Virus record (IMG/VR): IMGVR_UViG_3300021478_000036
Location: 1-54,389 of that record
DNA from: a virus
Lineage: Duplodnaviria; Caudoviricetes
Length of the DNA stretch: 54,389 nt
Direction: 5' to 3' (one strand)
The notes under the pieces: generated by a model
What the model saw: only the letters and a program-made list of their open reading frames with translations
Told to the model about the DNA's origin: nothing
The model's database searches: none
Made by a program: the position numbers and the translations under genes
In this document: positions 1-54,389 of the stretch, in pieces
Position numbering within the stretch: position 1 is the stretch's first letter
How the letters are laid out: each line of letters opens with the position of its first letter

Positions 1-467
1 TGGTTCATTCGTTCTTGCGGAGCAAATTCTATAACTGGTGGTTTCATTCTTAACCATTTACAATCTTGACGCACCATACTTGTAATGTACATACCATTAT
101 CTAATGGAGGAGGATTATTAAATACATCATCCATCTTATATTCTATTTTATATCCGAGCTTCAAAACTAAATTACGAGAAGCTATATTCCATTCTGGTAC
201 TAAAGCAATCATTTTCTTTGCCTGTAATTGATTAAATCCATATTGACATGTCAACCATAATAATTGCCTACACAATAGACCTTTAACTGGAACTAGAGCA
301 ATATGAGTAATCACAGAACCATAATTCCAATCTGTAAACAATACACCGCCTACCAGTTGATCACGAGAGTTATACTCAGCAATACAATGGTGTATATGCG
401 GAACGAATTGTACCCGTGCCGCTCTTGCTACAGCATTGATAGCATGAACATCGTTTATACGGATCAT
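1..467 (-). CDS. GNAT-fold acetyltransferase-like phage virion-assembly protein (partial, runs off window edge)
   Basis: Not in the ORF track; translated by hand. ATG at 467 overlaps the TGA of 464..979 (ATGA). Sequence MIRINDVHAIN...QYGFNQLQAKKMIALVPEWNIASRNLVLKLGY...CKWL has the GNAT-like V..N.AS..L..KLG[FY] motif typical of genes after podovirus tail genes. Confidence 0.7.
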   Translation of the reverse strand, partial: MIRINDVHAINAVARAARVQFVPHIHHCIAEYNSRDQLVGGVLFTDWNYGSVITHIALVPVKGLLCRQLLWLTCQYGFNQLQAKKMIALVPEWNIASRNLVLKLGYKIEYKMDDVFNNPPPLDNGMYITSMVRQDCKWLRMKPPVIEFAPQERMN

Positions 468-979
468 GTTACCCTCACCATCAATACTGAACCATTCTTA
501 TAAACACCACCAACTGGAACGCCAGCAGTAGCAGCAGCACTATCATTAGCAGCATCAACTGGTAAAGGAGAAAACACAGCATTAACTAAAGTCAATGAAC
601 CTGTCATTACACCACCACTCAATCCTAGCACTTTATTCCATGTTCTATTAAAACGCGCATAATAGAAACCGTCAATAGGTGCATCAGGGAAACCTGTACC
701 GGGAGCACCTGCTGGACCGGGCGGACCATCTTTACCGGGCGGACCATCTTTACCGGGCGGACCTGCTGGACCTGCTACACTTGCTGAAGATATCGCTTGT
801 GCCACATGGTCTGTAGTAGCAAATACTTGCGATGCTTTAGTTAGCGTCGGTTGTGATGGCTGTTGTTGATTTACAATTAACAAACTCACCGTTTGACGCA
901 TAGCATTGACTGCATCACCCATGCTTTTAAGATCGCCGGAGTGTATTGGTATCGAGGGATATTTAGTAGCAACTGGCAT
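464..979 (-). CDS. Collagen-repeat fibre/structural protein
   Basis: Gly-X-Y run GPAGPPGKDGPPGKDGPPGPAGAPG followed by the DAPIDGFYYARFNRTW fibre motif. Confidence 0.75.
   Translation of the reverse strand: MPVATKYPSIPIHSGDLKSMGDAVNAMRQTVSLLIVNQQQPSQPTLTKASQVFATTDHVAQAISSASVAGPAGPPGKDGPPGKDGPPGPAGAPGTGFPDAPIDGFYYARFNRTWNKVLGLSGGVMTGSLTLVNAVFSPLPVDAANDSAAATAGVPVGGVYKNGSVLMVRVT
716..763. repeat. 18-bp tandem repeat encoding collagen GPPGKD units
   Basis: accgggcggaccatcttt twice plus a partial third copy. Confidence 0.85.
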
Positions 980-3723
980 TAAGCTTTCCTCAACTCCTTC
1001 ACACTCGTTGCCATCTTAAGATGCACAACATTTACTTGACCTTGAAGTTCAAGTTCCCACAGAGTAGCCTTAAACCCATCTGGTATCAATAGAACCTCTT
1101 CGTTCCTTAGTATTTCCTTTACCATTACAAACCTATCATCTGCATACACTCTAATGATTAACCATTGCGTAGCAGGATCAAAGACTTGATCTTGAGAAGT
1201 ATTTCTTGTCATAGGTATAATAGTTACTTCTGACGGTACATCAAATATAATCTTAATGGCTTTGAACGATGCTGGAAACGCCATACGAAACGGTTTGGAC
1301 TCCCACGTCCAATCCCATAATGTAGTAGTACCCGGATTAGCTACTGGTGGGTTCCACTGCATTACTCTGCCATCACTTAATATCTCAAACAATTGACCTG
1401 ATATCTCATCGAAATACATATTCTCAACTGTAGTAGAAAAATGAAGATAAGTAAATGAAGTATTCTTGTCCTCTTTATCTAGGACAAAACCATGTAGTAC
1501 TGCTCCATCAGGATCAACATCAATTAATCCTGTACCTCTTATAAAAGCCACATAGTTTAATCCGAAATGTCCAGCAGCCCAATTCCAAGGCTGTAACGTA
1601 TTGTGAAACTCTTTTTCATAAACAAATTCAGTTATACTTACAGTGCCGCTAGAGTTCAGCAATATAATGCCGTTAGGTGAAGCATAGTAAGCGCCTTCAC
1701 CAGATGACACTACACTGCCCCTACTAATACATGGCTCATTGGATGATATTCTACCAATAGTCATCGTATCAGGAGTAACACCAGTAGCAATGAACGGTGT
1801 TCCTTTACACATGATGTTTAAGGAAGCACCATTTGCAGTTAGTCCCACAATTGGATAATCCACTGTGAGAGCATAAGAAGCAGGCCAAGCGTGAGGCAGA
1901 TAAGCAGCACTGAACCATATCTCCCGTTCGTTACTCCACCCTGCGGCTATACCATTTGCCATCATCACTACCCCCTGAAGATCAATGGGGGGTGCTGTAT
2001 AAAGCTCGCTTGACAGTGGAGAATTAAAAACGACATCCTGTGGCAACGCCGAGTCACTATAGTTAGTTACTCCGGTCGGAAACGGAGGTCCAAACTCTGT
2101 CACTTGATAGTACGATGCATTGCCAGAACTATCAACGACAGTACGATATAAGCGTACTTTGGCTAAATTTCGGTTGGTTGTAATACCAGCAGCGGGAGCA
2201 GGTATAGTTATTGTCCACGTACCAGTAGGATTTCCTGTTTCATTTGTCGGCGGACTAGCTGCACCCTCTTCACCATATGCACTAACGTATGTATAAACAT
2301 ATGCTCTGTTCTCAATATCAGTAACATCAAACTGAATTTGATCACCAACCAACACACCGGCACCAGCAGTAGGCGCGGTTATATTAACCGTTGTTGTGTT
2401 TACTACCCCTTTAGTATCAATCTGTGTAGCTATGGGAAACACTATATTTTGGAATTGGATGCTATCACCAGCACCAACACCACTGCTAGCTACATCTTGG
2501 CTCATCGTAACCTTAAGCCCTGATACACTAGCCACTGTAGTATTAACAATAAGTGCTGCCGAATTTGTAACATCCGTAATTGTCATACCAGCAACAATGC
2601 CAGTAACACTATTCATAGCTAAAGTATTAGGGGATGTGGCTCCACATTGTATTGCATCTCCAGCATTAACAGTACTAGCTACGTTTGCACTTAAAGTAAT
2701 TTCGCTTCCTGAAACAGCAATTATAGTAGTACCAGCAGTAATTGAAGATGGGTTTGAAAGATTTGCAACTGCCATGCCAACTGTAGCACCAGCAGTATTA
2801 CTTAATACTAAAACATTAGGCGGAGGGGATTGGAAATTTATTGCAGTACCTGGAGGTATAAGAGCAGCCATATTTTGGCTTAAAGTAATATTAATTCCCG
2901 ATACAATACTCACGAAAGTACCAGTAGGGATCGAAGATGGATTTGATGGATTTATAGGTATCATACCTTGTGTGATACCAGCACTACTAGGTACAGTTAA
3001 GTACGGAGTACCAGCAGGCGCTCCAACAGTTATTGATTGAGTTATTACAGTTGGAACTAAACTAGTAGAAGTAATAGCTGAGTATGTCGGCGTAATCGAA
3101 TTTGGATTAGTAGCAGCAGTTGTCGTATGTGTTACTGTAGTGGCAGTCTTATCTGTGATAGACATGCCATCGCTAAGATCGGTAGTATTATTAAGAGTTA
3201 ATGTTGTGCCGCCAGCAGGAACGGCAGCAGTAGCCGTTTTTGTTAGGGTTGTTGGTGCCGGTACAACAGTAGGAGCAACAGTAGGAGTGGGGATACCAAT
3301 GACCAACATAGGCCCAAGTGTATTAGTTGCCGGATCATATGTTCTGTATTGAGGAGGTGGCTTTATAGTAGGCCAATCTGGATTATCACCAGTTGAAGCA
3401 TACTGATCAGATGGGAAAAAATAATACCTATTCCATTGATCCCCAACAACGGGGTTGCGTATTACAGCCATATATGGATCAGGAAACTCTAACCATTTGG
3501 AAGCAGAAAAATCAGGGGGTTCAGCAACACTTTCCGGTATACGATACACTTGCTGCGTGTCACTATGGATAGTTGTGTAGACCTGAAGAGCCTGCCGAAA
3601 CCCTCTAACGCCTCCCTTGTAGAGCCATGTATTTTTCGCATACTGCGCGTTTCTATCGGGAAGGAGTATTCCATCCCGAAGTGGCATCATACCAGAGAAA
3701 TCTTGTATAGTAATTACAGACAT
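979..3723 (-). CDS. Tail tubular/stabilisation (nozzle-like) protein with inserted beta-rich repeat domains
   Basis: 914 aa. N-terminus ITIQDFSGMMP...AQYAKN, plus RAYVYTYVSAYGEEG, EIWFSAAYLPHAWP and C-terminal WESKPF. This pattern and position fit podovirus tail-tubular-B-like proteins. Confidence 0.65.
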   Translation of the reverse strand: MSVITIQDFSGMMPLRDGILLPDRNAQYAKNTWLYKGGVRGFRQALQVYTTIHSDTQQVYRIPESVAEPPDFSASKWLEFPDPYMAVIRNPVVGDQWNRYYFFPSDQYASTGDNPDWPTIKPPPQYRTYDPATNTLGPMLVIGIPTPTVAPTVVPAPTTLTKTATAAVPAGGTTLTLNNTTDLSDGMSITDKTATTVTHTTTAATNPNSITPTYSAITSTSLVPTVITQSITVGAPAGTPYLTVPSSAGITQGMIPINPSNPSSIPTGTFVSIVSGINITLSQNMAALIPPGTAINFQSPPPNVLVLSNTAGATVGMAVANLSNPSSITAGTTIIAVSGSEITLSANVASTVNAGDAIQCGATSPNTLAMNSVTGIVAGMTITDVTNSAALIVNTTVASVSGLKVTMSQDVASSGVGAGDSIQFQNIVFPIATQIDTKGVVNTTTVNITAPTAGAGVLVGDQIQFDVTDIENRAYVYTYVSAYGEEGAASPPTNETGNPTGTWTITIPAPAAGITTNRNLAKVRLYRTVVDSSGNASYYQVTEFGPPFPTGVTNYSDSALPQDVVFNSPLSSELYTAPPIDLQGVVMMANGIAAGWSNEREIWFSAAYLPHAWPASYALTVDYPIVGLTANGASLNIMCKGTPFIATGVTPDTMTIGRISSNEPCISRGSVVSSGEGAYYASPNGIILLNSSGTVSITEFVYEKEFHNTLQPWNWAAGHFGLNYVAFIRGTGLIDVDPDGAVLHGFVLDKEDKNTSFTYLHFSTTVENMYFDEISGQLFEILSDGRVMQWNPPVANPGTTTLWDWTWESKPFRMAFPASFKAIKIIFDVPSEVTIIPMTRNTSQDQVFDPATQWLIIRVYADDRFVMVKEILRNEEVLLIPDGFKATLWELELQGQVNVVHLKMATSVKELRKA

Positions 3724-3927
3724 TTATCTTTGTCTTGCTCGTTGCTGGTTAGTTTCTACTGCCTTTCTGCCTGCCTCTTGTTCTTCTTGAAATCTCTGTT
3801 TAGTGAGTTTCAACGCATCCTTTCCAGCTTGCTGTTCTTGTAAGGTCTTTTCTGACAAGTATTGATTGGCAGGTTCTTTAGCTTCTGGTGTGTCACTTTT
3901 TGGCCTGGGGGGTAACGGAGCTGACAT
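3724..3927 (-). CDS. Hypothetical protein
   Basis: 67 aa with GAGG RBS, packed between neighbours. Confidence 0.7.
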   Translation of the reverse strand: MSAPLPPRPKSDTPEAKEPANQYLSEKTLQEQQAGKDALKLTKQRFQEEQEAGRKAVETNQQRARQR

Positions 3928-3950
3928 GTTCTTTTCCTCACTATAGTTAG

Positions 3951-4283
3951 TTACGCTAAGACTATCGCATACGGTTGCATGTGCGACGGGATTACGTTAG
4001 CAGTAGTAGTCCATACTTCAGTTTGCGCTTGAGTAATGATGACCGAAAGATTACCAACGATAAACGATGCGCCCCAAACTTCCACTTGGATTTGAGTTGC
4101 ACAAGCATTCGGATTACCTCCTTGCGCTCCTTGCCCCCAAACCTCTACTTGGGCTTGGGTTATATAAGCAATCGTAGAACCCAAAGCTATATCTATAACA
4201 GCATAAACATTAATCTTTGAAACCTCTACGGCATTATTATCTATAACAGCATAAACATTAACTTTTGAAACTTCGGTAGTCAT
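3951..4283 (-). CDS. Small virion-associated protein made of short beta-strand repeats
   Basis: EVSK[VI]NVYAVID x2 and TQ[AI]Q[VT]EVW x3; the direct DNA repeat ctataacagcataaacattaa occurs near 4193 and 4241. Confidence 0.7.
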   Translation of the reverse strand: MTTEVSKVNVYAVIDNNAVEVSKINVYAVIDIALGSTIAYITQAQVEVWGQGAQGGNPNACATQIQVEVWGASFIVGNLSVIITQAQTEVWTTTANVIPSHMQPYAIVLA

Positions 4284-5308
4284 TAAGCTATACTCTGTAC
4301 GCCATAATTAAATGTAGCTGCTGTCACATCGGCTATCGTCCACGCTGCTGCTGTATTTGGGTTAGTGGGCCACACTAGATTAGGAAAATTACCGAATGCA
4401 GCCCCAGGTGCATAACTTGAAGACCAATAGCGTGTACCATTAAAGTTAAACCCTGACTGTACATGCTGTGGACCAGCATCCACCGAAGCAAGAGCACGCA
4501 TAGATGTCACTACTGCCCTAACAATCCAAGAGCCAGTAGGGACTGTAATACCGCCAGTTTTATAATCATTAATTTGTCCAGCAGTTGGACTAGTAACAAA
4601 TGTTCCATCAGCAATAACTGCTTTATTAACGTTTGTTGCCGTTCCTGTCCACTGAGTAAGTGTGCCAGAAGTTGCAGAGTTCAATAACCACAACTTCATT
4701 GAACGAGTATCAATATCAGCAACAATAACTTCCGAGAAGTTATTATTAGAAACGTTAGTTTGACATGGAGTAAGATAGAAAAAACTAAGACTGGTTGCGC
4801 CATCAGTCGTAACATTTATACTAGCACCAGTATCGCAAATATTAACACCATTAGCATAAATTATCACGCGCCCAGTAGCCGAGTAGTTAACAAAAATATC
4901 TATCTTGACAAGTACAGCTTGACCAAAGGCTCCATTAGTTCCAGTAACAAGATCAACAATCGTTCCTGCCGCATTACGAGTAGAAATTTTAAATTGTCCA
5001 ACGTTGCCTGTGTTTCGGATTAAAAGACGCGCAACTCCAGCAGCATCAGCAAATGCAAATGGAATAGTATTAAGTATCTGTCCAACTCCACTAGCCGAAC
5101 TAACAAACCCACAATGAAACCAGAACGACGATAAATTGCCTAATGAAACTGGATTGGTAGCATAGCTAGTAGGCGGCCAAGCTGCATTACTAGTATTCAT
5201 AAGTATATTACCACGCAATGCAGCATCAAACGGTCCAGTAGTTGAACCGATAGCCGTTCCTGCTAAAGTAAAATCAACATCCTCAGTACCTGCAAAATAA
5301 ATGGTCAT
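4283..5308 (-). CDS. Putative virion structural/receptor-binding beta-sandwich protein
   Basis: 341 aa, Thr/Gly/Asn-rich; C-terminal PTNPNTAAAWT is shared with the neighbouring gene. Confidence 0.6.
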   Translation of the reverse strand: MTIYFAGTEDVDFTLAGTAIGSTTGPFDAALRGNILMNTSNAAWPPTSYATNPVSLGNLSSFWFHCGFVSSASGVGQILNTIPFAFADAAGVARLLIRNTGNVGQFKISTRNAAGTIVDLVTGTNGAFGQAVLVKIDIFVNYSATGRVIIYANGVNICDTGASINVTTDGATSLSFFYLTPCQTNVSNNNFSEVIVADIDTRSMKLWLLNSATSGTLTQWTGTATNVNKAVIADGTFVTSPTAGQINDYKTGGITVPTGSWIVRAVVTSMRALASVDAGPQHVQSGFNFNGTRYWSSSYAPGAAFGNFPNLVWPTNPNTAAAWTIADVTAATFNYGVQSIA

Positions 5309-6834
5309 GAGACTACCTTAAGTCCAACCTCGATAGCATTAATACCTGATACAGTCCATGCGGCTCCTGTATTTGGATCGGTGGCATATTGTTGAAACGG
5401 CATATACTGATATGATGTTGCAAGTATTACTGGAGCACCAAGAGTAACGTTTGCACCAGACTTAAAATAAGTCTGCATTGTTCTTGCACCAGTATCAGAC
5501 ATCCTCACCAATTCTCTGACCTGAGCAACAACAATAGATTGTGGTGACACTGGTAAACCATTAGTAAGATAACTATCGGTAGCTCCAACTATATTAGAAT
5601 AGTTCATTGTGGTGTCGCCATCTTGTACTTGCTGATTGACATTTTGCCAGTTTGCTGGTGTCCAGTTAATTGTCAAAGTAAATTGTGCGCTAGCAACTCC
5701 ACCAGCCGGATTAGCAGGGAATGTAGGATAAGTAACGCCAGTATTTGTTTTATTCCAGTTAGTACCAGTACTGTTATTATAAGCAAGCGAAAATGCTGCA
5801 TCACCCATAATTGCAAAATGATAATTAACTCCAGCAACAACATTAACTGGTGTCGGAAATGTAAATGTAACAACTCCTGATGCAGGATTTGTAACTGCGG
5901 TAGAAGTACCAAGAACAACACCGGGTGCTCCTGCCGTATCTGCATAAACGCAAGCTATAAGATGCCCGGTCATAGCAGCTTGTAAAGTAACAGTAAATGA
6001 CGGCACAGTTCCAGTATATGTAGCTGCTTGTGCTGCGCTCCAATGAACAGTATTTGCAACGCCAGCAAAAGTTCCCACTGTAGACGAAATTGGAGTAGTA
6101 GGAGTAGGTTGTGATGTAAATTGCGTATTTGATCCCGGAGCGGCAGGAGATAAAATCCAAGCTCGCACATCGCCAACCCAAGTATTCGGAGCCGCTCCAC
6201 TATCATCAAAAATTAATAGATCATCAATCTCGCCCGAGAAAGAAGTACTGGAACCATTAACAAACTGAATACCATTACAATAATTATTAGCACTTCCACC
6301 GCGCGTATTGATGCCAGTTTGAACCCAAGTATCAGTTGTCACTCCATTCTTCCGAATACGAACTTCACCCGTTGTATTATTAAAAACAATCCTAATTTGA
6401 AAATGATTCCATACATTCTGTGTAAATGCATTTGTGAAAGTAGCGACGATAGTTCCACCAGTACCACCAGTACGAACATAAATATTTTGATCGACGGCAC
6501 TAAAATGAATTGTTACTTGTGTAGTAGCAATATCAAGCAACGTCATAAAAGTATCATTAACTGTAGCAAATGGAGCATTTTGGAAGAAAGCAAAATTTAC
6601 ATAAACAGTAGCTGAAGTATTACCATGCGGCCATTGCTGTGAAGTTAATACACCAGTTGTAATACCGCTTTTAACAATAGAGCAATACTTCCCTAAATTA
6701 AATCTTGTTCCAACTGGGCCTCCAAGTGCCGTTCCTATGTTCGCAGTATTCCACAAACCGCCCGGCAACAGTAACTCATTAGCGGGCTGTTGGGTTAGAT
6801 ACAAATCAAAACTGTCAGCGAATACGAAGGCCAT
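5305..6834 (-). CDS. Putative virion structural/receptor-binding protein (LamG/concanavalin-like N-domain)
   Basis: 509 aa; FADSFD start, WNHFQIRI...GEVRIRKNG...IDDLLI LamG-like strands, C-terminal TDPNTGAAWT. Confidence 0.6.
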   Translation of the reverse strand: MAFVFADSFDLYLTQQPANELLLPGGLWNTANIGTALGGPVGTRFNLGKYCSIVKSGITTGVLTSQQWPHGNTSATVYVNFAFFQNAPFATVNDTFMTLLDIATTQVTIHFSAVDQNIYVRTGGTGGTIVATFTNAFTQNVWNHFQIRIVFNNTTGEVRIRKNGVTTDTWVQTGINTRGGSANNYCNGIQFVNGSSTSFSGEIDDLLIFDDSGAAPNTWVGDVRAWILSPAAPGSNTQFTSQPTPTTPISSTVGTFAGVANTVHWSAAQAATYTGTVPSFTVTLQAAMTGHLIACVYADTAGAPGVVLGTSTAVTNPASGVVTFTFPTPVNVVAGVNYHFAIMGDAAFSLAYNNSTGTNWNKTNTGVTYPTFPANPAGGVASAQFTLTINWTPANWQNVNQQVQDGDTTMNYSNIVGATDSYLTNGLPVSPQSIVVAQVRELVRMSDTGARTMQTYFKSGANVTLGAPVILATSYQYMPFQQYATDPNTGAAWTVSGINAIEVGLKVVS

Positions 6835-6836
6835 CG

Positions 6837-8060
6837 TTACGTCCTCGTCACTAAAATAGTGAGGCTGACGTCAGCCAGCGTTGCATCCTGTGTGGCTGGC
6901 GCAACCATTTGAAGTATATCGCCTACCACTAATATCCCTCCGCTACCTGCCAATGTAACTGATGTATGGCTTGCTGGTGTAACGGTCAGAGTGCCTATTG
7001 CAGTAGTCACTCCAGCACTTATTTTGTTCAAAGTAAATGCTGCGTTTGCCGTTGCTTGCGTACTATCATATACTAATGCACCAGCAAGATTAGCGGGGAC
7101 ATTAATTCCTATTGGCATTGGTACGTTAATGACTTGACTTGCGGGCGGTTTCCCCGGATAAATAAAAGGTATCGGAACAGGAATAACTACCCAAGTAGCA
7201 TTCTTACGCCCATATATATTATTATCAATTGGTGCTTCTGGAACACCTGAAGGCGGTATTATTCCTGATTCAGTAAGCACAGCCCATTGGTTGTTCATCC
7301 GCCCCCAAACTTCACCATCATTGGGAGCGTCAACTTGAAGAGGGTCAGGTATCCAACCACCATTATTACGGACATATATCTTACCATCAGAGGTAGCATC
7401 AACTTGAATAGGATCAGGTATCCAATTAGCATTCCTACGACTGTAAAGAGTGCCATCAAGTGGCGCATCTATAACATAACTAGTTGTAGAGTTACTAAAA
7501 CCAATCTCCTCCCAAAAATAATTGATGCCATTTGTTGCCCATTCATACAATAAATTGTTATTTGTATCAAACCATTGATCTAATACATGTTGACCAGTCG
7601 GCGGGTCTGGACCCCAAAAATATCTAATATTAGTACTAACGACTGCACTTCCGGGTAGCAAGCTAACAACTGGAGGTATAGATGCATCACATGCAGATTT
7701 CGATGGCATATTAATTGTTAATATATCATCCCGCGGAATTGTTGAACCGACAATCTCAGTTGCTATTACAATGTTATATTGTTGTCCATCAATACCTCCC
7801 GAAATTAAAAACGAAAGAACAGTACCAGTTGCATTTAATATTGGATCGGTCAAGAACAACGGTGGATTAGTTTCGGCATCAGCAGTAAAATTATATGTCT
7901 CAATAACATGTCCAGCCAATATAGTAGTAAAATCTAAAATAACTAAAATTTGGTCTGAAACTTTTTTAACTATAGGGCCAAACTGTTTTGTGCTGTCTGC
8001 ATAAAAATATGCAGTACGATTGTTTACTGTACCAGCAGGAAGAAGATAATTAGATGTCAT
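6837..8060 (-). CDS. Tail fibre-related protein with four DAP-x-DG-x-x-Y-x-R-x-N-x-x-W repeats
   Basis: Repeats [48 protein letters not shown] and [16 protein letters not shown]. Confidence 0.65.
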
Positions 8061-9031
8061 GTCTTTATTATCCTCGTCCGAGAGATATATGGCGGAAGAA
8101 TATTAATTGGAGTACCACCACCCACTGGATCAGTTGTTAATGTTAAACTATTATTAATAACAACTGTTGCAGGTTGTATATCGCCACTCAAATTAACAGC
8201 AGGAGGAGCGCCTACACCAGCAGCAAAACCAATCGAAGAAACAGTAACACTCATTCCAATAGTATTCGATGAAAATTGATGGGTATGTGGTTGTGAAGTA
8301 TGCCCGTGTGGTTGAATAGTATGCGTGTGGCTTGGTAAATTAGTTAAATTTAATGCAGCAGTAGTCGAACCACCCATAGACCCTAATGGAAAACTAGAAC
8401 CAGCAGTAACACCAAAACGATTAAGAGAAGGAGGAACCGCAAATGTAGTCGTACCATTTCCACCAAACCTATTACCTAAAAGAGCACCTAATGCCGGGTA
8501 GGTTGATATATTATATACACTACCATCTTCCAATAACCAACCGGCAGGAGCATTAACTCCATAATAATCCATAGATACACCGGGAGGAAATACGTTAGCA
8601 AGAGCAGTATTTGTAGCATTTATTTCATTTTGTAAATTCTGTTCTGCTAACTCCGCTCTTGTTGTCTCAGCGTCGATCTCGTTTTGTAAAACTTGATCAG
8701 CATTTATTCTGTTCTGTGTTTCTATAGCTATTAATACTTGAATTTCTTGCAAGTCTGCAAATAAAGACCATTTAGTGTTATCAAACGCTCCTTGTGTATT
8801 ATTTTGGAGACAGCGGTATAAACTACCATTATATATAACAAAATCACCTGCAACATATAAAGCTAATTGTGAGTAATATCTTACCGCAACAAAGTCAACA
8901 GGAGATTTAGATGTGTCTAAAGCTCCTATTTGTATGTCAGCAAAGTTGATATAAAGCTCGCCCGAAAACTCAGTAACGGGGGGCCGCTCTAGGGTGGTAT
9001 AGTATCGTATAGTTTGGACACGACTAGCCAC
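8057..9031 (-). CDS. Tail fibre protein with phage tail collar domain
   Basis: [53 protein letters not shown] is a canonical collar motif; also a coiled-coil segment and HTHT repeats. Confidence 0.85.
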
Positions 9032-9884
9032 TCGTTATTCCCCCAAATATCCATAGTATGAACACATAACTATCGACAGCAGGAGCAGTCGCGAAAGTTA
9101 TAGAACCACCAGATGCATCGAACTGTATTGTAGGCTCTTGCCATACACCATCAATAGATACAAACAATGAGTTAGGAGTTGTAACATTGGGTATAAACAA
9201 ATCAGTTGAGATAAGAGAGAACGTAGTAGTGACCCCATCAAGCTCAAGTGGTTGCATTCTTTTAATTGTAATATTGCCGCTTACGCCACTATCTCCACCA
9301 GTATCAGGTGGAGGAGTACCCACACCAGATATAGCCCAAAAGTTAGTCACACCGTCAGTAACATAATCATACCAAACATGATCAATCAAATTATACCAAC
9401 GATCAAGTAAATTAGCATTTGTTGGTGCAATAGCAGAAACAAAAAATCTAGGGTATTTATTAACAAAAACTTCTTGAGTGCCATATTGTATAAAATTGTT
9501 TTTGTATGTATCTCCTTCAGAACCACAAGCACAACCACCCTCACCAAATACATTAATTATTAACAAATCACTATGTATAGAACCATCATCAAGTACCGCA
9601 TTAGCTACAACGTTATAAGACATATCTGAATAGCCGCCATCAACATAAAATGTCACTAGTGGATCGGCAACCACAACACTATCTATAGTGAGTGGAGGTA
9701 CTCCACCCGGTTCAATTTCAAACCAAATTTTATCAACTGAAACAGTCGGAATTAACTTGCTATAGTCCATAGTAAGTTGTACGCGCCCATCAAGAGGTTT
9801 ATCGAACGAACCCATCTTGTTCGTACTATTGACATAATAGTATGCTGTATTAGTTTGAGAGAATGGTATGGGATAATTCATCAC
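9024..9884 (-). CDS. Tail/fibre adaptor-like structural protein, paralogous to the N-terminus of 6837..8060
   Basis: Shares TAY[YF]Y..ST..[MF]G and D[RQ]W[YF]...Y[DE]..T[DN]G...FW motifs with 6837..8060; C-terminal DGVTTTFSL...VSIDGVWQEP...ITFATAP module. Confidence 0.6.
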   Translation of the reverse strand: MMNYPIPFSQTNTAYYYVNSTNKMGSFDKPLDGRVQLTMDYSKLIPTVSVDKIWFEIEPGGVPPLTIDSVVVADPLVTFYVDGGYSDMSYNVVANAVLDDGSIHSDLLIINVFGEGGCACGSEGDTYKNNFIQYGTQEVFVNKYPRFFVSAIAPTNANLLDRWYNLIDHVWYDYVTDGVTNFWAISGVGTPPPDTGGDSGVSGNITIKRMQPLELDGVTTTFSLISTDLFIPNVTTPNSLFVSIDGVWQEPTIQFDASGGSITFATAPAVDSYVFILWIFGGITSG

Positions 9885-10609
9885 ACCGCCTTATGCTTGA
9901 ATGGGGTGCCGAAGTTTTGCGGGAACATCCATCTCTGACTACCATAAACAAACAAATGTCTATTCTCAGTACGAGCTAACCCAACCCCTTCATGAAACTT
10001 ACGCATATTATACTCAGCCATTTTTGGAGAACTGTATGGCTTATTAGGCGATAACATCAATTTACCAGACATACCATGAGCTATATACTCAAAATATTTC
10101 TCAATGATCCAATCGGGCATTTCAGTCGGTAAACCCTTACCATCAACTGGATCAGCAATGGAAAGAGATACTAATGCTACCCACACGTCATTAGTGCCGG
10201 GGTTCCAGAAAATACGTAGAATAGGGTTCTTTACACCAGCAGTTAATAACCCACCATCTCTTGGAGCGCGTGGAAATGGGTTACTAGTTTGAGCGCCCGG
10301 TACAATTGATGCGTACTTTATAAACTGCGGAGGACAACCCGGAATATATTCAATTGGATCACTCGGGAGATTCTGTGGTTTATCCAACGACATAAGTCGT
10401 ATAACGTCAGCATTCTGACATGTATTGATCACATAATCGTTAGTATCTCCTGATATATAAATCGGCACCTCAAACAACCAAATATTTGTACGGCGAAAGA
10501 ACTCACGCAATGTATTAAATAACAACTTACGTAAGATACCATCCATTACGCCCGGACAATCCATGCGTACCGTATCTAACAATCTAACTAAGCTTGTTGA
10601 TACACTCAT
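9881..10609 (-). CDS. Putative head-tail adaptor protein
   Basis: LREFFRRTNIW and IAHG..GKLMLSPNKPYSSP motifs; two genes downstream of the capsid gene. Confidence 0.6.
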   Translation of the reverse strand: MSVSTSLVRLLDTVRMDCPGVMDGILRKLLFNTLREFFRRTNIWLFEVPIYISGDTNDYVINTCQNADVIRLMSLDKPQNLPSDPIEYIPGCPPQFIKYASIVPGAQTSNPFPRAPRDGGLLTAGVKNPILRIFWNPGTNDVWVALVSLSIADPVDGKGLPTEMPDWIIEKYFEYIAHGMSGKLMLSPNKPYSSPKMAEYNMRKFHEGVGLARTENRHLFVYGSQRWMFPQNFGTPFKHKAV

Positions 10610-11037
10610 GATGCTGCCTGTGTCATTCGTTGCATGAACTTAGTTAAGAATGCTACACCTCTCTGGTCTTCTGTATCGTCAACATCTAAGAACTGTAAGT
10701 GAGCGCCCATATACCATAATATAGGATCATTGTACCTTGATGGTATTGGAACTAATGGCCCATCAGAAGGAACATAGTTATCACTACCATCAAACACAAT
10801 GTCAGAACTAGTGTAATAACCCGATATAAAACCATCATCTAAATCGTTTGGTTGGATCTTCTGTTGGTACTTTAAATCTAAAAATATATCAGGACGTATA
10901 CGCTGTGTTTCCTCAAGCGCAACATTTAGAGCATCAACAATCTGGTCATCAGTGTACCGATATGGCAGTACTCTATCCTGCATCCTGTTTCTAGCAGAAA
11001 CAACATATGCAGTGACTGTGTTGTATAACTGGGCCAC
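10606..11037 (-). CDS. Putative head-tail connector protein
   Basis: ARNRMQD...RYTDDQIVDALN.ALEE..RIRPD motif, immediately downstream of the capsid gene. Confidence 0.6.
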   Translation of the reverse strand: MAQLYNTVTAYVVSARNRMQDRVLPYRYTDDQIVDALNVALEETQRIRPDIFLDLKYQQKIQPNDLDDGFISGYYTSSDIVFDGSDNYVPSDGPLVPIPSRYNDPILWYMGAHLQFLDVDDTEDQRGVAFLTKFMQRMTQAAS

Positions 11038-11059
11038 AGGTCACTATCCTTAGTGAGAA

Positions 11060-11097
11060 GCGCTCCCGGTTAAGTATGCGGCTTAAACCGGGAGCGC
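11060..11097 (-). terminator. GC-rich hairpin downstream of major capsid gene (terminator or stability element)
   Basis: gcgctcccggtt...aaccgggagcgc inverted repeat; weak U tract. Confidence 0.6.
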
Positions 11098-11109
11098 CCA
11101 TCCACCATC

Positions 11110-12183
11110 TTACGATCCGACGACCTGAGACACCAAAGCTTGAGCTAGTGCCTCACTTTGTCCAACCGGGATGGAAGGATTACTTGCGAGAACTTGTCGG
11201 CCATACACTTGTAAGCCACGCAAAATCTGTCCGAATGTACGTTCCGAACGGATAGTCTCAACGTTAGTCAACTGTGACGCAAACGTTAAGGCATGAGCAT
11301 GACCAGCATAGATAGGCCACACACCAGCACTCAAGCCCGAACCAACGCTAGCATTGCCGGGGAGCAAGTTTGACCCGTAGATAGTGAAACGGTCAACCTG
11401 ACCAAATCGGCCATTACGGAGGATAGAGGTCTGATCTCCTGACACGAACACTTCACGCAATTCTGAACGCTTGAGTTGGAACGTTGCCCATGTAGGCATG
11501 ACAATCCAACGTCCCGTCTCAGGGATATTCTGCTCGTCAAGCACTTGACCAAGACGTAAGATAACGTCAATGATTTCAACTTGACCAGTAGTTGGATTGC
11601 GACCAACTGTATTGATAGGAGCCGCGTTCGTTCCAAGATTAACGTTAGCTGAGATAGCTCCTGCCGTCGCACCGCAATTAGCACCAGCGGTAGGGGTAGT
11701 AGGAGTACCGCCGGGACCAAGATACGCTTTATTGAGGATATACAACAAGACATCAGTATCAACTGCAATCTTCATTTGTTCCGAAGCATCATCGGCCCAA
11801 ATAGAAAGATTGTTGATGTCTGATTGCTTTTCGATCACATCGTCAAGGATGGTCGAGAAATATTTGCCTTGGTCGATGTATAATTCAGTGAAGTTACCAA
11901 CAGGACGCTGAAGCGACAGATCGCCATTGACTAGATAGTTATTAATGACAATCGTCGGCTTTTGACGAATTTTAACGCGGTCGCCGTAACTCTTGATTTC
12001 GCCTTCGTAGTCGGTATTGCTGATTGCCGCCAACACCGTCGCGGCATAGAACTTTTCAATCAGCTTACCTGACCATAACTCCGGTACGAAACCAGCAGCT
12101 ACATAGTCAGTACTAGTGGTAGACGAACCACCAGGTGCATAGATTACAGGGGTTGTGCCGGAACCGGCAAGACCTAGTGCCAT
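11110..12183 (-). CDS. Major capsid protein (HK97 fold)
   Basis: FVPELWSGKLIEKFY...NTDYEGEIKSYGDRVKI, LDEQNIPETGRWIVMP, RGLQVYG; follows the scaffold gene. Confidence 0.9.
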   Translation of the reverse strand: MALGLAGSGTTPVIYAPGGSSTTSTDYVAAGFVPELWSGKLIEKFYAATVLAAISNTDYEGEIKSYGDRVKIRQKPTIVINNYLVNGDLSLQRPVGNFTELYIDQGKYFSTILDDVIEKQSDINNLSIWADDASEQMKIAVDTDVLLYILNKAYLGPGGTPTTPTAGANCGATAGAISANVNLGTNAAPINTVGRNPTTGQVEIIDVILRLGQVLDEQNIPETGRWIVMPTWATFQLKRSELREVFVSGDQTSILRNGRFGQVDRFTIYGSNLLPGNASVGSGLSAGVWPIYAGHAHALTFASQLTNVETIRSERTFGQILRGLQVYGRQVLASNPSIPVGQSEALAQALVSQVVGS

Positions 12184-12220
12184 TTGAATGCCTCATTACG
12201 TCAGGTGTTAATGACTAACA

Positions 12221-13288
12221 CTAACGAATGCGACCCTCTCTGGCAGCTTGAAATAGCTGTGCCTCAAGAGCCGCCTTGTCAGCGTCACGGCCCGTATACA
12301 TACCCTTGGTAACATCAGCATAAAATTTAGTGATGTCATCACGGGTAATATACGGTTGATCAGGGGGCGTAACTGGCTGCCCTGATTTTGCCCGACCCGG
12401 CGCTGCAAGGCTTTGTAGTTCAAACTGTGGGGGTGGTGAACGGTCTACACCATTACCATTGCCCGCAGTTGGTTGCAAATTCCCAGCAGGGTTAACGGCG
12501 GCTCTCTCTTGTCTATACCCCTTTATGATGTTAAGGACACGGGAAGCTTCATTATTCCGGTGTGCTTCAGCTAAGAGGTCTTTACGCACTCGACCTGAGA
12601 ATGGATCTACATTCGCAAGCCAACCAACGAACTCTTGGTCATGATTGGTTACTTCCCAATCAGGTAATTCACGATCTAGAGTATCGTAAAAACGCCCAGT
12701 AGCATCTTGGGTGACAACATTACGGACGCCACCTACAGTCTGCTTGAGCTGTGCATTCTCTTGCATCAATTGATTAACAGCTTGACTAAGTTTTGCAATC
12801 TCAGGACCAACAATCTCCATAGTCCTTCGACCCATTATATCAAGTACTTCGTTACCGTACTCCTGTCGTTCTGTATCAGAAATAAGCTTAGGCTGAACAA
12901 CTGGTTGATGAACTGGCTGACCACCACCAAATCTTGTATCACTTGATGGACCAAATTGAGAAGGGGCAGGTGGTGCGGCAGGAGGGCCAGCAGACATAGC
13001 AAGCAATCGTTGTAGCTCAGAAATTTGTTGTGACTGCTGTCTAGTTCGAGCTTCAGCGGCATCATACCGCCCTTTCATAGAATTAAATCTGTGTTCCCAA
13101 CCGGGGTCTGACGGTGGACCTTCGGAAATGTCACTAACGTTAGTGACCGAGGCCGCACCATTTCCTCTTGAACCGGGGGGCGGCGGGGGTCTAAGTGTAG
13201 CAGCAATCTCATTAGCCCGAGCGGCCGCATCCTGCACTTGTTGAGGTATTCTTACATTCGGGTCTGGATGGTTTGATTGATCGTTCAC
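12221..13288 (-). CDS. Capsid scaffolding protein
   Basis: Coiled coil WEHRFNSMKGRYDA, LPDWEVTNHDQEFVGWL, C-terminal AAREGRIR; directly upstream of the capsid gene. Confidence 0.7.
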   Translation of the reverse strand: MNDQSNHPDPNVRIPQQVQDAAARANEIAATLRPPPPPGSRGNGAASVTNVSDISEGPPSDPGWEHRFNSMKGRYDAAEARTRQQSQQISELQRLLAMSAGPPAAPPAPSQFGPSSDTRFGGGQPVHQPVVQPKLISDTERQEYGNEVLDIMGRRTMEIVGPEIAKLSQAVNQLMQENAQLKQTVGGVRNVVTQDATGRFYDTLDRELPDWEVTNHDQEFVGWLANVDPFSGRVRKDLLAEAHRNNEASRVLNIIKGYRQERAAVNPAGNLQPTAGNGNGVDRSPPPQFELQSLAAPGRAKSGQPVTPPDQPYITRDDITKFYADVTKGMYTGRDADKAALEAQLFQAAREGRIR

Positions 13289-13569
13289 GGTTGCGTACCT
13301 TGTTTGTTGGTCTTCTCCTTGTCCATCTTTCTTATAGCATCGTCAATATTTCTAACTTCGTCCCTGAACTCCCGCATATGTCTGACCATGCCAATAGCCA
13401 AAAGTGCTTCATTAGTAGGAACGCTTGTAATCACTCGTTCCATTTGATCTTGTGTATAAGCACTTAAAGCTTCCACAAATTTCATCCATACATCAGGGTG
13501 AGTAGTTTTAGAAACTGTATATAATGTCCTTAGATATGTTTCTCGTGGGTTCATAAACCCCCCGGCCAC
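13285..13569 (-). CDS. Hypothetical protein (head module)
   Basis: 94 aa, overlaps neighbours in the operon. Confidence 0.65.
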   Translation of the reverse strand: MAGGFMNPRETYLRTLYTVSKTTHPDVWMKFVEALSAYTQDQMERVITSVPTNEALLAIGMVRHMREFRDEVRNIDDAIRKMDKEKTNKQGTQP

Positions 13570-13868
13570 TTAGCTACGATACGAGGTTGAGAAGTGTTCT
13601 CCCTTGCCGCTCCAGTAGTTTCAATACGCTCAAGTGTTTGACCAATAGTATAATCTGGATTTCCTTTATTCTTCTCGTAAGCAGCATGTTTGTCTTTGCA
13701 GTACTGCTGGTTTACCAACCTTTGCTCGCGAGAACCGCCAGTAATAGTAGTAAAACCCCACAAACCATTAAGCTGTTCTCGTTTATTACCGGGACCATAC
13801 TCATGAATACCAATATCGGTATCACCCCATGCCTTTGCATCTTTTGTTTGTTCTGATTTTTTATCCAT
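13551..13868 (-). CDS. Hypothetical protein
   Basis: 105 aa with AAGGAG RBS. Confidence 0.65.
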   Translation of the reverse strand: MDKKSEQTKDAKAWGDTDIGIHEYGPGNKREQLNGLWGFTTITGGSREQRLVNQQYCKDKHAAYEKNKGNPDYTIGQTLERIETTGAARENTSQPRIVAKWPGGL

Positions 13869-13885
13869 CTCATTCTCCTTTGCTT

Positions 13886-15019
13886 TTATGGAAGAATTGG
13901 TTTGCCATTAGTATCTGGCGGACCACTATAAAAAGGATGATTAGTCGGAAGATTACCTTCTAACCCCCACTTCCACGCCAGATAACCCTCAAGCTTCTGA
14001 CGGTCAGCGTCGGCAATTAAGGCACAGAGAACAACCTCACTGACATTCCCTGTAGCGAACTGACCAAATCCCCCCAAATATTGCAGCCCGCATAAGGCAC
14101 AATAAGCAGGCTTAGATCCATAATGAGCTGGGATATCATTCGAAGTAGGAAGGGTACTCCATAACGATCCATTAGAATAATCATTATATTGATTTGTCGA
14201 TAATACATACGTCAGCCCGAAAAGCTCTGGAACGCCAGCCCTTTCAAACCCGTTTGTCCCTAAATCATACGTTTGACTATCGCCACCGCCAAACATAGTT
14301 ATAGAACTATATATAGAGTACGGGTTAGCGTAACCACTCCCATCCATTCCACTTAACTTGACAATACCCCACTGGTTGCTTGTCGGCATGTTGGAAATAG
14401 TCGCGATTGAAATCCCTTCACTAAACAAACCAGCAGGCATGTCGATAGACAGAATTTGAGAGCCGCCAAAAATCATTGTTGGCTTACCATTCAACCCTGT
14501 CGCGTTGTAAGTCGGCTGCATACCTGCCGTCGCCAGTACGTTGTGACCATGCCCGCTCTGATCGTTCCACTGCGCCACGGTCGGGCCGTTTAGGATGATC
14601 GAAGCCGTATTTTGCGCGTCATACCATGCAACAAGATTGGGTAGAGAAGTAGGGGTCCACGGAGGAGCAATATTAATACTAGCTGCACCTATATCATTTA
14701 TTGCAGTAACATATTCATTTAATACTGAAGTATATGCGCTACGACCTATATGATCATAAGAATTTGGATCAGCAACAGTAGTGACATTAACTGCTTGCTT
14801 AAACTGCACAATATAATCTCTTAGCTGACGTAACCAATCAGTCATATTATCTTCACTATCTACCATATTAGCACGAGTAGGCGTAGGAACATTTTTTGGT
14901 GGTATGTTAGAATATGTTATCCAAGCTCGAAAATAATTAAAAGTCTTCATAAATGCCATTTGATGGTTACGATAATCAATCGAAACAAAAAGTGGCATGG
15001 AAGTGGGAGCGTCAGCCAT
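13886..15019 (-). CDS. Putative head decoration/fibre protein with LamG-like C-terminal domain
   Basis: WTPTSLPNLVAWYDA...VAQWNDQSGHG...KLEGYLAWKWGL...LPTNHPF is a common phage concanavalin-like module. Confidence 0.65.
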   Translation of the reverse strand: MADAPTSMPLFVSIDYRNHQMAFMKTFNYFRAWITYSNIPPKNVPTPTRANMVDSEDNMTDWLRQLRDYIVQFKQAVNVTTVADPNSYDHIGRSAYTSVLNEYVTAINDIGAASINIAPPWTPTSLPNLVAWYDAQNTASIILNGPTVAQWNDQSGHGHNVLATAGMQPTYNATGLNGKPTMIFGGSQILSIDMPAGLFSEGISIATISNMPTSNQWGIVKLSGMDGSGYANPYSIYSSITMFGGGDSQTYDLGTNGFERAGVPELFGLTYVLSTNQYNDYSNGSLWSTLPTSNDIPAHYGSKPAYCALCGLQYLGGFGQFATGNVSEVVLCALIADADRQKLEGYLAWKWGLEGNLPTNHPFYSGPPDTNGKPILP

Positions 15020-15377
15020 TCAACACTCCTATAATTCTATTAATTGTTTCAGTAATCCTTTTACATACAGGAACAAATGCATGATAATCCATACTAGAAC
15101 CTATTTGCGGTATAGGTTCAACATCGAACTCCTTTTGAAATATAATAAGATTTATAGCTTGAATGCATGGCCGAAGGAATGTCATCGGCATACGTTCATC
15201 ACAATTACCTTGAGCTGGCACTTTAACAGGTGGAGCTTCAAGTCCAAACGCAAACTCAATAAGCTCATTAATTTTATTACAAATACCCGCCACTATCTCT
15301 GTGCGCGCAGAGATACCGCAATCACTATGGATAGTGATCTCAAGTGGTGGTGGGAAATTGCGTTCCCAAATACTCAT
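15012..15377 (-). CDS. Hypothetical structural protein
   Basis: 121 aa; shares S[MLI]DY..F and [AT][VI]N.I motifs with both neighbours. Confidence 0.6.
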   Translation of the reverse strand: MSIWERNFPPPLEITIHSDCGISARTEIVAGICNKINELIEFAFGLEAPPVKVPAQGNCDERMPMTFLRPCIQAINLIIFQKEFDVEPIPQIGSSMDYHAFVPVCKRITETINRIIGVLNG

Positions 15378-15901
15378 GGCACCACTATGTAATTACTCTG
15401 TGACGGAGTACTCGCACCCGCCGCAGTGGTTGCAACAACAAGACAACTCAACTCATGTCCACCTTGATCAGCAGCAACAATGGTATGAGTTGCTGTAGTT
15501 TGACCAGCAATATTCGCATTGTCACGCTGCCACTGATAAGTAAATGTAGCACCAGAAGCATTCAACCATATACCGTTTGTAACGCTCAGTATACTACCCA
15601 ACACTGGCGGAGTAGCATTACTACTAGCAAACGGCGGATTAACAATTTCCGGTCTTGCTGCACCTGCTGCTGCCGCTATAGCATTAACCGCTGTTACAAA
15701 TGAACCATAGTCCAAACTACTTAACAACGGCAATGAGAGTGCAGCCCGACAATAGTTGATATACTTCAAATATACGCGCGGGCTATTTGCTGCACTCTGA
15801 TCAGGCACTTGATTAACAGGCAAGCCAAGATCCTCGCATATCGCACGGATAGTAGCCAACCGACTACCAAAGTCAATTCTAGGACGAGCTGCGAGGGCCA
15901 T
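15374..15901 (-). CDS. Putative decoration protein with C-terminal Ig-like domain
   Basis: GSILSVTNGIW...TFTYQWQRD...IAGQT..THTIVAADQGG.LSCLVVATT is an Ig-like pattern. Confidence 0.65.
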   Translation of the reverse strand: MALAARPRIDFGSRLATIRAICEDLGLPVNQVPDQSAANSPRVYLKYINYCRAALSLPLLSSLDYGSFVTAVNAIAAAAGAARPEIVNPPFASSNATPPVLGSILSVTNGIWLNASGATFTYQWQRDNANIAGQTTATHTIVAADQGGHELSCLVVATTAAGASTPSQSNYIVVP

Positions 15902-15906
15902 GAGAG

Positions 15907-16185
15907 TTAACCTTCCTGAGATTCTTTCCCGCTTATGAATGGGACTTTCTTACCAGCATGTCCCTTGCCAAACATATGGCCTGAGCCACCTTCAGCATAG
16001 CGAACGTCTTTACCATAAGAGCCTTCACCCTTACGTTCAGCCTTCTCGCCCGAAGCACCACCATTATCGGTTTTACCCGATTGGCCCGGAATAACTTCAT
16101 GTGCAGTACCACGACCAAACATAGAAGTTTTACCACCCTGAGCAAAGAAGTCAGGACGGTCTGATTGTTTATCCACTCGACCCAT
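15907..16185 (-). CDS. Small Gly/Lys-rich protein with two [FY]A-x-GG...MFG-x-G repeats
   Basis: FAQGGKTSMFGRG and YAEGGSGHMFGKG; AGGAG RBS. Confidence 0.7.
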   Translation of the reverse strand: MGRVDKQSDRPDFFAQGGKTSMFGRGTAHEVIPGQSGKTDNGGASGEKAERKGEGSYGKDVRYAEGGSGHMFGKGHAGKKVPFISGKESQEG

Positions 16186-16194
16186 TGCAATCTC

Positions 16195-16467
16195 CTAGCA
16201 GTTGTCTCGACCAGCACGAACGCGGCCTTTAACATCGCCACCCTTCTCATATCCAACAGGACCACCTAGAGCGTGCTTTTTAACGGCACCGCCCTTCTTT
16301 ACACCCAATGGACCCGGTGATGGTCCTGAAGGACCGGGACCGCCCAAACCACCGGGAGGCCCCATAGGAGCAGAAGCCATAGGTGTAGAAGGCCCGCTAG
16401 GTTTCTTTCCGATGCCGCCCATTGACATTGCGCCTGGGCCTTTACCACCACCTTTTTTCCTTGCCAT
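16195..16467 (-). CDS. Small basic Gly/Pro-rich protein with GG-x-V repeats
   Basis: Start moved to MARKKGG (AAGGAG RBS at about 16475-16480); KKGGAV, ALGGPV and EKGGDV. Confidence 0.65.
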   Translation of the reverse strand: MARKKGGGKGPGAMSMGGIGKKPSGPSTPMASAPMGPPGGLGGPGPSGPSPGPLGVKKGGAVKKHALGGPVGYEKGGDVKGRVRAGRDNC

Positions 16468-16513
16468 CGTATCACTCCTTTGCTTCGCTCCGAAGGTCAC
16501 TAACGTTAGTGAG

Positions 16514-18865
16514 TTACCCCACCCCTCCTGCGACTGCTCCAACGTTGTTAGTCATTGGGCCTTGTTGGTTGTTAGTTGGCGGACCAGCTTGACTACCTTG
16601 GGCTTGTGCCCCCGGTGATGGTTGTTCTGGCGGGCTTTGAGCGTGGCCCGGAATACCTTGGCTTGCCGCCATAGCAGCTGCGGCTTTCTGTTGGGCTTCA
16701 AGCTGTTCCTCTGTAGGAACAATGTTCTCCCCCGGTAAACCAATTTTATCCGCCACACTCCTAAGTACCTGCGCCCTTCCTTTCGGTCCAATGATCTGCA
16801 TATCAATCGGATTAGCTGTAAGCTGTAGAAACTCAAGCTGACGGGAACGCTCAGTCTCTCGCTGTATGGCGGTAGCAACTCCAAGAACTCTAGCTTTTTC
16901 GTCACCTGTGAGTATACCCGACTTATCAAACATCATAATCATATCAAAAAGCCCATCTAGAACTTCAGATATGACATCGCGATCTATGTTAGAACAAACA
17001 GTCTGGAGTATCTTTGCAGAGTTCTGCATCAACATCGACAAACCAGATGCAGTACGCCCAACACCAGCACTAGGTGTGCCGGTCATAAATTTAGGTATGG
17101 CGCTTATCTCATCTGCTAATTGGGAGAACGCTTGGTAAACCGCAAGCAATTCCTGAGCGTTAGAAGCGGGATTAAAGAATGATATCGCAGGTTCGGTATT
17201 ATTGCCAAACGGATCAGATTTGACATGCCATCGCTTCCACGGGTATAGGTCTTCTCCATCCTCACCGTCTGATAGTCTATCATCATTAACAATTACTTGT
17301 GGTCCGCTAGCGATGGAAAGGTTATTGACAAGTGACCGGAGAGTAGCATTAGCAACGGTAGTAATATCAGTAAGAATGTCAGGCAAACCGTTACCAACAG
17401 GAGTACCAGGAACCTTTTCGAGTGAGGTGACATAGTATTGGTGTCGCTTACGTGGTGATGGTGTTAGTTGCGCTTTAATGACATGAGAACCAATCAACCA
17501 AGCCTGAACATGATAATCTCTAGATTTGTCTGTGATCTGGTTCGGTGGAAAACCTATATCAAGTAAATGACTACCTTGCACATTACCTTGGAACTGTAAA
17601 CAGCTAATCAATCCCGATTGGTTAAACCGAGGGTCTTCACGAGATTCAAGAATAGCTCGAGGTTGATCTGTCTGATCCCAAGTATCCACGAGACCACCAG
17701 ACCCGTACTCGTCAAGAACGGCACGCACTTCGTCTGTATTGAAGCCGGGCATATCAAGTAGATCGTTGATTTCTGCACGGGTAAGACGCATACGCTCAAT
17801 AACATTGGCGTTCGCTATGTCTGAGACACCGGGGGTCCAATAGATATCGAAAGGGGAAACACGCTCCCAACAAAGTATTGGTTTGTTTGTAACAACTGCT
17901 TGTTTAGGTCCACCAACCCTTGGTGCCGTTTGACCGGGAGAACCTGAAACTGTTTGACCTTGGAACTGACTAGGATCATTCGGATTGGGTGGCGCTCTAC
18001 TTAAAGCGGGAGGAGATGGACTAGGAGCTTGTATCCACTCTACACTTGTTTTAATACGGACGACCGGACCTTTAATAACTCCATAAGGAAACAAAGGTAA
18101 ATCAACTAAAAACTCTGCTAGTGCTGTAAAGAACCCACCTTCACTTAATATCTCTTGTATTTTATCTTCGGCGATTTTAGTTTGTTCGGCGCATTTTTTC
18201 TTAGCAGCATCTCTAGCAGCCGTCTCAAGTCCGAGTATTCTGTCGCGGATAGCATTTGCGTCAGGTATAGGTGGAGGAGAAGGTGGCTCAGGTGGTAGTG
18301 AGCTAGCCACCTGCTGTTGAGATTGTCCTGTTTGTTGTCCGTAGGCGTGAGCTTGCGAGACGGCATGGAAGTGAGCCGCAGTCTGCATAAGGGCTTGGTA
18401 GTGAGCCTGTGTGGCTTCCTGCAATTCAGAATGTACAAGAGTTTGAATAGATTGAATTATTTCATCTGGAATAGGCGGATCATCATCCGGCTCAAGACCC
18501 CAAGGACGTTCTGGGCCTAAGTATACATCGCGCAATAGTGAAGTAGTGCCCCTACACTTCATCGCTAACAATCTAGCATAAACTTCTGATCCTCCGAACT
18601 TCTTAATAGCTAATATCTGTTCTGGTTCATACTCTCCATTGAAAGCACGTAACGCACGCAACAATCTATAACTCCAACCGGAACTTGCTGTATCCCGGTG
18701 GCGACGCATAATAAGCCACTGATCCCATATATAACCGGATAGCCCAGTTAGATTTGGGGTTCTATTAGGAGGATATATTGCTTGAGCACGTTGAGCGGCA
18801 GCCTGATCAAACTGGGCAGCCGTCTCGTTTGTACCAACTACTCTGAATGGCACCAGAGGTGGCAT
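16514..18865 (-). CDS. Portal protein
   Basis: 783 aa; YGVIKGP, ERVSPFDIYW, GNGLPDIL...NATLRSLVNNLSIASGPQ and RTASGLSMLM are podovirus-type portal motifs; contains Pro/Gln-rich insertions. Confidence 0.85.
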   Translation of the reverse strand: MPPLVPFRVVGTNETAAQFDQAAAQRAQAIYPPNRTPNLTGLSGYIWDQWLIMRRHRDTASSGWSYRLLRALRAFNGEYEPEQILAIKKFGGSEVYARLLAMKCRGTTSLLRDVYLGPERPWGLEPDDDPPIPDEIIQSIQTLVHSELQEATQAHYQALMQTAAHFHAVSQAHAYGQQTGQSQQQVASSLPPEPPSPPPIPDANAIRDRILGLETAARDAAKKKCAEQTKIAEDKIQEILSEGGFFTALAEFLVDLPLFPYGVIKGPVVRIKTSVEWIQAPSPSPPALSRAPPNPNDPSQFQGQTVSGSPGQTAPRVGGPKQAVVTNKPILCWERVSPFDIYWTPGVSDIANANVIERMRLTRAEINDLLDMPGFNTDEVRAVLDEYGSGGLVDTWDQTDQPRAILESREDPRFNQSGLISCLQFQGNVQGSHLLDIGFPPNQITDKSRDYHVQAWLIGSHVIKAQLTPSPRKRHQYYVTSLEKVPGTPVGNGLPDILTDITTVANATLRSLVNNLSIASGPQVIVNDDRLSDGEDGEDLYPWKRWHVKSDPFGNNTEPAISFFNPASNAQELLAVYQAFSQLADEISAIPKFMTGTPSAGVGRTASGLSMLMQNSAKILQTVCSNIDRDVISEVLDGLFDMIMMFDKSGILTGDEKARVLGVATAIQRETERSRQLEFLQLTANPIDMQIIGPKGRAQVLRSVADKIGLPGENIVPTEEQLEAQQKAAAAMAASQGIPGHAQSPPEQPSPGAQAQGSQAGPPTNNQQGPMTNNVGAVAGGVG

Positions 18866-18912
18866 TAGCCGCCACTTTTTAAACTTTTAGTGGTGCCGCA
18901 TACTGGTTTTAC

Positions 18913-18947
18913 AGTTTACTCTCTTTGAAAATTAAGTCAATAGGATT
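18913..18947 (-). promoter_or_regulatory. Putative promoter upstream of portal
   Basis: Minus strand AATCCTA-TTGACT, 16 nt, TAAACT; shares the extended -35 of the early promoters. Confidence 0.5.
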
Positions 18948-18964
18948 TTAAAATAGTCGAAAAT

Positions 18965-19522
18965 TTATTTTTCTTCGCGCCCGAAAGTCGGTGGATCGGC
19001 CGGAACAAAGCGTCCAGAGGTGTAATTATCCTCGCGATCTGCCTCCCATTCACTCTCTTCAGGGTCGTGTTCAATAATTTTCTCACTATTTATAGTTACC
19101 GTTGGAAGCCCGGCACCGATGTTAATTTCAAGTCTGAAACTCTTATCAGCACCATGTATTGCATCGTGAGTGTCCAATTGGCCTATCTTACTTATAGCCT
19201 TGAATGCTTCAACACGGGCACTTAACGGTTCATTTGAGTCTGTCATTGACTCAAATATATAAGGCAAACCTTCTTCAATTGCCCACTGAGATTTGATCTT
19301 TACACGTTTAGCAGTATTAACTGCACCGTTCCACTCCACCATGATCTGGCGAAGTATACGTTGGAACGTAGGGTTATGAGTAATTAACTCATACCCTTCC
19401 TCTGTCAAGTTTAGAGACTTGAGCATGTTCTCTTTCGTTTGATACGCCTGCACAATTTCTTGTGCAAGCGCATGAAAGAGTTTTACCTGCTCATCATTAA
19501 GCGGAATCTTCACCTGCTTCAC
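18965..19522 (-). CDS. Hypothetical protein, possible terminase small subunit
   Basis: 185 aa, helical, with ARVEAFKAISKIG and FRLEINIG; size and location in the packaging module fit. Function is inferred. Confidence 0.4.
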   Translation of the reverse strand: MKQVKIPLNDEQVKLFHALAQEIVQAYQTKENMLKSLNLTEEGYELITHNPTFQRILRQIMVEWNGAVNTAKRVKIKSQWAIEEGLPYIFESMTDSNEPLSARVEAFKAISKIGQLDTHDAIHGADKSFRLEINIGAGLPTVTINSEKIIEHDPEESEWEADREDNYTSGRFVPADPPTFGREEK

Positions 19523-20069
19523 GGGCTTTCTTCCTTACAGCATCGTTAAGCGCACCCGTAATAGTGTTTGCCACGTAGTCTATTTCATCTGACGCTTGCA
19601 TTGCCTCATCTACAGTTGCCACACTACGAAGGTTCGGTTTTCCTTTCGGACCTAGTAGTGTTCCTGCCTCTTTATTTTCTCTATATCTACGATAGATAAA
19701 CCCCCAAGTATCTGGTTGTCTACCCACAAAATCAGAAAAATATTTAGTCCAATGACCATTATAAGGATCAATGAACCCAGTAAGTGTTTTAGGGTTAGTA
19801 CAATCCCAGAACCTATATCCACTCTCCCATATCTCTTTCATAATCGGGCCTAGTAAGAAATCATATTCTTCTACTATTGGGCCAGTAGTTTCTACATTCT
19901 CTTTTTTATTACCTTCCCAAAGACTATCAATAAAGTCACCCACATCGTCATATCCAGCGGCACCACAAGCATCAGTGATTTTACCTAGTAACTCAGCACG
20001 ACGCGCCTCCACCATAAGTCGGCGCATGATATTTAGAAACTCATGCTTTGTCATCTCACTCTCCCTCAT
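19497..20069 (-). CDS. Hypothetical protein
   Basis: 190-aa ORF in the operon orientation. Confidence 0.65.
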   Translation of the reverse strand: MRESEMTKHEFLNIMRRLMVEARRAELLGKITDACGAAGYDDVGDFIDSLWEGNKKENVETTGPIVEEYDFLLGPIMKEIWESGYRFWDCTNPKTLTGFIDPYNGHWTKYFSDFVGRQPDTWGFIYRRYRENKEAGTLLGPKGKPNLRSVATVDEAMQASDEIDYVANTITGALNDAVRKKAREAGEDSA

Positions 20070-20173
20070 GTTGTACTATCCTGCGTATGATCGCAAGTTT
20101 ATCACATACTTTAGTGTACTCTTCACACCACTCGTCACGCACCTTCTGACATTTACGTAATAGCTTCTTTAGC

Positions 20174-20560
20174 TTACGTTTTGTCATTTGCTTTGTCCTC
20201 TATACGCGCGTGCGCGTTCTTTGATATTACATGCGCGCGTTCACTTTCAATTATCTGACAAACCTCCTGTCCCTCATACGCACTCATAAACTCAGTAGGT
20301 AAATGAACAGTCTTACCATCAATATGAGTAACAACGTACCAGTACCTAAATATAGGACGTTTCTTGTCATCGAGCTTCTCCGCAAGATCACGCGCAACCG
20401 CATAGTGTGCGCCACCTTTACCCTGAGCACGATAGTATTCACGCTGTTGGTGCTCTGGTCCCTTTACATAACCATGCGCCCAATTGAGGTCATCACCCCA
20501 TACCATTACTACATCGTTGCCATCTACATCCTTTCCAACAACTTGTTTATCCATTGGCAT
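20174..20560 (-). CDS. Hypothetical protein
   Basis: 128 aa, GGAG RBS. Confidence 0.65.
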   Translation of the reverse strand: MPMDKQVVGKDVDGNDVVMVWGDDLNWAHGYVKGPEHQQREYYRAQGKGGAHYAVARDLAEKLDDKKRPIFRYWYVVTHIDGKTVHLPTEFMSAYEGQEVCQIIESERAHVISKNAHARIEDKANDKT

Positions 20561-20756
20561 CTTTATCTCCCAACTTTAAACGCAATGGTTTAAGTATAGC
20601 CATTACAGGTTTTGTATTATGTGAGAACATTTGTAATTTACCATCTGGGCTTTCCCACACTTGACCCAATGAACAATCCAAATCAGCCCGCCGTTGCCAA
20701 CCAAACGTATGAAGCGGTGCAACTACCACGGTGGGTTTCGTCGGGTCACTATTCAT
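20547..20756 (-). CDS. Hypothetical protein
   Basis: 69 aa; its ATG lies inside a palindrome copy (20746..20761). Confidence 0.55.
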   Translation of the reverse strand: MNSDPTKPTVVVAPLHTFGWQRRADLDCSLGQVWESPDGKLQMFSHNTKPVMAILKPLRLKLGDKDANG

Positions 20757-20758
20757 AG

Positions 20759-21007
20759 TTAGCTCTTGAGCTTTGAGTCTATATGTACTATGGTGTTAGG
20801 ACCGATAGCATCCTTCATAAGTTCAGCTAAATGAGCTTCAGTTTTACCAGAGAATATTAATACATCAATTGGCAAATCCATTAATGCACCATTAACTTTA
20901 ATGAACGTATCTCCCGGCTCATCACGAAACTTAGCAAGATTGCCAAAACTTAACCCAAGAATTAATAATGTACGTCCATCTGGTTGAACTGCTGTTGCTT
21001 TAATCAT
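20759..21007 (-). CDS. Hypothetical protein
   Basis: 82 aa, overlapping operon arrangement. Confidence 0.65.
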   Translation of the reverse strand: MIKATAVQPDGRTLLILGLSFGNLAKFRDEPGDTFIKVNGALMDLPIDVLIFSGKTEAHLAELMKDAIGPNTIVHIDSKLKS

Positions 21008-21197
21008 GAGTGTTTTCCATCCTCAATTGTTCTTCAAGTTCATCTGCCATAATACGTAACTTTATAATCATTCTATCGACAGGACAGTCATATGAAAATT
21101 TTATGTATGCACCATTCATTTTCTCTTCACCTGCCCATAAAATACGAAACCCTATTTCCTCTGTCTCCTCCCAATATAATGTCTCAACTGTCGTCAT
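21000..21197 (-). CDS. Hypothetical protein
   Basis: 65 aa; ATGA overlap with the upstream gene. Confidence 0.6.
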   Translation of the reverse strand: MTTVETLYWEETEEIGFRILWAGEEKMNGAYIKFSYDCPVDRMIIKLRIMADELEEQLRMENTHD

Positions 21198-21496
21198 GCT
21201 CTCCCACTTATTTCTGGTTGCCCTTCAAAACGAGCAATCATTTCCTTCATAAGCGTTACAACGTCCCTACGGTCTGCACCATTAGAAATGTAATTACAAC
21301 GTCCATCAAATCCTTCAAAAGGAAATACCATTAGAACGAAGCCAGTTTTACGATCCTTCCCTTTAGCTTGACCGTTGAACATCTCATTGAGTGCAACAGC
21401 CATAGAGTTCATCATTACTATATATTCTTTCTCTATCGGAGCATCGCCGAGTTTCCACTCCCCAAGTCCGCGTTCTCTTTGTTTATGCTCGCTCAT
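21194..21496 (-). CDS. Hypothetical protein (GFVLMVFPF...CNYISN type)
   Basis: 100 aa, coding-like; starts just after the tRNA-Tyr 3' end. Confidence 0.7.
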   Translation of the reverse strand: MSEHKQRERGLGEWKLGDAPIEKEYIVMMNSMAVALNEMFNGQAKGKDRKTGFVLMVFPFEGFDGRCNYISNGADRRDVVTLMKEMIARFEGQPEISGRA

Positions 21497-21515
21497 GTGT
21501 GCTCACTATAGTTAG

Positions 21516-21600
21516 TGGTGGGAGCGGTAGGATTTGAACCTACGTGGGACATAGCCACCAGATTTACAGTCTGGCTCCTTCATCGCTTGGATACGCTCCC
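21516..21600 (-). tRNA. trnY: tRNA-Tyr (anticodon GTA)
   Basis: Minus strand GGGAGCG...CCAGA-CTGTAAA-TCTGG...GTAGG-TTCAAAT-CCTAC-CGCTCCC-A-CCA: full acceptor stem, long variable arm, encoded CCA. Confidence 0.95.
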
Positions 21601-21741
21601 CCAAGGGGCTGGCTCCGTTTTGTAGTCCGTGAGTGTCCATTTAAGTACGGATAACACGTCGCACCGCACACCCCGTTGGGGCGAACCCGATGCTGCATTT
21701 AAAGCACCCAGTCCGCCCCCATCATAGCCTAACGGGGGCTG

Positions 21742-22461
21742 TCAGGCTACGATATCACGCATACGCTTGCGTGTCGCTGCACCCCACGCCATAAACCCAA
21801 AGCCAATAGCTATCATAGCCCAAGTAGAAGTCTCAGGCACCTCACTCGTTACCAACGCCTGACCTCTATTGATCAACGCCTCTCCCGGAGACAGAGTGAG
21901 CGTCGATTGAAGGGTCATAGAGAACGGAGCAGCTAATGTTTGGATAAAGCTACCATTAGTACTGAACGCACTAGTACGCCCAACTGACGCATTACTGAAC
22001 GTGGTTAGTAACACACCGGGGGTGTCAAAGGCATTGTCTGCACCTTGAGCATTCGCCGGATCGACGAACCAGCCCATCGTGATGGCTGAGCCACTCGGCC
22101 CTTGCCAAGTACCAGACCCCGCAGCAGTGAACAAAGCTGCAATACTCGGAAAGTCTGTATCACTCACGGCAACAGTAGCCACAATGGGAGTGGCTAGCGT
22201 GTTAATGATATCGAGAGATGACGTGTTCAAACTCGGAAACGGAGGACCGTGATCCGATGCCTGAATAGAGCCGTCAACTGCAATACCGTCAACAACGACA
22301 TTACCAACCTGAACAATACCAAGTGCAGGGTTGGTATCGCACGAAGTGTTATCGGCACAGAAGAACGCATCAGGTCCAACCTGAAGCGCAATCTGTAACG
22401 TAGCATTTGCGGGGGCGCTTAACAGTGTCGCTCCCAATAAAGTACCTACAAGTCGTCGCAT
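21742..22461 (-). CDS. PEP-CTERM (PEPxxWA-type) exosortase-substrate surface protein
   Basis: Start moved to MRRLVGTLLGATLLSAPANA (signal peptide, AGGAG RBS). C-terminus VPETSTWAM, then a transmembrane helix, then basic TRKRMR. Confidence 0.85.
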   Translation of the reverse strand: MRRLVGTLLGATLLSAPANATLQIALQVGPDAFFCADNTSCDTNPALGIVQVGNVVVDGIAVDGSIQASDHGPPFPSLNTSSLDIINTLATPIVATVAVSDTDFPSIAALFTAAGSGTWQGPSGSAITMGWFVDPANAQGADNAFDTPGVLLTTFSNASVGRTSAFSTNGSFIQTLAAPFSMTLQSTLTLSPGEALINRGQALVTSEVPETSTWAMIAIGFGFMAWGAATRKRMRDIVA

Positions 22462-22556
22462 TTGTCTCACTCCTATGTCGCCTTTCCGTGTGCGCGTCAC
22501 TATATATAGTTACTCTTACATATGATAGCTGCGCGCATGTAACGCTCCTACGCGTA

Positions 22557-24023
22557 CTAAGTCCAAGCCTGCGATGGCATCCTCCCCCTTCTCTCTAGCG
22601 CCTCTCGCCTTCTTATATCACTGCGAGTGGTATTCTCAACCCAATTGTATGCGCTAGCGTTACGTGCTACAAGCGCAGCATACTCCAGCGCATCCGCTAT
22701 ATGTGAGCTTTCGTTCTTGTCGGGTACAGGTTTGCTTATACCTGTTTTTAATTTCGTATACCTATACCCACCATTAAGTGCTGCGATCAAGTTCGGGCAC
22801 CCCAACTCGCTTATGAGCATACCGGGGCCACCGTCAATACTCAAACCAAGCCAATACTCGACAGCTTGAATACGTAACTCAATGTCGTTTGTTGGTGCAG
22901 GATATGCGTGCTTAAACCCAAGTTGGTTCAATACTTTAAAGTTGTTTACTTCAAACTGGTCGTTTTTATACTCACCACTCGGGTCGCCAATTATTACAAT
23001 ACTCTTGCCCATATACAACGGGTTGAGCAGCATGGGCCGGAGTGTTGATTTAACGTGAAATACAATACCAATGTCCTCTGCCGACGCCTCCTCAAGTATC
23101 AGGAACCTACCGCGGTGATCTACTTGGGTAATCAAGCTCCACGGACTACGACCAAAGTCCTGTCCAACGAGGAGCATTTTGTTTTGTACGGGTTCAACAT
23201 TTGGTGCACAGTGATACCGCCTAACAAAAGTATTAGCGAACACAGCAGTACCCGAAGGATCGCGTCCATATTCAGCGTCAACATATCGACGAACCCAGTC
23301 CTGATTCTTGGTTTGTGCGGCACGAGCATAATACTCCCTCCCCTTTTGTAACCTAACTGGGTGGTCAAGTGGTAGTAATATACTCTCAGCATTCTGGTTC
23401 AGGTGCGGTATATTCTCTGCTATCTCAGTTCTACCACCCGGTTGCTTGAACACCTCAAACTGATTAGGCGCGTTTTCTAAAAACTCGTGCCAGTCGCTAT
23501 GCTCAGTAGGGAAATTACTGTCGCCAATAATACCAGACCAAGTAGGCACACCAAAGCGACCTCGCGGGTACCGAGTACAACGACCGCCCAAAGGGTCCAT
23601 AAGGTGTACATTAACTTCAGAAAACTCATTTATCCATGCCCCAGTAAGTTGGGTAGACAATAAACGTCTTTCGTCAGAAGGCTCATCCAACGGCAGGAAC
23701 AACCATTCACTTCGTATGTCATCGAAATTTATATATAAAGTACTCTCACTTACTTTCCACTCAGCTATCTCTTCCAACCACATCATACAGTCTTTAAGAA
23801 CTGTCATCTTAAGTTGCGATAAAGTCTGGCGTACTATAGCAAACCTTGTGTGCCGTAACCCGTCATCTCCCGGAGCTTGCATAGCGGCACGCCTAACAAG
23901 CTCCATTATACAGCTTGTAGTCTTCCCGCTTCCTATTGGCCCAAGTATTAAACGCCCAAAGCTCGGGCTTGCCATGAACAAACCGATGGTAAGCGGAGCG
24001 TCATATTTTATATGTGTGCCCAT
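22557..24023 (-). CDS. terL: Terminase large subunit
   Basis: Walker A GPIGSGKT, Walker B AWINE, nuclease GQDFG and SHIADALEY. Confidence 0.92.
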   Translation of the reverse strand: MGTHIKYDAPLTIGLFMASPSFGRLILGPIGSGKTTSCIMELVRRAAMQAPGDDGLRHTRFAIVRQTLSQLKMTVLKDCMMWLEEIAEWKVSESTLYINFDDIRSEWLFLPLDEPSDERRLLSTQLTGAWINEFSEVNVHLMDPLGGRCTRYPRGRFGVPTWSGIIGDSNFPTEHSDWHEFLENAPNQFEVFKQPGGRTEIAENIPHLNQNAESILLPLDHPVRLQKGREYYARAAQTKNQDWVRRYVDAEYGRDPSGTAVFANTFVRRYHCAPNVEPVQNKMLLVGQDFGRSPWSLITQVDHRGRFLILEEASAEDIGIVFHVKSTLRPMLLNPLYMGKSIVIIGDPSGEYKNDQFEVNNFKVLNQLGFKHAYPAPTNDIELRIQAVEYWLGLSIDGGPGMLISELGCPNLIAALNGGYRYTKLKTGISKPVPDKNESSHIADALEYAALVARNASAYNWVENTTRSDIRRREALERRGRMPSQAWT

Positions 24024-24172
24024 TAACTATATATAGTGAGCGTGTTGGTGGTTGTATGCATGTACGGCACTGACCACGGTTTTTTTAAAAAGTAGGAGGG
24101 CGCTACTAGCTGGGGGGCTCATGAATGCAGCACCCTCCTAAGCGAGCCGATGGACTTTGCTCACTGTTGTAT

Positions 24173-24208
24173 AGGGTACAGTATTGTATTAGTATTGTCA
24201 ATGGGATT
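24173..24208 (-). promoter_or_regulatory. Putative sigma70 promoter for the terL operon
   Basis: Minus strand AATCCCA-TTGACA, 17 nt, TACCCT. Confidence 0.55.
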
Positions 24209-24644
24209 TACAGTATATTGGTTTTTTATTTTTCGAGGGTGCGGTTATTTGGGTTTGTACTTTTTTCGGATTTTTAGAATCTAATATTTCGGGAGTGTAC
24301 TATTTTACTTTTTTTATCCTATAATAGTCAAAGACCTAATAGCGCCCGGTCGCCCCCCACCGGCCTGTCCAACTGGGGGTGGGGCCGGGTCCGATGCAAT
24401 GTTATAACATAACACTGAGAGAATAAAAAGAAAGCGCAGCATGTGGCTGCGCCTATAGCTATTACGCAATACGACTATGATTAACCAAACCATGTAAACG
24501 TAAAGCGCCGCGACAATACATGGGCGGGCAGATAGTAACAGGTAGGTTAGACTTGACCCAATGGCAATACAAGTAAGCAAGTAACTCACTCCACTGTTGT
24601 TTGGTCTGAGGATCACAAGAGATAGTTTTCATTAGCTCAACTCC

Positions 24645-24674
24645 AAAAGAAAACGGGGAGCATTAAGCTCCCCG
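24645..24674 (-). terminator. Rho-independent terminator
   Basis: cggggagc-attaa-gctccccg hairpin followed on the minus strand by ttttctttt. Confidence 0.8.
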
Positions 24675-24685
24675 CTATAGTTAAC

Positions 24686-25000
24686 TTACTTGCCTTTCTT
24701 TGCAGTAAAGGAAACCTTGGTCTTGCCATTCTTTGTATTGGGAACAGCATTACCAAAGGATAGTCCGTCAAACTTGAAACTAAACCGGCGAACCATTCCA
24801 GCCGGAATAGCTTCGCTATACGAATCGTTGAACTGTTCCGCAAACTTAGTCTTTGCGGCTTTAACAGCCTGTTCCATTTCATGAATAGTAGTAACTTGCT
24901 TCGCAAGTACTGGGGGCAATGAAGTAAGCTCCATTTGCTCCCATTCGATATCTTTGCTGTTAGACTTGGTGGAGGGCAGGTTGAAAGTAGCAACAGTCAT
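24686..25000 (-). CDS. Hypothetical early protein (monocistronic, basic C-terminus)
   Basis: Start moved to MTVATFNL (GGAGCTAC RBS); has its own promoter and terminator. Confidence 0.75.
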   Translation of the reverse strand: MTVATFNLPSTKSNSKDIEWEQMELTSLPPVLAKQVTTIHEMEQAVKAAKTKFAEQFNDSYSEAIPAGMVRRFSFKFDGLSFGNAVPNTKNGKTKVSFTAKKGK

Positions 25001-25049
25001 TAGAGTAGCTCCAGTTTGTCGGGGCGAAAATCGCTGGCCGACGATCACT

Positions 25050-25077
25050 ATTATAGTGGTTTCGCCGGGCCTGTCAA
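25050..25077 (-). promoter_or_regulatory. Near-consensus sigma70 promoter overlapped by a palindrome variant
   Basis: Minus strand TTGACA, 16 nt, TATAAT. Confidence 0.75.
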
Positions 25078-25097
25078 GCGATATTTTTTCTCAAATA

Positions 25098-25110
25098 AAT
25101 CAATGGGTTA
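25098..25110 (+). promoter_or_regulatory. IHF-binding consensus site
   Basis: AATCAA-TGGG-TTA matches WATCAANNNNTTR; further matches at 25312..25324 (minus, exact) and 25545..25557 (minus, one mismatch). Confidence 0.55.
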
Positions 25111-25201
25111 GCGATTTTCGGGCCGTTCGCCTCGCGGTTGATGAACTAGAGTTTATATAAGTTCTAGTTTAACTAGAGCTAGAAAGAATTAACTAGAATA
25201 G

Positions 25202-25278
25202 GTCAAGTAACAACTAAACAAGTCAAGTAACAACTAAACAAGTCAAGTAACAGTCAAGTAACAATCAAGTAGTCAAAT
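25202..25278. repeat. Tandem GTCAAGTAACA-based repeats
   Basis: gtcaagtaacaactaaacaa x2, then shorter gtcaagtaaca units degenerating to the right. Confidence 0.9.
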
Positions 25279-25433
25279 AGCCAGATCATGTAATGGCACA
25301 CCAACCACCCATAAACCATTGATTTGATTGATGTTTTAGGTCAAGTAGCCAGCGCATTAAGCGGCACTAGAACTGGAAAGGCCCCATAATACAATATACA
25401 AAATACAAAAAGACAGATACTATATATATCTCG

Positions 25434-25483
25434 ATCAACCATCAACCATCAACCAGACACCCCGTTGATGGTTGATGGTTGAT
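25434..25483. repeat. Perfect 20-bp inverted repeat built from ATCAACC heptamers
   Basis: atcaaccatcaaccatcaac-cagacacccc-gttgatggttgatggttgat. Confidence 0.9.
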
Positions 25484-25597
25484 ACTCCTATACAGCTCTG
25501 ATGTTAAAAAACTATGTTGTATTATGTATTAGTCGCAAACGGGCTAACCCTTTGAAATGATTGGGGAAAATAAATATAAGATCCCTAGATTATCCTA

Positions 25598-25626
25598 TTG
25601 ACAAGTCACTGACAATAGTGTACAGT
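25598..25626 (+). promoter_or_regulatory. Sigma70 promoter opening the early arm
   Basis: TTGACA, 17 nt, TACAGT; a degenerate palindrome fills the spacer. Confidence 0.75.
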
Positions 25627-25649
25627 AAAAGAATTGGATAGAAGGAGAC

Positions 25650-26233
25650 ATGAAATGCCAAAACTGCGCGCCCCGGTTGATAGTCTTAGGGATGCACAAA
25701 AACATATGATAGTGTTCAAATCTAGGATACTTAAATCTGAAAGAAATGGCTCTAATCATGATAGTGATGAGATAGCGGTTGACGTCAATAGGGTTATCAT
25801 CACTATTGATGCTCTTATAGACAAGCTTCCACAAGAAGAGAAATCTTTTCCAGATAAAGCAGTAAGTTCTGCACTAGATTTAATTAACAAAGAAGTAAAA
25901 AAGAATGTTCCTAAAATCGACTATCTTGGAATAGTTAGGGACATGTGTAATGCGAGCGTTATAAGCGAAGCAAAACGCATCGGCTTAGAGCATAATATTT
26001 CAGATGCACAAGTAAACCAAGTAATAAATAGAGCGCCACTCAACTCAAACCTTGGTAGGGCTGTTGCCGTCTATAAAGCGAAACTGCAACGTATGAAGCC
26101 CAAACCAGCACCTATAAAATATGAGCCTTCGGCTCCAAATGTAATAATGGAGGATGATGACAATAGTATTACTAATGATAGTGACGAAGGTGAAATGGAT
26201 GACGAGCTAAACCACCTATTAGCGAGTAAATAA
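25650..26233 (+). CDS. Hypothetical early protein with acidic C-terminus
   Basis: ORF 25634..26233 with an AAGGAG RBS near 25642-25647; start near 25650-25655 (MPKLRAP), exact start codon uncertain. Confidence 0.65.
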
Positions 26234-26234
26234 T

Positions 26235-26513
26235 ATGGCTAATACATTAGTTGGCGATCACATTGATTATGCAGGTAAATGCAGTATGTGTGGACATTTA
26301 ATAGGTATTGTTATACAAGGTGAAGAAATAGATGAGTTGTTGAAGGAGGAAAACTATTTTTATTGCACTGGTTGCTATGATATATCAGAAGAAATAGCAT
26401 TTGAATTAAAAACGCCAAAACCTTGGATCAAATTAGGTATTAGTCGCGCTACCTATTACCGTGACCAAGCACGTAGTAAAGCTAATAACATGAACCGTTC
26501 AAACAAACGATGA
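26235..26513 (+). CDS. Zn-finger plus short HTH-like protein
   Basis: CSMC...CTGC and C-terminal KPWIKLGISRATYYR. Confidence 0.65.
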   Translation: MANTLVGDHIDYAGKCSMCGHLIGIVIQGEEIDELLKEENYFYCTGCYDISEEIAFELKTPKPWIKLGISRATYYRDQARSKANNMNRSNKR

Positions 26514-26616
26514 GCAATAAGCCTATTAATAAATACCACATACGCTCATTACTCACTATATTTAGTGATTGCGGGCTTAATCAGTTTGAGTATTTAATGC
26601 TTGAGTTACGTTACAT

Positions 26617-26871
26617 ATGGGAGGAACTAAAGTGGATATAGACATGAACATGCTTATGATAATGTTTGGAGTAATGATGGGGTTGATAGTAATACTCATA
26701 TGGTGGGCGTCACATATACATTTACAGCTCCTACGTGAACATAACCATTTTACTAAAGAGTTAACTGAAGTATATACACACTTGCAAGAGCATTTAGACT
26801 TAATAAAGCGGCAAGAGCGTATACAAACAATGAAGGATGGTATATATGGAAAGGGAACCGATCGAGTTTGA
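26617..26871 (+). CDS. Small membrane protein
   Basis: One N-terminal hydrophobic helix followed by a coiled coil. Confidence 0.6.
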   Translation: MGGTKVDIDMNMLMIMFGVMMGLIVILIWWASHIHLQLLREHNHFTKELTEVYTHLQEHLDLIKRQERIQTMKDGIYGKGTDRV

Positions 26872-27037
26872 CTGTATTGACTGTGATGTGCATGTATACA
26901 TATATGTTATAAATACTACACAACAAATACAAACTGAGCGTTGCTCTAGTTGTGAGTGGTTACACTTTACTAAATTACCAGAAGAGAAGAAAGAGGAACT
27001 ACGTAAACTGTTGAACTGGAAAGGAAGTAACAGATGA
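26837..27037 (+). CDS. Small Zn-binding protein
   Basis: CIDC...CSSC. Confidence 0.6.
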   Translation: MVYMEREPIEFDCIDCDVHVYIYVINTTQQIQTERCSSCEWLHFTKLPEEKKEELRKLLNWKGSNR

Positions 27038-27252
27038 ACGAGGACTTAATAAACCGAATACCTAATAAGCCACAATTAGACATTGGTTCTACTGTTGTCA
27101 AACATGGTGCTTACCAGTGGCGTGGTGTTGTGTGTAGTGTATTCGGCACACCAGATGGTCTTAAGCGTGTTGTTGTAGCGCATAGAGTTGATAAAGGATA
27201 TGTGTTACATATCTATAGACCTGAGCAATTAGAGATAGTGTTGGGGGCTTGA
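27034..27252 (+). CDS. Small SH3-like/beta protein, hypothetical
   Basis: IGSTVVKHG.YQWRGVVCSVF...LHIYRPEQL; ATGA overlap. Confidence 0.6.
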   Translation: MNEDLINRIPNKPQLDIGSTVVKHGAYQWRGVVCSVFGTPDGLKRVVVAHRVDKGYVLHIYRPEQLEIVLGA

Positions 27253-27277
27253 CACGGCGACCAAGTTCGGCTACAAT
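27249..27277 (+). promoter_or_regulatory. Sigma70 promoter
   Basis: TTGACA, 17 nt, TACAAT. Confidence 0.75.
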
Positions 27278-27315
27278 TTTGGTCGGTGCCGTATTTAATA
27301 TATGAGGAGCTACAC

Positions 27316-27468
27316 ATGCAACGCTTTACTGACTGGTTGAAATACGACTATGGATGGTTTGTTATATTGTTTTGTTTATTTATATTACTTGTAACCTTAA
27401 ATAAATCGGAGGTATGCAGCGAAAACCCAGATGGGTATGGTTGCAATGGTATTGAGGATCATAACTAA
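27316..27468 (+). CDS. Small membrane protein
   Basis: Start moved to MQRFTD (GAGGAGCTAC RBS); one transmembrane helix. Confidence 0.6.
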   Translation: MQRFTDWLKYDYGWFVILFCLFILLVTLNKSEVCSENPDGYGCNGIEDHN

Positions 27469-27734
27469 TGGACGATAACGTATTCAACGCTAAACTTGCG
27501 TGGCAGAGAGCATGTGAGAATGTTAATATAGCAGTTAGCAATGTATCAAAAACAGCTAAAGCTGCAAATGATGATCGTAAAGATCCAGTATACATTGCTG
27601 CACTCACCACTTTTCGTAAAGCTACGGAGATCGAAAAACTAACTAAGAAAATATATATGTCTGCAATGGCTAAACAGAACTTCAAGAGGAAGAGGACTGC
27701 AAATGCCAATGGTAACAAACCAACAAATGAATAA
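27468..27734 (+). CDS. Hypothetical protein
   Basis: 88 aa; TAATG overlap with the upstream gene. Confidence 0.6.
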   Translation: MDDNVFNAKLAWQRACENVNIAVSNVSKTAKAANDDRKDPVYIAALTTFRKATEIEKLTKKIYMSAMAKQNFKRKRTANANGNKPTNE

Positions 27735-27912
27735 AGCACTAACTATAGTGATCAAGTTAGCAAAAGATAATGTTATGCGTGATGAGCAACTTGAAGCAAT
27801 TAAACTAGTTGAGCATTTGCAAACTACAATGTTTATGCACAACTTAACACGAATAAAGGAGGATATAAAAACTGAAGTGATTAAGTATCACAACGGAGAC
27901 AATGAGGACTGA
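27727..27912 (+). CDS. Hypothetical protein
   Basis: MNKALTIVIK start; overlaps neighbours. Confidence 0.55.
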   Translation: MNKALTIVIKLAKDNVMRDEQLEAIKLVEHLQTTMFMHNLTRIKEDIKTEVIKYHNGDNED

Positions 27913-27913
27913 A

Positions 27914-28093
27914 ATGGCAAATAACCCAGCTAAAAACTATATCGACATATTACTTAATACTATCGCTACGATAGTAAATGAGGACAAGCGACCGTATAAG
28001 GAGAAAGTTCAAGCTATATTGGCTGCATGTGATGAAGCTGATCGAATAAATTTGAGTGAGTTTGTATCATGGTTTGATGAAGTTGAGTGGTAA
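27914..28093 (+). CDS. Hypothetical protein
   Basis: GAGG RBS before MANNPAK; followed by a terminator. Confidence 0.6.
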   Translation: MANNPAKNYIDILLNTIATIVNEDKRPYKEKVQAILAACDEADRINLSEFVSWFDEVEW

Positions 28094-28104
28094 CTAACTA
28101 TAAT

Positions 28105-28135
28105 AACTGGCAGTGTAACAACTGCCAGTTTTTTT
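28105..28135 (+). terminator. Rho-independent terminator
   Basis: aactggcagt-gtaaca-actgccagtt followed by a T run. Confidence 0.85.
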
Positions 28136-28157
28136 GTAGCTAAAAACAGGGTAAAAC

Positions 28158-28388
28158 GTGAACAAGCCAACCAACGACTATATACAATTCCGATTAATAC
28201 AAATGCCATGTTGCCATATATTTATTTGTTGGGCTAATCCACGCAGACCAATGTATTGTCCTGAGTGCGGCACACGTATATTTAATTACTTTCCTAGACC
28301 AAAATGGGATAATACATATTCACCAGCATGGTTGCGTGTTGAAAATGTGGACAAAGCAACATATATATGTACAGAGGAGGGAAAATAA
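28158..28388 (+). CDS. Small Zn-ribbon protein
   Basis: MPCCH...YCPECG. Confidence 0.6.
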   Translation: MNKPTNDYIQFRLIQMPCCHIFICWANPRRPMYCPECGTRIFNYFPRPKWDNTYSPAWLRVENVDKATYICTEEGK

Positions 28389-28389
28389 G

Positions 28390-28602
28390 ATGCGATATAG
28401 AGTAGTACTACGAAGTCTTAAAAACCCAGATGAACTAATCACTTTAAATAGTGATGCAACATCGCTTGACTATGCTCAACAGCAACGTAAGTCATGGCGT
28501 AAAGCGTTAGGTGATAAAAAGTGGACACAAGACCGTAGACCGGGATTGGATACACTTGACCACTTGACACTATCAATCGAAAAAGCAAATGAAAGCGAGT
28601 AA
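28390..28602 (+). CDS. Hypothetical protein
   Basis: GGAGG RBS before MRYRVV. Confidence 0.6.
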   Translation: MRYRVVLRSLKNPDELITLNSDATSLDYAQQQRKSWRKALGDKKWTQDRRPGLDTLDHLTLSIEKANESE

Positions 28603-28607
28603 ATAAA

Positions 28608-29102
28608 ATGTTTATACTTGTGCTCGGCAATCCAGTAGATGGGTTTAAATATGAGGGATTGTTTACTAATACAATATCGGCAACAGAATATGGAGAGCTT
28701 TCATATCCTGATACAGAATGGTGGATTGCACCAATACATATAATACCATTGATTGCGAAAGAAAACAATAAGTATAATAACCATATAGCTAAAATAGCTG
28801 ATGTACTTAATGAACTATTGGTAGCTATAAACACTAATGATATAAAAGCGGCACGAACCTACTCAGTTGGGCTTGCTGCTAATGCAACTGATTTGTATAA
28901 CGAATTATGCGAAGGTGACAGTATACCTAAAGGTTATAATGGTCATTCTGGTGCCGGTGAAGATGCGCCATTACCACCAATAAATGCTATATGTAGTTGT
29001 GGTCATTTATGGAGTGAACATACACAAAATGTTCATAGAACATGGGTTTGCTCCAAATGCAATTGTCGTAATATGAACGTGCCTTCGGAAATTCCGAACT
29101 AG
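28608..29102 (+). CDS. Hypothetical protein with C-terminal Cys/His metal-binding motif
   Basis: N-terminal GNPVDGFKYEGLF; C-terminal CSCGHLWSEH...CSKCNC. Confidence 0.6.
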   Translation: MFILVLGNPVDGFKYEGLFTNTISATEYGELSYPDTEWWIAPIHIIPLIAKENNKYNNHIAKIADVLNELLVAINTNDIKAARTYSVGLAANATDLYNELCEGDSIPKGYNGHSGAGEDAPLPPINAICSCGHLWSEHTQNVHRTWVCSKCNCRNMNVPSEIPN

Positions 29103-29129
29103 GCCGCGAACGATTTCTGAAAAAACCGC

Positions 29130-29158
29130 TTGACAAACCAAAAATAAGTCACTATGAT
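29130..29158 (+). promoter_or_regulatory. Sigma70 promoter with -10 box inside a palindrome variant
   Basis: TTGACA, 17 nt, TATGAT; TCACTA-TGA-TAGTGA at 29149..29163. Confidence 0.8.
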
Positions 29159-29217
29159 AGTGAGGTCGGCTAGCAAAAGCTAGCAATAGAATGGATAAAC
29201 AGAAAGCGAGTAAATAG

Positions 29218-30447
29218 ATGGCAAAGTTTGGTCCCCCGAAAGCTAAAGGTCTCTTCAATCCTGCCGCTCCCCCCAAGCGTGTCTTAACGGCACAAGAGGC
29301 AGAGAACGTTCTTACTACTCCTGCACCAGAGCCGGAGGTTGAAGAGGACACGGATGTCACTACAGATAGTGAGGATACCGATCAGGATATTGCTGACGAG
29401 GTATTCGGCTCTGAGGATGGTGAGGATGAGGAGGGTGAACCGTCTGAGGATGACGTAGAGGAAATTGCTGATAAGCCCACTAAACCAGCAGTTACTGCCA
29501 AGACTGGCAAGAAGCAGGGCAGTAATCTCTCTCCCGAACAGCAGAAGTATTTCGACGAGATCGGCAAGTTGGGTATTGACCAAGGGAAGGGTGTCAGTTC
29601 CTTAATTTTCCTTGCTGAGAAGATGGTGTCTATTGGCGCCAGTGGCACCTTTGAGAGTTCGCAGATTAAGGATTTGTATTTGCACTTCCGTAAGAACTCT
29701 AATAGTGCAGCCGGTAAGAATGCCGAGGTTGGCGACCAAGACCACACTGTGGTTTCCAACACTTCTAAGCTTCGATCCTTCTATAAGGTTGGTGAGAAGC
29801 ACGGCACTCCAGGTTGGTCCAAGATGTTGAAGGTCGCTAGAGACATTCACGTCAATATCTTGCGCTCCAAGGACGATAGGAAGAACCTCCGTAGTAAGCA
29901 GTTGGTGCCGACTTACGAGGCTCTTGTCAAAGTTGCTTCTACGCAAATGAGGACAGAGAAGGATGCGAAGGGTGTTGCACATCCTGTGTATCCTAACCTG
30001 TTGGACGAGACACAAATTCGGGAGATCTTCATTGACCCGAATAAGAAGGAGGCTGAACCCACAGTTACCGATGTTATCAAGGCCGCGGCAAAGGCTATTG
30101 AGCGCGTCATTCGTGGTAAGGTCAATCCTGACAATAGTGAGCAGACCCGTGAGGCGTTTGAGTCGCCAAAGGATGGAGAGGATGACGAGAGTGTCGGTTA
30201 CGCTCTTGTATCTTCGTTGACTTGGATGCTTCAAGCTGGTGAGCGTTTCCAGACAGGGTTTATCGCTAACCGTGAGAAGGAGATTGCAGACGCTAAGGCT
30301 CTTGCCGAGGAGCGCCATAAGAAGCATGAAGAGCGTATGGCTAAGGAAGAGGCTGAACGCCAAGCTCGCAAGGCTAGGAAGGAAGCTGAAGCTAAGGCCA
30401 AAGCTGCTGAAGCTGCTATGGCTAAGGAAGCAGTTGCTGCTAAGTAA
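29218..30447 (+). CDS. Monocistronic 409-aa protein of unknown function (acidic N-region, Lys/Glu/Ala coiled-coil tail)
   Basis: Has its own promoter and strong terminator; AAG/GAG/GCT-rich codon use suggests high expression. Confidence 0.8.
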   Translation: MAKFGPPKAKGLFNPAAPPKRVLTAQEAENVLTTPAPEPEVEEDTDVTTDSEDTDQDIADEVFGSEDGEDEEGEPSEDDVEEIADKPTKPAVTAKTGKKQGSNLSPEQQKYFDEIGKLGIDQGKGVSSLIFLAEKMVSIGASGTFESSQIKDLYLHFRKNSNSAAGKNAEVGDQDHTVVSNTSKLRSFYKVGEKHGTPGWSKMLKVARDIHVNILRSKDDRKNLRSKQLVPTYEALVKVASTQMRTEKDAKGVAHPVYPNLLDETQIREIFIDPNKKEAEPTVTDVIKAAAKAIERVIRGKVNPDNSEQTREAFESPKDGEDDESVGYALVSSLTWMLQAGERFQTGFIANREKEIADAKALAEERHKKHEERMAKEEAERQARKARKEAEAKAKAAEAAMAKEAVAAK

Positions 30448-30467
30448 TAACTATACATAGTGACTTC

Positions 30468-30494
30468 GGGGAGCCTTCGGGCTCCCTTTTTTTT
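30468..30494 (+). terminator. Rho-independent terminator
   Basis: gggagcc-ttcg-ggctccc followed by 8 T. Confidence 0.92.
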
Positions 30495-30531
30495 GTCTGA
30501 AAAATAAATTTGGTTTGTTCAAATAATCCTA

Positions 30532-30560
30532 TTGACAAGCCAAGTACATTGTAGTATACT
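30532..30560 (+). promoter_or_regulatory. Sigma70 promoter
   Basis: AATCCTA-TTGACA, 17 nt, TATACT. Confidence 0.8.
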
Positions 30561-30575
30561 TAAGTACAATGGAGG

Positions 30576-30809
30576 GTGACGATGGCACGTAAACTAATAC
30601 GAGATACAGAAGGCAAGCGAACTCTAATGCGCGAGAACGCATTGAAGCGTGGAGTTTGTATGTGGTGTAAACGATCTGGAATTGAGAACCAGCTATATAA
30701 ATACTGGTGGGAGAAAGATATAGGGGGCGATGACCGAGCAGATAGACACGCATTGCCGTTTTGCAGTGTTGATTGCTATAGAGCTTATGAGACTGAGGGA
30801 GTTATATAA
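30576..30809 (+). CDS. Small Zn-binding protein
   Basis: CMWC...FCSVDCY; GGAGG RBS. Confidence 0.65.
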   Translation: MTMARKLIRDTEGKRTLMRENALKRGVCMWCKRSGIENQLYKYWWEKDIGGDDRADRHALPFCSVDCYRAYETEGVI

Positions 30810-31028
30810 ATGACAACTATAACTGTATCTCCTGTGCCGCTTTCACGTTATCATCAACGTATCATTGCTTTAGCAATACATAAAGCTAAACCTAAAACAA
30901 CAAGTGATAGAGATCGTATGGATGATTATAGAAATATGTATACAAAAATAGGTGAGGCTATACGCGATCAAGGTGGTACGTTTGATATGGACACATGGAT
31001 GGATCTCTGTCATTATGGGCCAAAGTGA
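30810..31028 (+). CDS. Hypothetical protein
   Basis: 72 aa, abutting the upstream stop. Confidence 0.6.
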   Translation: MTTITVSPVPLSRYHQRIIALAIHKAKPKTTSDRDRMDDYRNMYTKIGEAIRDQGGTFDMDTWMDLCHYGPK

Positions 31029-31057
31029 AATATTTTTTGGTTGGTCTGAAAATCCTA

Positions 31058-31086
31058 TTGACACAGCAGAACAAATCTGCTACACT
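31058..31086 (+). promoter_or_regulatory. Sigma70 promoter (extended -10)
   Basis: AATCCTA-TTGACA, 17 nt, TACACT preceded by TG-n. Confidence 0.75.
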
Positions 31087-31137
31087 TCCAAACAGATCGG
31101 CGGAGGTTCGCCGGTCACTAACGATAGTGAGGTCGAG

Positions 31138-31476
31138 ATGAACGAGGCGAGGCGCAAAACCCTAACCGGCACAGCAAATGATCTTGCTGCATTGGTTAAG
31201 GAAATTGGTGCGAGTGGTCTTAATGATTGGGAGGATAAGCTTCAAGCTATTAAGGACGAGATTGAACAAATTAAGGACGATGAGGACGAGGCGCTCGAGA
31301 ATATGGCTGAGAACCTCAAGAGTGGTGAAAAGGCTTCACGTATGTCAGAGGTCATTAACGAGCTTGATGAAGCAATGGGTTCCATTGACGAGATATTGGA
31401 AAGCATTGTTGGTGCTAAGGAATGGGTTACTGGTCTGGATGATATTATTGCTAAGGTAGAAGCAGCAAAAGAGTAA
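31138..31476 (+). CDS. Acidic coiled-coil phage protein
   Basis: Start moved to MNEARRK (GAGG RBS formed by the palindrome end); D/E-rich heptads. Confidence 0.7.
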   Translation: MNEARRKTLTGTANDLAALVKEIGASGLNDWEDKLQAIKDEIEQIKDDEDEALENMAENLKSGEKASRMSEVINELDEAMGSIDEILESIVGAKEWVTGLDDIIAKVEAAKE

Positions 31477-31617
31477 CATGAATTGCGCGATCCTACACAG
31501 AGCTAGGATGAAAACCGCTAGCACGGCACAATTCTCTGAGGGACAACTCTGCTAGGAGCCCTTGGGCGCGCATTGAATGTTATTTTATACATACACAACA
31601 CAACGGAGCTACACGGT

Positions 31618-32739
31618 ATGAAACTCTCAGTTTTCTCTCAGTATATGCCAGCCCTTTATAAGACTAGCGTTCGCAGGCACGGGCTTGCTATTAATCTTAA
31701 AGGTCGTCCCGGTCATGGTAAGACTTTTACGCTTGAACAGTTCCCTTCAATTATGTTTGAACTGTTCCCTGACTTACGTTATGGTTGTCGAATTATTGAG
31801 GGCGCTAGCCTTACGCATAGTGGAGCGTTAGGCTATATGGTACTTGGGGAGAAAGACAAATATGGTCATAAGTCTGTCTTTAGCTCACCTTTCTGGATGT
31901 ATACTTTGGAGGGTAAACATCTCTCGGAATACGATGGTGGTATTCTCGTTATCGACGATTGGCATCTTATTGACCCGGACCTCAAAAAGATCATGTCACA
32001 GGGTGCCTACGAAGGTATATTTGCCAACCATATTCTTCCGCCCGGTTGGGTCATCTGGTTTTGCGGTAACAGACCACAAGATCGTTCTGGTGCAACTCGT
32101 GATTATGAGCACACAACTCTACGACAGTTAACGGTTGAGATTGACGATGACTTGGAAGGTTTGATTACATTTTTCGAGAACAACGATACTATGCCAGTTA
32201 CGCGAGAGTTTATCAAGAAATTCGCTAACGACCACATATATGTTCCAGCACCCAAGGAAATTGAACCGTATTGCTGCCCACGGACATTGTATCAATCCGA
32301 TATGTTATTGCAAGATTTGAAAGAAATGTTTGAGATGGACGATGTACCTGTTGATGCTAACGTGCTTGAACTGGTTAGCGGTTCAATTGGCAAGTCGGCA
32401 GCACATGACTATATCACATATATTGAGGAGGCTAACGCACTTCCGAAGCACGCTGAGATTATCAGTAATCCCACAACTGTTAGAATACCGCCAACTACCC
32501 GTCCTGACTTGTGGCGTCTACAAGCTTATAAGCTTGCAAGCGACGTGCAAGTGAAGGAAGCTGATCCGGCGTTGAAGTATATGGAGAGGTTCCCGAAGGA
32601 GTTCCAAACTATATTTGTTCGTGCCGCTTCAGCTAACAAGTCTCCTATCATCTTGCAGCCCAAGGTAAAGGAATGGATGAAAAAGAACATGCTACTAATG
32701 GCTGCCATCACTGGTATGGAAGAGACGGTGGAGGAATGA
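31618..32739 (+). CDS. MoxR-like AAA+ ATPase
   Basis: Walker A GRPGHGKT, Walker B LVIDD, GNRPQDRSG, CPRT; start MKLS after GGAGCTAC. Confidence 0.8.
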   Translation: MKLSVFSQYMPALYKTSVRRHGLAINLKGRPGHGKTFTLEQFPSIMFELFPDLRYGCRIIEGASLTHSGALGYMVLGEKDKYGHKSVFSSPFWMYTLEGKHLSEYDGGILVIDDWHLIDPDLKKIMSQGAYEGIFANHILPPGWVIWFCGNRPQDRSGATRDYEHTTLRQLTVEIDDDLEGLITFFENNDTMPVTREFIKKFANDHIYVPAPKEIEPYCCPRTLYQSDMLLQDLKEMFEMDDVPVDANVLELVSGSIGKSAAHDYITYIEEANALPKHAEIISNPTTVRIPPTTRPDLWRLQAYKLASDVQVKEADPALKYMERFPKEFQTIFVRAASANKSPIILQPKVKEWMKKNMLLMAAITGMEETVEE

Positions 32740-32954
32740 GCAAGCGACCAACTTACAATGAGCTTCTAGATGAAATTAACCATCTAGAAGAAACTTTAAA
32801 TGAAGCGTTACATTTTGTTAACGCATTCATTGAACCTGAGTGGAAAGAGTGGGTTGGTCGCAACATGCCAAACGCATTTGAAACTCATAAGAGGGGTATG
32901 ACTGCAATCGCTAGAGTTATAGATATGGATAAGTATAGGGAGGCTGCGGAATGA
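32736..32954 (+). CDS. Hypothetical protein
   Basis: GGAGG RBS, ATGA overlap, MSKRPTY start. Confidence 0.6.
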   Translation: MSKRPTYNELLDEINHLEETLNEALHFVNAFIEPEWKEWVGRNMPNAFETHKRGMTAIARVIDMDKYREAAE

Positions 32955-33085
32955 AAACTGTTATTGAAGTGCGAATAACATTTGAAGGCAAAACGCACAC
33001 AGAAATTTCTAAGCATATCGAGGCACTGTTAAAGTTACTCGATGCGCGTGCTGCTGCCTACAAACTAAAGCACATGGGTAACTAA
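32951..33085 (+). CDS. Hypothetical 44-aa protein
   Basis: Below the ORF-track cutoff; GGAGG RBS, ATGA overlap, MKTVIEVRITFEGK...; stop lies within a palindrome copy. Confidence 0.5.
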   Translation: MKTVIEVRITFEGKTHTEISKHIEALLKLLDARAAAYKLKHMGN

Positions 33086-33101
33086 CTATAGTGAGATTGA
33101 G

Positions 33102-33233
33102 ATGGGCAAGGGTCGTAAGATACTCAGTATGAAAGCCGGTCCAAAGCTTACCAAGCTACTTAATCCATCAGTCAAACGACCAATTGTTGTTTGGCATAAA
33201 GTTGGCAAACACTCGAAACAGAAACAAAAGTAG
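33102..33233 (+). CDS. Hypothetical 43-aa basic peptide
   Basis: MGKGRKILSMKAGPKL...KQKQK fills the gap between genes. Confidence 0.4.
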   Translation: MGKGRKILSMKAGPKLTKLLNPSVKRPIVVWHKVGKHSKQKQK

Positions 33234-33242
33234 GAGCTACAG

Positions 33243-33449
33243 ATGCATACCGAATACACTCTGAAGTTTGAGTTTCATACTCCAAACAAAGATGCAATGG
33301 TGACATTCATCCGTGCTTGCCGTCTAGCGGCACAAGAGCTATCCATGCAAGGTGCGATCCTGAGTGGAGATACACCGATCATTAGTTTCACTGTTGAAAA
33401 CAATGAGATCGGCACCAAGAAGCTTAAGATATTCAATGGGGGTGAGTAA
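33243..33449 (+). CDS. Hypothetical protein
   Basis: GGAGCTAC RBS; TAATG overlap with the next gene. Confidence 0.65.
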   Translation: MHTEYTLKFEFHTPNKDAMVTFIRACRLAAQELSMQGAILSGDTPIISFTVENNEIGTKKLKIFNGGE

Positions 33450-34816
33450 TGGAAACGTTTGCATCCCCATTAGTTGGTGAAGCCAACAAGTGGAAGCAGT
33501 TAGAACTGTCTCCACGTCATGCTAAGAGTTGGGAGGATTGTAAGACTGCGATACTGTATTCTTATGGAGCATTCGGAGGAATACTCTATAAGATGATGCA
33601 AACGGACAATGGTGAAAAGGCTTGGTTTACGGATCAAATCCCTATTGCCGCTACAGATGATAAGGTACTATACCTTAATCCTTATAGGTTCTTCATCCAC
33701 ACTCTTAAGCAACAGGTGTTCATCAGTTGTCATGAGATAATGCACGCGATACTGAACCATTGCGGTATCTTCCATAAGTACCGTAAGAAGGGTAAAGTTA
33801 CATATCCCGATGGCATGACACTTCCTTATGTTGAGGAAGTAATGCAATGTGCTGGCGACTGTGTTGTTAACGCTATTCTCGTTTATTGCCGTGTTGGTGA
33901 GATGCCCAAGGGCTGTTACTACAAGCCGCACATTGTGCCGCATACAATGGAGTTGCTTGAGGCTTATAGAGTTATATATAAGCACACTCAAGGTGGTAAG
34001 ACATTACCGCCTCAACCAGCACCGGGACAAGGTAGTGGTGATGATGGTGATAGTGATGACCTCACTAACAATAGTGATGATGACGAACAACGTCCATTCG
34101 ATCAACATCTTCCACCCGGTAAAGGTAGAGGTAAGACACCCAACGAGGCTATCGACGAACGTAGTAAAGTAGAGTGGGAAGCTGCTGTTACTGCCGCTAA
34201 ACATACCATGAAAGCAATGGGTGTTGGGTCGTCAGGGATTGATCGTATATTCGGCAAGGTCACTCAGCCGGAATATGATTGGGTGAGTGTACTGCGCCAT
34301 ATCTTCAATAAGACTGTAGGAACAGGTAGACAAACTTGGGAGCATCTTGATCCTGAGTTTGTCATTCGGGGTATTGGCGCACCCGGTAGAATAAACTATG
34401 GTGCTGGTTTTGTTATTGTTGCCGATGATAGTTCTGGCAGCATTGACGATGCTATGCTCAGTACATTCATGGGTCATACTGGCGTCATCATTGACGATGT
34501 TAGACCGAAGGAACTACTAATCTGTCAATGTGATGACATGATACATGAATGGCGATATGTGCAAGGTGGTTCAGAACTACCGAAAAAGGTTCTAGGTGGA
34601 GGCGGCACAAGCTTTATACCAGTATTCGACCGTATCGAGAAGGAACAGCTAAAACCTGATGTAGTTGTGTACTTCACGGATATGTATGGGTCATTTCCTA
34701 GTAAACCTCCGTCATATCCAGTGATTTGGGCTAGTATCACACCAAACATTACCGCACCATTCGGTGAGGTTATCTATATACCGTTACAGAAACAACGGAG
34801 AAGTTTCAACTATTAA
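33449..34816 (+). CDS. DUF2201-type metallopeptidase plus VWA-like domain protein
   Basis: HEIMH zincin motif after IAATD; MIDAS DSSGS, GGGGTSF and VYFTD motifs; established partner of a MoxR-like AAA ATPase. Confidence 0.85.
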   Translation: METFASPLVGEANKWKQLELSPRHAKSWEDCKTAILYSYGAFGGILYKMMQTDNGEKAWFTDQIPIAATDDKVLYLNPYRFFIHTLKQQVFISCHEIMHAILNHCGIFHKYRKKGKVTYPDGMTLPYVEEVMQCAGDCVVNAILVYCRVGEMPKGCYYKPHIVPHTMELLEAYRVIYKHTQGGKTLPPQPAPGQGSGDDGDSDDLTNNSDDDEQRPFDQHLPPGKGRGKTPNEAIDERSKVEWEAAVTAAKHTMKAMGVGSSGIDRIFGKVTQPEYDWVSVLRHIFNKTVGTGRQTWEHLDPEFVIRGIGAPGRINYGAGFVIVADDSSGSIDDAMLSTFMGHTGVIIDDVRPKELLICQCDDMIHEWRYVQGGSELPKKVLGGGGTSFIPVFDRIEKEQLKPDVVVYFTDMYGSFPSKPPSYPVIWASITPNITAPFGEVIYIPLQKQRRSFNY

Positions 34817-34921
34817 AGCTCCTACCGAGTAGCTCCGGTAGTAGACTGCGGCGGTTGGAGGCGTCCGGCAAATCTATGTATCTAAGGGTACAAAGTGAAA
34901 GAAAGGCAGGGTTCGGATAAA

Positions 34922-35887
34922 ATGTCTGTTTTAAATCCTGCAAACGCCTCCGCTTTTATTCAGACGGTGAATGAGTTCGCTGAGATAACTAAAGAAGCTT
35001 GGGACCAAGTAAACTTAGCCTCTAACAGAACAAGAGCTATGACCGTGAGCAATGCTGTACTGCACTCTAGACTAAAAGATGCGCTAGCTGATAAACTACA
35101 ATCTATCAGAACAAACATGACTTCGCGTTTCATTGTTATGCTACCGTATGACGAAATTCAGAGCATGTTAATGTCACCAGTTACACTTGCTACGATGCAA
35201 ACTGCTGGCAAGCTCATGGTAGAACAATATACGAATTATAGCTATAAGTTAGGAGAACAGGTTACAATTAGGCTTTCGTGCCGTGGTGGCAAGGAGATGC
35301 CAACCATTTTGTTTCCTAATGAAGAACTCACTAACTTTAGTGAGGATTTCCTCGATCTTATACGTCCGTTGTACCTTATTACTAAGTCATGGATGGATGT
35401 TACACTCGCGTTTGAAGCAGTATGCAAACTTGTGCAAGATACGCGCGAGCTTAATTTCTATGTGCCGTGGCTTAGGTTTCTTATTCCTGACAACGATCTA
35501 ACTAATAAATTCAATGCAGCATTCCGCGTTTCACAATGGCTTGATCTTGAAAGAGAAAGACATGCAACTATTGAATTGATAACTCGTCAAGTTAAATACA
35601 TCCTAAATAACGAATATACACCAAAACGTACTTGGATGCCAAGCGAACTTGTGCATATGGTACGGCAAGGAGAAGAATTAATCACTCAATACAATATAAT
35701 GAAACATGTTTCAGTACCTAATACTCATCTTGCGGAGGGCATGGTAGCTGTAGAAGTGATCATAACTGTTAAAGACCATCCAACAATCAAATGGAGTACA
35801 CAAGCGAGTACTTATAAAACAATGAAGGAAGTAGAACGCCTAAGAGCGTTAGATGAAAAGAGGAAGAGGAGTGCTGACGAATGGTAG
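34922..35887 (+). CDS. Hypothetical protein
   Basis: Long ORF of about 320 aa; start 34895 or 34922. Confidence 0.7.
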   Translation: MSVLNPANASAFIQTVNEFAEITKEAWDQVNLASNRTRAMTVSNAVLHSRLKDALADKLQSIRTNMTSRFIVMLPYDEIQSMLMSPVTLATMQTAGKLMVEQYTNYSYKLGEQVTIRLSCRGGKEMPTILFPNEELTNFSEDFLDLIRPLYLITKSWMDVTLAFEAVCKLVQDTRELNFYVPWLRFLIPDNDLTNKFNAAFRVSQWLDLERERHATIELITRQVKYILNNEYTPKRTWMPSELVHMVRQGEELITQYNIMKHVSVPNTHLAEGMVAVEVIITVKDHPTIKWSTQASTYKTMKEVERLRALDEKRKRSADEW

Positions 35888-36201
35888 GGTATATCTATAA
35901 GAGCTACAGTTTTGTTGATAAAGACCCCATGATTGATTATATCCGTACAATCATTCATGAGAGTGGGGAAACGCTCACTAAAATTAGTGAGAATAGTGGT
36001 GTTGGTACTCATACTATTAGCAAGTGGTTGTATGGTGAAACAAAGCAACCGAAAGCAGCATCTATCAATGCAGTGTTAAGGGCACTTGGCTACAAGCTAG
36101 AGGTTGTTACCTTCAGCTATAGGACAGAAATTAAGCCAACTTTCCTTAAGGAAGCTAAAGTGTATCACATTCCAGCAAAAGTGGGAGCTAAACATGGTTA
36201 A
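35881..36201 (+). CDS. XRE/Cro-family helix-turn-helix protein
   Basis: TLTKISENSGVGTHTISKWLYGETKQPKAASINAVLRALG. Confidence 0.85.
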   Translation: MVGYIYKSYSFVDKDPMIDYIRTIIHESGETLTKISENSGVGTHTISKWLYGETKQPKAASINAVLRALGYKLEVVTFSYRTEIKPTFLKEAKVYHIPAKVGAKHG

Positions 36202-36634
36202 GTTCAAGATTGGGTTTACTATAACACCAGAGGTTCTATTTGGTATCATCGGTAAGGTGCTACCATTAGAGGACTTACATATTGAACAACTTGTTGAAGC
36301 GCCTATGCCTGATCCTGCAATAAGGTTCGATAGGCGATTTGATCTGCCAAGCCCTAAACCGAAAAAGAAACAAAGGAGATATACCAGAAAAAACCCATCC
36401 ATCCCAATGGATTTAAGTAAAGGCATTAATGATGTTATTATGACGGCACTCAAACTAAGACCGCATAGGGCTGTTGAGCTTAGACCATTACTTAAGGAAC
36501 GCGGGTATTCGCGTAACTCAGCAGGTTCGCGGTTACAGAACCTAGAGAAACACGGTATTATAGAGTCAATGCAGAATGGGTATTGGCGGCTATCGGTTGA
36601 TGAACTCAAGAAACATTTGAAGGAAAGTGCATGA
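36194..36634 (+). CDS. Putative winged-helix DNA-binding protein
   Basis: C-terminal RAVELRPLLKERGYSRNSAGSRLQNLEKHGIIE...GYW; start MVKFK after GGAGCTA. Confidence 0.6.
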   Translation: MVKFKIGFTITPEVLFGIIGKVLPLEDLHIEQLVEAPMPDPAIRFDRRFDLPSPKPKKKQRRYTRKNPSIPMDLSKGINDVIMTALKLRPHRAVELRPLLKERGYSRNSAGSRLQNLEKHGIIESMQNGYWRLSVDELKKHLKESA

Positions 36635-38496
36635 AACGGATTTATATCGACTTTGAAACGTATTGGGCTGCTGACTATTCAGTCGGCAAAATGGTTACTA
36701 TCGACTATATACTTGACCCACGCTTTGAGACTATGGGTTGTGGTGTCGCTATAGATAGTGACAAACCGTTCTGGTTGCCGAGGGATAAAGTACGTGATTA
36801 TTTAGAAACACTTGTTCGTGAACCCTATATGTGCATATCACACAACGCATTGTTCGATGCATCTATACTTGCGTATAGATACCAAATTCACCCAACGTTA
36901 ATTATAGATACGATGGGTATGGCGCGGGCTATACTTATGGCTGAGTTGCCGCAAGGTAGAGTATCACTTAAAAAGATCGCTCAGTTCTTAGATATTGGTA
37001 CTAAGGGTGAGACGAACCTTAAGACTAAAGGTTTGACACGTAAAGAACTGGAAAGCAAGCCATTTCTCTATAGAGAATTTGCTAAGTATTGTTTGAACGA
37101 TACTGATTTGTGCCGTAAGATATACTTGAAACTTAAAAACAGATTTCCGGCAACAGAGCATATCATTATGGATATGATTATTAAAACTACAACACAACCT
37201 CAATTACAATTAAATGAGGAACATTTACAGGAACATCTTAAAGAAGTTATAGCTACAAAAGCTGAGACGCTTGCGGCTGTTAGCCAATGGTTTACTGTTG
37301 ATGACTTAATGTCTAATCCTAAATTTGCACAGGCGCTTAAATTCTTTGGCGTGCAACCACCAACAAAGATATCTCCTTCAACTGGTAAACTAACGTGGGC
37401 TTTTGCTAAAGCTGACGTACAGTTTATGGAGCTATTAGAACATCCTGATCCTGATGTACAAGCATTGATGGCGGCAAGATTAGGCCACAAAAGTACATTA
37501 GAAGAAACACGTACTGAGAGGTTTATTTCTATTGTTCATAGTACCAAGAACTATTGGAACGATACTTATATACCTATGGCGCTTAGATATGCTGGCGCGC
37601 ATACTCATAGGTTCAGTGGTGATTGGGGGCTTAACTTACAAAATCTCCCTAGTCGTAAATCTAAAAAGTTACGTCAATCTATTATAGCTCCTCCGGGGCA
37701 TGTTATCCTTGCCGCAGATGCGGCACAAATAGAAGCTAGGTTAGTTGCTTGGTTCGCTAGACAACGAGGCTTATTGAATGCATTTGAGCAAGGACGCGAC
37801 GTTTATAAAGAATTTGCTTGCGACTTGTTTCATATTGAATTAGAGGATGTAACGAAAATACAACGCTTTATTGCAAAGGAATGTATACTTGGATTAGGTT
37901 TTCAGTTAGGTAAGGTTAAGTTGCTTAATACGCTAATCACTAAAGCAAAAGACCAAAACATACCGATTGAAATTCCATTCACTATAGAACAAACAGGGAT
38001 ATGGGTTGATACATATCGAAATAGGATGAATAATATTAGACAATATTGGGGCCATCTCAGAGATTGCTTACCAGTTATATCAGGTATACCAACAGATTAC
38101 AAGATTGGACAATGCTGTATAATAGAACATCAAAAGATTAGATTGCCTAATGGGTTGTATTTGTACTACAATGACTTACATCTTAATGATAAGAATGAAT
38201 GGTGGTTTACATATGGTGGTAGACAAAAGAAGCTATATGGTGGTAAATTGTTAGAGAACTTAGTGCAAGCATTTGACCGAATGATTGTTATGGATGCAGC
38301 ACTTAGAATATTTCAACGTACTGGCTATCGTATCGCACACCAGATGCACGACGAGATACTATATATAGTGAGCGAGGGCGAGGCCGACGCTTTAAAGCAA
38401 GTAGTGCTTGAAGAAATGGAACGTAGACCAACATACGCTCCTGATTTGCCTCTCAAAGCAGAAGCAAAGATAGCACACAATTACGGAGATCTTTAA
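36631..38496 (+). CDS. Family A DNA polymerase with 3'-5' exonuclease
   Basis: ExoI DFET, ExoII HNALFD, ExoIII YCLND, NLQN, motif A DAAQIEAR, motif B RFIAKECILGLGF, motif C HDE. Confidence 0.92.
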   Translation: MKRIYIDFETYWAADYSVGKMVTIDYILDPRFETMGCGVAIDSDKPFWLPRDKVRDYLETLVREPYMCISHNALFDASILAYRYQIHPTLIIDTMGMARAILMAELPQGRVSLKKIAQFLDIGTKGETNLKTKGLTRKELESKPFLYREFAKYCLNDTDLCRKIYLKLKNRFPATEHIIMDMIIKTTTQPQLQLNEEHLQEHLKEVIATKAETLAAVSQWFTVDDLMSNPKFAQALKFFGVQPPTKISPSTGKLTWAFAKADVQFMELLEHPDPDVQALMAARLGHKSTLEETRTERFISIVHSTKNYWNDTYIPMALRYAGAHTHRFSGDWGLNLQNLPSRKSKKLRQSIIAPPGHVILAADAAQIEARLVAWFARQRGLLNAFEQGRDVYKEFACDLFHIELEDVTKIQRFIAKECILGLGFQLGKVKLLNTLITKAKDQNIPIEIPFTIEQTGIWVDTYRNRMNNIRQYWGHLRDCLPVISGIPTDYKIGQCCIIEHQKIRLPNGLYLYYNDLHLNDKNEWWFTYGGRQKKLYGGKLLENLVQAFDRMIVMDAALRIFQRTGYRIAHQMHDEILYIVSEGEADALKQVVLEEMERRPTYAPDLPLKAEAKIAHNYGDL

Positions 38497-38526
38497 AAAT
38501 AAAGTTAGCTTGAGTAAATAATCCTC

Positions 38527-38555
38527 TTGACAAACAACGTACATAAGAGTATACT
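38527..38555 (+). promoter_or_regulatory. Sigma70 promoter
   Basis: AATCCTC-TTGACA, 17 nt, TATACT. Confidence 0.8.
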
Positions 38556-38579
38556 AGCAAGCATAGGAGTAGAACCGAC

Positions 38580-38915
38580 ATGCAAATGCCAGAGTTTAAT
38601 TTCGATGTGGACATTCCATCGCTTCGTGAAGCGATTGGGTTGACACATACCGAGGCTAGAGTACTGTTAATGCTAATGCAGGAGGAAATAGCTACGCATG
38701 AGCAGCTTGTTGTTATCAACTCGCGTGTTAGACAACTCATGTATAGTTTAAGGAACAAATTAAGATCGCAAAGCATTAACATCGTAAATGACCGCGATAT
38801 TGGTTACTCGATCCCGCTTAAATATAAGCTGCGTATTAAGAACCTTATCGAGGGTGAATTAGTTGAAGAGATGAATAAGGCTAGAGAGATTTCGGAAAGA
38901 CTACCACATGAGTAA
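38580..38915 (+). CDS. Winged-helix (OmpR C-terminal-like) DNA-binding protein
   Basis: GLTHTEARVLLMLM...VRQLMYSLRNKL...IVNDRDIGYSI. Confidence 0.7.
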   Translation: MQMPEFNFDVDIPSLREAIGLTHTEARVLLMLMQEEIATHEQLVVINSRVRQLMYSLRNKLRSQSINIVNDRDIGYSIPLKYKLRIKNLIEGELVEEMNKAREISERLPHE

Positions 38916-39603
38916 ATTTGCTACAATTAGAGCACCAAAACAGAATTTTAGTTTTACGTGGAGTAAAATTAAGAATTTTGAAACTTGTCCGCGTCGATAC
39001 TTTGAAATTGACGTGGGTAAAAAATTTGAAGAGAGTAGTCCACAGTTAGACTATGGGTTTGAGATGCATGAAGCGGCAAAACAACGTGTTGCAAACAATA
39101 AACCACTTCCTGAGAAATTTGAGATGTTAGAGAAGTGGATACAAAAATTCACTAAAGATAGTGACGATCCTGCTGTAGGTATACAGACGGAATTGAAGCT
39201 TGCTATTGATAAGAACATGAACCCATGCAGTTGGTTCGATAAGAAGACCTATATGCGCGGAGTAATTGATTTTTTAAAGATACGAAAGAAAGTTGCTCTT
39301 GCCGTTGATTGGAAATCGGGTGAGCATAAGGACGATATTATTCAATTAGGTTTATTTGCTCAATTAGTGTTCTCGCACTACCAATGGGTTGAAGCTATTA
39401 AGACTATGTATGTGTGGATTAAAGAGGATGATAGCTCAGAAGAAGATTTATATAGAAAGGATATGCCAGACCTCTGGAATGAAATTAACCCACGGGTAAG
39501 AGCATTAGAAAGAGCGCATGAGTTAGATGATTTTCCCCCTAAAAAAAGTGGGCTGTGTAAAGCTTATTGCCCGGTGGTGACATGCGAACACAATGGAAGA
39601 TGA
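38908..39603 (+). CDS. PD-(D/E)XK Cas4-like exonuclease
   Basis: TCPRRY, RGVIDFL, VDWKSG, QLGLFA and a C-terminal LC..YCP...C cluster. Confidence 0.8.
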   Translation: MSKFATIRAPKQNFSFTWSKIKNFETCPRRYFEIDVGKKFEESSPQLDYGFEMHEAAKQRVANNKPLPEKFEMLEKWIQKFTKDSDDPAVGIQTELKLAIDKNMNPCSWFDKKTYMRGVIDFLKIRKKVALAVDWKSGEHKDDIIQLGLFAQLVFSHYQWVEAIKTMYVWIKEDDSSEEDLYRKDMPDLWNEINPRVRALERAHELDDFPPKKSGLCKAYCPVVTCEHNGR

Positions 39604-39791
39604 AACAATTTATTAAAAGTATTGCTAATGCCAATGGTGTGCCGCAAGATGGCGCAAGAGCATTTATTGAAGGATGGGATGTAACAGCATGTCCATTTAA
39701 TTATGATCCATTTAAACAGCAATGGTTAGATGAATGGAATGCTGCTAATAAATCTACGTGGGAAGCGTCATGCGAGTTCAATGGACGGTAA
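39600..39791 (+). CDS. Ribosome modulation factor (Rmf/CrpP)-like small protein
   Basis: G..A.I.G.....CPF.....KQQWL..W..A aligns without gaps to the RMF core G..A.I.G.....CPY.....RSQWL..W..A. Confidence 0.55.
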   Translation: MKQFIKSIANANGVPQDGARAFIEGWDVTACPFNYDPFKQQWLDEWNAANKSTWEASCEFNGR

Positions 39792-40162
39792 AGAAAGACT
39801 TTGAGAATGAAGAAGATGATGTAAAAAAGTGGGTGAAAGATGTACTTAAAAAATACCATGTATACTATCTTATGCCGGTTCAAACTGGTAGGGGTGCGAC
39901 TGGCGTTGATTTTCATTGTACAGTTGATTGGTCTGGTTTTCCACTTGCATTCTTTATTGAAACCAAGAAGTTCGGAAAGGAGCCAACTCCAAGACAAGAT
40001 TTGTTTATTAAACAGCGTAGACAGTACCAGAAGGCGAGGACGTTTGTAATAGATGGAATGGTAGGAGTAAACCAACTAGAAGCGTGGCTTATAAAACTAA
40101 GAGAGTATAAAATAAGCGCAACTAAAATAAAACAAAGTGGAGCTACAGATGGGCATTCTTGA
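39758..40162 (+). CDS. VRR-NUC family nuclease / Holliday junction resolvase
   Basis: EDDV...GVDF...FFIETK....PTPRQ; start uncertain. Confidence 0.8.
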   Translation: MGSVMRVQWTVKKDFENEEDDVKKWVKDVLKKYHVYYLMPVQTGRGATGVDFHCTVDWSGFPLAFFIETKKFGKEPTPRQDLFIKQRRQYQKARTFVIDGMVGVNQLEAWLIKLREYKISATKIKQSGATDGHS

Positions 40163-41573
40163 TGAGTACAACTTTCCAGTAGTAGACCCGAAGAAACCCG
40201 CATTCGCTATACAAAAGCGATCATGTGCAGTTATGGTAGGAGAGCTTAGGGACTATAACTTAAATGATCTAGGTACAGGCAAAACACGCTGTGCATTGTG
40301 GTCGTTTGACTATCTACGTAAGAAACAACAGGCAAAGCGTATGCTTGTTATCTGCCCACTCTCTACTATGAACCGAGTGTGGGAAGCTGAAATACAAATG
40401 CACTTTACTGACCTTACTTGTGCCGTACTTCACGGCACCAAGGAAAAGCGCCTTAAAAATTTAAATCGTAATGTTAATATCTATATCATCAATCACGATG
40501 GAGTTGGCACTATCTATAGTGAGCTGATGGAACGGACGGACATTGATGTAGTGTGTATCGACGAGCTAGCTACATTCCGTAATATGAACAAGCGTTCCGC
40601 CCGTGTTAAGCAACTAGCTCATGGTAGGAAGTTTGTGTGGGGTATGACTGGTTCCCCTATGCCAAGGGAGGTTACTGATGTATGGAGCCAGTGTTGTATA
40701 GTAACACCGCACACTGTGCCAAAGTATTTTTCTTGGATACGTGCCACACTAATGCTTAAGGGTCCAGCAGGTCCGTATGATTGGAGGGCACGTCCCGGTG
40801 CAGAAGTGATGGCGGTTAACTATATGAAGCCTAATGTTAGGTTCACATTAGATGATGTAGTTGAGCTACCACCAAAGATAATGCAATACCACGAAGTTCC
40901 TATGTCGGCACAACAAGATAAAGTATACAATGAAATACGTAATAAAGCAGTGAGTTTAATTGGAACTAAGATAGTTGATGCACTCAATGCTGGTGCAGCT
41001 ATCCAGAAGCTGTTACAGATAGCTTGTGGGTATGTATATACTAGGGATGAGGACGACGATAAAAAGAAAGAGACTATTACACTTGACAATACTGAGCGGT
41101 TACAGTATACACTCGACTTGGTAGACAGTACATCACGTAAGGCTATTATATTCGTGCCGTTCTTAAATGCACTCAATGGTGTAAGCGACATGCTTACAAA
41201 AAATAAAGTAGATCATGCTATTGTACATGGGGGTATAACAAAGACGCATCGTAATCTAATCTTTAGTGCGTTCCAAGATACACCGCGGTATAAAGTATTG
41301 CTGGCCCACCCGGTCTGCATGAGCCACGGCTTGACTTTGACGGCGGCAAACACTATAATCTGGTTCGGGCCGACCCTGAGTTTGGACACGTTCTATCAAG
41401 CGAATGGACGGATCACTAGATTAGGACAGGAACATAAGCAAGTGATTGCTATGTTAGGTGGAACCAAAGTAGAGAGGAGAATTTATGGTATACTAGGACG
41501 TAACGAGAAAGTGCAACAGCACTTCTTAGACATAATTAAGAGTGAAACCACAAGAGCAATGGCAGCAGAATAG
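40149..41573 (+). CDS. SNF2-family helicase
   Basis: DLGTGKT, VICPLS, IDEL, MTGSP, HGLTL, QANGRITRLGQ; start MGILD after GGAGCTAC. Confidence 0.9.
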   Translation: MGILDEYNFPVVDPKKPAFAIQKRSCAVMVGELRDYNLNDLGTGKTRCALWSFDYLRKKQQAKRMLVICPLSTMNRVWEAEIQMHFTDLTCAVLHGTKEKRLKNLNRNVNIYIINHDGVGTIYSELMERTDIDVVCIDELATFRNMNKRSARVKQLAHGRKFVWGMTGSPMPREVTDVWSQCCIVTPHTVPKYFSWIRATLMLKGPAGPYDWRARPGAEVMAVNYMKPNVRFTLDDVVELPPKIMQYHEVPMSAQQDKVYNEIRNKAVSLIGTKIVDALNAGAAIQKLLQIACGYVYTRDEDDDKKKETITLDNTERLQYTLDLVDSTSRKAIIFVPFLNALNGVSDMLTKNKVDHAIVHGGITKTHRNLIFSAFQDTPRYKVLLAHPVCMSHGLTLTAANTIIWFGPTLSLDTFYQANGRITRLGQEHKQVIAMLGGTKVERRIYGILGRNEKVQQHFLDIIKSETTRAMAAE

Positions 41574-41574
41574 G

Positions 41575-42060
41575 ATGGACACTATGGACGCTGTATCTAT
41601 ATCACAAGAGAAAGACCTCAACGTAGAACGTCGTGTTGCCCAGCTTCGCGAGCTTAGAGCGAAGATGGAAAGTTTTGAGCAAGCACATGTGGAGTTTATG
41701 GCTCCATATGAGCAAGCAAAGAAAGCTCTGGAGGGAGCTTTAATGAAGTGGTTACTTGACCACAAGATCAAAACTACTAACACGGCAGCAGGTAACATCA
41801 CATGGGTTGACAATACTACCTATCCCATTGAGGATAAGGTGGCGTTCCGTGCGTTTGTTATCGAAAACCAAGAGTGGGATATGTTAGACTGGAAAGCTAA
41901 CAAGACAGTAGTGAGTGATTACGCAGAAGTACACAAGGGAAAACTCCCACCGGGACTGAAGCCTAATCCACACCCGCACTTAAGAGTGTCAGGACCGGGG
42001 AAAAAGAAAACCTCTGTTAAAACAAAGGGGTTCGATGAAAATACGCCCGAGGAAGAGTAA
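41575..42060 (+). CDS. Conserved-looking replication-module hypothetical protein
   Basis: Coiled-coil N-half, then AFRAFV...WDMLD...LPPGL; lies between the helicase and the SSB-like gene. Confidence 0.65.
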   Translation: MDTMDAVSISQEKDLNVERRVAQLRELRAKMESFEQAHVEFMAPYEQAKKALEGALMKWLLDHKIKTTNTAAGNITWVDNTTYPIEDKVAFRAFVIENQEWDMLDWKANKTVVSDYAEVHKGKLPPGLKPNPHPHLRVSGPGKKKTSVKTKGFDENTPEEE

Positions 42061-42090
42061 TCATCACTAACGATAGTGAGGTCAAAGCCA

Positions 42091-43218
42091 ATGTCTAACA
42101 CAACTCCAATTGTACCGAAGAACTTTGGTCCCCCGCCCAAGGGTATCGAAGAGATGGATGACGATGTACTGCAAGGGACAAGACCGTCCTTCGCTGTACT
42201 TGCTATGCCTAGCAAAGGGCAATGGGCCTTCCGTTATCAACGGCAAGACCTAGCATGGCAAGACGAGGATGGTAACAACATCCCTAACATTGAAGTGGTG
42301 ATTGTAAAGTCACGGGAGAATTTATCAAACAACTTCTACGTGAAATACAATCAGAACGAACAGCATAAAGCACCAGATTGCTGGTCGTCTGATGGTCAGG
42401 TGCCGGATCAAAGAGTGCCAGAGGCAACTAAGCAGAACCCTATCTGCGAAGGTTGCCCACAGAAGAAGATGGGATCGGCTATTACAGCGGCAGGTGATGC
42501 TACTAAGGCTTGCCGTGACATACGTAAGATCGCAGTGATACCGATCATGCACTTGCTTGACCGTAAGTTCGATGAGTATGGTGGACCTATGTTGTTTACC
42601 ATCACACCAACTTCACTCAAGAACTATGCTGAGTATTTGGATCGCATCAAAGCGATGGGGCATAAGTCTTTTAGTGTTGTCACTAGGATGCGTTTCGATC
42701 CTAATGTCAAGTTCCAAAAGATTGTGTTCTCTCCGTATAGGGCGCTTTCAGATGAAGAGTTTGAACTCTCAAAGGAAATGCGTAAAGACCCAAGAACGGC
42801 GAGGGTACTTGATGAAGAACCGGAAGCTGGTCAAAGTGCTGCACCAGATGAATGGGATCAAGATACTGGTGAAGTTATCGTACAGCCAAAGCCTAAGTCG
42901 CCAGCACCAGCACCAGCAGCAAAGGCACCAGTAACACAACAGGCACCATCGAAGGTAGACCCGAGGTTTAAAACACCAACAACACAGACAGCACCACCCC
43001 CACCTAGACCGGGTGGGCATCCAGCTACTCCGCAAACTGTAGCAGCAGCTATGACTAAACCTGCTCCACGTCCTACTACAGTTCGTGCTGTAGAACCTAC
43101 ACCTGTTGAAGAGGAACAGGTAGAACAAGATGAAGTGTTGGACGAGGAAATTGTAGATAGCTTGGATGAGGAGTTGGATAACGACCTCAAGAGACTGTTA
43201 GCCGGCGACAACTCGTAA
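42091..43218 (+). CDS. Putative ssDNA-binding/annealing protein
   Basis: PDCWSSDG..P...CEGCP...GS...KACR Zn motif, Pro/Ala linker and strongly acidic C-terminal tail. Confidence 0.6.
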   Translation: MSNTTPIVPKNFGPPPKGIEEMDDDVLQGTRPSFAVLAMPSKGQWAFRYQRQDLAWQDEDGNNIPNIEVVIVKSRENLSNNFYVKYNQNEQHKAPDCWSSDGQVPDQRVPEATKQNPICEGCPQKKMGSAITAAGDATKACRDIRKIAVIPIMHLLDRKFDEYGGPMLFTITPTSLKNYAEYLDRIKAMGHKSFSVVTRMRFDPNVKFQKIVFSPYRALSDEEFELSKEMRKDPRTARVLDEEPEAGQSAAPDEWDQDTGEVIVQPKPKSPAPAPAAKAPVTQQAPSKVDPRFKTPTTQTAPPPPRPGGHPATPQTVAAAMTKPAPRPTTVRAVEPTPVEEEQVEQDEVLDEEIVDSLDEELDNDLKRLLAGDNS

Positions 43219-43235
43219 CTATAAATAGTGAGCGT

Positions 43236-43256
43236 ACCCCACTGTAAAGGTGGGGT
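43236..43256 (+). terminator. Hairpin after SSB-like gene
   Basis: accccac-tgtaaag-gtggggt; no U tract. Confidence 0.4.
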
Positions 43257-43285
43257 CGCTCTAGTCGTCTCTAACGGTCAGTCCA

Positions 43286-46147
43286 ATGGCAAACTTAGAT
43301 ATAACTAAGGCTCGCAAATATTTAGAGATGCTGGCTCCTATATGTGAGAATGGTTACGTCACAATTCATCGCTTGCGTAATGGGCTACCTGGTAATGCCC
43401 ATAAAACTATTGACAGTGCATTAAAAGATTTAGCATATTGGGTTCAACGTGATGTTGATACATATATGTGTTTATCCGCAACTGAAACAGCTACCCTTAA
43501 CGGTAATAGATATTCTATAGCAGTTCGCAAAAGCGAAAAAGTAATTGGAACAAAAGCACTATGGATGGACATGGATGTTAAGGAAGATGGCTATGCTTCT
43601 CCAAATGAATTGAAGCAAGCACTCAGTAAATTTATGGGTGAGTTTCTTAGCCCAACACTCATAGTAAAGAGTGGTGGTAAAGGAGGTATGCATATTTATT
43701 GGATATGCAATGAGTTCATACTGCCAGATACATTTGATAAGCTATCTAAAGCTCTTGCCGCATTAGCTCGCGAGAAAGGAGTTAAATTTGATAGTGCATG
43801 TACTGTTGATAGAGTACGAGTGCTTCGTGTGCCGGGAACCTATAATTTTAAACACGGCACACCAGATCCTGTTGAAATATTTTACGATAAAGGTAGAATA
43901 TATACGCTCGAGGAACTGGAAACTAAATTAAGCGTGGTCACTAACGTTAGTGATGATGACGAACCCGACGATGTATTGCAGCAACCAAAGAACGAATACC
44001 CGCCATCTGATATAGATCGGGTAGCTACAGTTTGTCCGTTCGTAGCTAAATCACTAGAAGATGGTGGTACTAACCATAATAAAGAAACGCTTTGGACTTA
44101 CACTATAATGTTGGCAAGCTATTGTGCCAATGCTAAAGAGACAGCTATTCGGTTTAGCGATAAACATCCTGCATATAGAGAAGAGGATGTTGTTGCAAAG
44201 CTTCAGTATCATATAGATGATCACAAAGCTCGGCCTAAAGTAGGTCCGCCTAAGTGTGAGACGTTTAATAGTAATGGTGCAGCAGAGTGCAAGACGTGCC
44301 CACATCTTAAACTCAAGCGCAGTCCACTCAATGTTCCCGGTGCCGTTTCTGCTGCTAATTTTAAGCAACCAAGCACTAACAATAGTGATCTACCGCCGGG
44401 ATATTTTCGTGGGAAGGATCAGCATATCTATACAGAGAAAGCAAAAAAGGTAGATGGTATACTTGAAAAACAAACCATTAAAGTATTTCCATATCCTATA
44501 AAAACTGGATCAGCATGGGGAGAACCTAATTGTAATGATTATCATATGCATTTTATAACATATGAAGAAGGAAGTAAAGAGAAAGAAATAATATTACCGT
44601 ACTCTCTCACTAGTGGCGATGAACCTTTTAAACGTACTATGGCTCAACAAGGTATAGCTTTGCCATGGTACACTAAAGATACACGGGAGGCTTTCGTGTC
44701 TTACCAAGAGATGTTACGCAGTAGAGCAGGAGGTATGGTGCGGGGTGAGCCCGTAGGTTGGACTATGAAGAATGGAGAGTTTGATGGGTTTAGTTTTGAT
44801 GGGCAATCCTTCTCTCCTAATAGTCACTGCGTAGTACCTAAACTTAAAGGCGCTTTGCTACAAAATTATAGTCCTATGGGTAGTCCTCAACCGTGGATTG
44901 AAATAGCCCAAGTTATTACTGAACAGCAACGCCCCGGTCTTGATGTGGTATTGTTATCAGGTTTTGCAGCACCACTAGTACCAATGACTGGTCACTCTGG
45001 TATCATACTTGGATGTTATAGTTCTGAAACAGGTATAGGCAAGAGTACATCATTGGAAACATCTACAGCTATATGGGGTCATCCAGTAAACTCACGCTGT
45101 GGGTTGAATGATACAATTAATATGGCAATGAACAAAGCTGGTGCTATTAGACATTTACCACTCAATTGGGATGAAGTTAAAACCAAACAACAGTTTGGTA
45201 ACTTAGCTAGTATAATATTCCAAATGACTGAAGGACGAGAGAAGGGTCGTCTTAATCGTGCATCAGCAGCAATGGATATGAAAGACTTTCAAACCATGTT
45301 AACTTATGCAGCTAATTCATCAGTGCTTGATGCTGTACAAGAAAGTACTAAAGGTACTTCTGCTGGTGTAGTACGCGACTTTGAATTTCGTATACCAACC
45401 TACCAACTCAAATCAAGTTACACAACTGGTGAAGTGCAGAATATGTTGCATAAACTTAAGACTAACTATGGTATGGTTGGGCTTGAGTATGCTAAATATT
45501 TAGGGGAGAACGGTAGAACCATTCATAAGAATGTAATGGACTTACAGAATGTACTTGAAAAGAAATTTAATGTAGGTAGGGATGAACGTTATTGGGCTGC
45601 TGCTATGGCTGTTATACTTTGTGCCGCTAAAATTGTTAATGATCTAAAGTATGCTAGTATAGATATAAATGCTTTATACGGATTTTTAGTAAAAGAGTTT
45701 GTGCGTATGCGTAATAAAAAAGATAGATCACCTACAGATTACACTAAAGAGGATGCACTTATATCAGTATTAGCACAATATCTCTCAATCAATAGAGCAA
45801 ATAATACTATCATTCTAAATGAATTGTGGACTACTGCCGGAAGACCTCCTATTGGTAAGATAGAAATAGAAGGTAGGGGTACATCTAGAGAAAACCAACT
45901 TAGAGAAGTTAATGTAGCAATTGGTAGGGAAGATAAAAGGATACGATTTACAGATAGTAGCCTTAGTCACTTCTGTAGAGAAAGAGATATACCAACTAGT
46001 GCAATAAGAGAAGGATTAAGAAATATATTAGGAGGCACAAATGCTATTAGAAAAATCACAGGAGGTACAGAAATAATATCGGTTAACCAATACTGTTGGA
46101 TAATAGAGCTAGGAGGTACACAGTATGAAAAGAAGTTTGGGTTTTAG
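43286..46147 (+). CDS. Primase-helicase (AEP/RepB-type primase plus DUF927/helicase domain)
   Basis: LWMDMD, SGGKGGMHIYW and RVLRVPGTYN in the primase part; Cys cluster; Walker A GIGKST and Walker B WDE. Confidence 0.8.
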   Translation: MANLDITKARKYLEMLAPICENGYVTIHRLRNGLPGNAHKTIDSALKDLAYWVQRDVDTYMCLSATETATLNGNRYSIAVRKSEKVIGTKALWMDMDVKEDGYASPNELKQALSKFMGEFLSPTLIVKSGGKGGMHIYWICNEFILPDTFDKLSKALAALAREKGVKFDSACTVDRVRVLRVPGTYNFKHGTPDPVEIFYDKGRIYTLEELETKLSVVTNVSDDDEPDDVLQQPKNEYPPSDIDRVATVCPFVAKSLEDGGTNHNKETLWTYTIMLASYCANAKETAIRFSDKHPAYREEDVVAKLQYHIDDHKARPKVGPPKCETFNSNGAAECKTCPHLKLKRSPLNVPGAVSAANFKQPSTNNSDLPPGYFRGKDQHIYTEKAKKVDGILEKQTIKVFPYPIKTGSAWGEPNCNDYHMHFITYEEGSKEKEIILPYSLTSGDEPFKRTMAQQGIALPWYTKDTREAFVSYQEMLRSRAGGMVRGEPVGWTMKNGEFDGFSFDGQSFSPNSHCVVPKLKGALLQNYSPMGSPQPWIEIAQVITEQQRPGLDVVLLSGFAAPLVPMTGHSGIILGCYSSETGIGKSTSLETSTAIWGHPVNSRCGLNDTINMAMNKAGAIRHLPLNWDEVKTKQQFGNLASIIFQMTEGREKGRLNRASAAMDMKDFQTMLTYAANSSVLDAVQESTKGTSAGVVRDFEFRIPTYQLKSSYTTGEVQNMLHKLKTNYGMVGLEYAKYLGENGRTIHKNVMDLQNVLEKKFNVGRDERYWAAAMAVILCAAKIVNDLKYASIDINALYGFLVKEFVRMRNKKDRSPTDYTKEDALISVLAQYLSINRANNTIILNELWTTAGRPPIGKIEIEGRGTSRENQLREVNVAIGREDKRIRFTDSSLSHFCRERDIPTSAIREGLRNILGGTNAIRKITGGTEIISVNQYCWIIELGGTQYEKKFGF

Positions 46148-46418
46148 CTCACTATTGTTAGTGATGCTTGCAGCACCAGCGGAAAGCAAATGCTATAGTA
46201 GATGGTACTATCCTTATCCTCAACCTCAACCTTGCGGGCGTGGCGAAACTGGTAGACGCATGGCACTTAAAATGCCAGAGCCTAGTGCTATGAAGGTTCA
46301 AGTCCTTCCGCCCGCACCAGAAGATGAAGACCGCTCATGGTATGTAGAGATCACTGCTCTACCACCTGCTTGGGAAAGAGAGATAGCATTAGATAATCTA
46401 AAAGAACAACTGAAATAA
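46125..46418 (+). CDS. Putative secreted small protein whose ORF spans a tRNA gene
   Basis: AGGAGG RBS, signal-peptide-like MKRSLGFSSLLLVMLAAPAES, then CYSRWYYPYPQ; the frame stays open across the tRNA. Confidence 0.5.
   Translation: MKRSLGFSSLLLVMLAAPAESKCYSRWYYPYPQPQPCGRGETGRRMALKMPEPSAMKVQVLPPAPEDEDRSWYVEITALPPAWEREIALDNLKEQLK
46234..46319 (+). tRNA. trnL: tRNA-Leu (anticodon TAA)
   Basis: GCGGGCG-TG-GCGAAACTGGTAGACGC-A-TGGCA-CTTAAAA-TGCCA-variable arm-GAAGG-TTCAAGT-CCTTC-CGCCCGC-A-CCA. Confidence 0.93.
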
Positions 46419-46422
46419 AAAG

Positions 46423-46468
46423 TAGGCCGGAGAGACGATGGGGGAGGACACCATCTCAATCCGGCCTA
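46423..46468. terminator. Hairpin where the two genome arms converge (possible bidirectional terminator)
   Basis: taggccgga...tccggccta stem flanked by A runs, between convergent ORFs. Confidence 0.55.
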
Positions 46469-46490
46469 TAAAACCCACCCCGAGGAAGAG

Positions 46491-46844
46491 TTAAGGGGGT
46501 GGGGATGGTTTATCTAGCACACCTTCTTGAATAGGTATATCCCCAATCACACCAGTCGCTGGACGATGTGGTGGACGATAGAGAGGATTATTATTACCAT
46601 CAGAACGATATCCATCTACTGCTGGCAAGCAACGATCAAACACTTTATCCATTAATCTACCTAAGTTATCTTGCTGCCGACCAAGGTAATAAGTTCCAGC
46701 ACCAATGAAAGCAATGTTAAGAGCTACCATAACAACTAGAATGGGTGATCCTTTAAGTGCCCCAATAGTTTCTGTTGCTACTCCTATTACTCCACTGGAA
46801 GGTTGAATGATAATGTTTGGTTTCTGTGGATCAATATTGCTCAT
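46491..46844 (-). CDS. Membrane protein in lysis cassette
   Basis: One transmembrane helix ILVVMVALNIAFIGAGTYYL; Pro-rich tail. Confidence 0.6.
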   Translation of the reverse strand: MSNIDPQKPNIIIQPSSGVIGVATETIGALKGSPILVVMVALNIAFIGAGTYYLGRQQDNLGRLMDKVFDRCLPAVDGYRSDGNNNPLYRPPHRPATGVIGDIPIQEGVLDKPSPPP

Positions 46845-47062
46845 GACTTCATTACTCTCGCGACACCATATAAACCAATAGCGAAGCCTGCGATTTCGAG
46901 CGACGACCTAAAGATATGCTCGGGCGAACAAAGGTCAGTTTGTATAGGCCCAACTTGTGCCAGTGCAAAGCATTGACGTATCGCATAGAAATCCATGATA
47001 GCGAAAACACCAAGAATAGCCAGTGCCCCCACGAGAGCGATAATACCACTGATGTTAGCCAT
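46841..47062 (-). CDS. Small two-TM membrane protein (holin candidate)
   Basis: Two hydrophobic segments, downstream of the endolysin. Confidence 0.55.
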   Translation of the reverse strand: MANISGIIALVGALAILGVFAIMDFYAIRQCFALAQVGPIQTDLCSPEHIFRSSLEIAGFAIGLYGVARVMKS

Positions 47063-47063
47063 G

Positions 47064-47417
47064 TTACTTCAGAAATTTTAACAAACCTGCTGGAGGAAAG
47101 AAGGTTGCGGCAGCACCTATAATCATATCCTTGATATCAGTAGTGTTATAGTCCTCCGCTTTTATAGCCGGTAGCAGGTCAGATATAATTTTGGTGGCAC
47201 TCTCAAGCACTGCTTCAGGGTTAGCAATCTTCCCCTCTTGAACAAGCTTACCCGCTTCAGTCATTGCCGCATTACGTATCTCAGCCTCGTTACTATCACT
47301 TTCTTTTATCTCAAGATAAGTTCGTAGCCAATTAAACATATAGGCAACAAGCGCAGTCACTGCGGCACCAGCTGCCGATATACAAATAGATTGTATTTCT
47401 CCAAGGATACTTTCCAT
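47064..47417 (-). CDS. Holin-like membrane protein
   Basis: Start moved to MESILG; N-terminal transmembrane helix, directly after the endolysin. Confidence 0.5.
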   Translation of the reverse strand: MESILGEIQSICISAAGAAVTALVAYMFNWLRTYLEIKESDSNEAEIRNAAMTEAGKLVQEGKIANPEAVLESATKIISDLLPAIKAEDYNTTDIKDMIIGAAATFFPPAGLLKFLK

Positions 47418-47418
47418 C

Positions 47419-48102
47419 TTACTCTTCCTTTGGCGGTTCCGGCATATGTGGGTGTTCAGGCAAACCGGGTAATGTCTCATCGACTAGAGGCGCTGCCACC
47501 GATACACCCGGAACTTGCTTGAGTGCGTTCTTAAACTTCCAGTAATAGCCTGCGATAGTCTGTGCCTTGTCAGTGCCATTCACAATGCGTCTAGCATTTA
47601 TTGGGTCTTCAATACCCTTAGATTTACTCAGATACTTGGGCAAACCTACACCAGTGAACCACCCATATACCATGCCATCATAGGATACAAGTGCTGATAT
47701 CTCAGGGTCAAGCATACCTGAAGCATCTGGATAGATTTTGCAGTCTTTATTATATCTATCCTTCACGTATTGTTGACCGTTCTTATAGTTCGTTTCCCAT
47801 GTAAGTTGTACATGGCCTCGCCCATAGTAGCATTGTCCATAGGGACCAGCAGGCTTACCATAACTCTTACCGGACCCGCGCCCATACTCTTCAATGGGTT
47901 GCATAGTGTATGCTGTTTCATGGTAGAACGTAGCCAGTGCATAAGCTAGCCACATAGTACCATCGTTGGGATTGTTAGCTTCAAAGCCCCACTCCCAAAC
48001 CTCAAGCAAATAGTTCATACCATCGACTTGAGATTGAGTAAGTGTGCCGTTGAATAAATCCTTGCGGACAGTATCGAAGAACCACTTACGATCATAGGGC
48101 AT
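47419..48102 (-). CDS. Endolysin, glycoside hydrolase family 19
   Basis: AYALATFYHETAYTMQPIEE, YYGRGHVQLTW..NY and ARRIVNGTD. Confidence 0.88.
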   Translation of the reverse strand: MPYDRKWFFDTVRKDLFNGTLTQSQVDGMNYLLEVWEWGFEANNPNDGTMWLAYALATFYHETAYTMQPIEEYGRGSGKSYGKPAGPYGQCYYGRGHVQLTWETNYKNGQQYVKDRYNKDCKIYPDASGMLDPEISALVSYDGMVYGWFTGVGLPKYLSKSKGIEDPINARRIVNGTDKAQTIAGYYWKFKNALKQVPGVSVAAPLVDETLPGLPEHPHMPEPPKEE

Positions 48103-48117
48103 CAAAACCTCCTGTAG

Positions 48118-48140
48118 TAAAACGGGGGGCTGACCCCCCG
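48118..48140 (-). terminator. Rho-independent terminator upstream of endolysin
   Basis: cgggggg-ctga-ccccccg stem followed on the minus strand by tttt. Confidence 0.7.
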
Positions 48141-48154
48141 CTCACTATTTATAG

Positions 48155-48673
48155 TTACTTCGGTACAGCGGTGCTCGCATCACTTACCGAAACTTTCCAT
48201 TCTTGCTTGGTGGGGTTCCATACCGCCGCAACATAACTGTTAACGATATCTTCAGGAGGCGGAGGTAACTCCTCACCAGCTGGTGGCTCCCACGGGTGAG
48301 TAGGAACAGGAGGTGGTTCTGGAAGACCCTGATCGGGATGAGCCGGAAGACCATGATCGGGATGACCGGGATGATAGATAGGTGGGGACACTCCTACATT
48401 ACCACCCGGTAAGCCTTGATCTGGACGAACAGGAGGTGTCCAAGAGCCCGGAGGACGATTACCGGGACGCTCTCCACCACCCCAACCATAACCCGGATCA
48501 ATAGGACGATCCCAAGAACCCGGAGGTCTGTTACCTACATGCGGGGGCCTACCACCCCAACCGGGAGGTAAGCCCTGATCTGGATGTTCACCACCATTAC
48601 CACCGGGAGGTAAACCCTGATCGGGATGGCGATCACCATAGTAGAGTTTCCCTACGAATACAACGTCTGTCAT
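48155..48673 (-). CDS. Pro/Gly-rich repeat protein (HPDQGLP repeats)
   Basis: [HR]PD[QH]GLP x5 and GNRPPGSW x2; AGGAG RBS. Confidence 0.75.
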   Translation of the reverse strand: MTDVVFVGKLYYGDRHPDQGLPPGGNGGEHPDQGLPPGWGGRPPHVGNRPPGSWDRPIDPGYGWGGGERPGNRPPGSWTPPVRPDQGLPGGNVGVSPPIYHPGHPDHGLPAHPDQGLPEPPPVPTHPWEPPAGEELPPPPEDIVNSYVAAVWNPTKQEWKVSVSDASTAVPK

Positions 48674-48728
48674 ATACTTTCTCCTAGTTAAGTCACTATG
48701 ATTAGTGACCGAGTTTACGCCGTAAACT

Positions 48729-49094
48729 TTACGCGGACGGATTGTTTCTACCAGTCCTTTCTCTTTCTGCTGCTGCCGCTGCCTTACCCGGCACTACACC
48801 ACCAGTTACCTTGGCGATTTCAGACTCAACAACTCTTCGGATGCTTTGGGCAATCTCGCCAATCATATTGCCACTGGCTTCATCCATCATAGCTTTGAGA
48901 GCAGGGTTATTTTCAACCTGCGTCCTAAACCTATCAGGTGCGCCTTTCATATTCGTAACGATCTCACCTGCCAATGCAGTGATAGCATCAGATGCCATAC
49001 CGCCGGGAGAACCAGTAGGTGCTGGTGCGGGTGCATCAGGTGCAGGAGCATCACGGGTAGTAGGAGGAGCAGGGTGTTGCGGTTGTGTTGCCAT
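48729..49094 (-). CDS. Hypothetical protein
   Basis: 121 aa, GAGG RBS. Confidence 0.65.
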   Translation of the reverse strand: MATQPQHPAPPTTRDAPAPDAPAPAPTGSPGGMASDAITALAGEIVTNMKGAPDRFRTQVENNPALKAMMDEASGNMIGEIAQSIRRVVESEIAKVTGGVVPGKAAAAAERERTGRNNPSA

Positions 49095-49127
49095 TTGAGT
49101 TTCCTCGTTTAAGTGTTGATGTGATTT

Positions 49128-49484
49128 CTACCAACGTCGCCAACTTGATACGGCACCTCCCTTGTTATAGGCTGAAGCTTTAACCCTCCCAGTTATCTTG
49201 TTATCACTATCGCTAGTGACGTCAGGGTCTTTCGCTGCCGCTATACGACCCGCAATCTTAGGAGGGGAAGGGGTAGGGATATCGGCGGAAGCTACTGGTC
49301 CGCCGTCATCATACTTTTTTGTTTTCTTCACAGGTTGATACTCCTCTTTACCTTTAGCTGCTTCACGCTTTTCAGAGAGCATGATAGCAACAGCTTGTTT
49401 CCGTTTTGTGACAGGCGGTCCTTTTGCACTACCGGAGTGCAACTTTCCTTCTTTAAACTTATGCATCACCTCATCGTATGGCAT
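49128..49484 (-). CDS. DUF6496-like protein with GG-x-V repeats
   Basis: VMHKFKEGKLHSGS..GPPVTKRKQAVAIMLSE; YDDGGPV and YNKGGAV. Confidence 0.7.
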   Translation of the reverse strand: MPYDEVMHKFKEGKLHSGSAKGPPVTKRKQAVAIMLSEKREAAKGKEEYQPVKKTKKYDDGGPVASADIPTPSPPKIAGRIAAAKDPDVTSDSDNKITGRVKASAYNKGGAVSSWRRW

Positions 49485-49581
49485 ATTACATTTTCCTTCT
49501 GTATTACTCTATGCCATTATTCGTATCATTATTTATAGTGACGCTTTCTGTCTAGGCAGTTTTTTAGAGTGACCCATTACG

Positions 49582-49653
49582 CATATGTCGTAGCGTCGAT
49601 CTGAGCAACGATCGTCGTAGCTAAGTACGACCAGCTCAACGCTACGACATATG
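49582..49653. other. Long imperfect intergenic hairpin
   Basis: Nested stems catatgtcgtagcgt/acgctacgacatatg, tgagc/gctca and gtcgta/tacgac. Confidence 0.8.
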
Positions 49654-49711
49654 TATAATCGCATAGTATTGTACAAGTTAAATTTGTGTAGGTCATAATT
49701 TCGCCACAATC

Positions 49712-49906
49712 TTATGTTACACTTAAAGAATGGGGTAATTGAGGATCGGAGCGCCGAACCCCCTTCCCCCCATACTGGAAGGCCGATAGGCTCAACAGGG
49801 ACCGGGGTAGGACAGACTTTATAGGGTTCCGGCTAGGGTAGTAGCCAAAATGAAAGAGGCCACTCAGCGAGCTTCCTAGGGGCCTTAGAAAAACACCAGT
49901 TGTCAT
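49712..49906 (-). CDS. Possible hypothetical protein
   Basis: Strong AAGGAG RBS but atypical composition. Confidence 0.35.
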   Translation of the reverse strand: MTTGVFLRPLGSSLSGLFHFGYYPSRNPIKSVLPRSLLSLSAFQYGGKGVRRSDPQLPHSLSVT

Positions 49907-49971
49907 CTGTATATCTCCTTTCTGTTTTTCAGAAGTCGATTACCGGGCACTTATCTCACTATCCATAGTGA

Positions 49972-50154
49972 TCAAAGTCTGTTCGTTAAGACTAGGATCA
50001 AGACTATAATCAGGATGACCCCGACTATTCCGATACCACCATTGCCGAAGCCATAGCCCGGTTGCCAAGGCGCACCAGTGTAGAAGTGTGGACCTACCCC
50101 ACCTACCAGAACTAGGATAAGTATGACCACCAAGATTAGACCGAGTGTACTCAT
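49972..50154 (-). CDS. DUF3309-like small membrane protein
   Basis: LGLILVVILILVLVGG...GYGFGNGGIGIVGVILIIVLILVLTNRL: two transmembrane helices with a Gly-rich loop. Confidence 0.75.
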   Translation of the reverse strand: MSTLGLILVVILILVLVGGVGPHFYTGAPWQPGYGFGNGGIGIVGVILIIVLILVLTNRL

Positions 50155-50177
50155 GTCATTCTCCTCACTATCAATAG

Positions 50178-53100
50178 TTACAACCCGTAGTAGTTTTGCA
50201 ACTGTTGTATCCTCTCACGATTACGGTTGGTGAGTGTTTTTCCTAATCCTGATGGTGCTGTTGACCTTCGGATGGCTTTCGCTACATCCTGCGGAGTTAT
50301 ACGATCCTCTGGATGTTGCAGGTTGTATGCTGATACTTGTTGCATTGCTCTAAGTCTATCCGGTCCTGCATTAGATGTACCCACAGCATTGAGTAGTTGA
50401 GAGACTTCATCCCTTGAAGTCTTTTCTGCTCTTAGCTCTGCTGTACGTGCTTCTCTATATCGTTCCTGTCTTGCCGGTGTTAGACCAAGACCTTGCATGA
50501 TTGCCTCACCAGTACTATAAGGAGGCATACCCGGCACACCAGTCCCAGTTGGTTTCCCTTCTGTGTAGCCACTCCATGCTTTAGCCCAATCATTTATGAT
50601 CTTAAGAGGTACTAACTTAGCAATAGCGTCAGCATAGTTCCCCTGCCGTAGATCATTAATGCCATGAACTACATTTGATACTGTTTGACCGGGAGCACCA
50701 CCCACTAATCCCCACATCCATGCAGAGAAGTCAGGTAAGCTAGAACTCTGTGGCTCACCGAACACTAACAAACTTCCAAACCCTATACGATCGGCACCAA
50801 AGAAACTAAACGGACCTAATGAACCAAGTAAGCCATCCATAGCTAGATTAGCAAATCCTGATCCACCCAGCTCTGCAAACTTCTCTCTCATAGCATCCTG
50901 AGCATCCGACCAATTATAATTAGTAATATTAAGAGCACCAGCGAGAGCAAGGGCAATTCGCATAGGATCAGAAGGAAGGCCATTAACACCCGTAAGCGCC
51001 GCTGTAGTTCCAAAGAGATATGCAATTCGTTTCCATGCCTCTACTTTAGCTTCACGGGTTTCACCTTTGAATGCGTTATAAAAACTCCTACAAATATTCA
51101 TCATCATGTTCATGCCCCACCCTCTGAACTGCATTGTGGGGCGCATGTACCATTTAGACATAATAGGTGACATGTTAGCTCGAGACAATAAACCTTGAGA
51201 CTGACTTACCATATCAAACGATGAACGTGTAGCTTGTTCTATATTCTCTCCAGCCTCTCTAGCCCTAATATACGCCAAGGCATGTCCCCATACTCTATTG
51301 TATGCTTCTGTCGATCCCAACAGTTGCCTAGACATACGGTCTAGTTTACTTGACCATGCGTCTAGTTTACCACTGGACATATGATAGATCGAAGTATCAA
51401 ACCCTTGATCTGGATGTACACGTCCAGTTGCTATAGCTTTATCCATAAAGGCTTGAAGCTCTGCGCCGTACCTATGGCTCTTCAATGCATCCATTAAACC
51501 TTCTACATAGTTAAGCCCCTTACTATCTTTAGTGATCACATTCTTAGCTTCTATGACTGAACGCCAAGCGTTCTTAAAACCGGCACCAGAAAGTATTGAG
51601 TGCAGCCTAGCAGCTTCTCCCATAGTGCCTAGTCCACCATACTTAGCTGCTACCATGTCAGCGGTTATGATCTGATGTGTAGCATGTGTAATCACATGTC
51701 CAACAGATACCATGTGGTTTAGGAACGATATGGCTCCTGCTTTTCTTAGTACGGGTGCTACCTTCTTGCCGAGCTTACTATCCTCACCACCCACATAGCT
51801 AGGTGAGCCAAAGAAATTGTCACGGTCATGTAGCTCATCAAGTATAGCACTACGCTCAGTGTTGCCGCGTTCATATTCATTGTCTTTAGCATGTTGGATC
51901 ATTTCATTTTGTATATCGCCCATTTCCTTAGCGTACTTGTTACGAGATATTAAAGCGTTATGCATGTCAGCATATTTGTCATAGGTCTTAATGAAGTCTG
52001 AGTCCCAACCAGCTACCATCTTACGCGGTAGTAATGTCTTAGCAATACGATTGCCTTCCATTGAACCAATGGCGGTATCAGTCAGTAATTGTTTAACCGA
52101 CTTCTTTTGATCTTCGGTATAGTCGGTTCGTCTATCTATGGAGTTTATTAGCTTCTTAAACAATGGGGAAGCTACTTCCATCTGGGAATACCAACCAGTT
52201 TGTTTCAGTGCCGGTTCAGCTATCTTAGCGAACGCACCAGTTGCTTTCAATTCCTCAAAGCGTTTCTTAGCTGACGATAGATTGTCATGTCCAGAATAAT
52301 ACTTATCATTAACCTCCACACGCCAAGCTCGGTTGTCTTTAGCAAAGCCCATAGACCCATCAGGGTTCTGCCAATTCTCTGCCTTAGAAGTTACTTCACC
52401 TTTGTCATTGTAGTGTACAACATATGGACGAGAGTTGGGTGGTTGTTTACTTAGAAACTCTCTCATCGCTTCAGGAGTTTTAAACTCATATGTGTTGTCG
52501 TTTATTTGCTTGCCATTTGTTGGTGGGGTTATTTTATAACGTGCATTGATAAGCCAATCACCAGCATGATCTAATGGCACATACGGTCCCTTCGGCACCG
52601 AGAGTGCATGTATATCATCTGTAGTGTCGATGCCTCTGTTAGCTAGCCATTCCGTATCGTTCTCTGTTAGGTCATCATCTAGTATTCGTTGCCGTAGTCC
52701 AGCTTTATTTTTATCCCAATCCGTCTCGAATTTATTATGGTACTTGGCGTATTCTACTGCATCCACTGATTTTGGATTGGTTGGATCGAGCTTCGGCTCT
52801 GCTATGAATTTTCTTCCCTCACTATCTATAGTATGTAGCAAGGCATCCACGGCTATCTCTGCGCGCTCCCTACCCTTGGCAGCATAGTCATCTACTAACT
52901 TACCAAACCATTCCTTTGCTTTCGGATGTAGAGCGTTGAAGGCGCTAAGTAATTCACCACTCTTATCCATTGCTTGTTGGTGCTTATAGAATAGATTGGG
53001 GTCTTCCTCCCCCTTCGCTCTTGCTGCTGCAAGGCGGTCTGCTGCCGTCTTTAACCAACCGTTCATCCCCTCTCCTATAGGAGAGCGTGGATCGAACCGA

Positions 53101-54389
53101 TAAGCTGTTGCTTTAGATAATATATCAGATAGCTTTTCAGTTTCCTGTTTGCCGATCTCCGCTGTAGCTTTAGCCATCTTAGCTACAAAATCACGCTTAA
53201 CATTAAGTCGTTCTTCAAAGTCTCTAGCTCTCTGTAATGTCTTCTCAACATATTTACGAAACGGATTGTTCTCGTCTAGCTTACCAAAGAACTTCTCATT
53301 AGCCATACGGAATGTATCTGTAGTCATAAGCTTAGAAGCGAAACTGTAATATGCTTCTGTGCCAATGCCTCTTGGTCTTCTAGCTAGTAGGTCTTCAGCA
53401 CGATCTGATACAGATGCTCCACTCTTTTCGAGTATTGTTTCAGCACTACTAGGATTAGAAGCAGCAGCATGTACAGTATCAACTATACTTTGTTGCGTAT
53501 CGTGTTGCTTTTCTCTAACCGTTTCTATGTTATTAGTGTGTTCATTCATCACCCTAGTCATGTTAGCAAAATCTGTACGAGCAAGCCTGCTACGATGCAT
53601 GAACGCATCATCAGACATTCTTAACATACCATCAAGTATTGTATACCTACTCGCGTCATCCTTGCCGGGTATTTTAAATCCTAGTTTTTCTAGCCCATCT
53701 TTAAATGCCTTAACGGCACCAGCCCACAAGGTCTGTGTACCTTTAGCCCATGCACCCATATCTAAGTCTTCAGCTAACGATTTAGACATTAGTACGCGAG
53801 CCATCTGTCTTTGCACTACAGGATTTGCAAATTCAGCTATAAATTCTTCAACGCCCCCCTTTCTAATATCAATTGTAGGTATTTCATCTTTAGGTAACTT
53901 ATCCATATACTCTTTAAACATTCTATCCATTGTAGTTCTGAAATTTTTATTGACGCTATACAAATGTTGCATCGTTGCGTGCATCATTTCATGCAATAGA
54001 ACTACTTGGTGGGGCATACCAGGTACTGGCTTATCACCCATAAGAATTTGGTTTCTTTGTAAATTATAAAGAGCGCCAGCAGTTTGACTTCCTATGTCAC
54101 CAGTCTTTACATAGTAAACAGGAACATCAGGAAGATATTTTATAGCTTGTTCTGCAAGCTTCCTATAAATTATATACTTAGGATCATCTGGTAAGTCACG
54201 CAATGCTTGTTGTAAAGCTTCTTTAGCTGTAGATGAACCGAGGGTCTTAACCTTGCCGCCGCGTAGTTCTACTTCATTGAATGGATGCTGTCCTTCTGTT
54301 GATGGGTATACAGGTTCGTTCGGATTTCTAGTTTGTTTGAAATGTTCAAAGTCTTGCGGCGACATTTCTTCGACGCCACTAAAACGCAA
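50178..54389 (-). CDS. Giant internal virion (ejection)/polyvalent-type protein, partial, with zincin motif
   Basis: More than 1400 aa and open at the window edge; helical, LLHEMMHA...EEFIAE motif, PYVPL, hydrophobic C-terminal region. Confidence 0.7.
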   Translation of the reverse strand: MRFSGVEEMSPQDFEHFKQTRNPNEPVYPSTEGQHPFNEVELRGGKVKTLGSSTAKEALQQALRDLPDDPKYIIYRKLAEQAIKYLPDVPVYYVKTGDIGSQTAGALYNLQRNQILMGDKPVPGMPHQVVLLHEMMHATMQHLYSVNKNFRTTMDRMFKEYMDKLPKDEIPTIDIRKGGVEEFIAEFANPVVQRQMARVLMSKSLAEDLDMGAWAKGTQTLWAGAVKAFKDGLEKLGFKIPGKDDASRYTILDGMLRMSDDAFMHRSRLARTDFANMTRVMNEHTNNIETVREKQHDTQQSIVDTVHAAASNPSSAETILEKSGASVSDRAEDLLARRPRGIGTEAYYSFASKLMTTDTFRMANEKFFGKLDENNPFRKYVEKTLQRARDFEERLNVKRDFVAKMAKATAEIGKQETEKLSDILSKATAYRFDPRSPIGEGMNGWLKTAADRLAAARAKGEEDPNLFYKHQQAMDKSGELLSAFNALHPKAKEWFGKLVDDYAAKGRERAEIAVDALLHTIDSEGRKFIAEPKLDPTNPKSVDAVEYAKYHNKFETDWDKNKAGLRQRILDDDLTENDTEWLANRGIDTTDDIHALSVPKGPYVPLDHAGDWLINARYKITPPTNGKQINDNTYEFKTPEAMREFLSKQPPNSRPYVVHYNDKGEVTSKAENWQNPDGSMGFAKDNRAWRVEVNDKYYSGHDNLSSAKKRFEELKATGAFAKIAEPALKQTGWYSQMEVASPLFKKLINSIDRRTDYTEDQKKSVKQLLTDTAIGSMEGNRIAKTLLPRKMVAGWDSDFIKTYDKYADMHNALISRNKYAKEMGDIQNEMIQHAKDNEYERGNTERSAILDELHDRDNFFGSPSYVGGEDSKLGKKVAPVLRKAGAISFLNHMVSVGHVITHATHQIITADMVAAKYGGLGTMGEAARLHSILSGAGFKNAWRSVIEAKNVITKDSKGLNYVEGLMDALKSHRYGAELQAFMDKAIATGRVHPDQGFDTSIYHMSSGKLDAWSSKLDRMSRQLLGSTEAYNRVWGHALAYIRAREAGENIEQATRSSFDMVSQSQGLLSRANMSPIMSKWYMRPTMQFRGWGMNMMMNICRSFYNAFKGETREAKVEAWKRIAYLFGTTAALTGVNGLPSDPMRIALALAGALNITNYNWSDAQDAMREKFAELGGSGFANLAMDGLLGSLGPFSFFGADRIGFGSLLVFGEPQSSSLPDFSAWMWGLVGGAPGQTVSNVVHGINDLRQGNYADAIAKLVPLKIINDWAKAWSGYTEGKPTGTGVPGMPPYSTGEAIMQGLGLTPARQERYREARTAELRAEKTSRDEVSQLLNAVGTSNAGPDRLRAMQQVSAYNLQHPEDRITPQDVAKAIRRSTAPSGLGKTLTNRNRERIQQLQNYYGL

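Follow-up and report, generated by a model that had tools for sequence, protein, structure and literature searches.

A genome-wide palindrome in a phage genome as a putative lineage-specific site for a phage-made DNA-binding protein

The palindrome TCACTA-N4-TAGTGA is repeated throughout the window, the 54,389-nt stretch of DNA analyzed here, which is a whole phage contig (89%-complete), at a density of approximately one copy per kb. Purifying selection acts on this sequence as DNA and extends to synonymous positions within genes; the palindrome most likely represents a docking site for a phage-made DNA-binding protein. The genome-wide repeat, first described in a first-pass annotation, was confirmed: the 17 exact copies claimed there were all found at the same positions, and together with the 21 one-mismatch copies listed there they give a total of 38 copies with at most one mismatch. 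Dinucleotide shuffles (n = 100) contained no exact copy (mean 0, maximum 0) and a mean of 0.18 copies with at most one mismatch (maximum 1). When codon-preserving shuffles were used as the control and copies contained entirely in automatically called ORFs were counted, the window had 23 copies versus 2.58 ± 1.45 in the shuffles (maximum 7, n = 100).

Organization and placement of the repeat

A spacer of four bases was enriched (17 exact, 21 one-mismatch and six two-mismatch copies), and besides it only a spacer of three. The latter comprises the three variants proposed previously, two of them exact (6848 and 29149) and one with a mismatch (25045). The two-mismatch copies reported at 3560, 25606, 38356 and 52819 are likewise real, and we added those at 475 and 14769. 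Spacers of 1, 2, 5, 6 or 8 bases yielded no copy in the window at up to one mismatch, and five one-mismatch matches with a spacer of zero look, by inspection of the site sequences, like N4 sites read with a shift. As claimed, the spacer ends are A/T-rich, with A or T as the first base in 36 of the 38 sites and as the last base in all 38. Given that isolated half-sites were not enriched (14 TCACTA and 11 TAGTGA outside palindromes, compared with a median 6-mer count of 12), the whole palindrome is the unit.

Sites in the leftward (structural) part of the genome, up to 25059 (spacer N4 unless stated):
475 and 14769: two-mismatch copies, added here
2054-2069: one mismatch; within ORF 979-3723 (- strand), frame x-T-x-x-S-D
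3560: two-mismatch copy, confirmed from the earlier list
3938-3953: one mismatch; gene junction, holds the TAA stop of 3951-4283, 11 nt ahead of the start of 3724-3927
6848-6862: N3 variant, exact; final codons of ORF 6837-8060 (- strand)
9676-9691: one mismatch; within ORF 9024-9884 (- strand); retained in relatives L003 and L005
11041-11056: exact; junction past a hairpin downstream of the capsid-like gene 11110-12183, 4 nt ahead of the start of 10606-11037; retained in L002, L003, L005 and L006
13131-13146: exact; within ORF 12221-13288 (- strand); retained in four relatives
15322-15337: exact; within ORF 15012-15377 (- strand); retained in four of five aligned relatives
16497-16512: exact; 2 nt past the portal gene stop (16514)
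19083-19098: one mismatch; within ORF 18965-19522 (- strand); exact in L002 and L003
20746-20761: one mismatch; junction, holds the stop of 20759-21007 and the ATG of 20547-20756
21503-21518: one mismatch; junction between tRNA-Tyr and the start of 21194-21496
22497-22512: one mismatch; junction, start of 21742-22500
24024-24039: one mismatch; 1 nt upstream of the terminase large subunit start (24023, - strand)
25045-25059, - strand: N3 variant, one mismatch; holds the -10 (TATAAT) of a leftward sigma-70-type promoter, 25077-25050, scoring 12/12

Sites in the rightward part, from 25606 (spacer N4 unless stated):
25606-25621, + strand: two mismatches; occupies the spacer of the rightward promoter TTGACA-17-TACAGT (25598-25626)
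26169-26184: one mismatch; within ORF 25634-26233 (+ strand)
26553-26568: exact; between ORFs 26235-26513 and 26617-26871, overlapped by a doubtful 43-aa ORF
27736-27751: one mismatch; 2 nt past the stop of 27468-27734
28439-28454: one mismatch; within ORF 28336-28602 (+ strand)
29149-29163, + strand: N3 variant, exact; holds TATGAT, the -10 of the promoter (29130-29158) that drives gene 29218-30447
29357-29372: exact; within ORF 29218-30447 (+ strand)
30448-30463: one mismatch; 1 nt past the stop of 29218-30447, followed by terminator 30468-30487
31115-31130: exact; lies between promoter 31058-31086 (28 nt away) and ATG 31138 (7 nt away)
33079-33094: one mismatch; gene junction
34062-34077: exact; within ORF 33449-34816 (VWA/DUF2201)
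35328-35343: exact; within ORF 34895-35887
35975-35990: exact; within the Xre/Cro-type HTH gene 35881-36201, same frame (L-T-K-I-S-E)
36746-36761: one mismatch; within the DNA polymerase gene 36631-38496
38356 and 52819: two-mismatch copies, confirmed from the earlier list
39149-39164: exact; within the PD-(D/E)XK nuclease gene 38908-39603
40507-40522: one mismatch; within the helicase gene 40137-41573
42064-42079: exact; 4 nt past the stop of 41542-42060, its end merging into the GAGG Shine-Dalgarno of the next gene; identical in L001
43216-43231: one mismatch; holds the TAA stop of 42076-43218, primase-helicase start 55 nt further
43938-43953: exact; within the primase-helicase gene 43286-46147; identical in L001
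44373-44388: one mismatch; within the same gene; lost in L001
46149-46164: exact; 2 nt past the primase-helicase stop, upstream of tRNA-Leu
48142-48157: one mismatch; holds the TAA of 48155-48673, followed by a - strand G+C hairpin and T run
48693-48708: exact; gene junction
49204-49219: exact; within ORF 49128-49484
49526-49541: one mismatch; gene junction
49956-49971: exact; junction, 1 nt past the stop of 49972-50154
50165-50180: one mismatch; holds the TAA of the giant polyvalent-protein gene, its end merging into the GAGGAG Shine-Dalgarno of the next gene
51520-51535: one mismatch; within the polyvalent-protein gene 50178-54389; retained in L001

Gene junctions are strongly enriched for the palindrome and hold about half of the sites, while 19 of 41 are gene-internal. 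In our reading, site 16497 is a junction site, followed about 33 nt further on the - strand by a Shine-Dalgarno sequence and an ATG; automatic gene calling puts it within ORF 16195-16542. All 18 N4 copies within ORFs lie in a single reading frame, x-T-x-x-S-D/E. The sites are evenly spaced, with a coefficient of variation (CV) of 0.58 compared with 0.97 for random placement (p = 0.0002), a maximum gap of 2910 versus 5293 bp and a minimum gap of 208 bp. The early arm is denser and better matched (10 exact copies in 21 kb) than the structural arm (4 in 25 kb). Between 3938 and 9676 there is a single copy, in and around 3724-6834, a region that has no homologues in the other genomes.

The sites also exhibit polarity: the mismatch falls in the half-site that is upstream relative to transcription in 17 of the 21 one-mismatch sites (p = 0.007) and in 18 of 25 in the related phage TM27A (p = 0.04). 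This bias is at least partly trivial, because C2 is replaced by A in 10 one-mismatch sites, which gives TAA, and in at least five, as counted by reading the site contexts, this TAA is the stop codon of the upstream gene.

Conservation and distribution among phages and bacteria

Conservation of the motif in related phages, a check that the first-pass annotation had proposed, was borne out at orthologous sites. Across six relatives with 70-80% nucleotide identity, the core was identical at 123 of 132 positions compared with 229 of 330 in the flanks, and at third-codon positions the figures were 58/63 (92%) and 263/465 (57%), respectively (Fisher p = 5e-9). The gene-internal sites occupy orthologous positions without insertions.

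These data bear on the idea that the palindrome is a selfish or recombinogenic mini-repeat that spreads or persists via recombination or module exchange and has no function for the phage. Such a mode of persistence has been proposed for the PeSL cassettes of T4-type phages. The enrichment at gene boundaries would suit this idea, as would the deletions in Cluster O mycobacteriophages that were attributed to recombination between copies of a 17-bp palindrome (PMC4351075). We nevertheless regard it as very improbable, given the insertion-free orthology of gene-internal sites and their synonymous conservation far above that of the flanks. Furthermore, the even spacing suggests that each copy is selected, homologous recombination usually needs more than 16 bp, and none of the 42 window ORFs scanned against Pfam or PHROGs matched a transposase or homing-endonuclease family.

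The trait is a property of a phage clade that includes cultured Rhizobium phages, and the motif changes stepwise along the portal tree, from TTACC through TTACT(C) to TCACTA. Relatives carry their own versions, TTACC-N5/6-GGTAA and TTACTC-N3-GAGTAA. With at most one mismatch, G001 has 81 copies, G002 55 and TM27A 61, against Markov expectations of 0.6, 0.1 and 1.3, respectively; G001 has 49 exact N6 and 19 exact N5 copies. Spacing is significantly even in four genomes, namely the window, TM27A (CV 0.63, p < 0.0002), G001 (CV 0.58, maximum gap 1969 bp) and G002 (CV 0.67), and even spacing was absent from G003 (CV 1.06) in a scan with a loose motif definition only. Across the clade, the sites have the form T-Y-A-C...G-T-R-A and a length of 15-17 bp. 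The spacer varies by one base within genomes (N3/N4 here and N5/N6 in G001), more than a rigid dimer would usually allow.

Among the bacterial genomes searched, there was no enrichment of the TTACC form, and the palindrome is specific to the phage clade. In 41 bacterial genomes of the order concerned, this version occurred 0-8 times per genome, no more than a control pattern, and its density in the phages is roughly 1000-fold higher. Of the six exact TTACC-N6-GGTAA copies in an 8.7-Mb Bradyrhizobium assembly, five lie on its 60.5-kb phage contig.

The outgroup genome G004 has nine copies of a related palindrome, TTAACAG-S-CTGTTAA, at an equal density (approximately 1 per 1.3 kb) and all in a 12-kb stretch (21-33 kb) that holds homologues of the ATPase and VWA genes, which points to an ancestral role linked to one transcription arm. 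Within the motif-bearing clade, a GC-rich sub-clade has few or different palindromes. The palindrome of L038 is TCACGCCC-N-GGGCGTGA, and L041 has no such palindromes.

Recognition of the site and candidate binding proteins

The first-pass annotation proposed that the copies are sites for a dimeric phage protein. This interpretation is supported in part, in that the copies behave as sites of a dimer encoded by the phage lineage. Two features favor a dimeric protein on double-stranded DNA over a hairpin: the half-sites vary independently, and symmetry extends through the site center. Compensatory changes were found in none of the six two-mismatch copies, nor among the 21 single-mismatch ones. 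In G003, which combines the half-sites TTACTC and TTACCC, 16 sites are mixed and 6 symmetric, and the strand compatible with U.G pairing is the sense strand in 8 of the 16 mixed sites, so that a C.A mismatch on the sense strand is as frequent as U.G (8 vs 8). The sites of TM27A (G-TTACC-T-Y-nn-R-A-GGTAA-C) and G002 (TTACTC-Y-n-R-GAGTAA) are conserved in mirror symmetry at central positions whose inner pairs are unable to form in a hairpin.

The competing idea is that the palindrome acts as a nucleic-acid hairpin with a 6-bp stem and a 3-4-nt loop, formed either in mRNA or in DNA that is transiently single-stranded. The mRNA form would be a processing or stabilizing site or a modulator of the adjacent ribosome-binding site; in single-stranded DNA it would allow reloading of an anti-termination factor on the non-template strand or priming by the phage primase-helicase at Okazaki spacing. 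RNA folding is predicted at -6.2 to -12 kcal/mol in 36-nt contexts (z-scores -1.8 to -2.9), variation in loop length (N3/N4, and N5/N6 in G001) would be tolerable, and a palindrome would serve either of the divergent arms. At junctions, many copies separate a stop codon from the following Shine-Dalgarno sequence, the downstream half of the TM27A site, (G)AGGTAA, is itself usable as a Shine-Dalgarno sequence 3-9 nt ahead of starts, the downstream half relative to transcription is the better conserved one, and the spacing of about 1 kb is similar to the Okazaki fragment length. However, in addition to the lack of compensatory variants and the symmetry at unpairable positions, the commonest variant, C2 to A, yields an A.G mismatch, Rfam matches comprised two tRNAs only, and each genome fixes the sequence and not just the structure, which would require a sequence-reading protein anyway. 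We therefore consider the hairpin quite unlikely.

The statement in the first-pass annotation that the motif matches no known consensus needs correction, as there is a close likeness to the NrdR box. Both are 16-bp partial palindromes with an A/T-rich center and share C4, A6, T11 and G13, which are reported to be conserved or critical in NrdR boxes (PMC13584703). The sites could accordingly be decoys, in the window clade only, that titrate the host NrdR repressor of ribonucleotide reductase (RNR) genes during phage replication and raise the dNTP supply. The four shared bases stand at the right 8-bp distance with at least 75% A/T between them, and site 24024 agrees, by eye, with 12 of the 16 bases of a sequence printed for an E. 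coli nrdAB box (PMC13584703). However, NrdR boxes occur in RNR promoters as pairs separated by 15-16 bp, with highly conserved specificity (PMC13584703), whereas the window sites are solitary and genome-wide. The window consensus departs from the NrdR box mainly at positions 1, 16 and 8-9, and no NrdR homologue was found in the window. The evenly spaced palindromes of sister clades lack A6 and T11, with T or C in place of A6, and have G+C-rich centers; by the criteria of that paper, they should not bind NrdR (PMC13584703). The decoy idea thus has a very small probability in our view, and the resemblance is probably coincidental.

Candidate partners of the palindrome in the window are the following:
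29218-30447, + strand: protein modeled as all-alpha, with a conserved S-K-L/V-R motif
35881-36201, + strand: Xre/Cro-type HTH protein (P0001), homologues in G001, G002 and G003
36194-36634, + strand: winged-helix-like C-terminus, from sequence reading and a weak PHROG match
38580-38915, + strand: small OmpR-type winged-helix-like protein, from a sub-threshold Pfam Trans_reg_C match
26235-26513, + strand: small protein with two CxxC pairs and a basic C-terminus, from reading of the translation

The first of these is present in all five whole genomes with the palindrome and absent from both outgroup genomes, and it is the only non-structural, non-replication gene whose presence tracks the trait in all five. 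Its own promoter shares sequence with site 29149, and site 30448 follows directly on its stop. It has no recognizable DNA-binding fold; Foldseek gave no significant PDB match, and its two significant fold matches, in the viral library BFVD, are unnamed or uncharacterized phage proteins. The Xre/Cro-type homologues differ in their recognition helices, and none was found in TM27A (61 sites), G004 or G005. Homologues of 36194-36634 adjoin the Xre gene in G002 and G003, those of 38580-38915 occur in G003 and TM27A, and 26235-26513 matched no family.

Possible roles and comparison with known systems

Three of the seven strong sigma-70 early promoters are overlapped by variant copies: the N3 copies 25045 and 29149 hold the -10 hexamers of promoters scoring 12/12 and 11/12, respectively, and the degenerate copy 25606 occupies a promoter spacer. 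A fourth promoter is followed, after 28 nt, by site 31115, and the remaining three have no copy. The promoters overlapped by sites flank a probable origin.

Our leading, tentative guess is a stoperator-like network of operators and roadblocks. In this view, the phage lineage possesses a palindromic DNA site of its own, of which TCACTA-N4-TAGTGA is the form in this phage, and encodes a sequence-specific protein that would bind the site as a homodimer on double-stranded DNA and co-evolve with it. This one protein may use the variant copies as operators over the -10 or spacer of three of the seven strongest early promoters and the 40-odd dispersed copies as a genome-wide roadblock or insulator network, through which phage transcription by host RNA polymerase would be shut down or partitioned. 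Overall, it would be a palindromic, dimer-bound analogue of mycobacteriophage stoperators in a virulent-looking phage. The link to regulation rests on the variant copies on promoters, the one-arm palindrome of G004 and the density of the early arm; the upstream-half polarity also counts for this explanation. The earlier suggestion of stoperator-type lysogenic silencing has lost support: the window and four complete relatives yielded neither a tyrosine integrase nor a ParA-type gene, and one relative has direct terminal repeats, so that there is no evident lysogenic state to silence and the lifestyle looks virulent. Roadblocks over the late genes of a virulent phage would then need an extra assumption, e.g., that late transcription reads through. 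The GC-rich sub-clade and the three strong promoters without a copy also count against the leading explanation, and the 19 of 41 sites in genes and the even spacing are explained more directly by a structural or self-marking role.

Such a role is the main rival, although we judge it rather unlikely. The same protein-site pair would tag phage DNA every 1-3 kb without gene-specific regulation, the tags distinguishing phage from host DNA or serving as nucleation points for coating, bridging, compaction or protection; junction enrichment would then merely reflect the cheapest places for a 16-bp word. The models are the sites of Noc, SlmA, MatP, ParB (parS) and KorB (OB), short dispersed palindromic words through which one protein acts on a whole replicon, and, functionally, Chi and DNA-uptake sequences, asymmetric self-recognition words, the latter of which occur about once per kb, within genes in preferred frames and also as inverted pairs. 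None of these organizer or self-recognition systems is known to be phage-encoded, clade-specific and co-evolving. The even spacing in four genomes suits this rival, as it suits the first-pass suggestion that the sites coat, compact or partition the genome. So do the retention of sites within essential genes at a cost in protein sequence (the single frame of the in-ORF copies), the roughly 1000-fold excess of TTACC over bacteria that a self-identifier requires, the virulent-looking lifestyle, and the sparseness around the homologue-less region, as expected from gradual site acquisition. However, a genome-wide structural role does not predict the restriction of the G004 palindrome to one 12-kb stretch or the variant copies exactly on -10 elements, G003 lacks even spacing in the loose-motif scan, and, unlike those organizer systems, the window has no recognized homologue of their proteins, with no ParB-, SMC- or histone-like protein recognized among the 42 ORFs searched with Pfam or PHROGs.

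Two mycobacteriophage systems come nearest to these sites: the 17-bp palindrome of Cluster O, which is unexplained, and the Cluster A stoperators. The Cluster O repeat, TGTTCGG-N3-CCGAACA, was read by its authors as the site of a dimeric protein, with its function unexplained (PMC4351075). It differs from the window palindrome in sequence, phage group and host phylum, and the intergenic copies of the Cluster O phage Corndog are clustered in one arm (PMC4351075). Even spacing, formal selection at synonymous sites and stepwise motif change over a deep clade are seen here and are not reported in the available part of the Cluster O description (PMC4351075). Nevertheless, both repeats are intergenic as well as intragenic, lie at conserved positions among relatives, and are absent from or unenriched in the host or host-order genomes checked (PMC4351075). 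Cluster A stoperators are asymmetric 13-mers bound by the monomeric immunity repressor of temperate phages, with orientation being essential (PMC9283540), whereas the window sites are palindromic and nearly half lie within genes, no lysogeny genes were found, and the binder is represented by candidate proteins only. The two systems nonetheless share many copies of one site over both genome arms, the location of some copies in promoters (operators in the case of stoperators) and of others in short intergenic spaces, and a polarity relative to transcription (PMC9283540).

Copy number, selection, and spacing of the palindrome

The palindrome TCACTA-N4-TAGTGA occurs in the window in 17 exact copies, at all 17 positions where the first-pass annotation had placed it, and dinucleotide shuffles gave none. 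Its single-mismatch copies also stand (38 copies at one mismatch or fewer, against a shuffle mean of 0.18), and the listed two-mismatch copies and copies with a three-base spacer (N3) are all present. A scan of spacer lengths in the window recovered 17, 21, and 6 copies with zero, one, and two mismatches at the four-base spacer (N4) and two exact copies plus one one-mismatch copy at N3; N4, and weakly N3, are thus the spacers in use, with no others. Isolated half-sites are not enriched in the window (14 and 11 outside palindromes, compared with a median 6-mer count of 12), which indicates that the palindrome is the unit. Across the 38 sites, C4 and T11 are conserved in 38/38 and A6 and G13 in 37/38; positions 5, 6, 11, and 12 are fixed as A/T, while positions 7 and 10 are nearly always A/T. 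The smallest inter-site distance is 208 bp.

Six IMG/VR relatives, with portal proteins 81–91% identical and DNA 70–80% identical, carry the same motif at 0.5–0.9 copies per kb. The expected conservation in related phages was borne out at orthologous positions in these six: the 12 core bases are identical in 123 of 132 cases, compared with 229 of 330 in the flanks. At in-gene sites, third-codon positions are identical in 58 of 63 cases in the core and in 263 of 465 in the flanks (Fisher p = 5e-9), and this synonymous conservation above the flanks points to purifying selection on the DNA word, not on the peptide alone. Codon-preserving shuffles, which might have reproduced the in-ORF count, yielded 2.58 ± 1.45 copies, against 23 observed.

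The copies are also evenly spaced. The gaps between the 41 copies (38 N4 and three N3) have a coefficient of variation (CV) of 0.58, compared with 0.97 for random placement (p = 0.0002), and the largest gap is 2.9 kb, compared with 5.3 kb expected (p = 0.0008). Counts and spacing in other motif-bearing genomes are listed below; G003 has no regular spacing under its loose motif definition.

Sites and their spacing in whole genomes of motif-bearing relatives
TM27A (cultured Rhizobium phage RHph_TM27A), 60.9 kb; 61 sites at one mismatch or fewer, 1.3 in Markov simulations; CV 0.63, largest gap 2.9 kb
G001, 64.8 kb; 49 exact N6 and 19 exact N5 sites, control pattern 0; spacing from 81 sites, CV 0.58, largest gap 2.0 kb
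G002; 55 sites, CV 0.67, crude motif definition
G003; 23 sites, CV 1.06, loose motif definition only

What is established is that a palindromic DNA word is under selection, evenly spaced, and specific to the clade, and that variants of it lie on early promoters. We read the sites held by selection inside essential genes, together with the regulated spacing and the stepwise drift of the site sequence, as meaning that a whole-genome function exists and is important; that the palindrome is a selfish repeat is very improbable.

Genome context, gene junctions, and site symmetry

The window is the entire contig of 54,389 bp, a tailed-phage genome with a CheckV completeness of 89%. Recognized genes encode a portal or adaptor protein, the large terminase subunit, an internal virion protein, a giant "polyvalent" virion protein truncated at the contig end, a family-A DNA polymerase, a primase-helicase, an SNF2-type helicase, a PD-(D/E)XK nuclease, and a pair consisting of an ATPase and a VWA-domain protein; there are two tRNA genes. 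Regions and genes referred to by position are as follows.

1–467 and 50178–54389: window ends, both inside the giant polyvalent virion-protein gene (homologues of 2200–3130 aa)
3724–6834: four consecutive structural-arm genes, a tail-fibre region by PHROG matches
21516–21600: tRNA-Tyr
from about 25.1 kb: leftward genes
25050–25630: 600-bp gap between divergent arms
25.6–46.4 kb: rightward genes
29218–30447: gene of an all-alpha protein
35881–36201: gene of an Xre/Cro-type HTH protein
38580–38915: gene of an OmpR-like protein
from 46.5 kb: leftward genes again

Because the contig ends inside the polyvalent-protein gene, the genome is incomplete, and because one window protein has an identical copy on another contig of 63.9 kb, the full genome is probably about 64 kb, of which about 54 kb are in hand. 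Polyvalent-protein homologues carry InPase, SprT-like, and LPD39 domains, and the G002 homologue matches InPase, SprT-like, LPD39, and DarB-like entries (Pfam, PHROGs). N4-like hairpin promoters read by a virion polymerase were dropped as an explanation, the giant virion protein having no RNA polymerase match in Pfam or PHROGs. The gap between the divergent arms contains four to six direct AGTCAAGTAAC iterons spaced 20, 20, and 11 nt, a perfect 20-nt inverted repeat of (ATCAACC)x3, and several further inverted repeats, and is probably a replication origin or control region. The palindromes themselves were dropped as initiator sites after a tandem-repeat search in TM27A and G001 found no palindrome-related origin iterons. 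Homologues of the four genes at 3724–6834 are absent from the six other whole genomes compared, and the stretch 3938–9676 holds a single (N3) motif copy, which fits a recent acquisition. When 21.5 kb of the window were compared with GenBank phages by Megablast, nothing matched.

Gene calls were the longest ORFs, which cover about 94% of the sequence. The automatic set places 23 N4 copies inside ORFs; when starts were re-read, 18 remained and five (16497, 26553, 27736, 31115, and 46149) moved to junctions. Re-reading doubtful starts in this way puts 22 of the 41 copies at gene junctions and the other 19 within genes. The 18 N4 copies among the latter all share one frame, xTC-ACT-Axx-xxT-AGT-GAx, encoding x-T-x-x-S-D/E, and TAG and TGA close one of the other two frames through the motif. 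Junction copies are wedged between a stop codon and the following ribosome-binding site. At five or more of them the upstream gene takes its TAA stop from the variant TAACTA, several have ...GTGAGG as their last bases and merge into the Shine-Dalgarno sequence, and at site 20746 both the stop and the next ATG fall within the motif. Near tRNA genes, site 21503–21518 overlaps the 3' end of tRNA-Tyr by three bases, and site 46149 lies 70 nt upstream of tRNA-Leu.

Seven sigma-70-type promoters in the window score 10–12 of 12 with a perfect TTGACA. In two of these, the -10 hexamer falls within an N3 copy (25045 and 29149); in a third, the two-mismatch copy 25606 fills the spacer; a fourth has the exact copy 31115 lying 28 nt downstream, and three carry no copy. 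Four strong early promoters (25585–25603, 30519–30537, 31045–31063, and 38514–38532) share an upstream consensus, roughly AA(T/A)ATCCT(A/C)TTGACA, and may thus form a single family that has an UP-like or factor-dependent element. The sites themselves were rejected as promoters, since some 10 of the 18 junction copies leave no more than 11 nt to a start codon and abut the Shine-Dalgarno sequence, and a terminator-like hairpin directly follows three copies.

An RNA hairpin at the site is thermodynamically possible, and a hairpin-based role would keep pairing through compensatory or wobble changes. No such pattern was found in the window or G003. In the window, which has 21 one-mismatch copies, none of the six two-mismatch copies is compensatory, and the commonest change in the site produces an A.G clash. 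In G003, TTACTC and TTACCC half-sites combine freely (16 mixed sites versus 6 symmetric), and on the sense strand the mixed sites form a U.G wobble in 8 of 16 cases and C.A in the other 8. Moreover, in TM27A and G002, mirror-symmetric base preferences reach the site centre, where pairing is sterically impossible. Because the variation is unlike that of a stem and the symmetry extends to the centre, our preferred reading is that a symmetric dimer recognizes duplex DNA, and we regard hairpin-based roles as unlikely. Against a rigid dimer, the spacer varies by one base within genomes. The sites may also be polar with respect to gene direction: the mismatch is in the upstream half in 17 of the 21 one-mismatch sites of the window (p = 0.007) and in 18 of 25 in TM27A (p = 0.04), a bias that is partly trivial, as the upstream half overlaps TAA stop codons. 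A stands at the last spacer base in 31 of 38 sites, against T at the mirror position in just 17 of 38. The directions of transcription and replication are confounded if the arms have the origin between them.

Distribution among phages and bacteria, and lifestyle

Portal homologues form a large family in IMG/VR. TCACTA-N4-TAGTGA is absent from the more distant portal-family members, which have palindromes of their own: TTACC-N6-GGTAA in locus L051 and TM27A, with N5 sites as a minority; TTACTC-N4-GAGTAA in L008 and L020; TTACTC-N3-GAGTAA in L010 and L013; and TCACGCCC-N-GGGCGTGA in L038. In an approximate portal tree (FastTree, 78 rows, midpoint root, SH-like supports only), from which three of the 81 IMG/VR loci (L001–L081) are omitted because their portal match is shorter than 550 residues, a single clade of 57 rows (support 92) contains every such palindrome, and the motifs are ordered along the tree from TTACC through TTACT(C) to TCACTA. 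The 21 rows outside the clade have at most five T-Y-A-C...G-T-R-A palindromes per locus, close to the control. The trait is not universal within the clade, as palindromes are few or different in a GC-rich sub-clade. Complete genomes are at hand for two outgroup phages. That of G005 contains nothing of the kind. That of G004 (L098–L099) has nine copies of TTAACAG-S-CTGTTAA, all in one 12-kb stretch (21191–33144) that contains the ATPase and VWA gene homologues, and these copies adjoin Shine-Dalgarno sequences or terminators; this palindrome may be an ancestral, local form of the trait. Pseudomonas phage Rollin, which shares the primase-helicase, has no such palindrome family in the 50 kb examined of its 61.3-kb record.

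In an 8.7-Mb Bradyrhizobium assembly, five of the six exact TTACC-N6-GGTAA sites are on its 60.5-kb phage-family contig, and 41 genomes of the same order have 0–8 sites each, not above the control pattern. The commonest exact 16-mer, found three times in the window, occurs in 10 IMG/VR stretches, three of them known relatives and each of the other seven with only one copy, so that multiple copies are restricted to the clade. As judged from the TTACC form in the bacterial genomes searched, the palindrome looks phage-specific and not host-wide.

No tyrosine integrase (PF00589) or ParA-type ATPase (PF13614) was found in the window and four complete relatives (G000–G004), and one relative has direct terminal repeats. 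The phage family therefore looks virulent, within a search that covered tyrosine integrase and ParA. The "putative integrase" of TM27A (L082 42248–45331, MN988461.1) is a homologue of the window primase-helicase (28% identity over 97% of its length); its "integrase" label looks like an artefact of annotation, as do the attL/attR features in the same record. A prophage reading of L106 and L107 was dropped: these two 21.9-kb stretches are 100% identical and lie 62 kb apart on one 465-kb MAG contig, which probably represents a phage concatemer put together in assembly rather than a prophage-bearing bacterial chromosome, so that they give no evidence of lysogeny. The 60.5-kb contig (C42) in the assembly of a cultured Bradyrhizobium isolate (L111/G006) is separate and could be a carrier state, an episome, or contamination.

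Even spacing, in-gene copies, and a virulent lifestyle are explained more naturally by a structural or self-marking role of the sites, the main rival to a stoperator-like reading. The latter draws support from the promoter overlaps, the restriction to one arm in the outgroup, and the denser and better sites in the early arm. We therefore lead, tentatively and short of calling it probable, with a palindromic stoperator analogue that serves as operators and transcription blocks, and hold the structural or self-marking role to be the more doubtful of the two. In the stoperator analogue, a phage-encoded dimer would bind all copies, repress the early promoters overlapped by variant copies, and, at dispersed copies, block or partition transcription by host RNA polymerase.

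Candidate binders and comparison with known systems

The Xre/Cro-type HTH protein has homologues in G001–G003 with differing recognition helices; searches of TM27A and the outgroups found none, and the protein had no match among PDB sequences. The OmpR-like protein recurs in G003 and TM27A only, in the latter at 34618–34977. Further candidates are the products of window genes 36194–36634 and 26235–26513 and, in TM27A, a small HTH protein encoded upstream of the polymerase gene. The all-alpha protein is present in the window, in TM27A at 18345–19100, and in G001–G003 and absent from G004 and G005, and among the non-structural, non-replication genes its gene alone fits the phyletic pattern of the trait. 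Site 29149 covers the gene's own promoter, site 30448 and a terminator adjoin its stop, and a site lies 5–56 nt before the start in four of five genomes. Structural models (pLDDT 73.5 at full length and 83.7 for the domain) have a confident helical core; Foldseek found nothing in the PDB at E <= 0.001, and BFVD gave only two matches, both unnamed or uncharacterized phage proteins. A PDB sequence-profile search had no matches, and the ESM Atlas had no usable one. Pfam scans of 20 small ORFs found no families, and no ParB family was recognized among the 42 window ORFs scanned by Pfam or PHROGs, a part of the ORFs of an 89%-complete contig.

In a further, unlikely reading, a viral "self-DNA tagging", a lineage-restricted protein would read the evenly spaced, clade-specific palindrome and mark phage DNA about every kilobase; the candidate reader is the all-alpha protein, whose gene has sites on both sides in four of five genomes. 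If true, site and reader would co-evolve, and tagging would selectively protect, transcribe, replicate, or package phage rather than host DNA, as the phage equivalent of Chi or DNA-uptake sequences. Dispersed palindromes are known from a few phage groups, where they have gone unexplained, and here the trait is traceable across a deep clade with stepwise sequence drift. As the clade includes cultured Rhizobium phages such as TM27A, which grows on the non-pathogenic Rhizobium phaseoli, it can be studied at the bench with ordinary tools. Either outcome, a stoperator-like global brake in a virulent phage or a phage-versus-host tag, would be a new principle of phage genome organization and would yield a new family of orthogonal protein–DNA pairs.

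In the cited account, Cluster A stoperators combine an operator with dispersed sites, are asymmetric, 13 bp long, and monomer-bound, and are tied to lysogeny (PMC9283540). The window sites share this operator-plus-dispersed-sites logic, with copies in early promoters (three of the seven strongest sigma-70-type promoters) and in short intergenic spaces (22 of 41 at junctions), but differ in symmetry, being 16-bp palindromes. The orientation of stoperators follows the direction of transcription. The window core is symmetric, with the mismatch in the upstream half at 17 of 21 one-mismatch sites and A as the last spacer base in 31 of 38, a pattern to which overlapping TAA stops contribute in part. 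Stoperators are bound by the immunity repressor of a temperate phage, whereas neither PF00589 nor PF13614 was found in G000–G004.

The consensus is strikingly similar to the NrdR box, for which the cited source requires conserved C4, A6, T11, and G13 and at least 63% A/T between C4 and G13 (PMC13584703); the window consensus has these bases, as at site 24024–24039. NrdR, as described there, uses two boxes 15–16 bp (or one helical turn more) apart in the promoters of ribonucleotide reductase operons, whereas the window sites are solitary and genome-wide. No ribonucleotide reductase gene was recognized among the 42 window ORFs scanned by Pfam or PHROGs, nor was an NrdR homologue found in the window. 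Because the sites are solitary and the sister-clade palindromes lack the critical NrdR-box positions, the resemblance is probably coincidental, and a decoy for host NrdR, with a titration effect in the window clade, is highly implausible.

A limited literature search on dispersed phage palindromes and RHph_TM27A found no description of the motif. Of the phenomena already described, the 17-bp palindrome of Cluster O mycobacteriophages, present in 34 copies in Corndog, comes closest; in the cited report, its function is left unexplained and the repeat is read as a dimer site, with a role in transcriptional regulation doubted (PMC4351075). Like that palindrome as described there, the window motif is one interrupted palindrome in more than 30 copies that are both inter- and intragenic, kept in relatives, and rare in the bacterial genomes checked; the sequences are unrelated, and the likeness is thus one of kind, not of homology.
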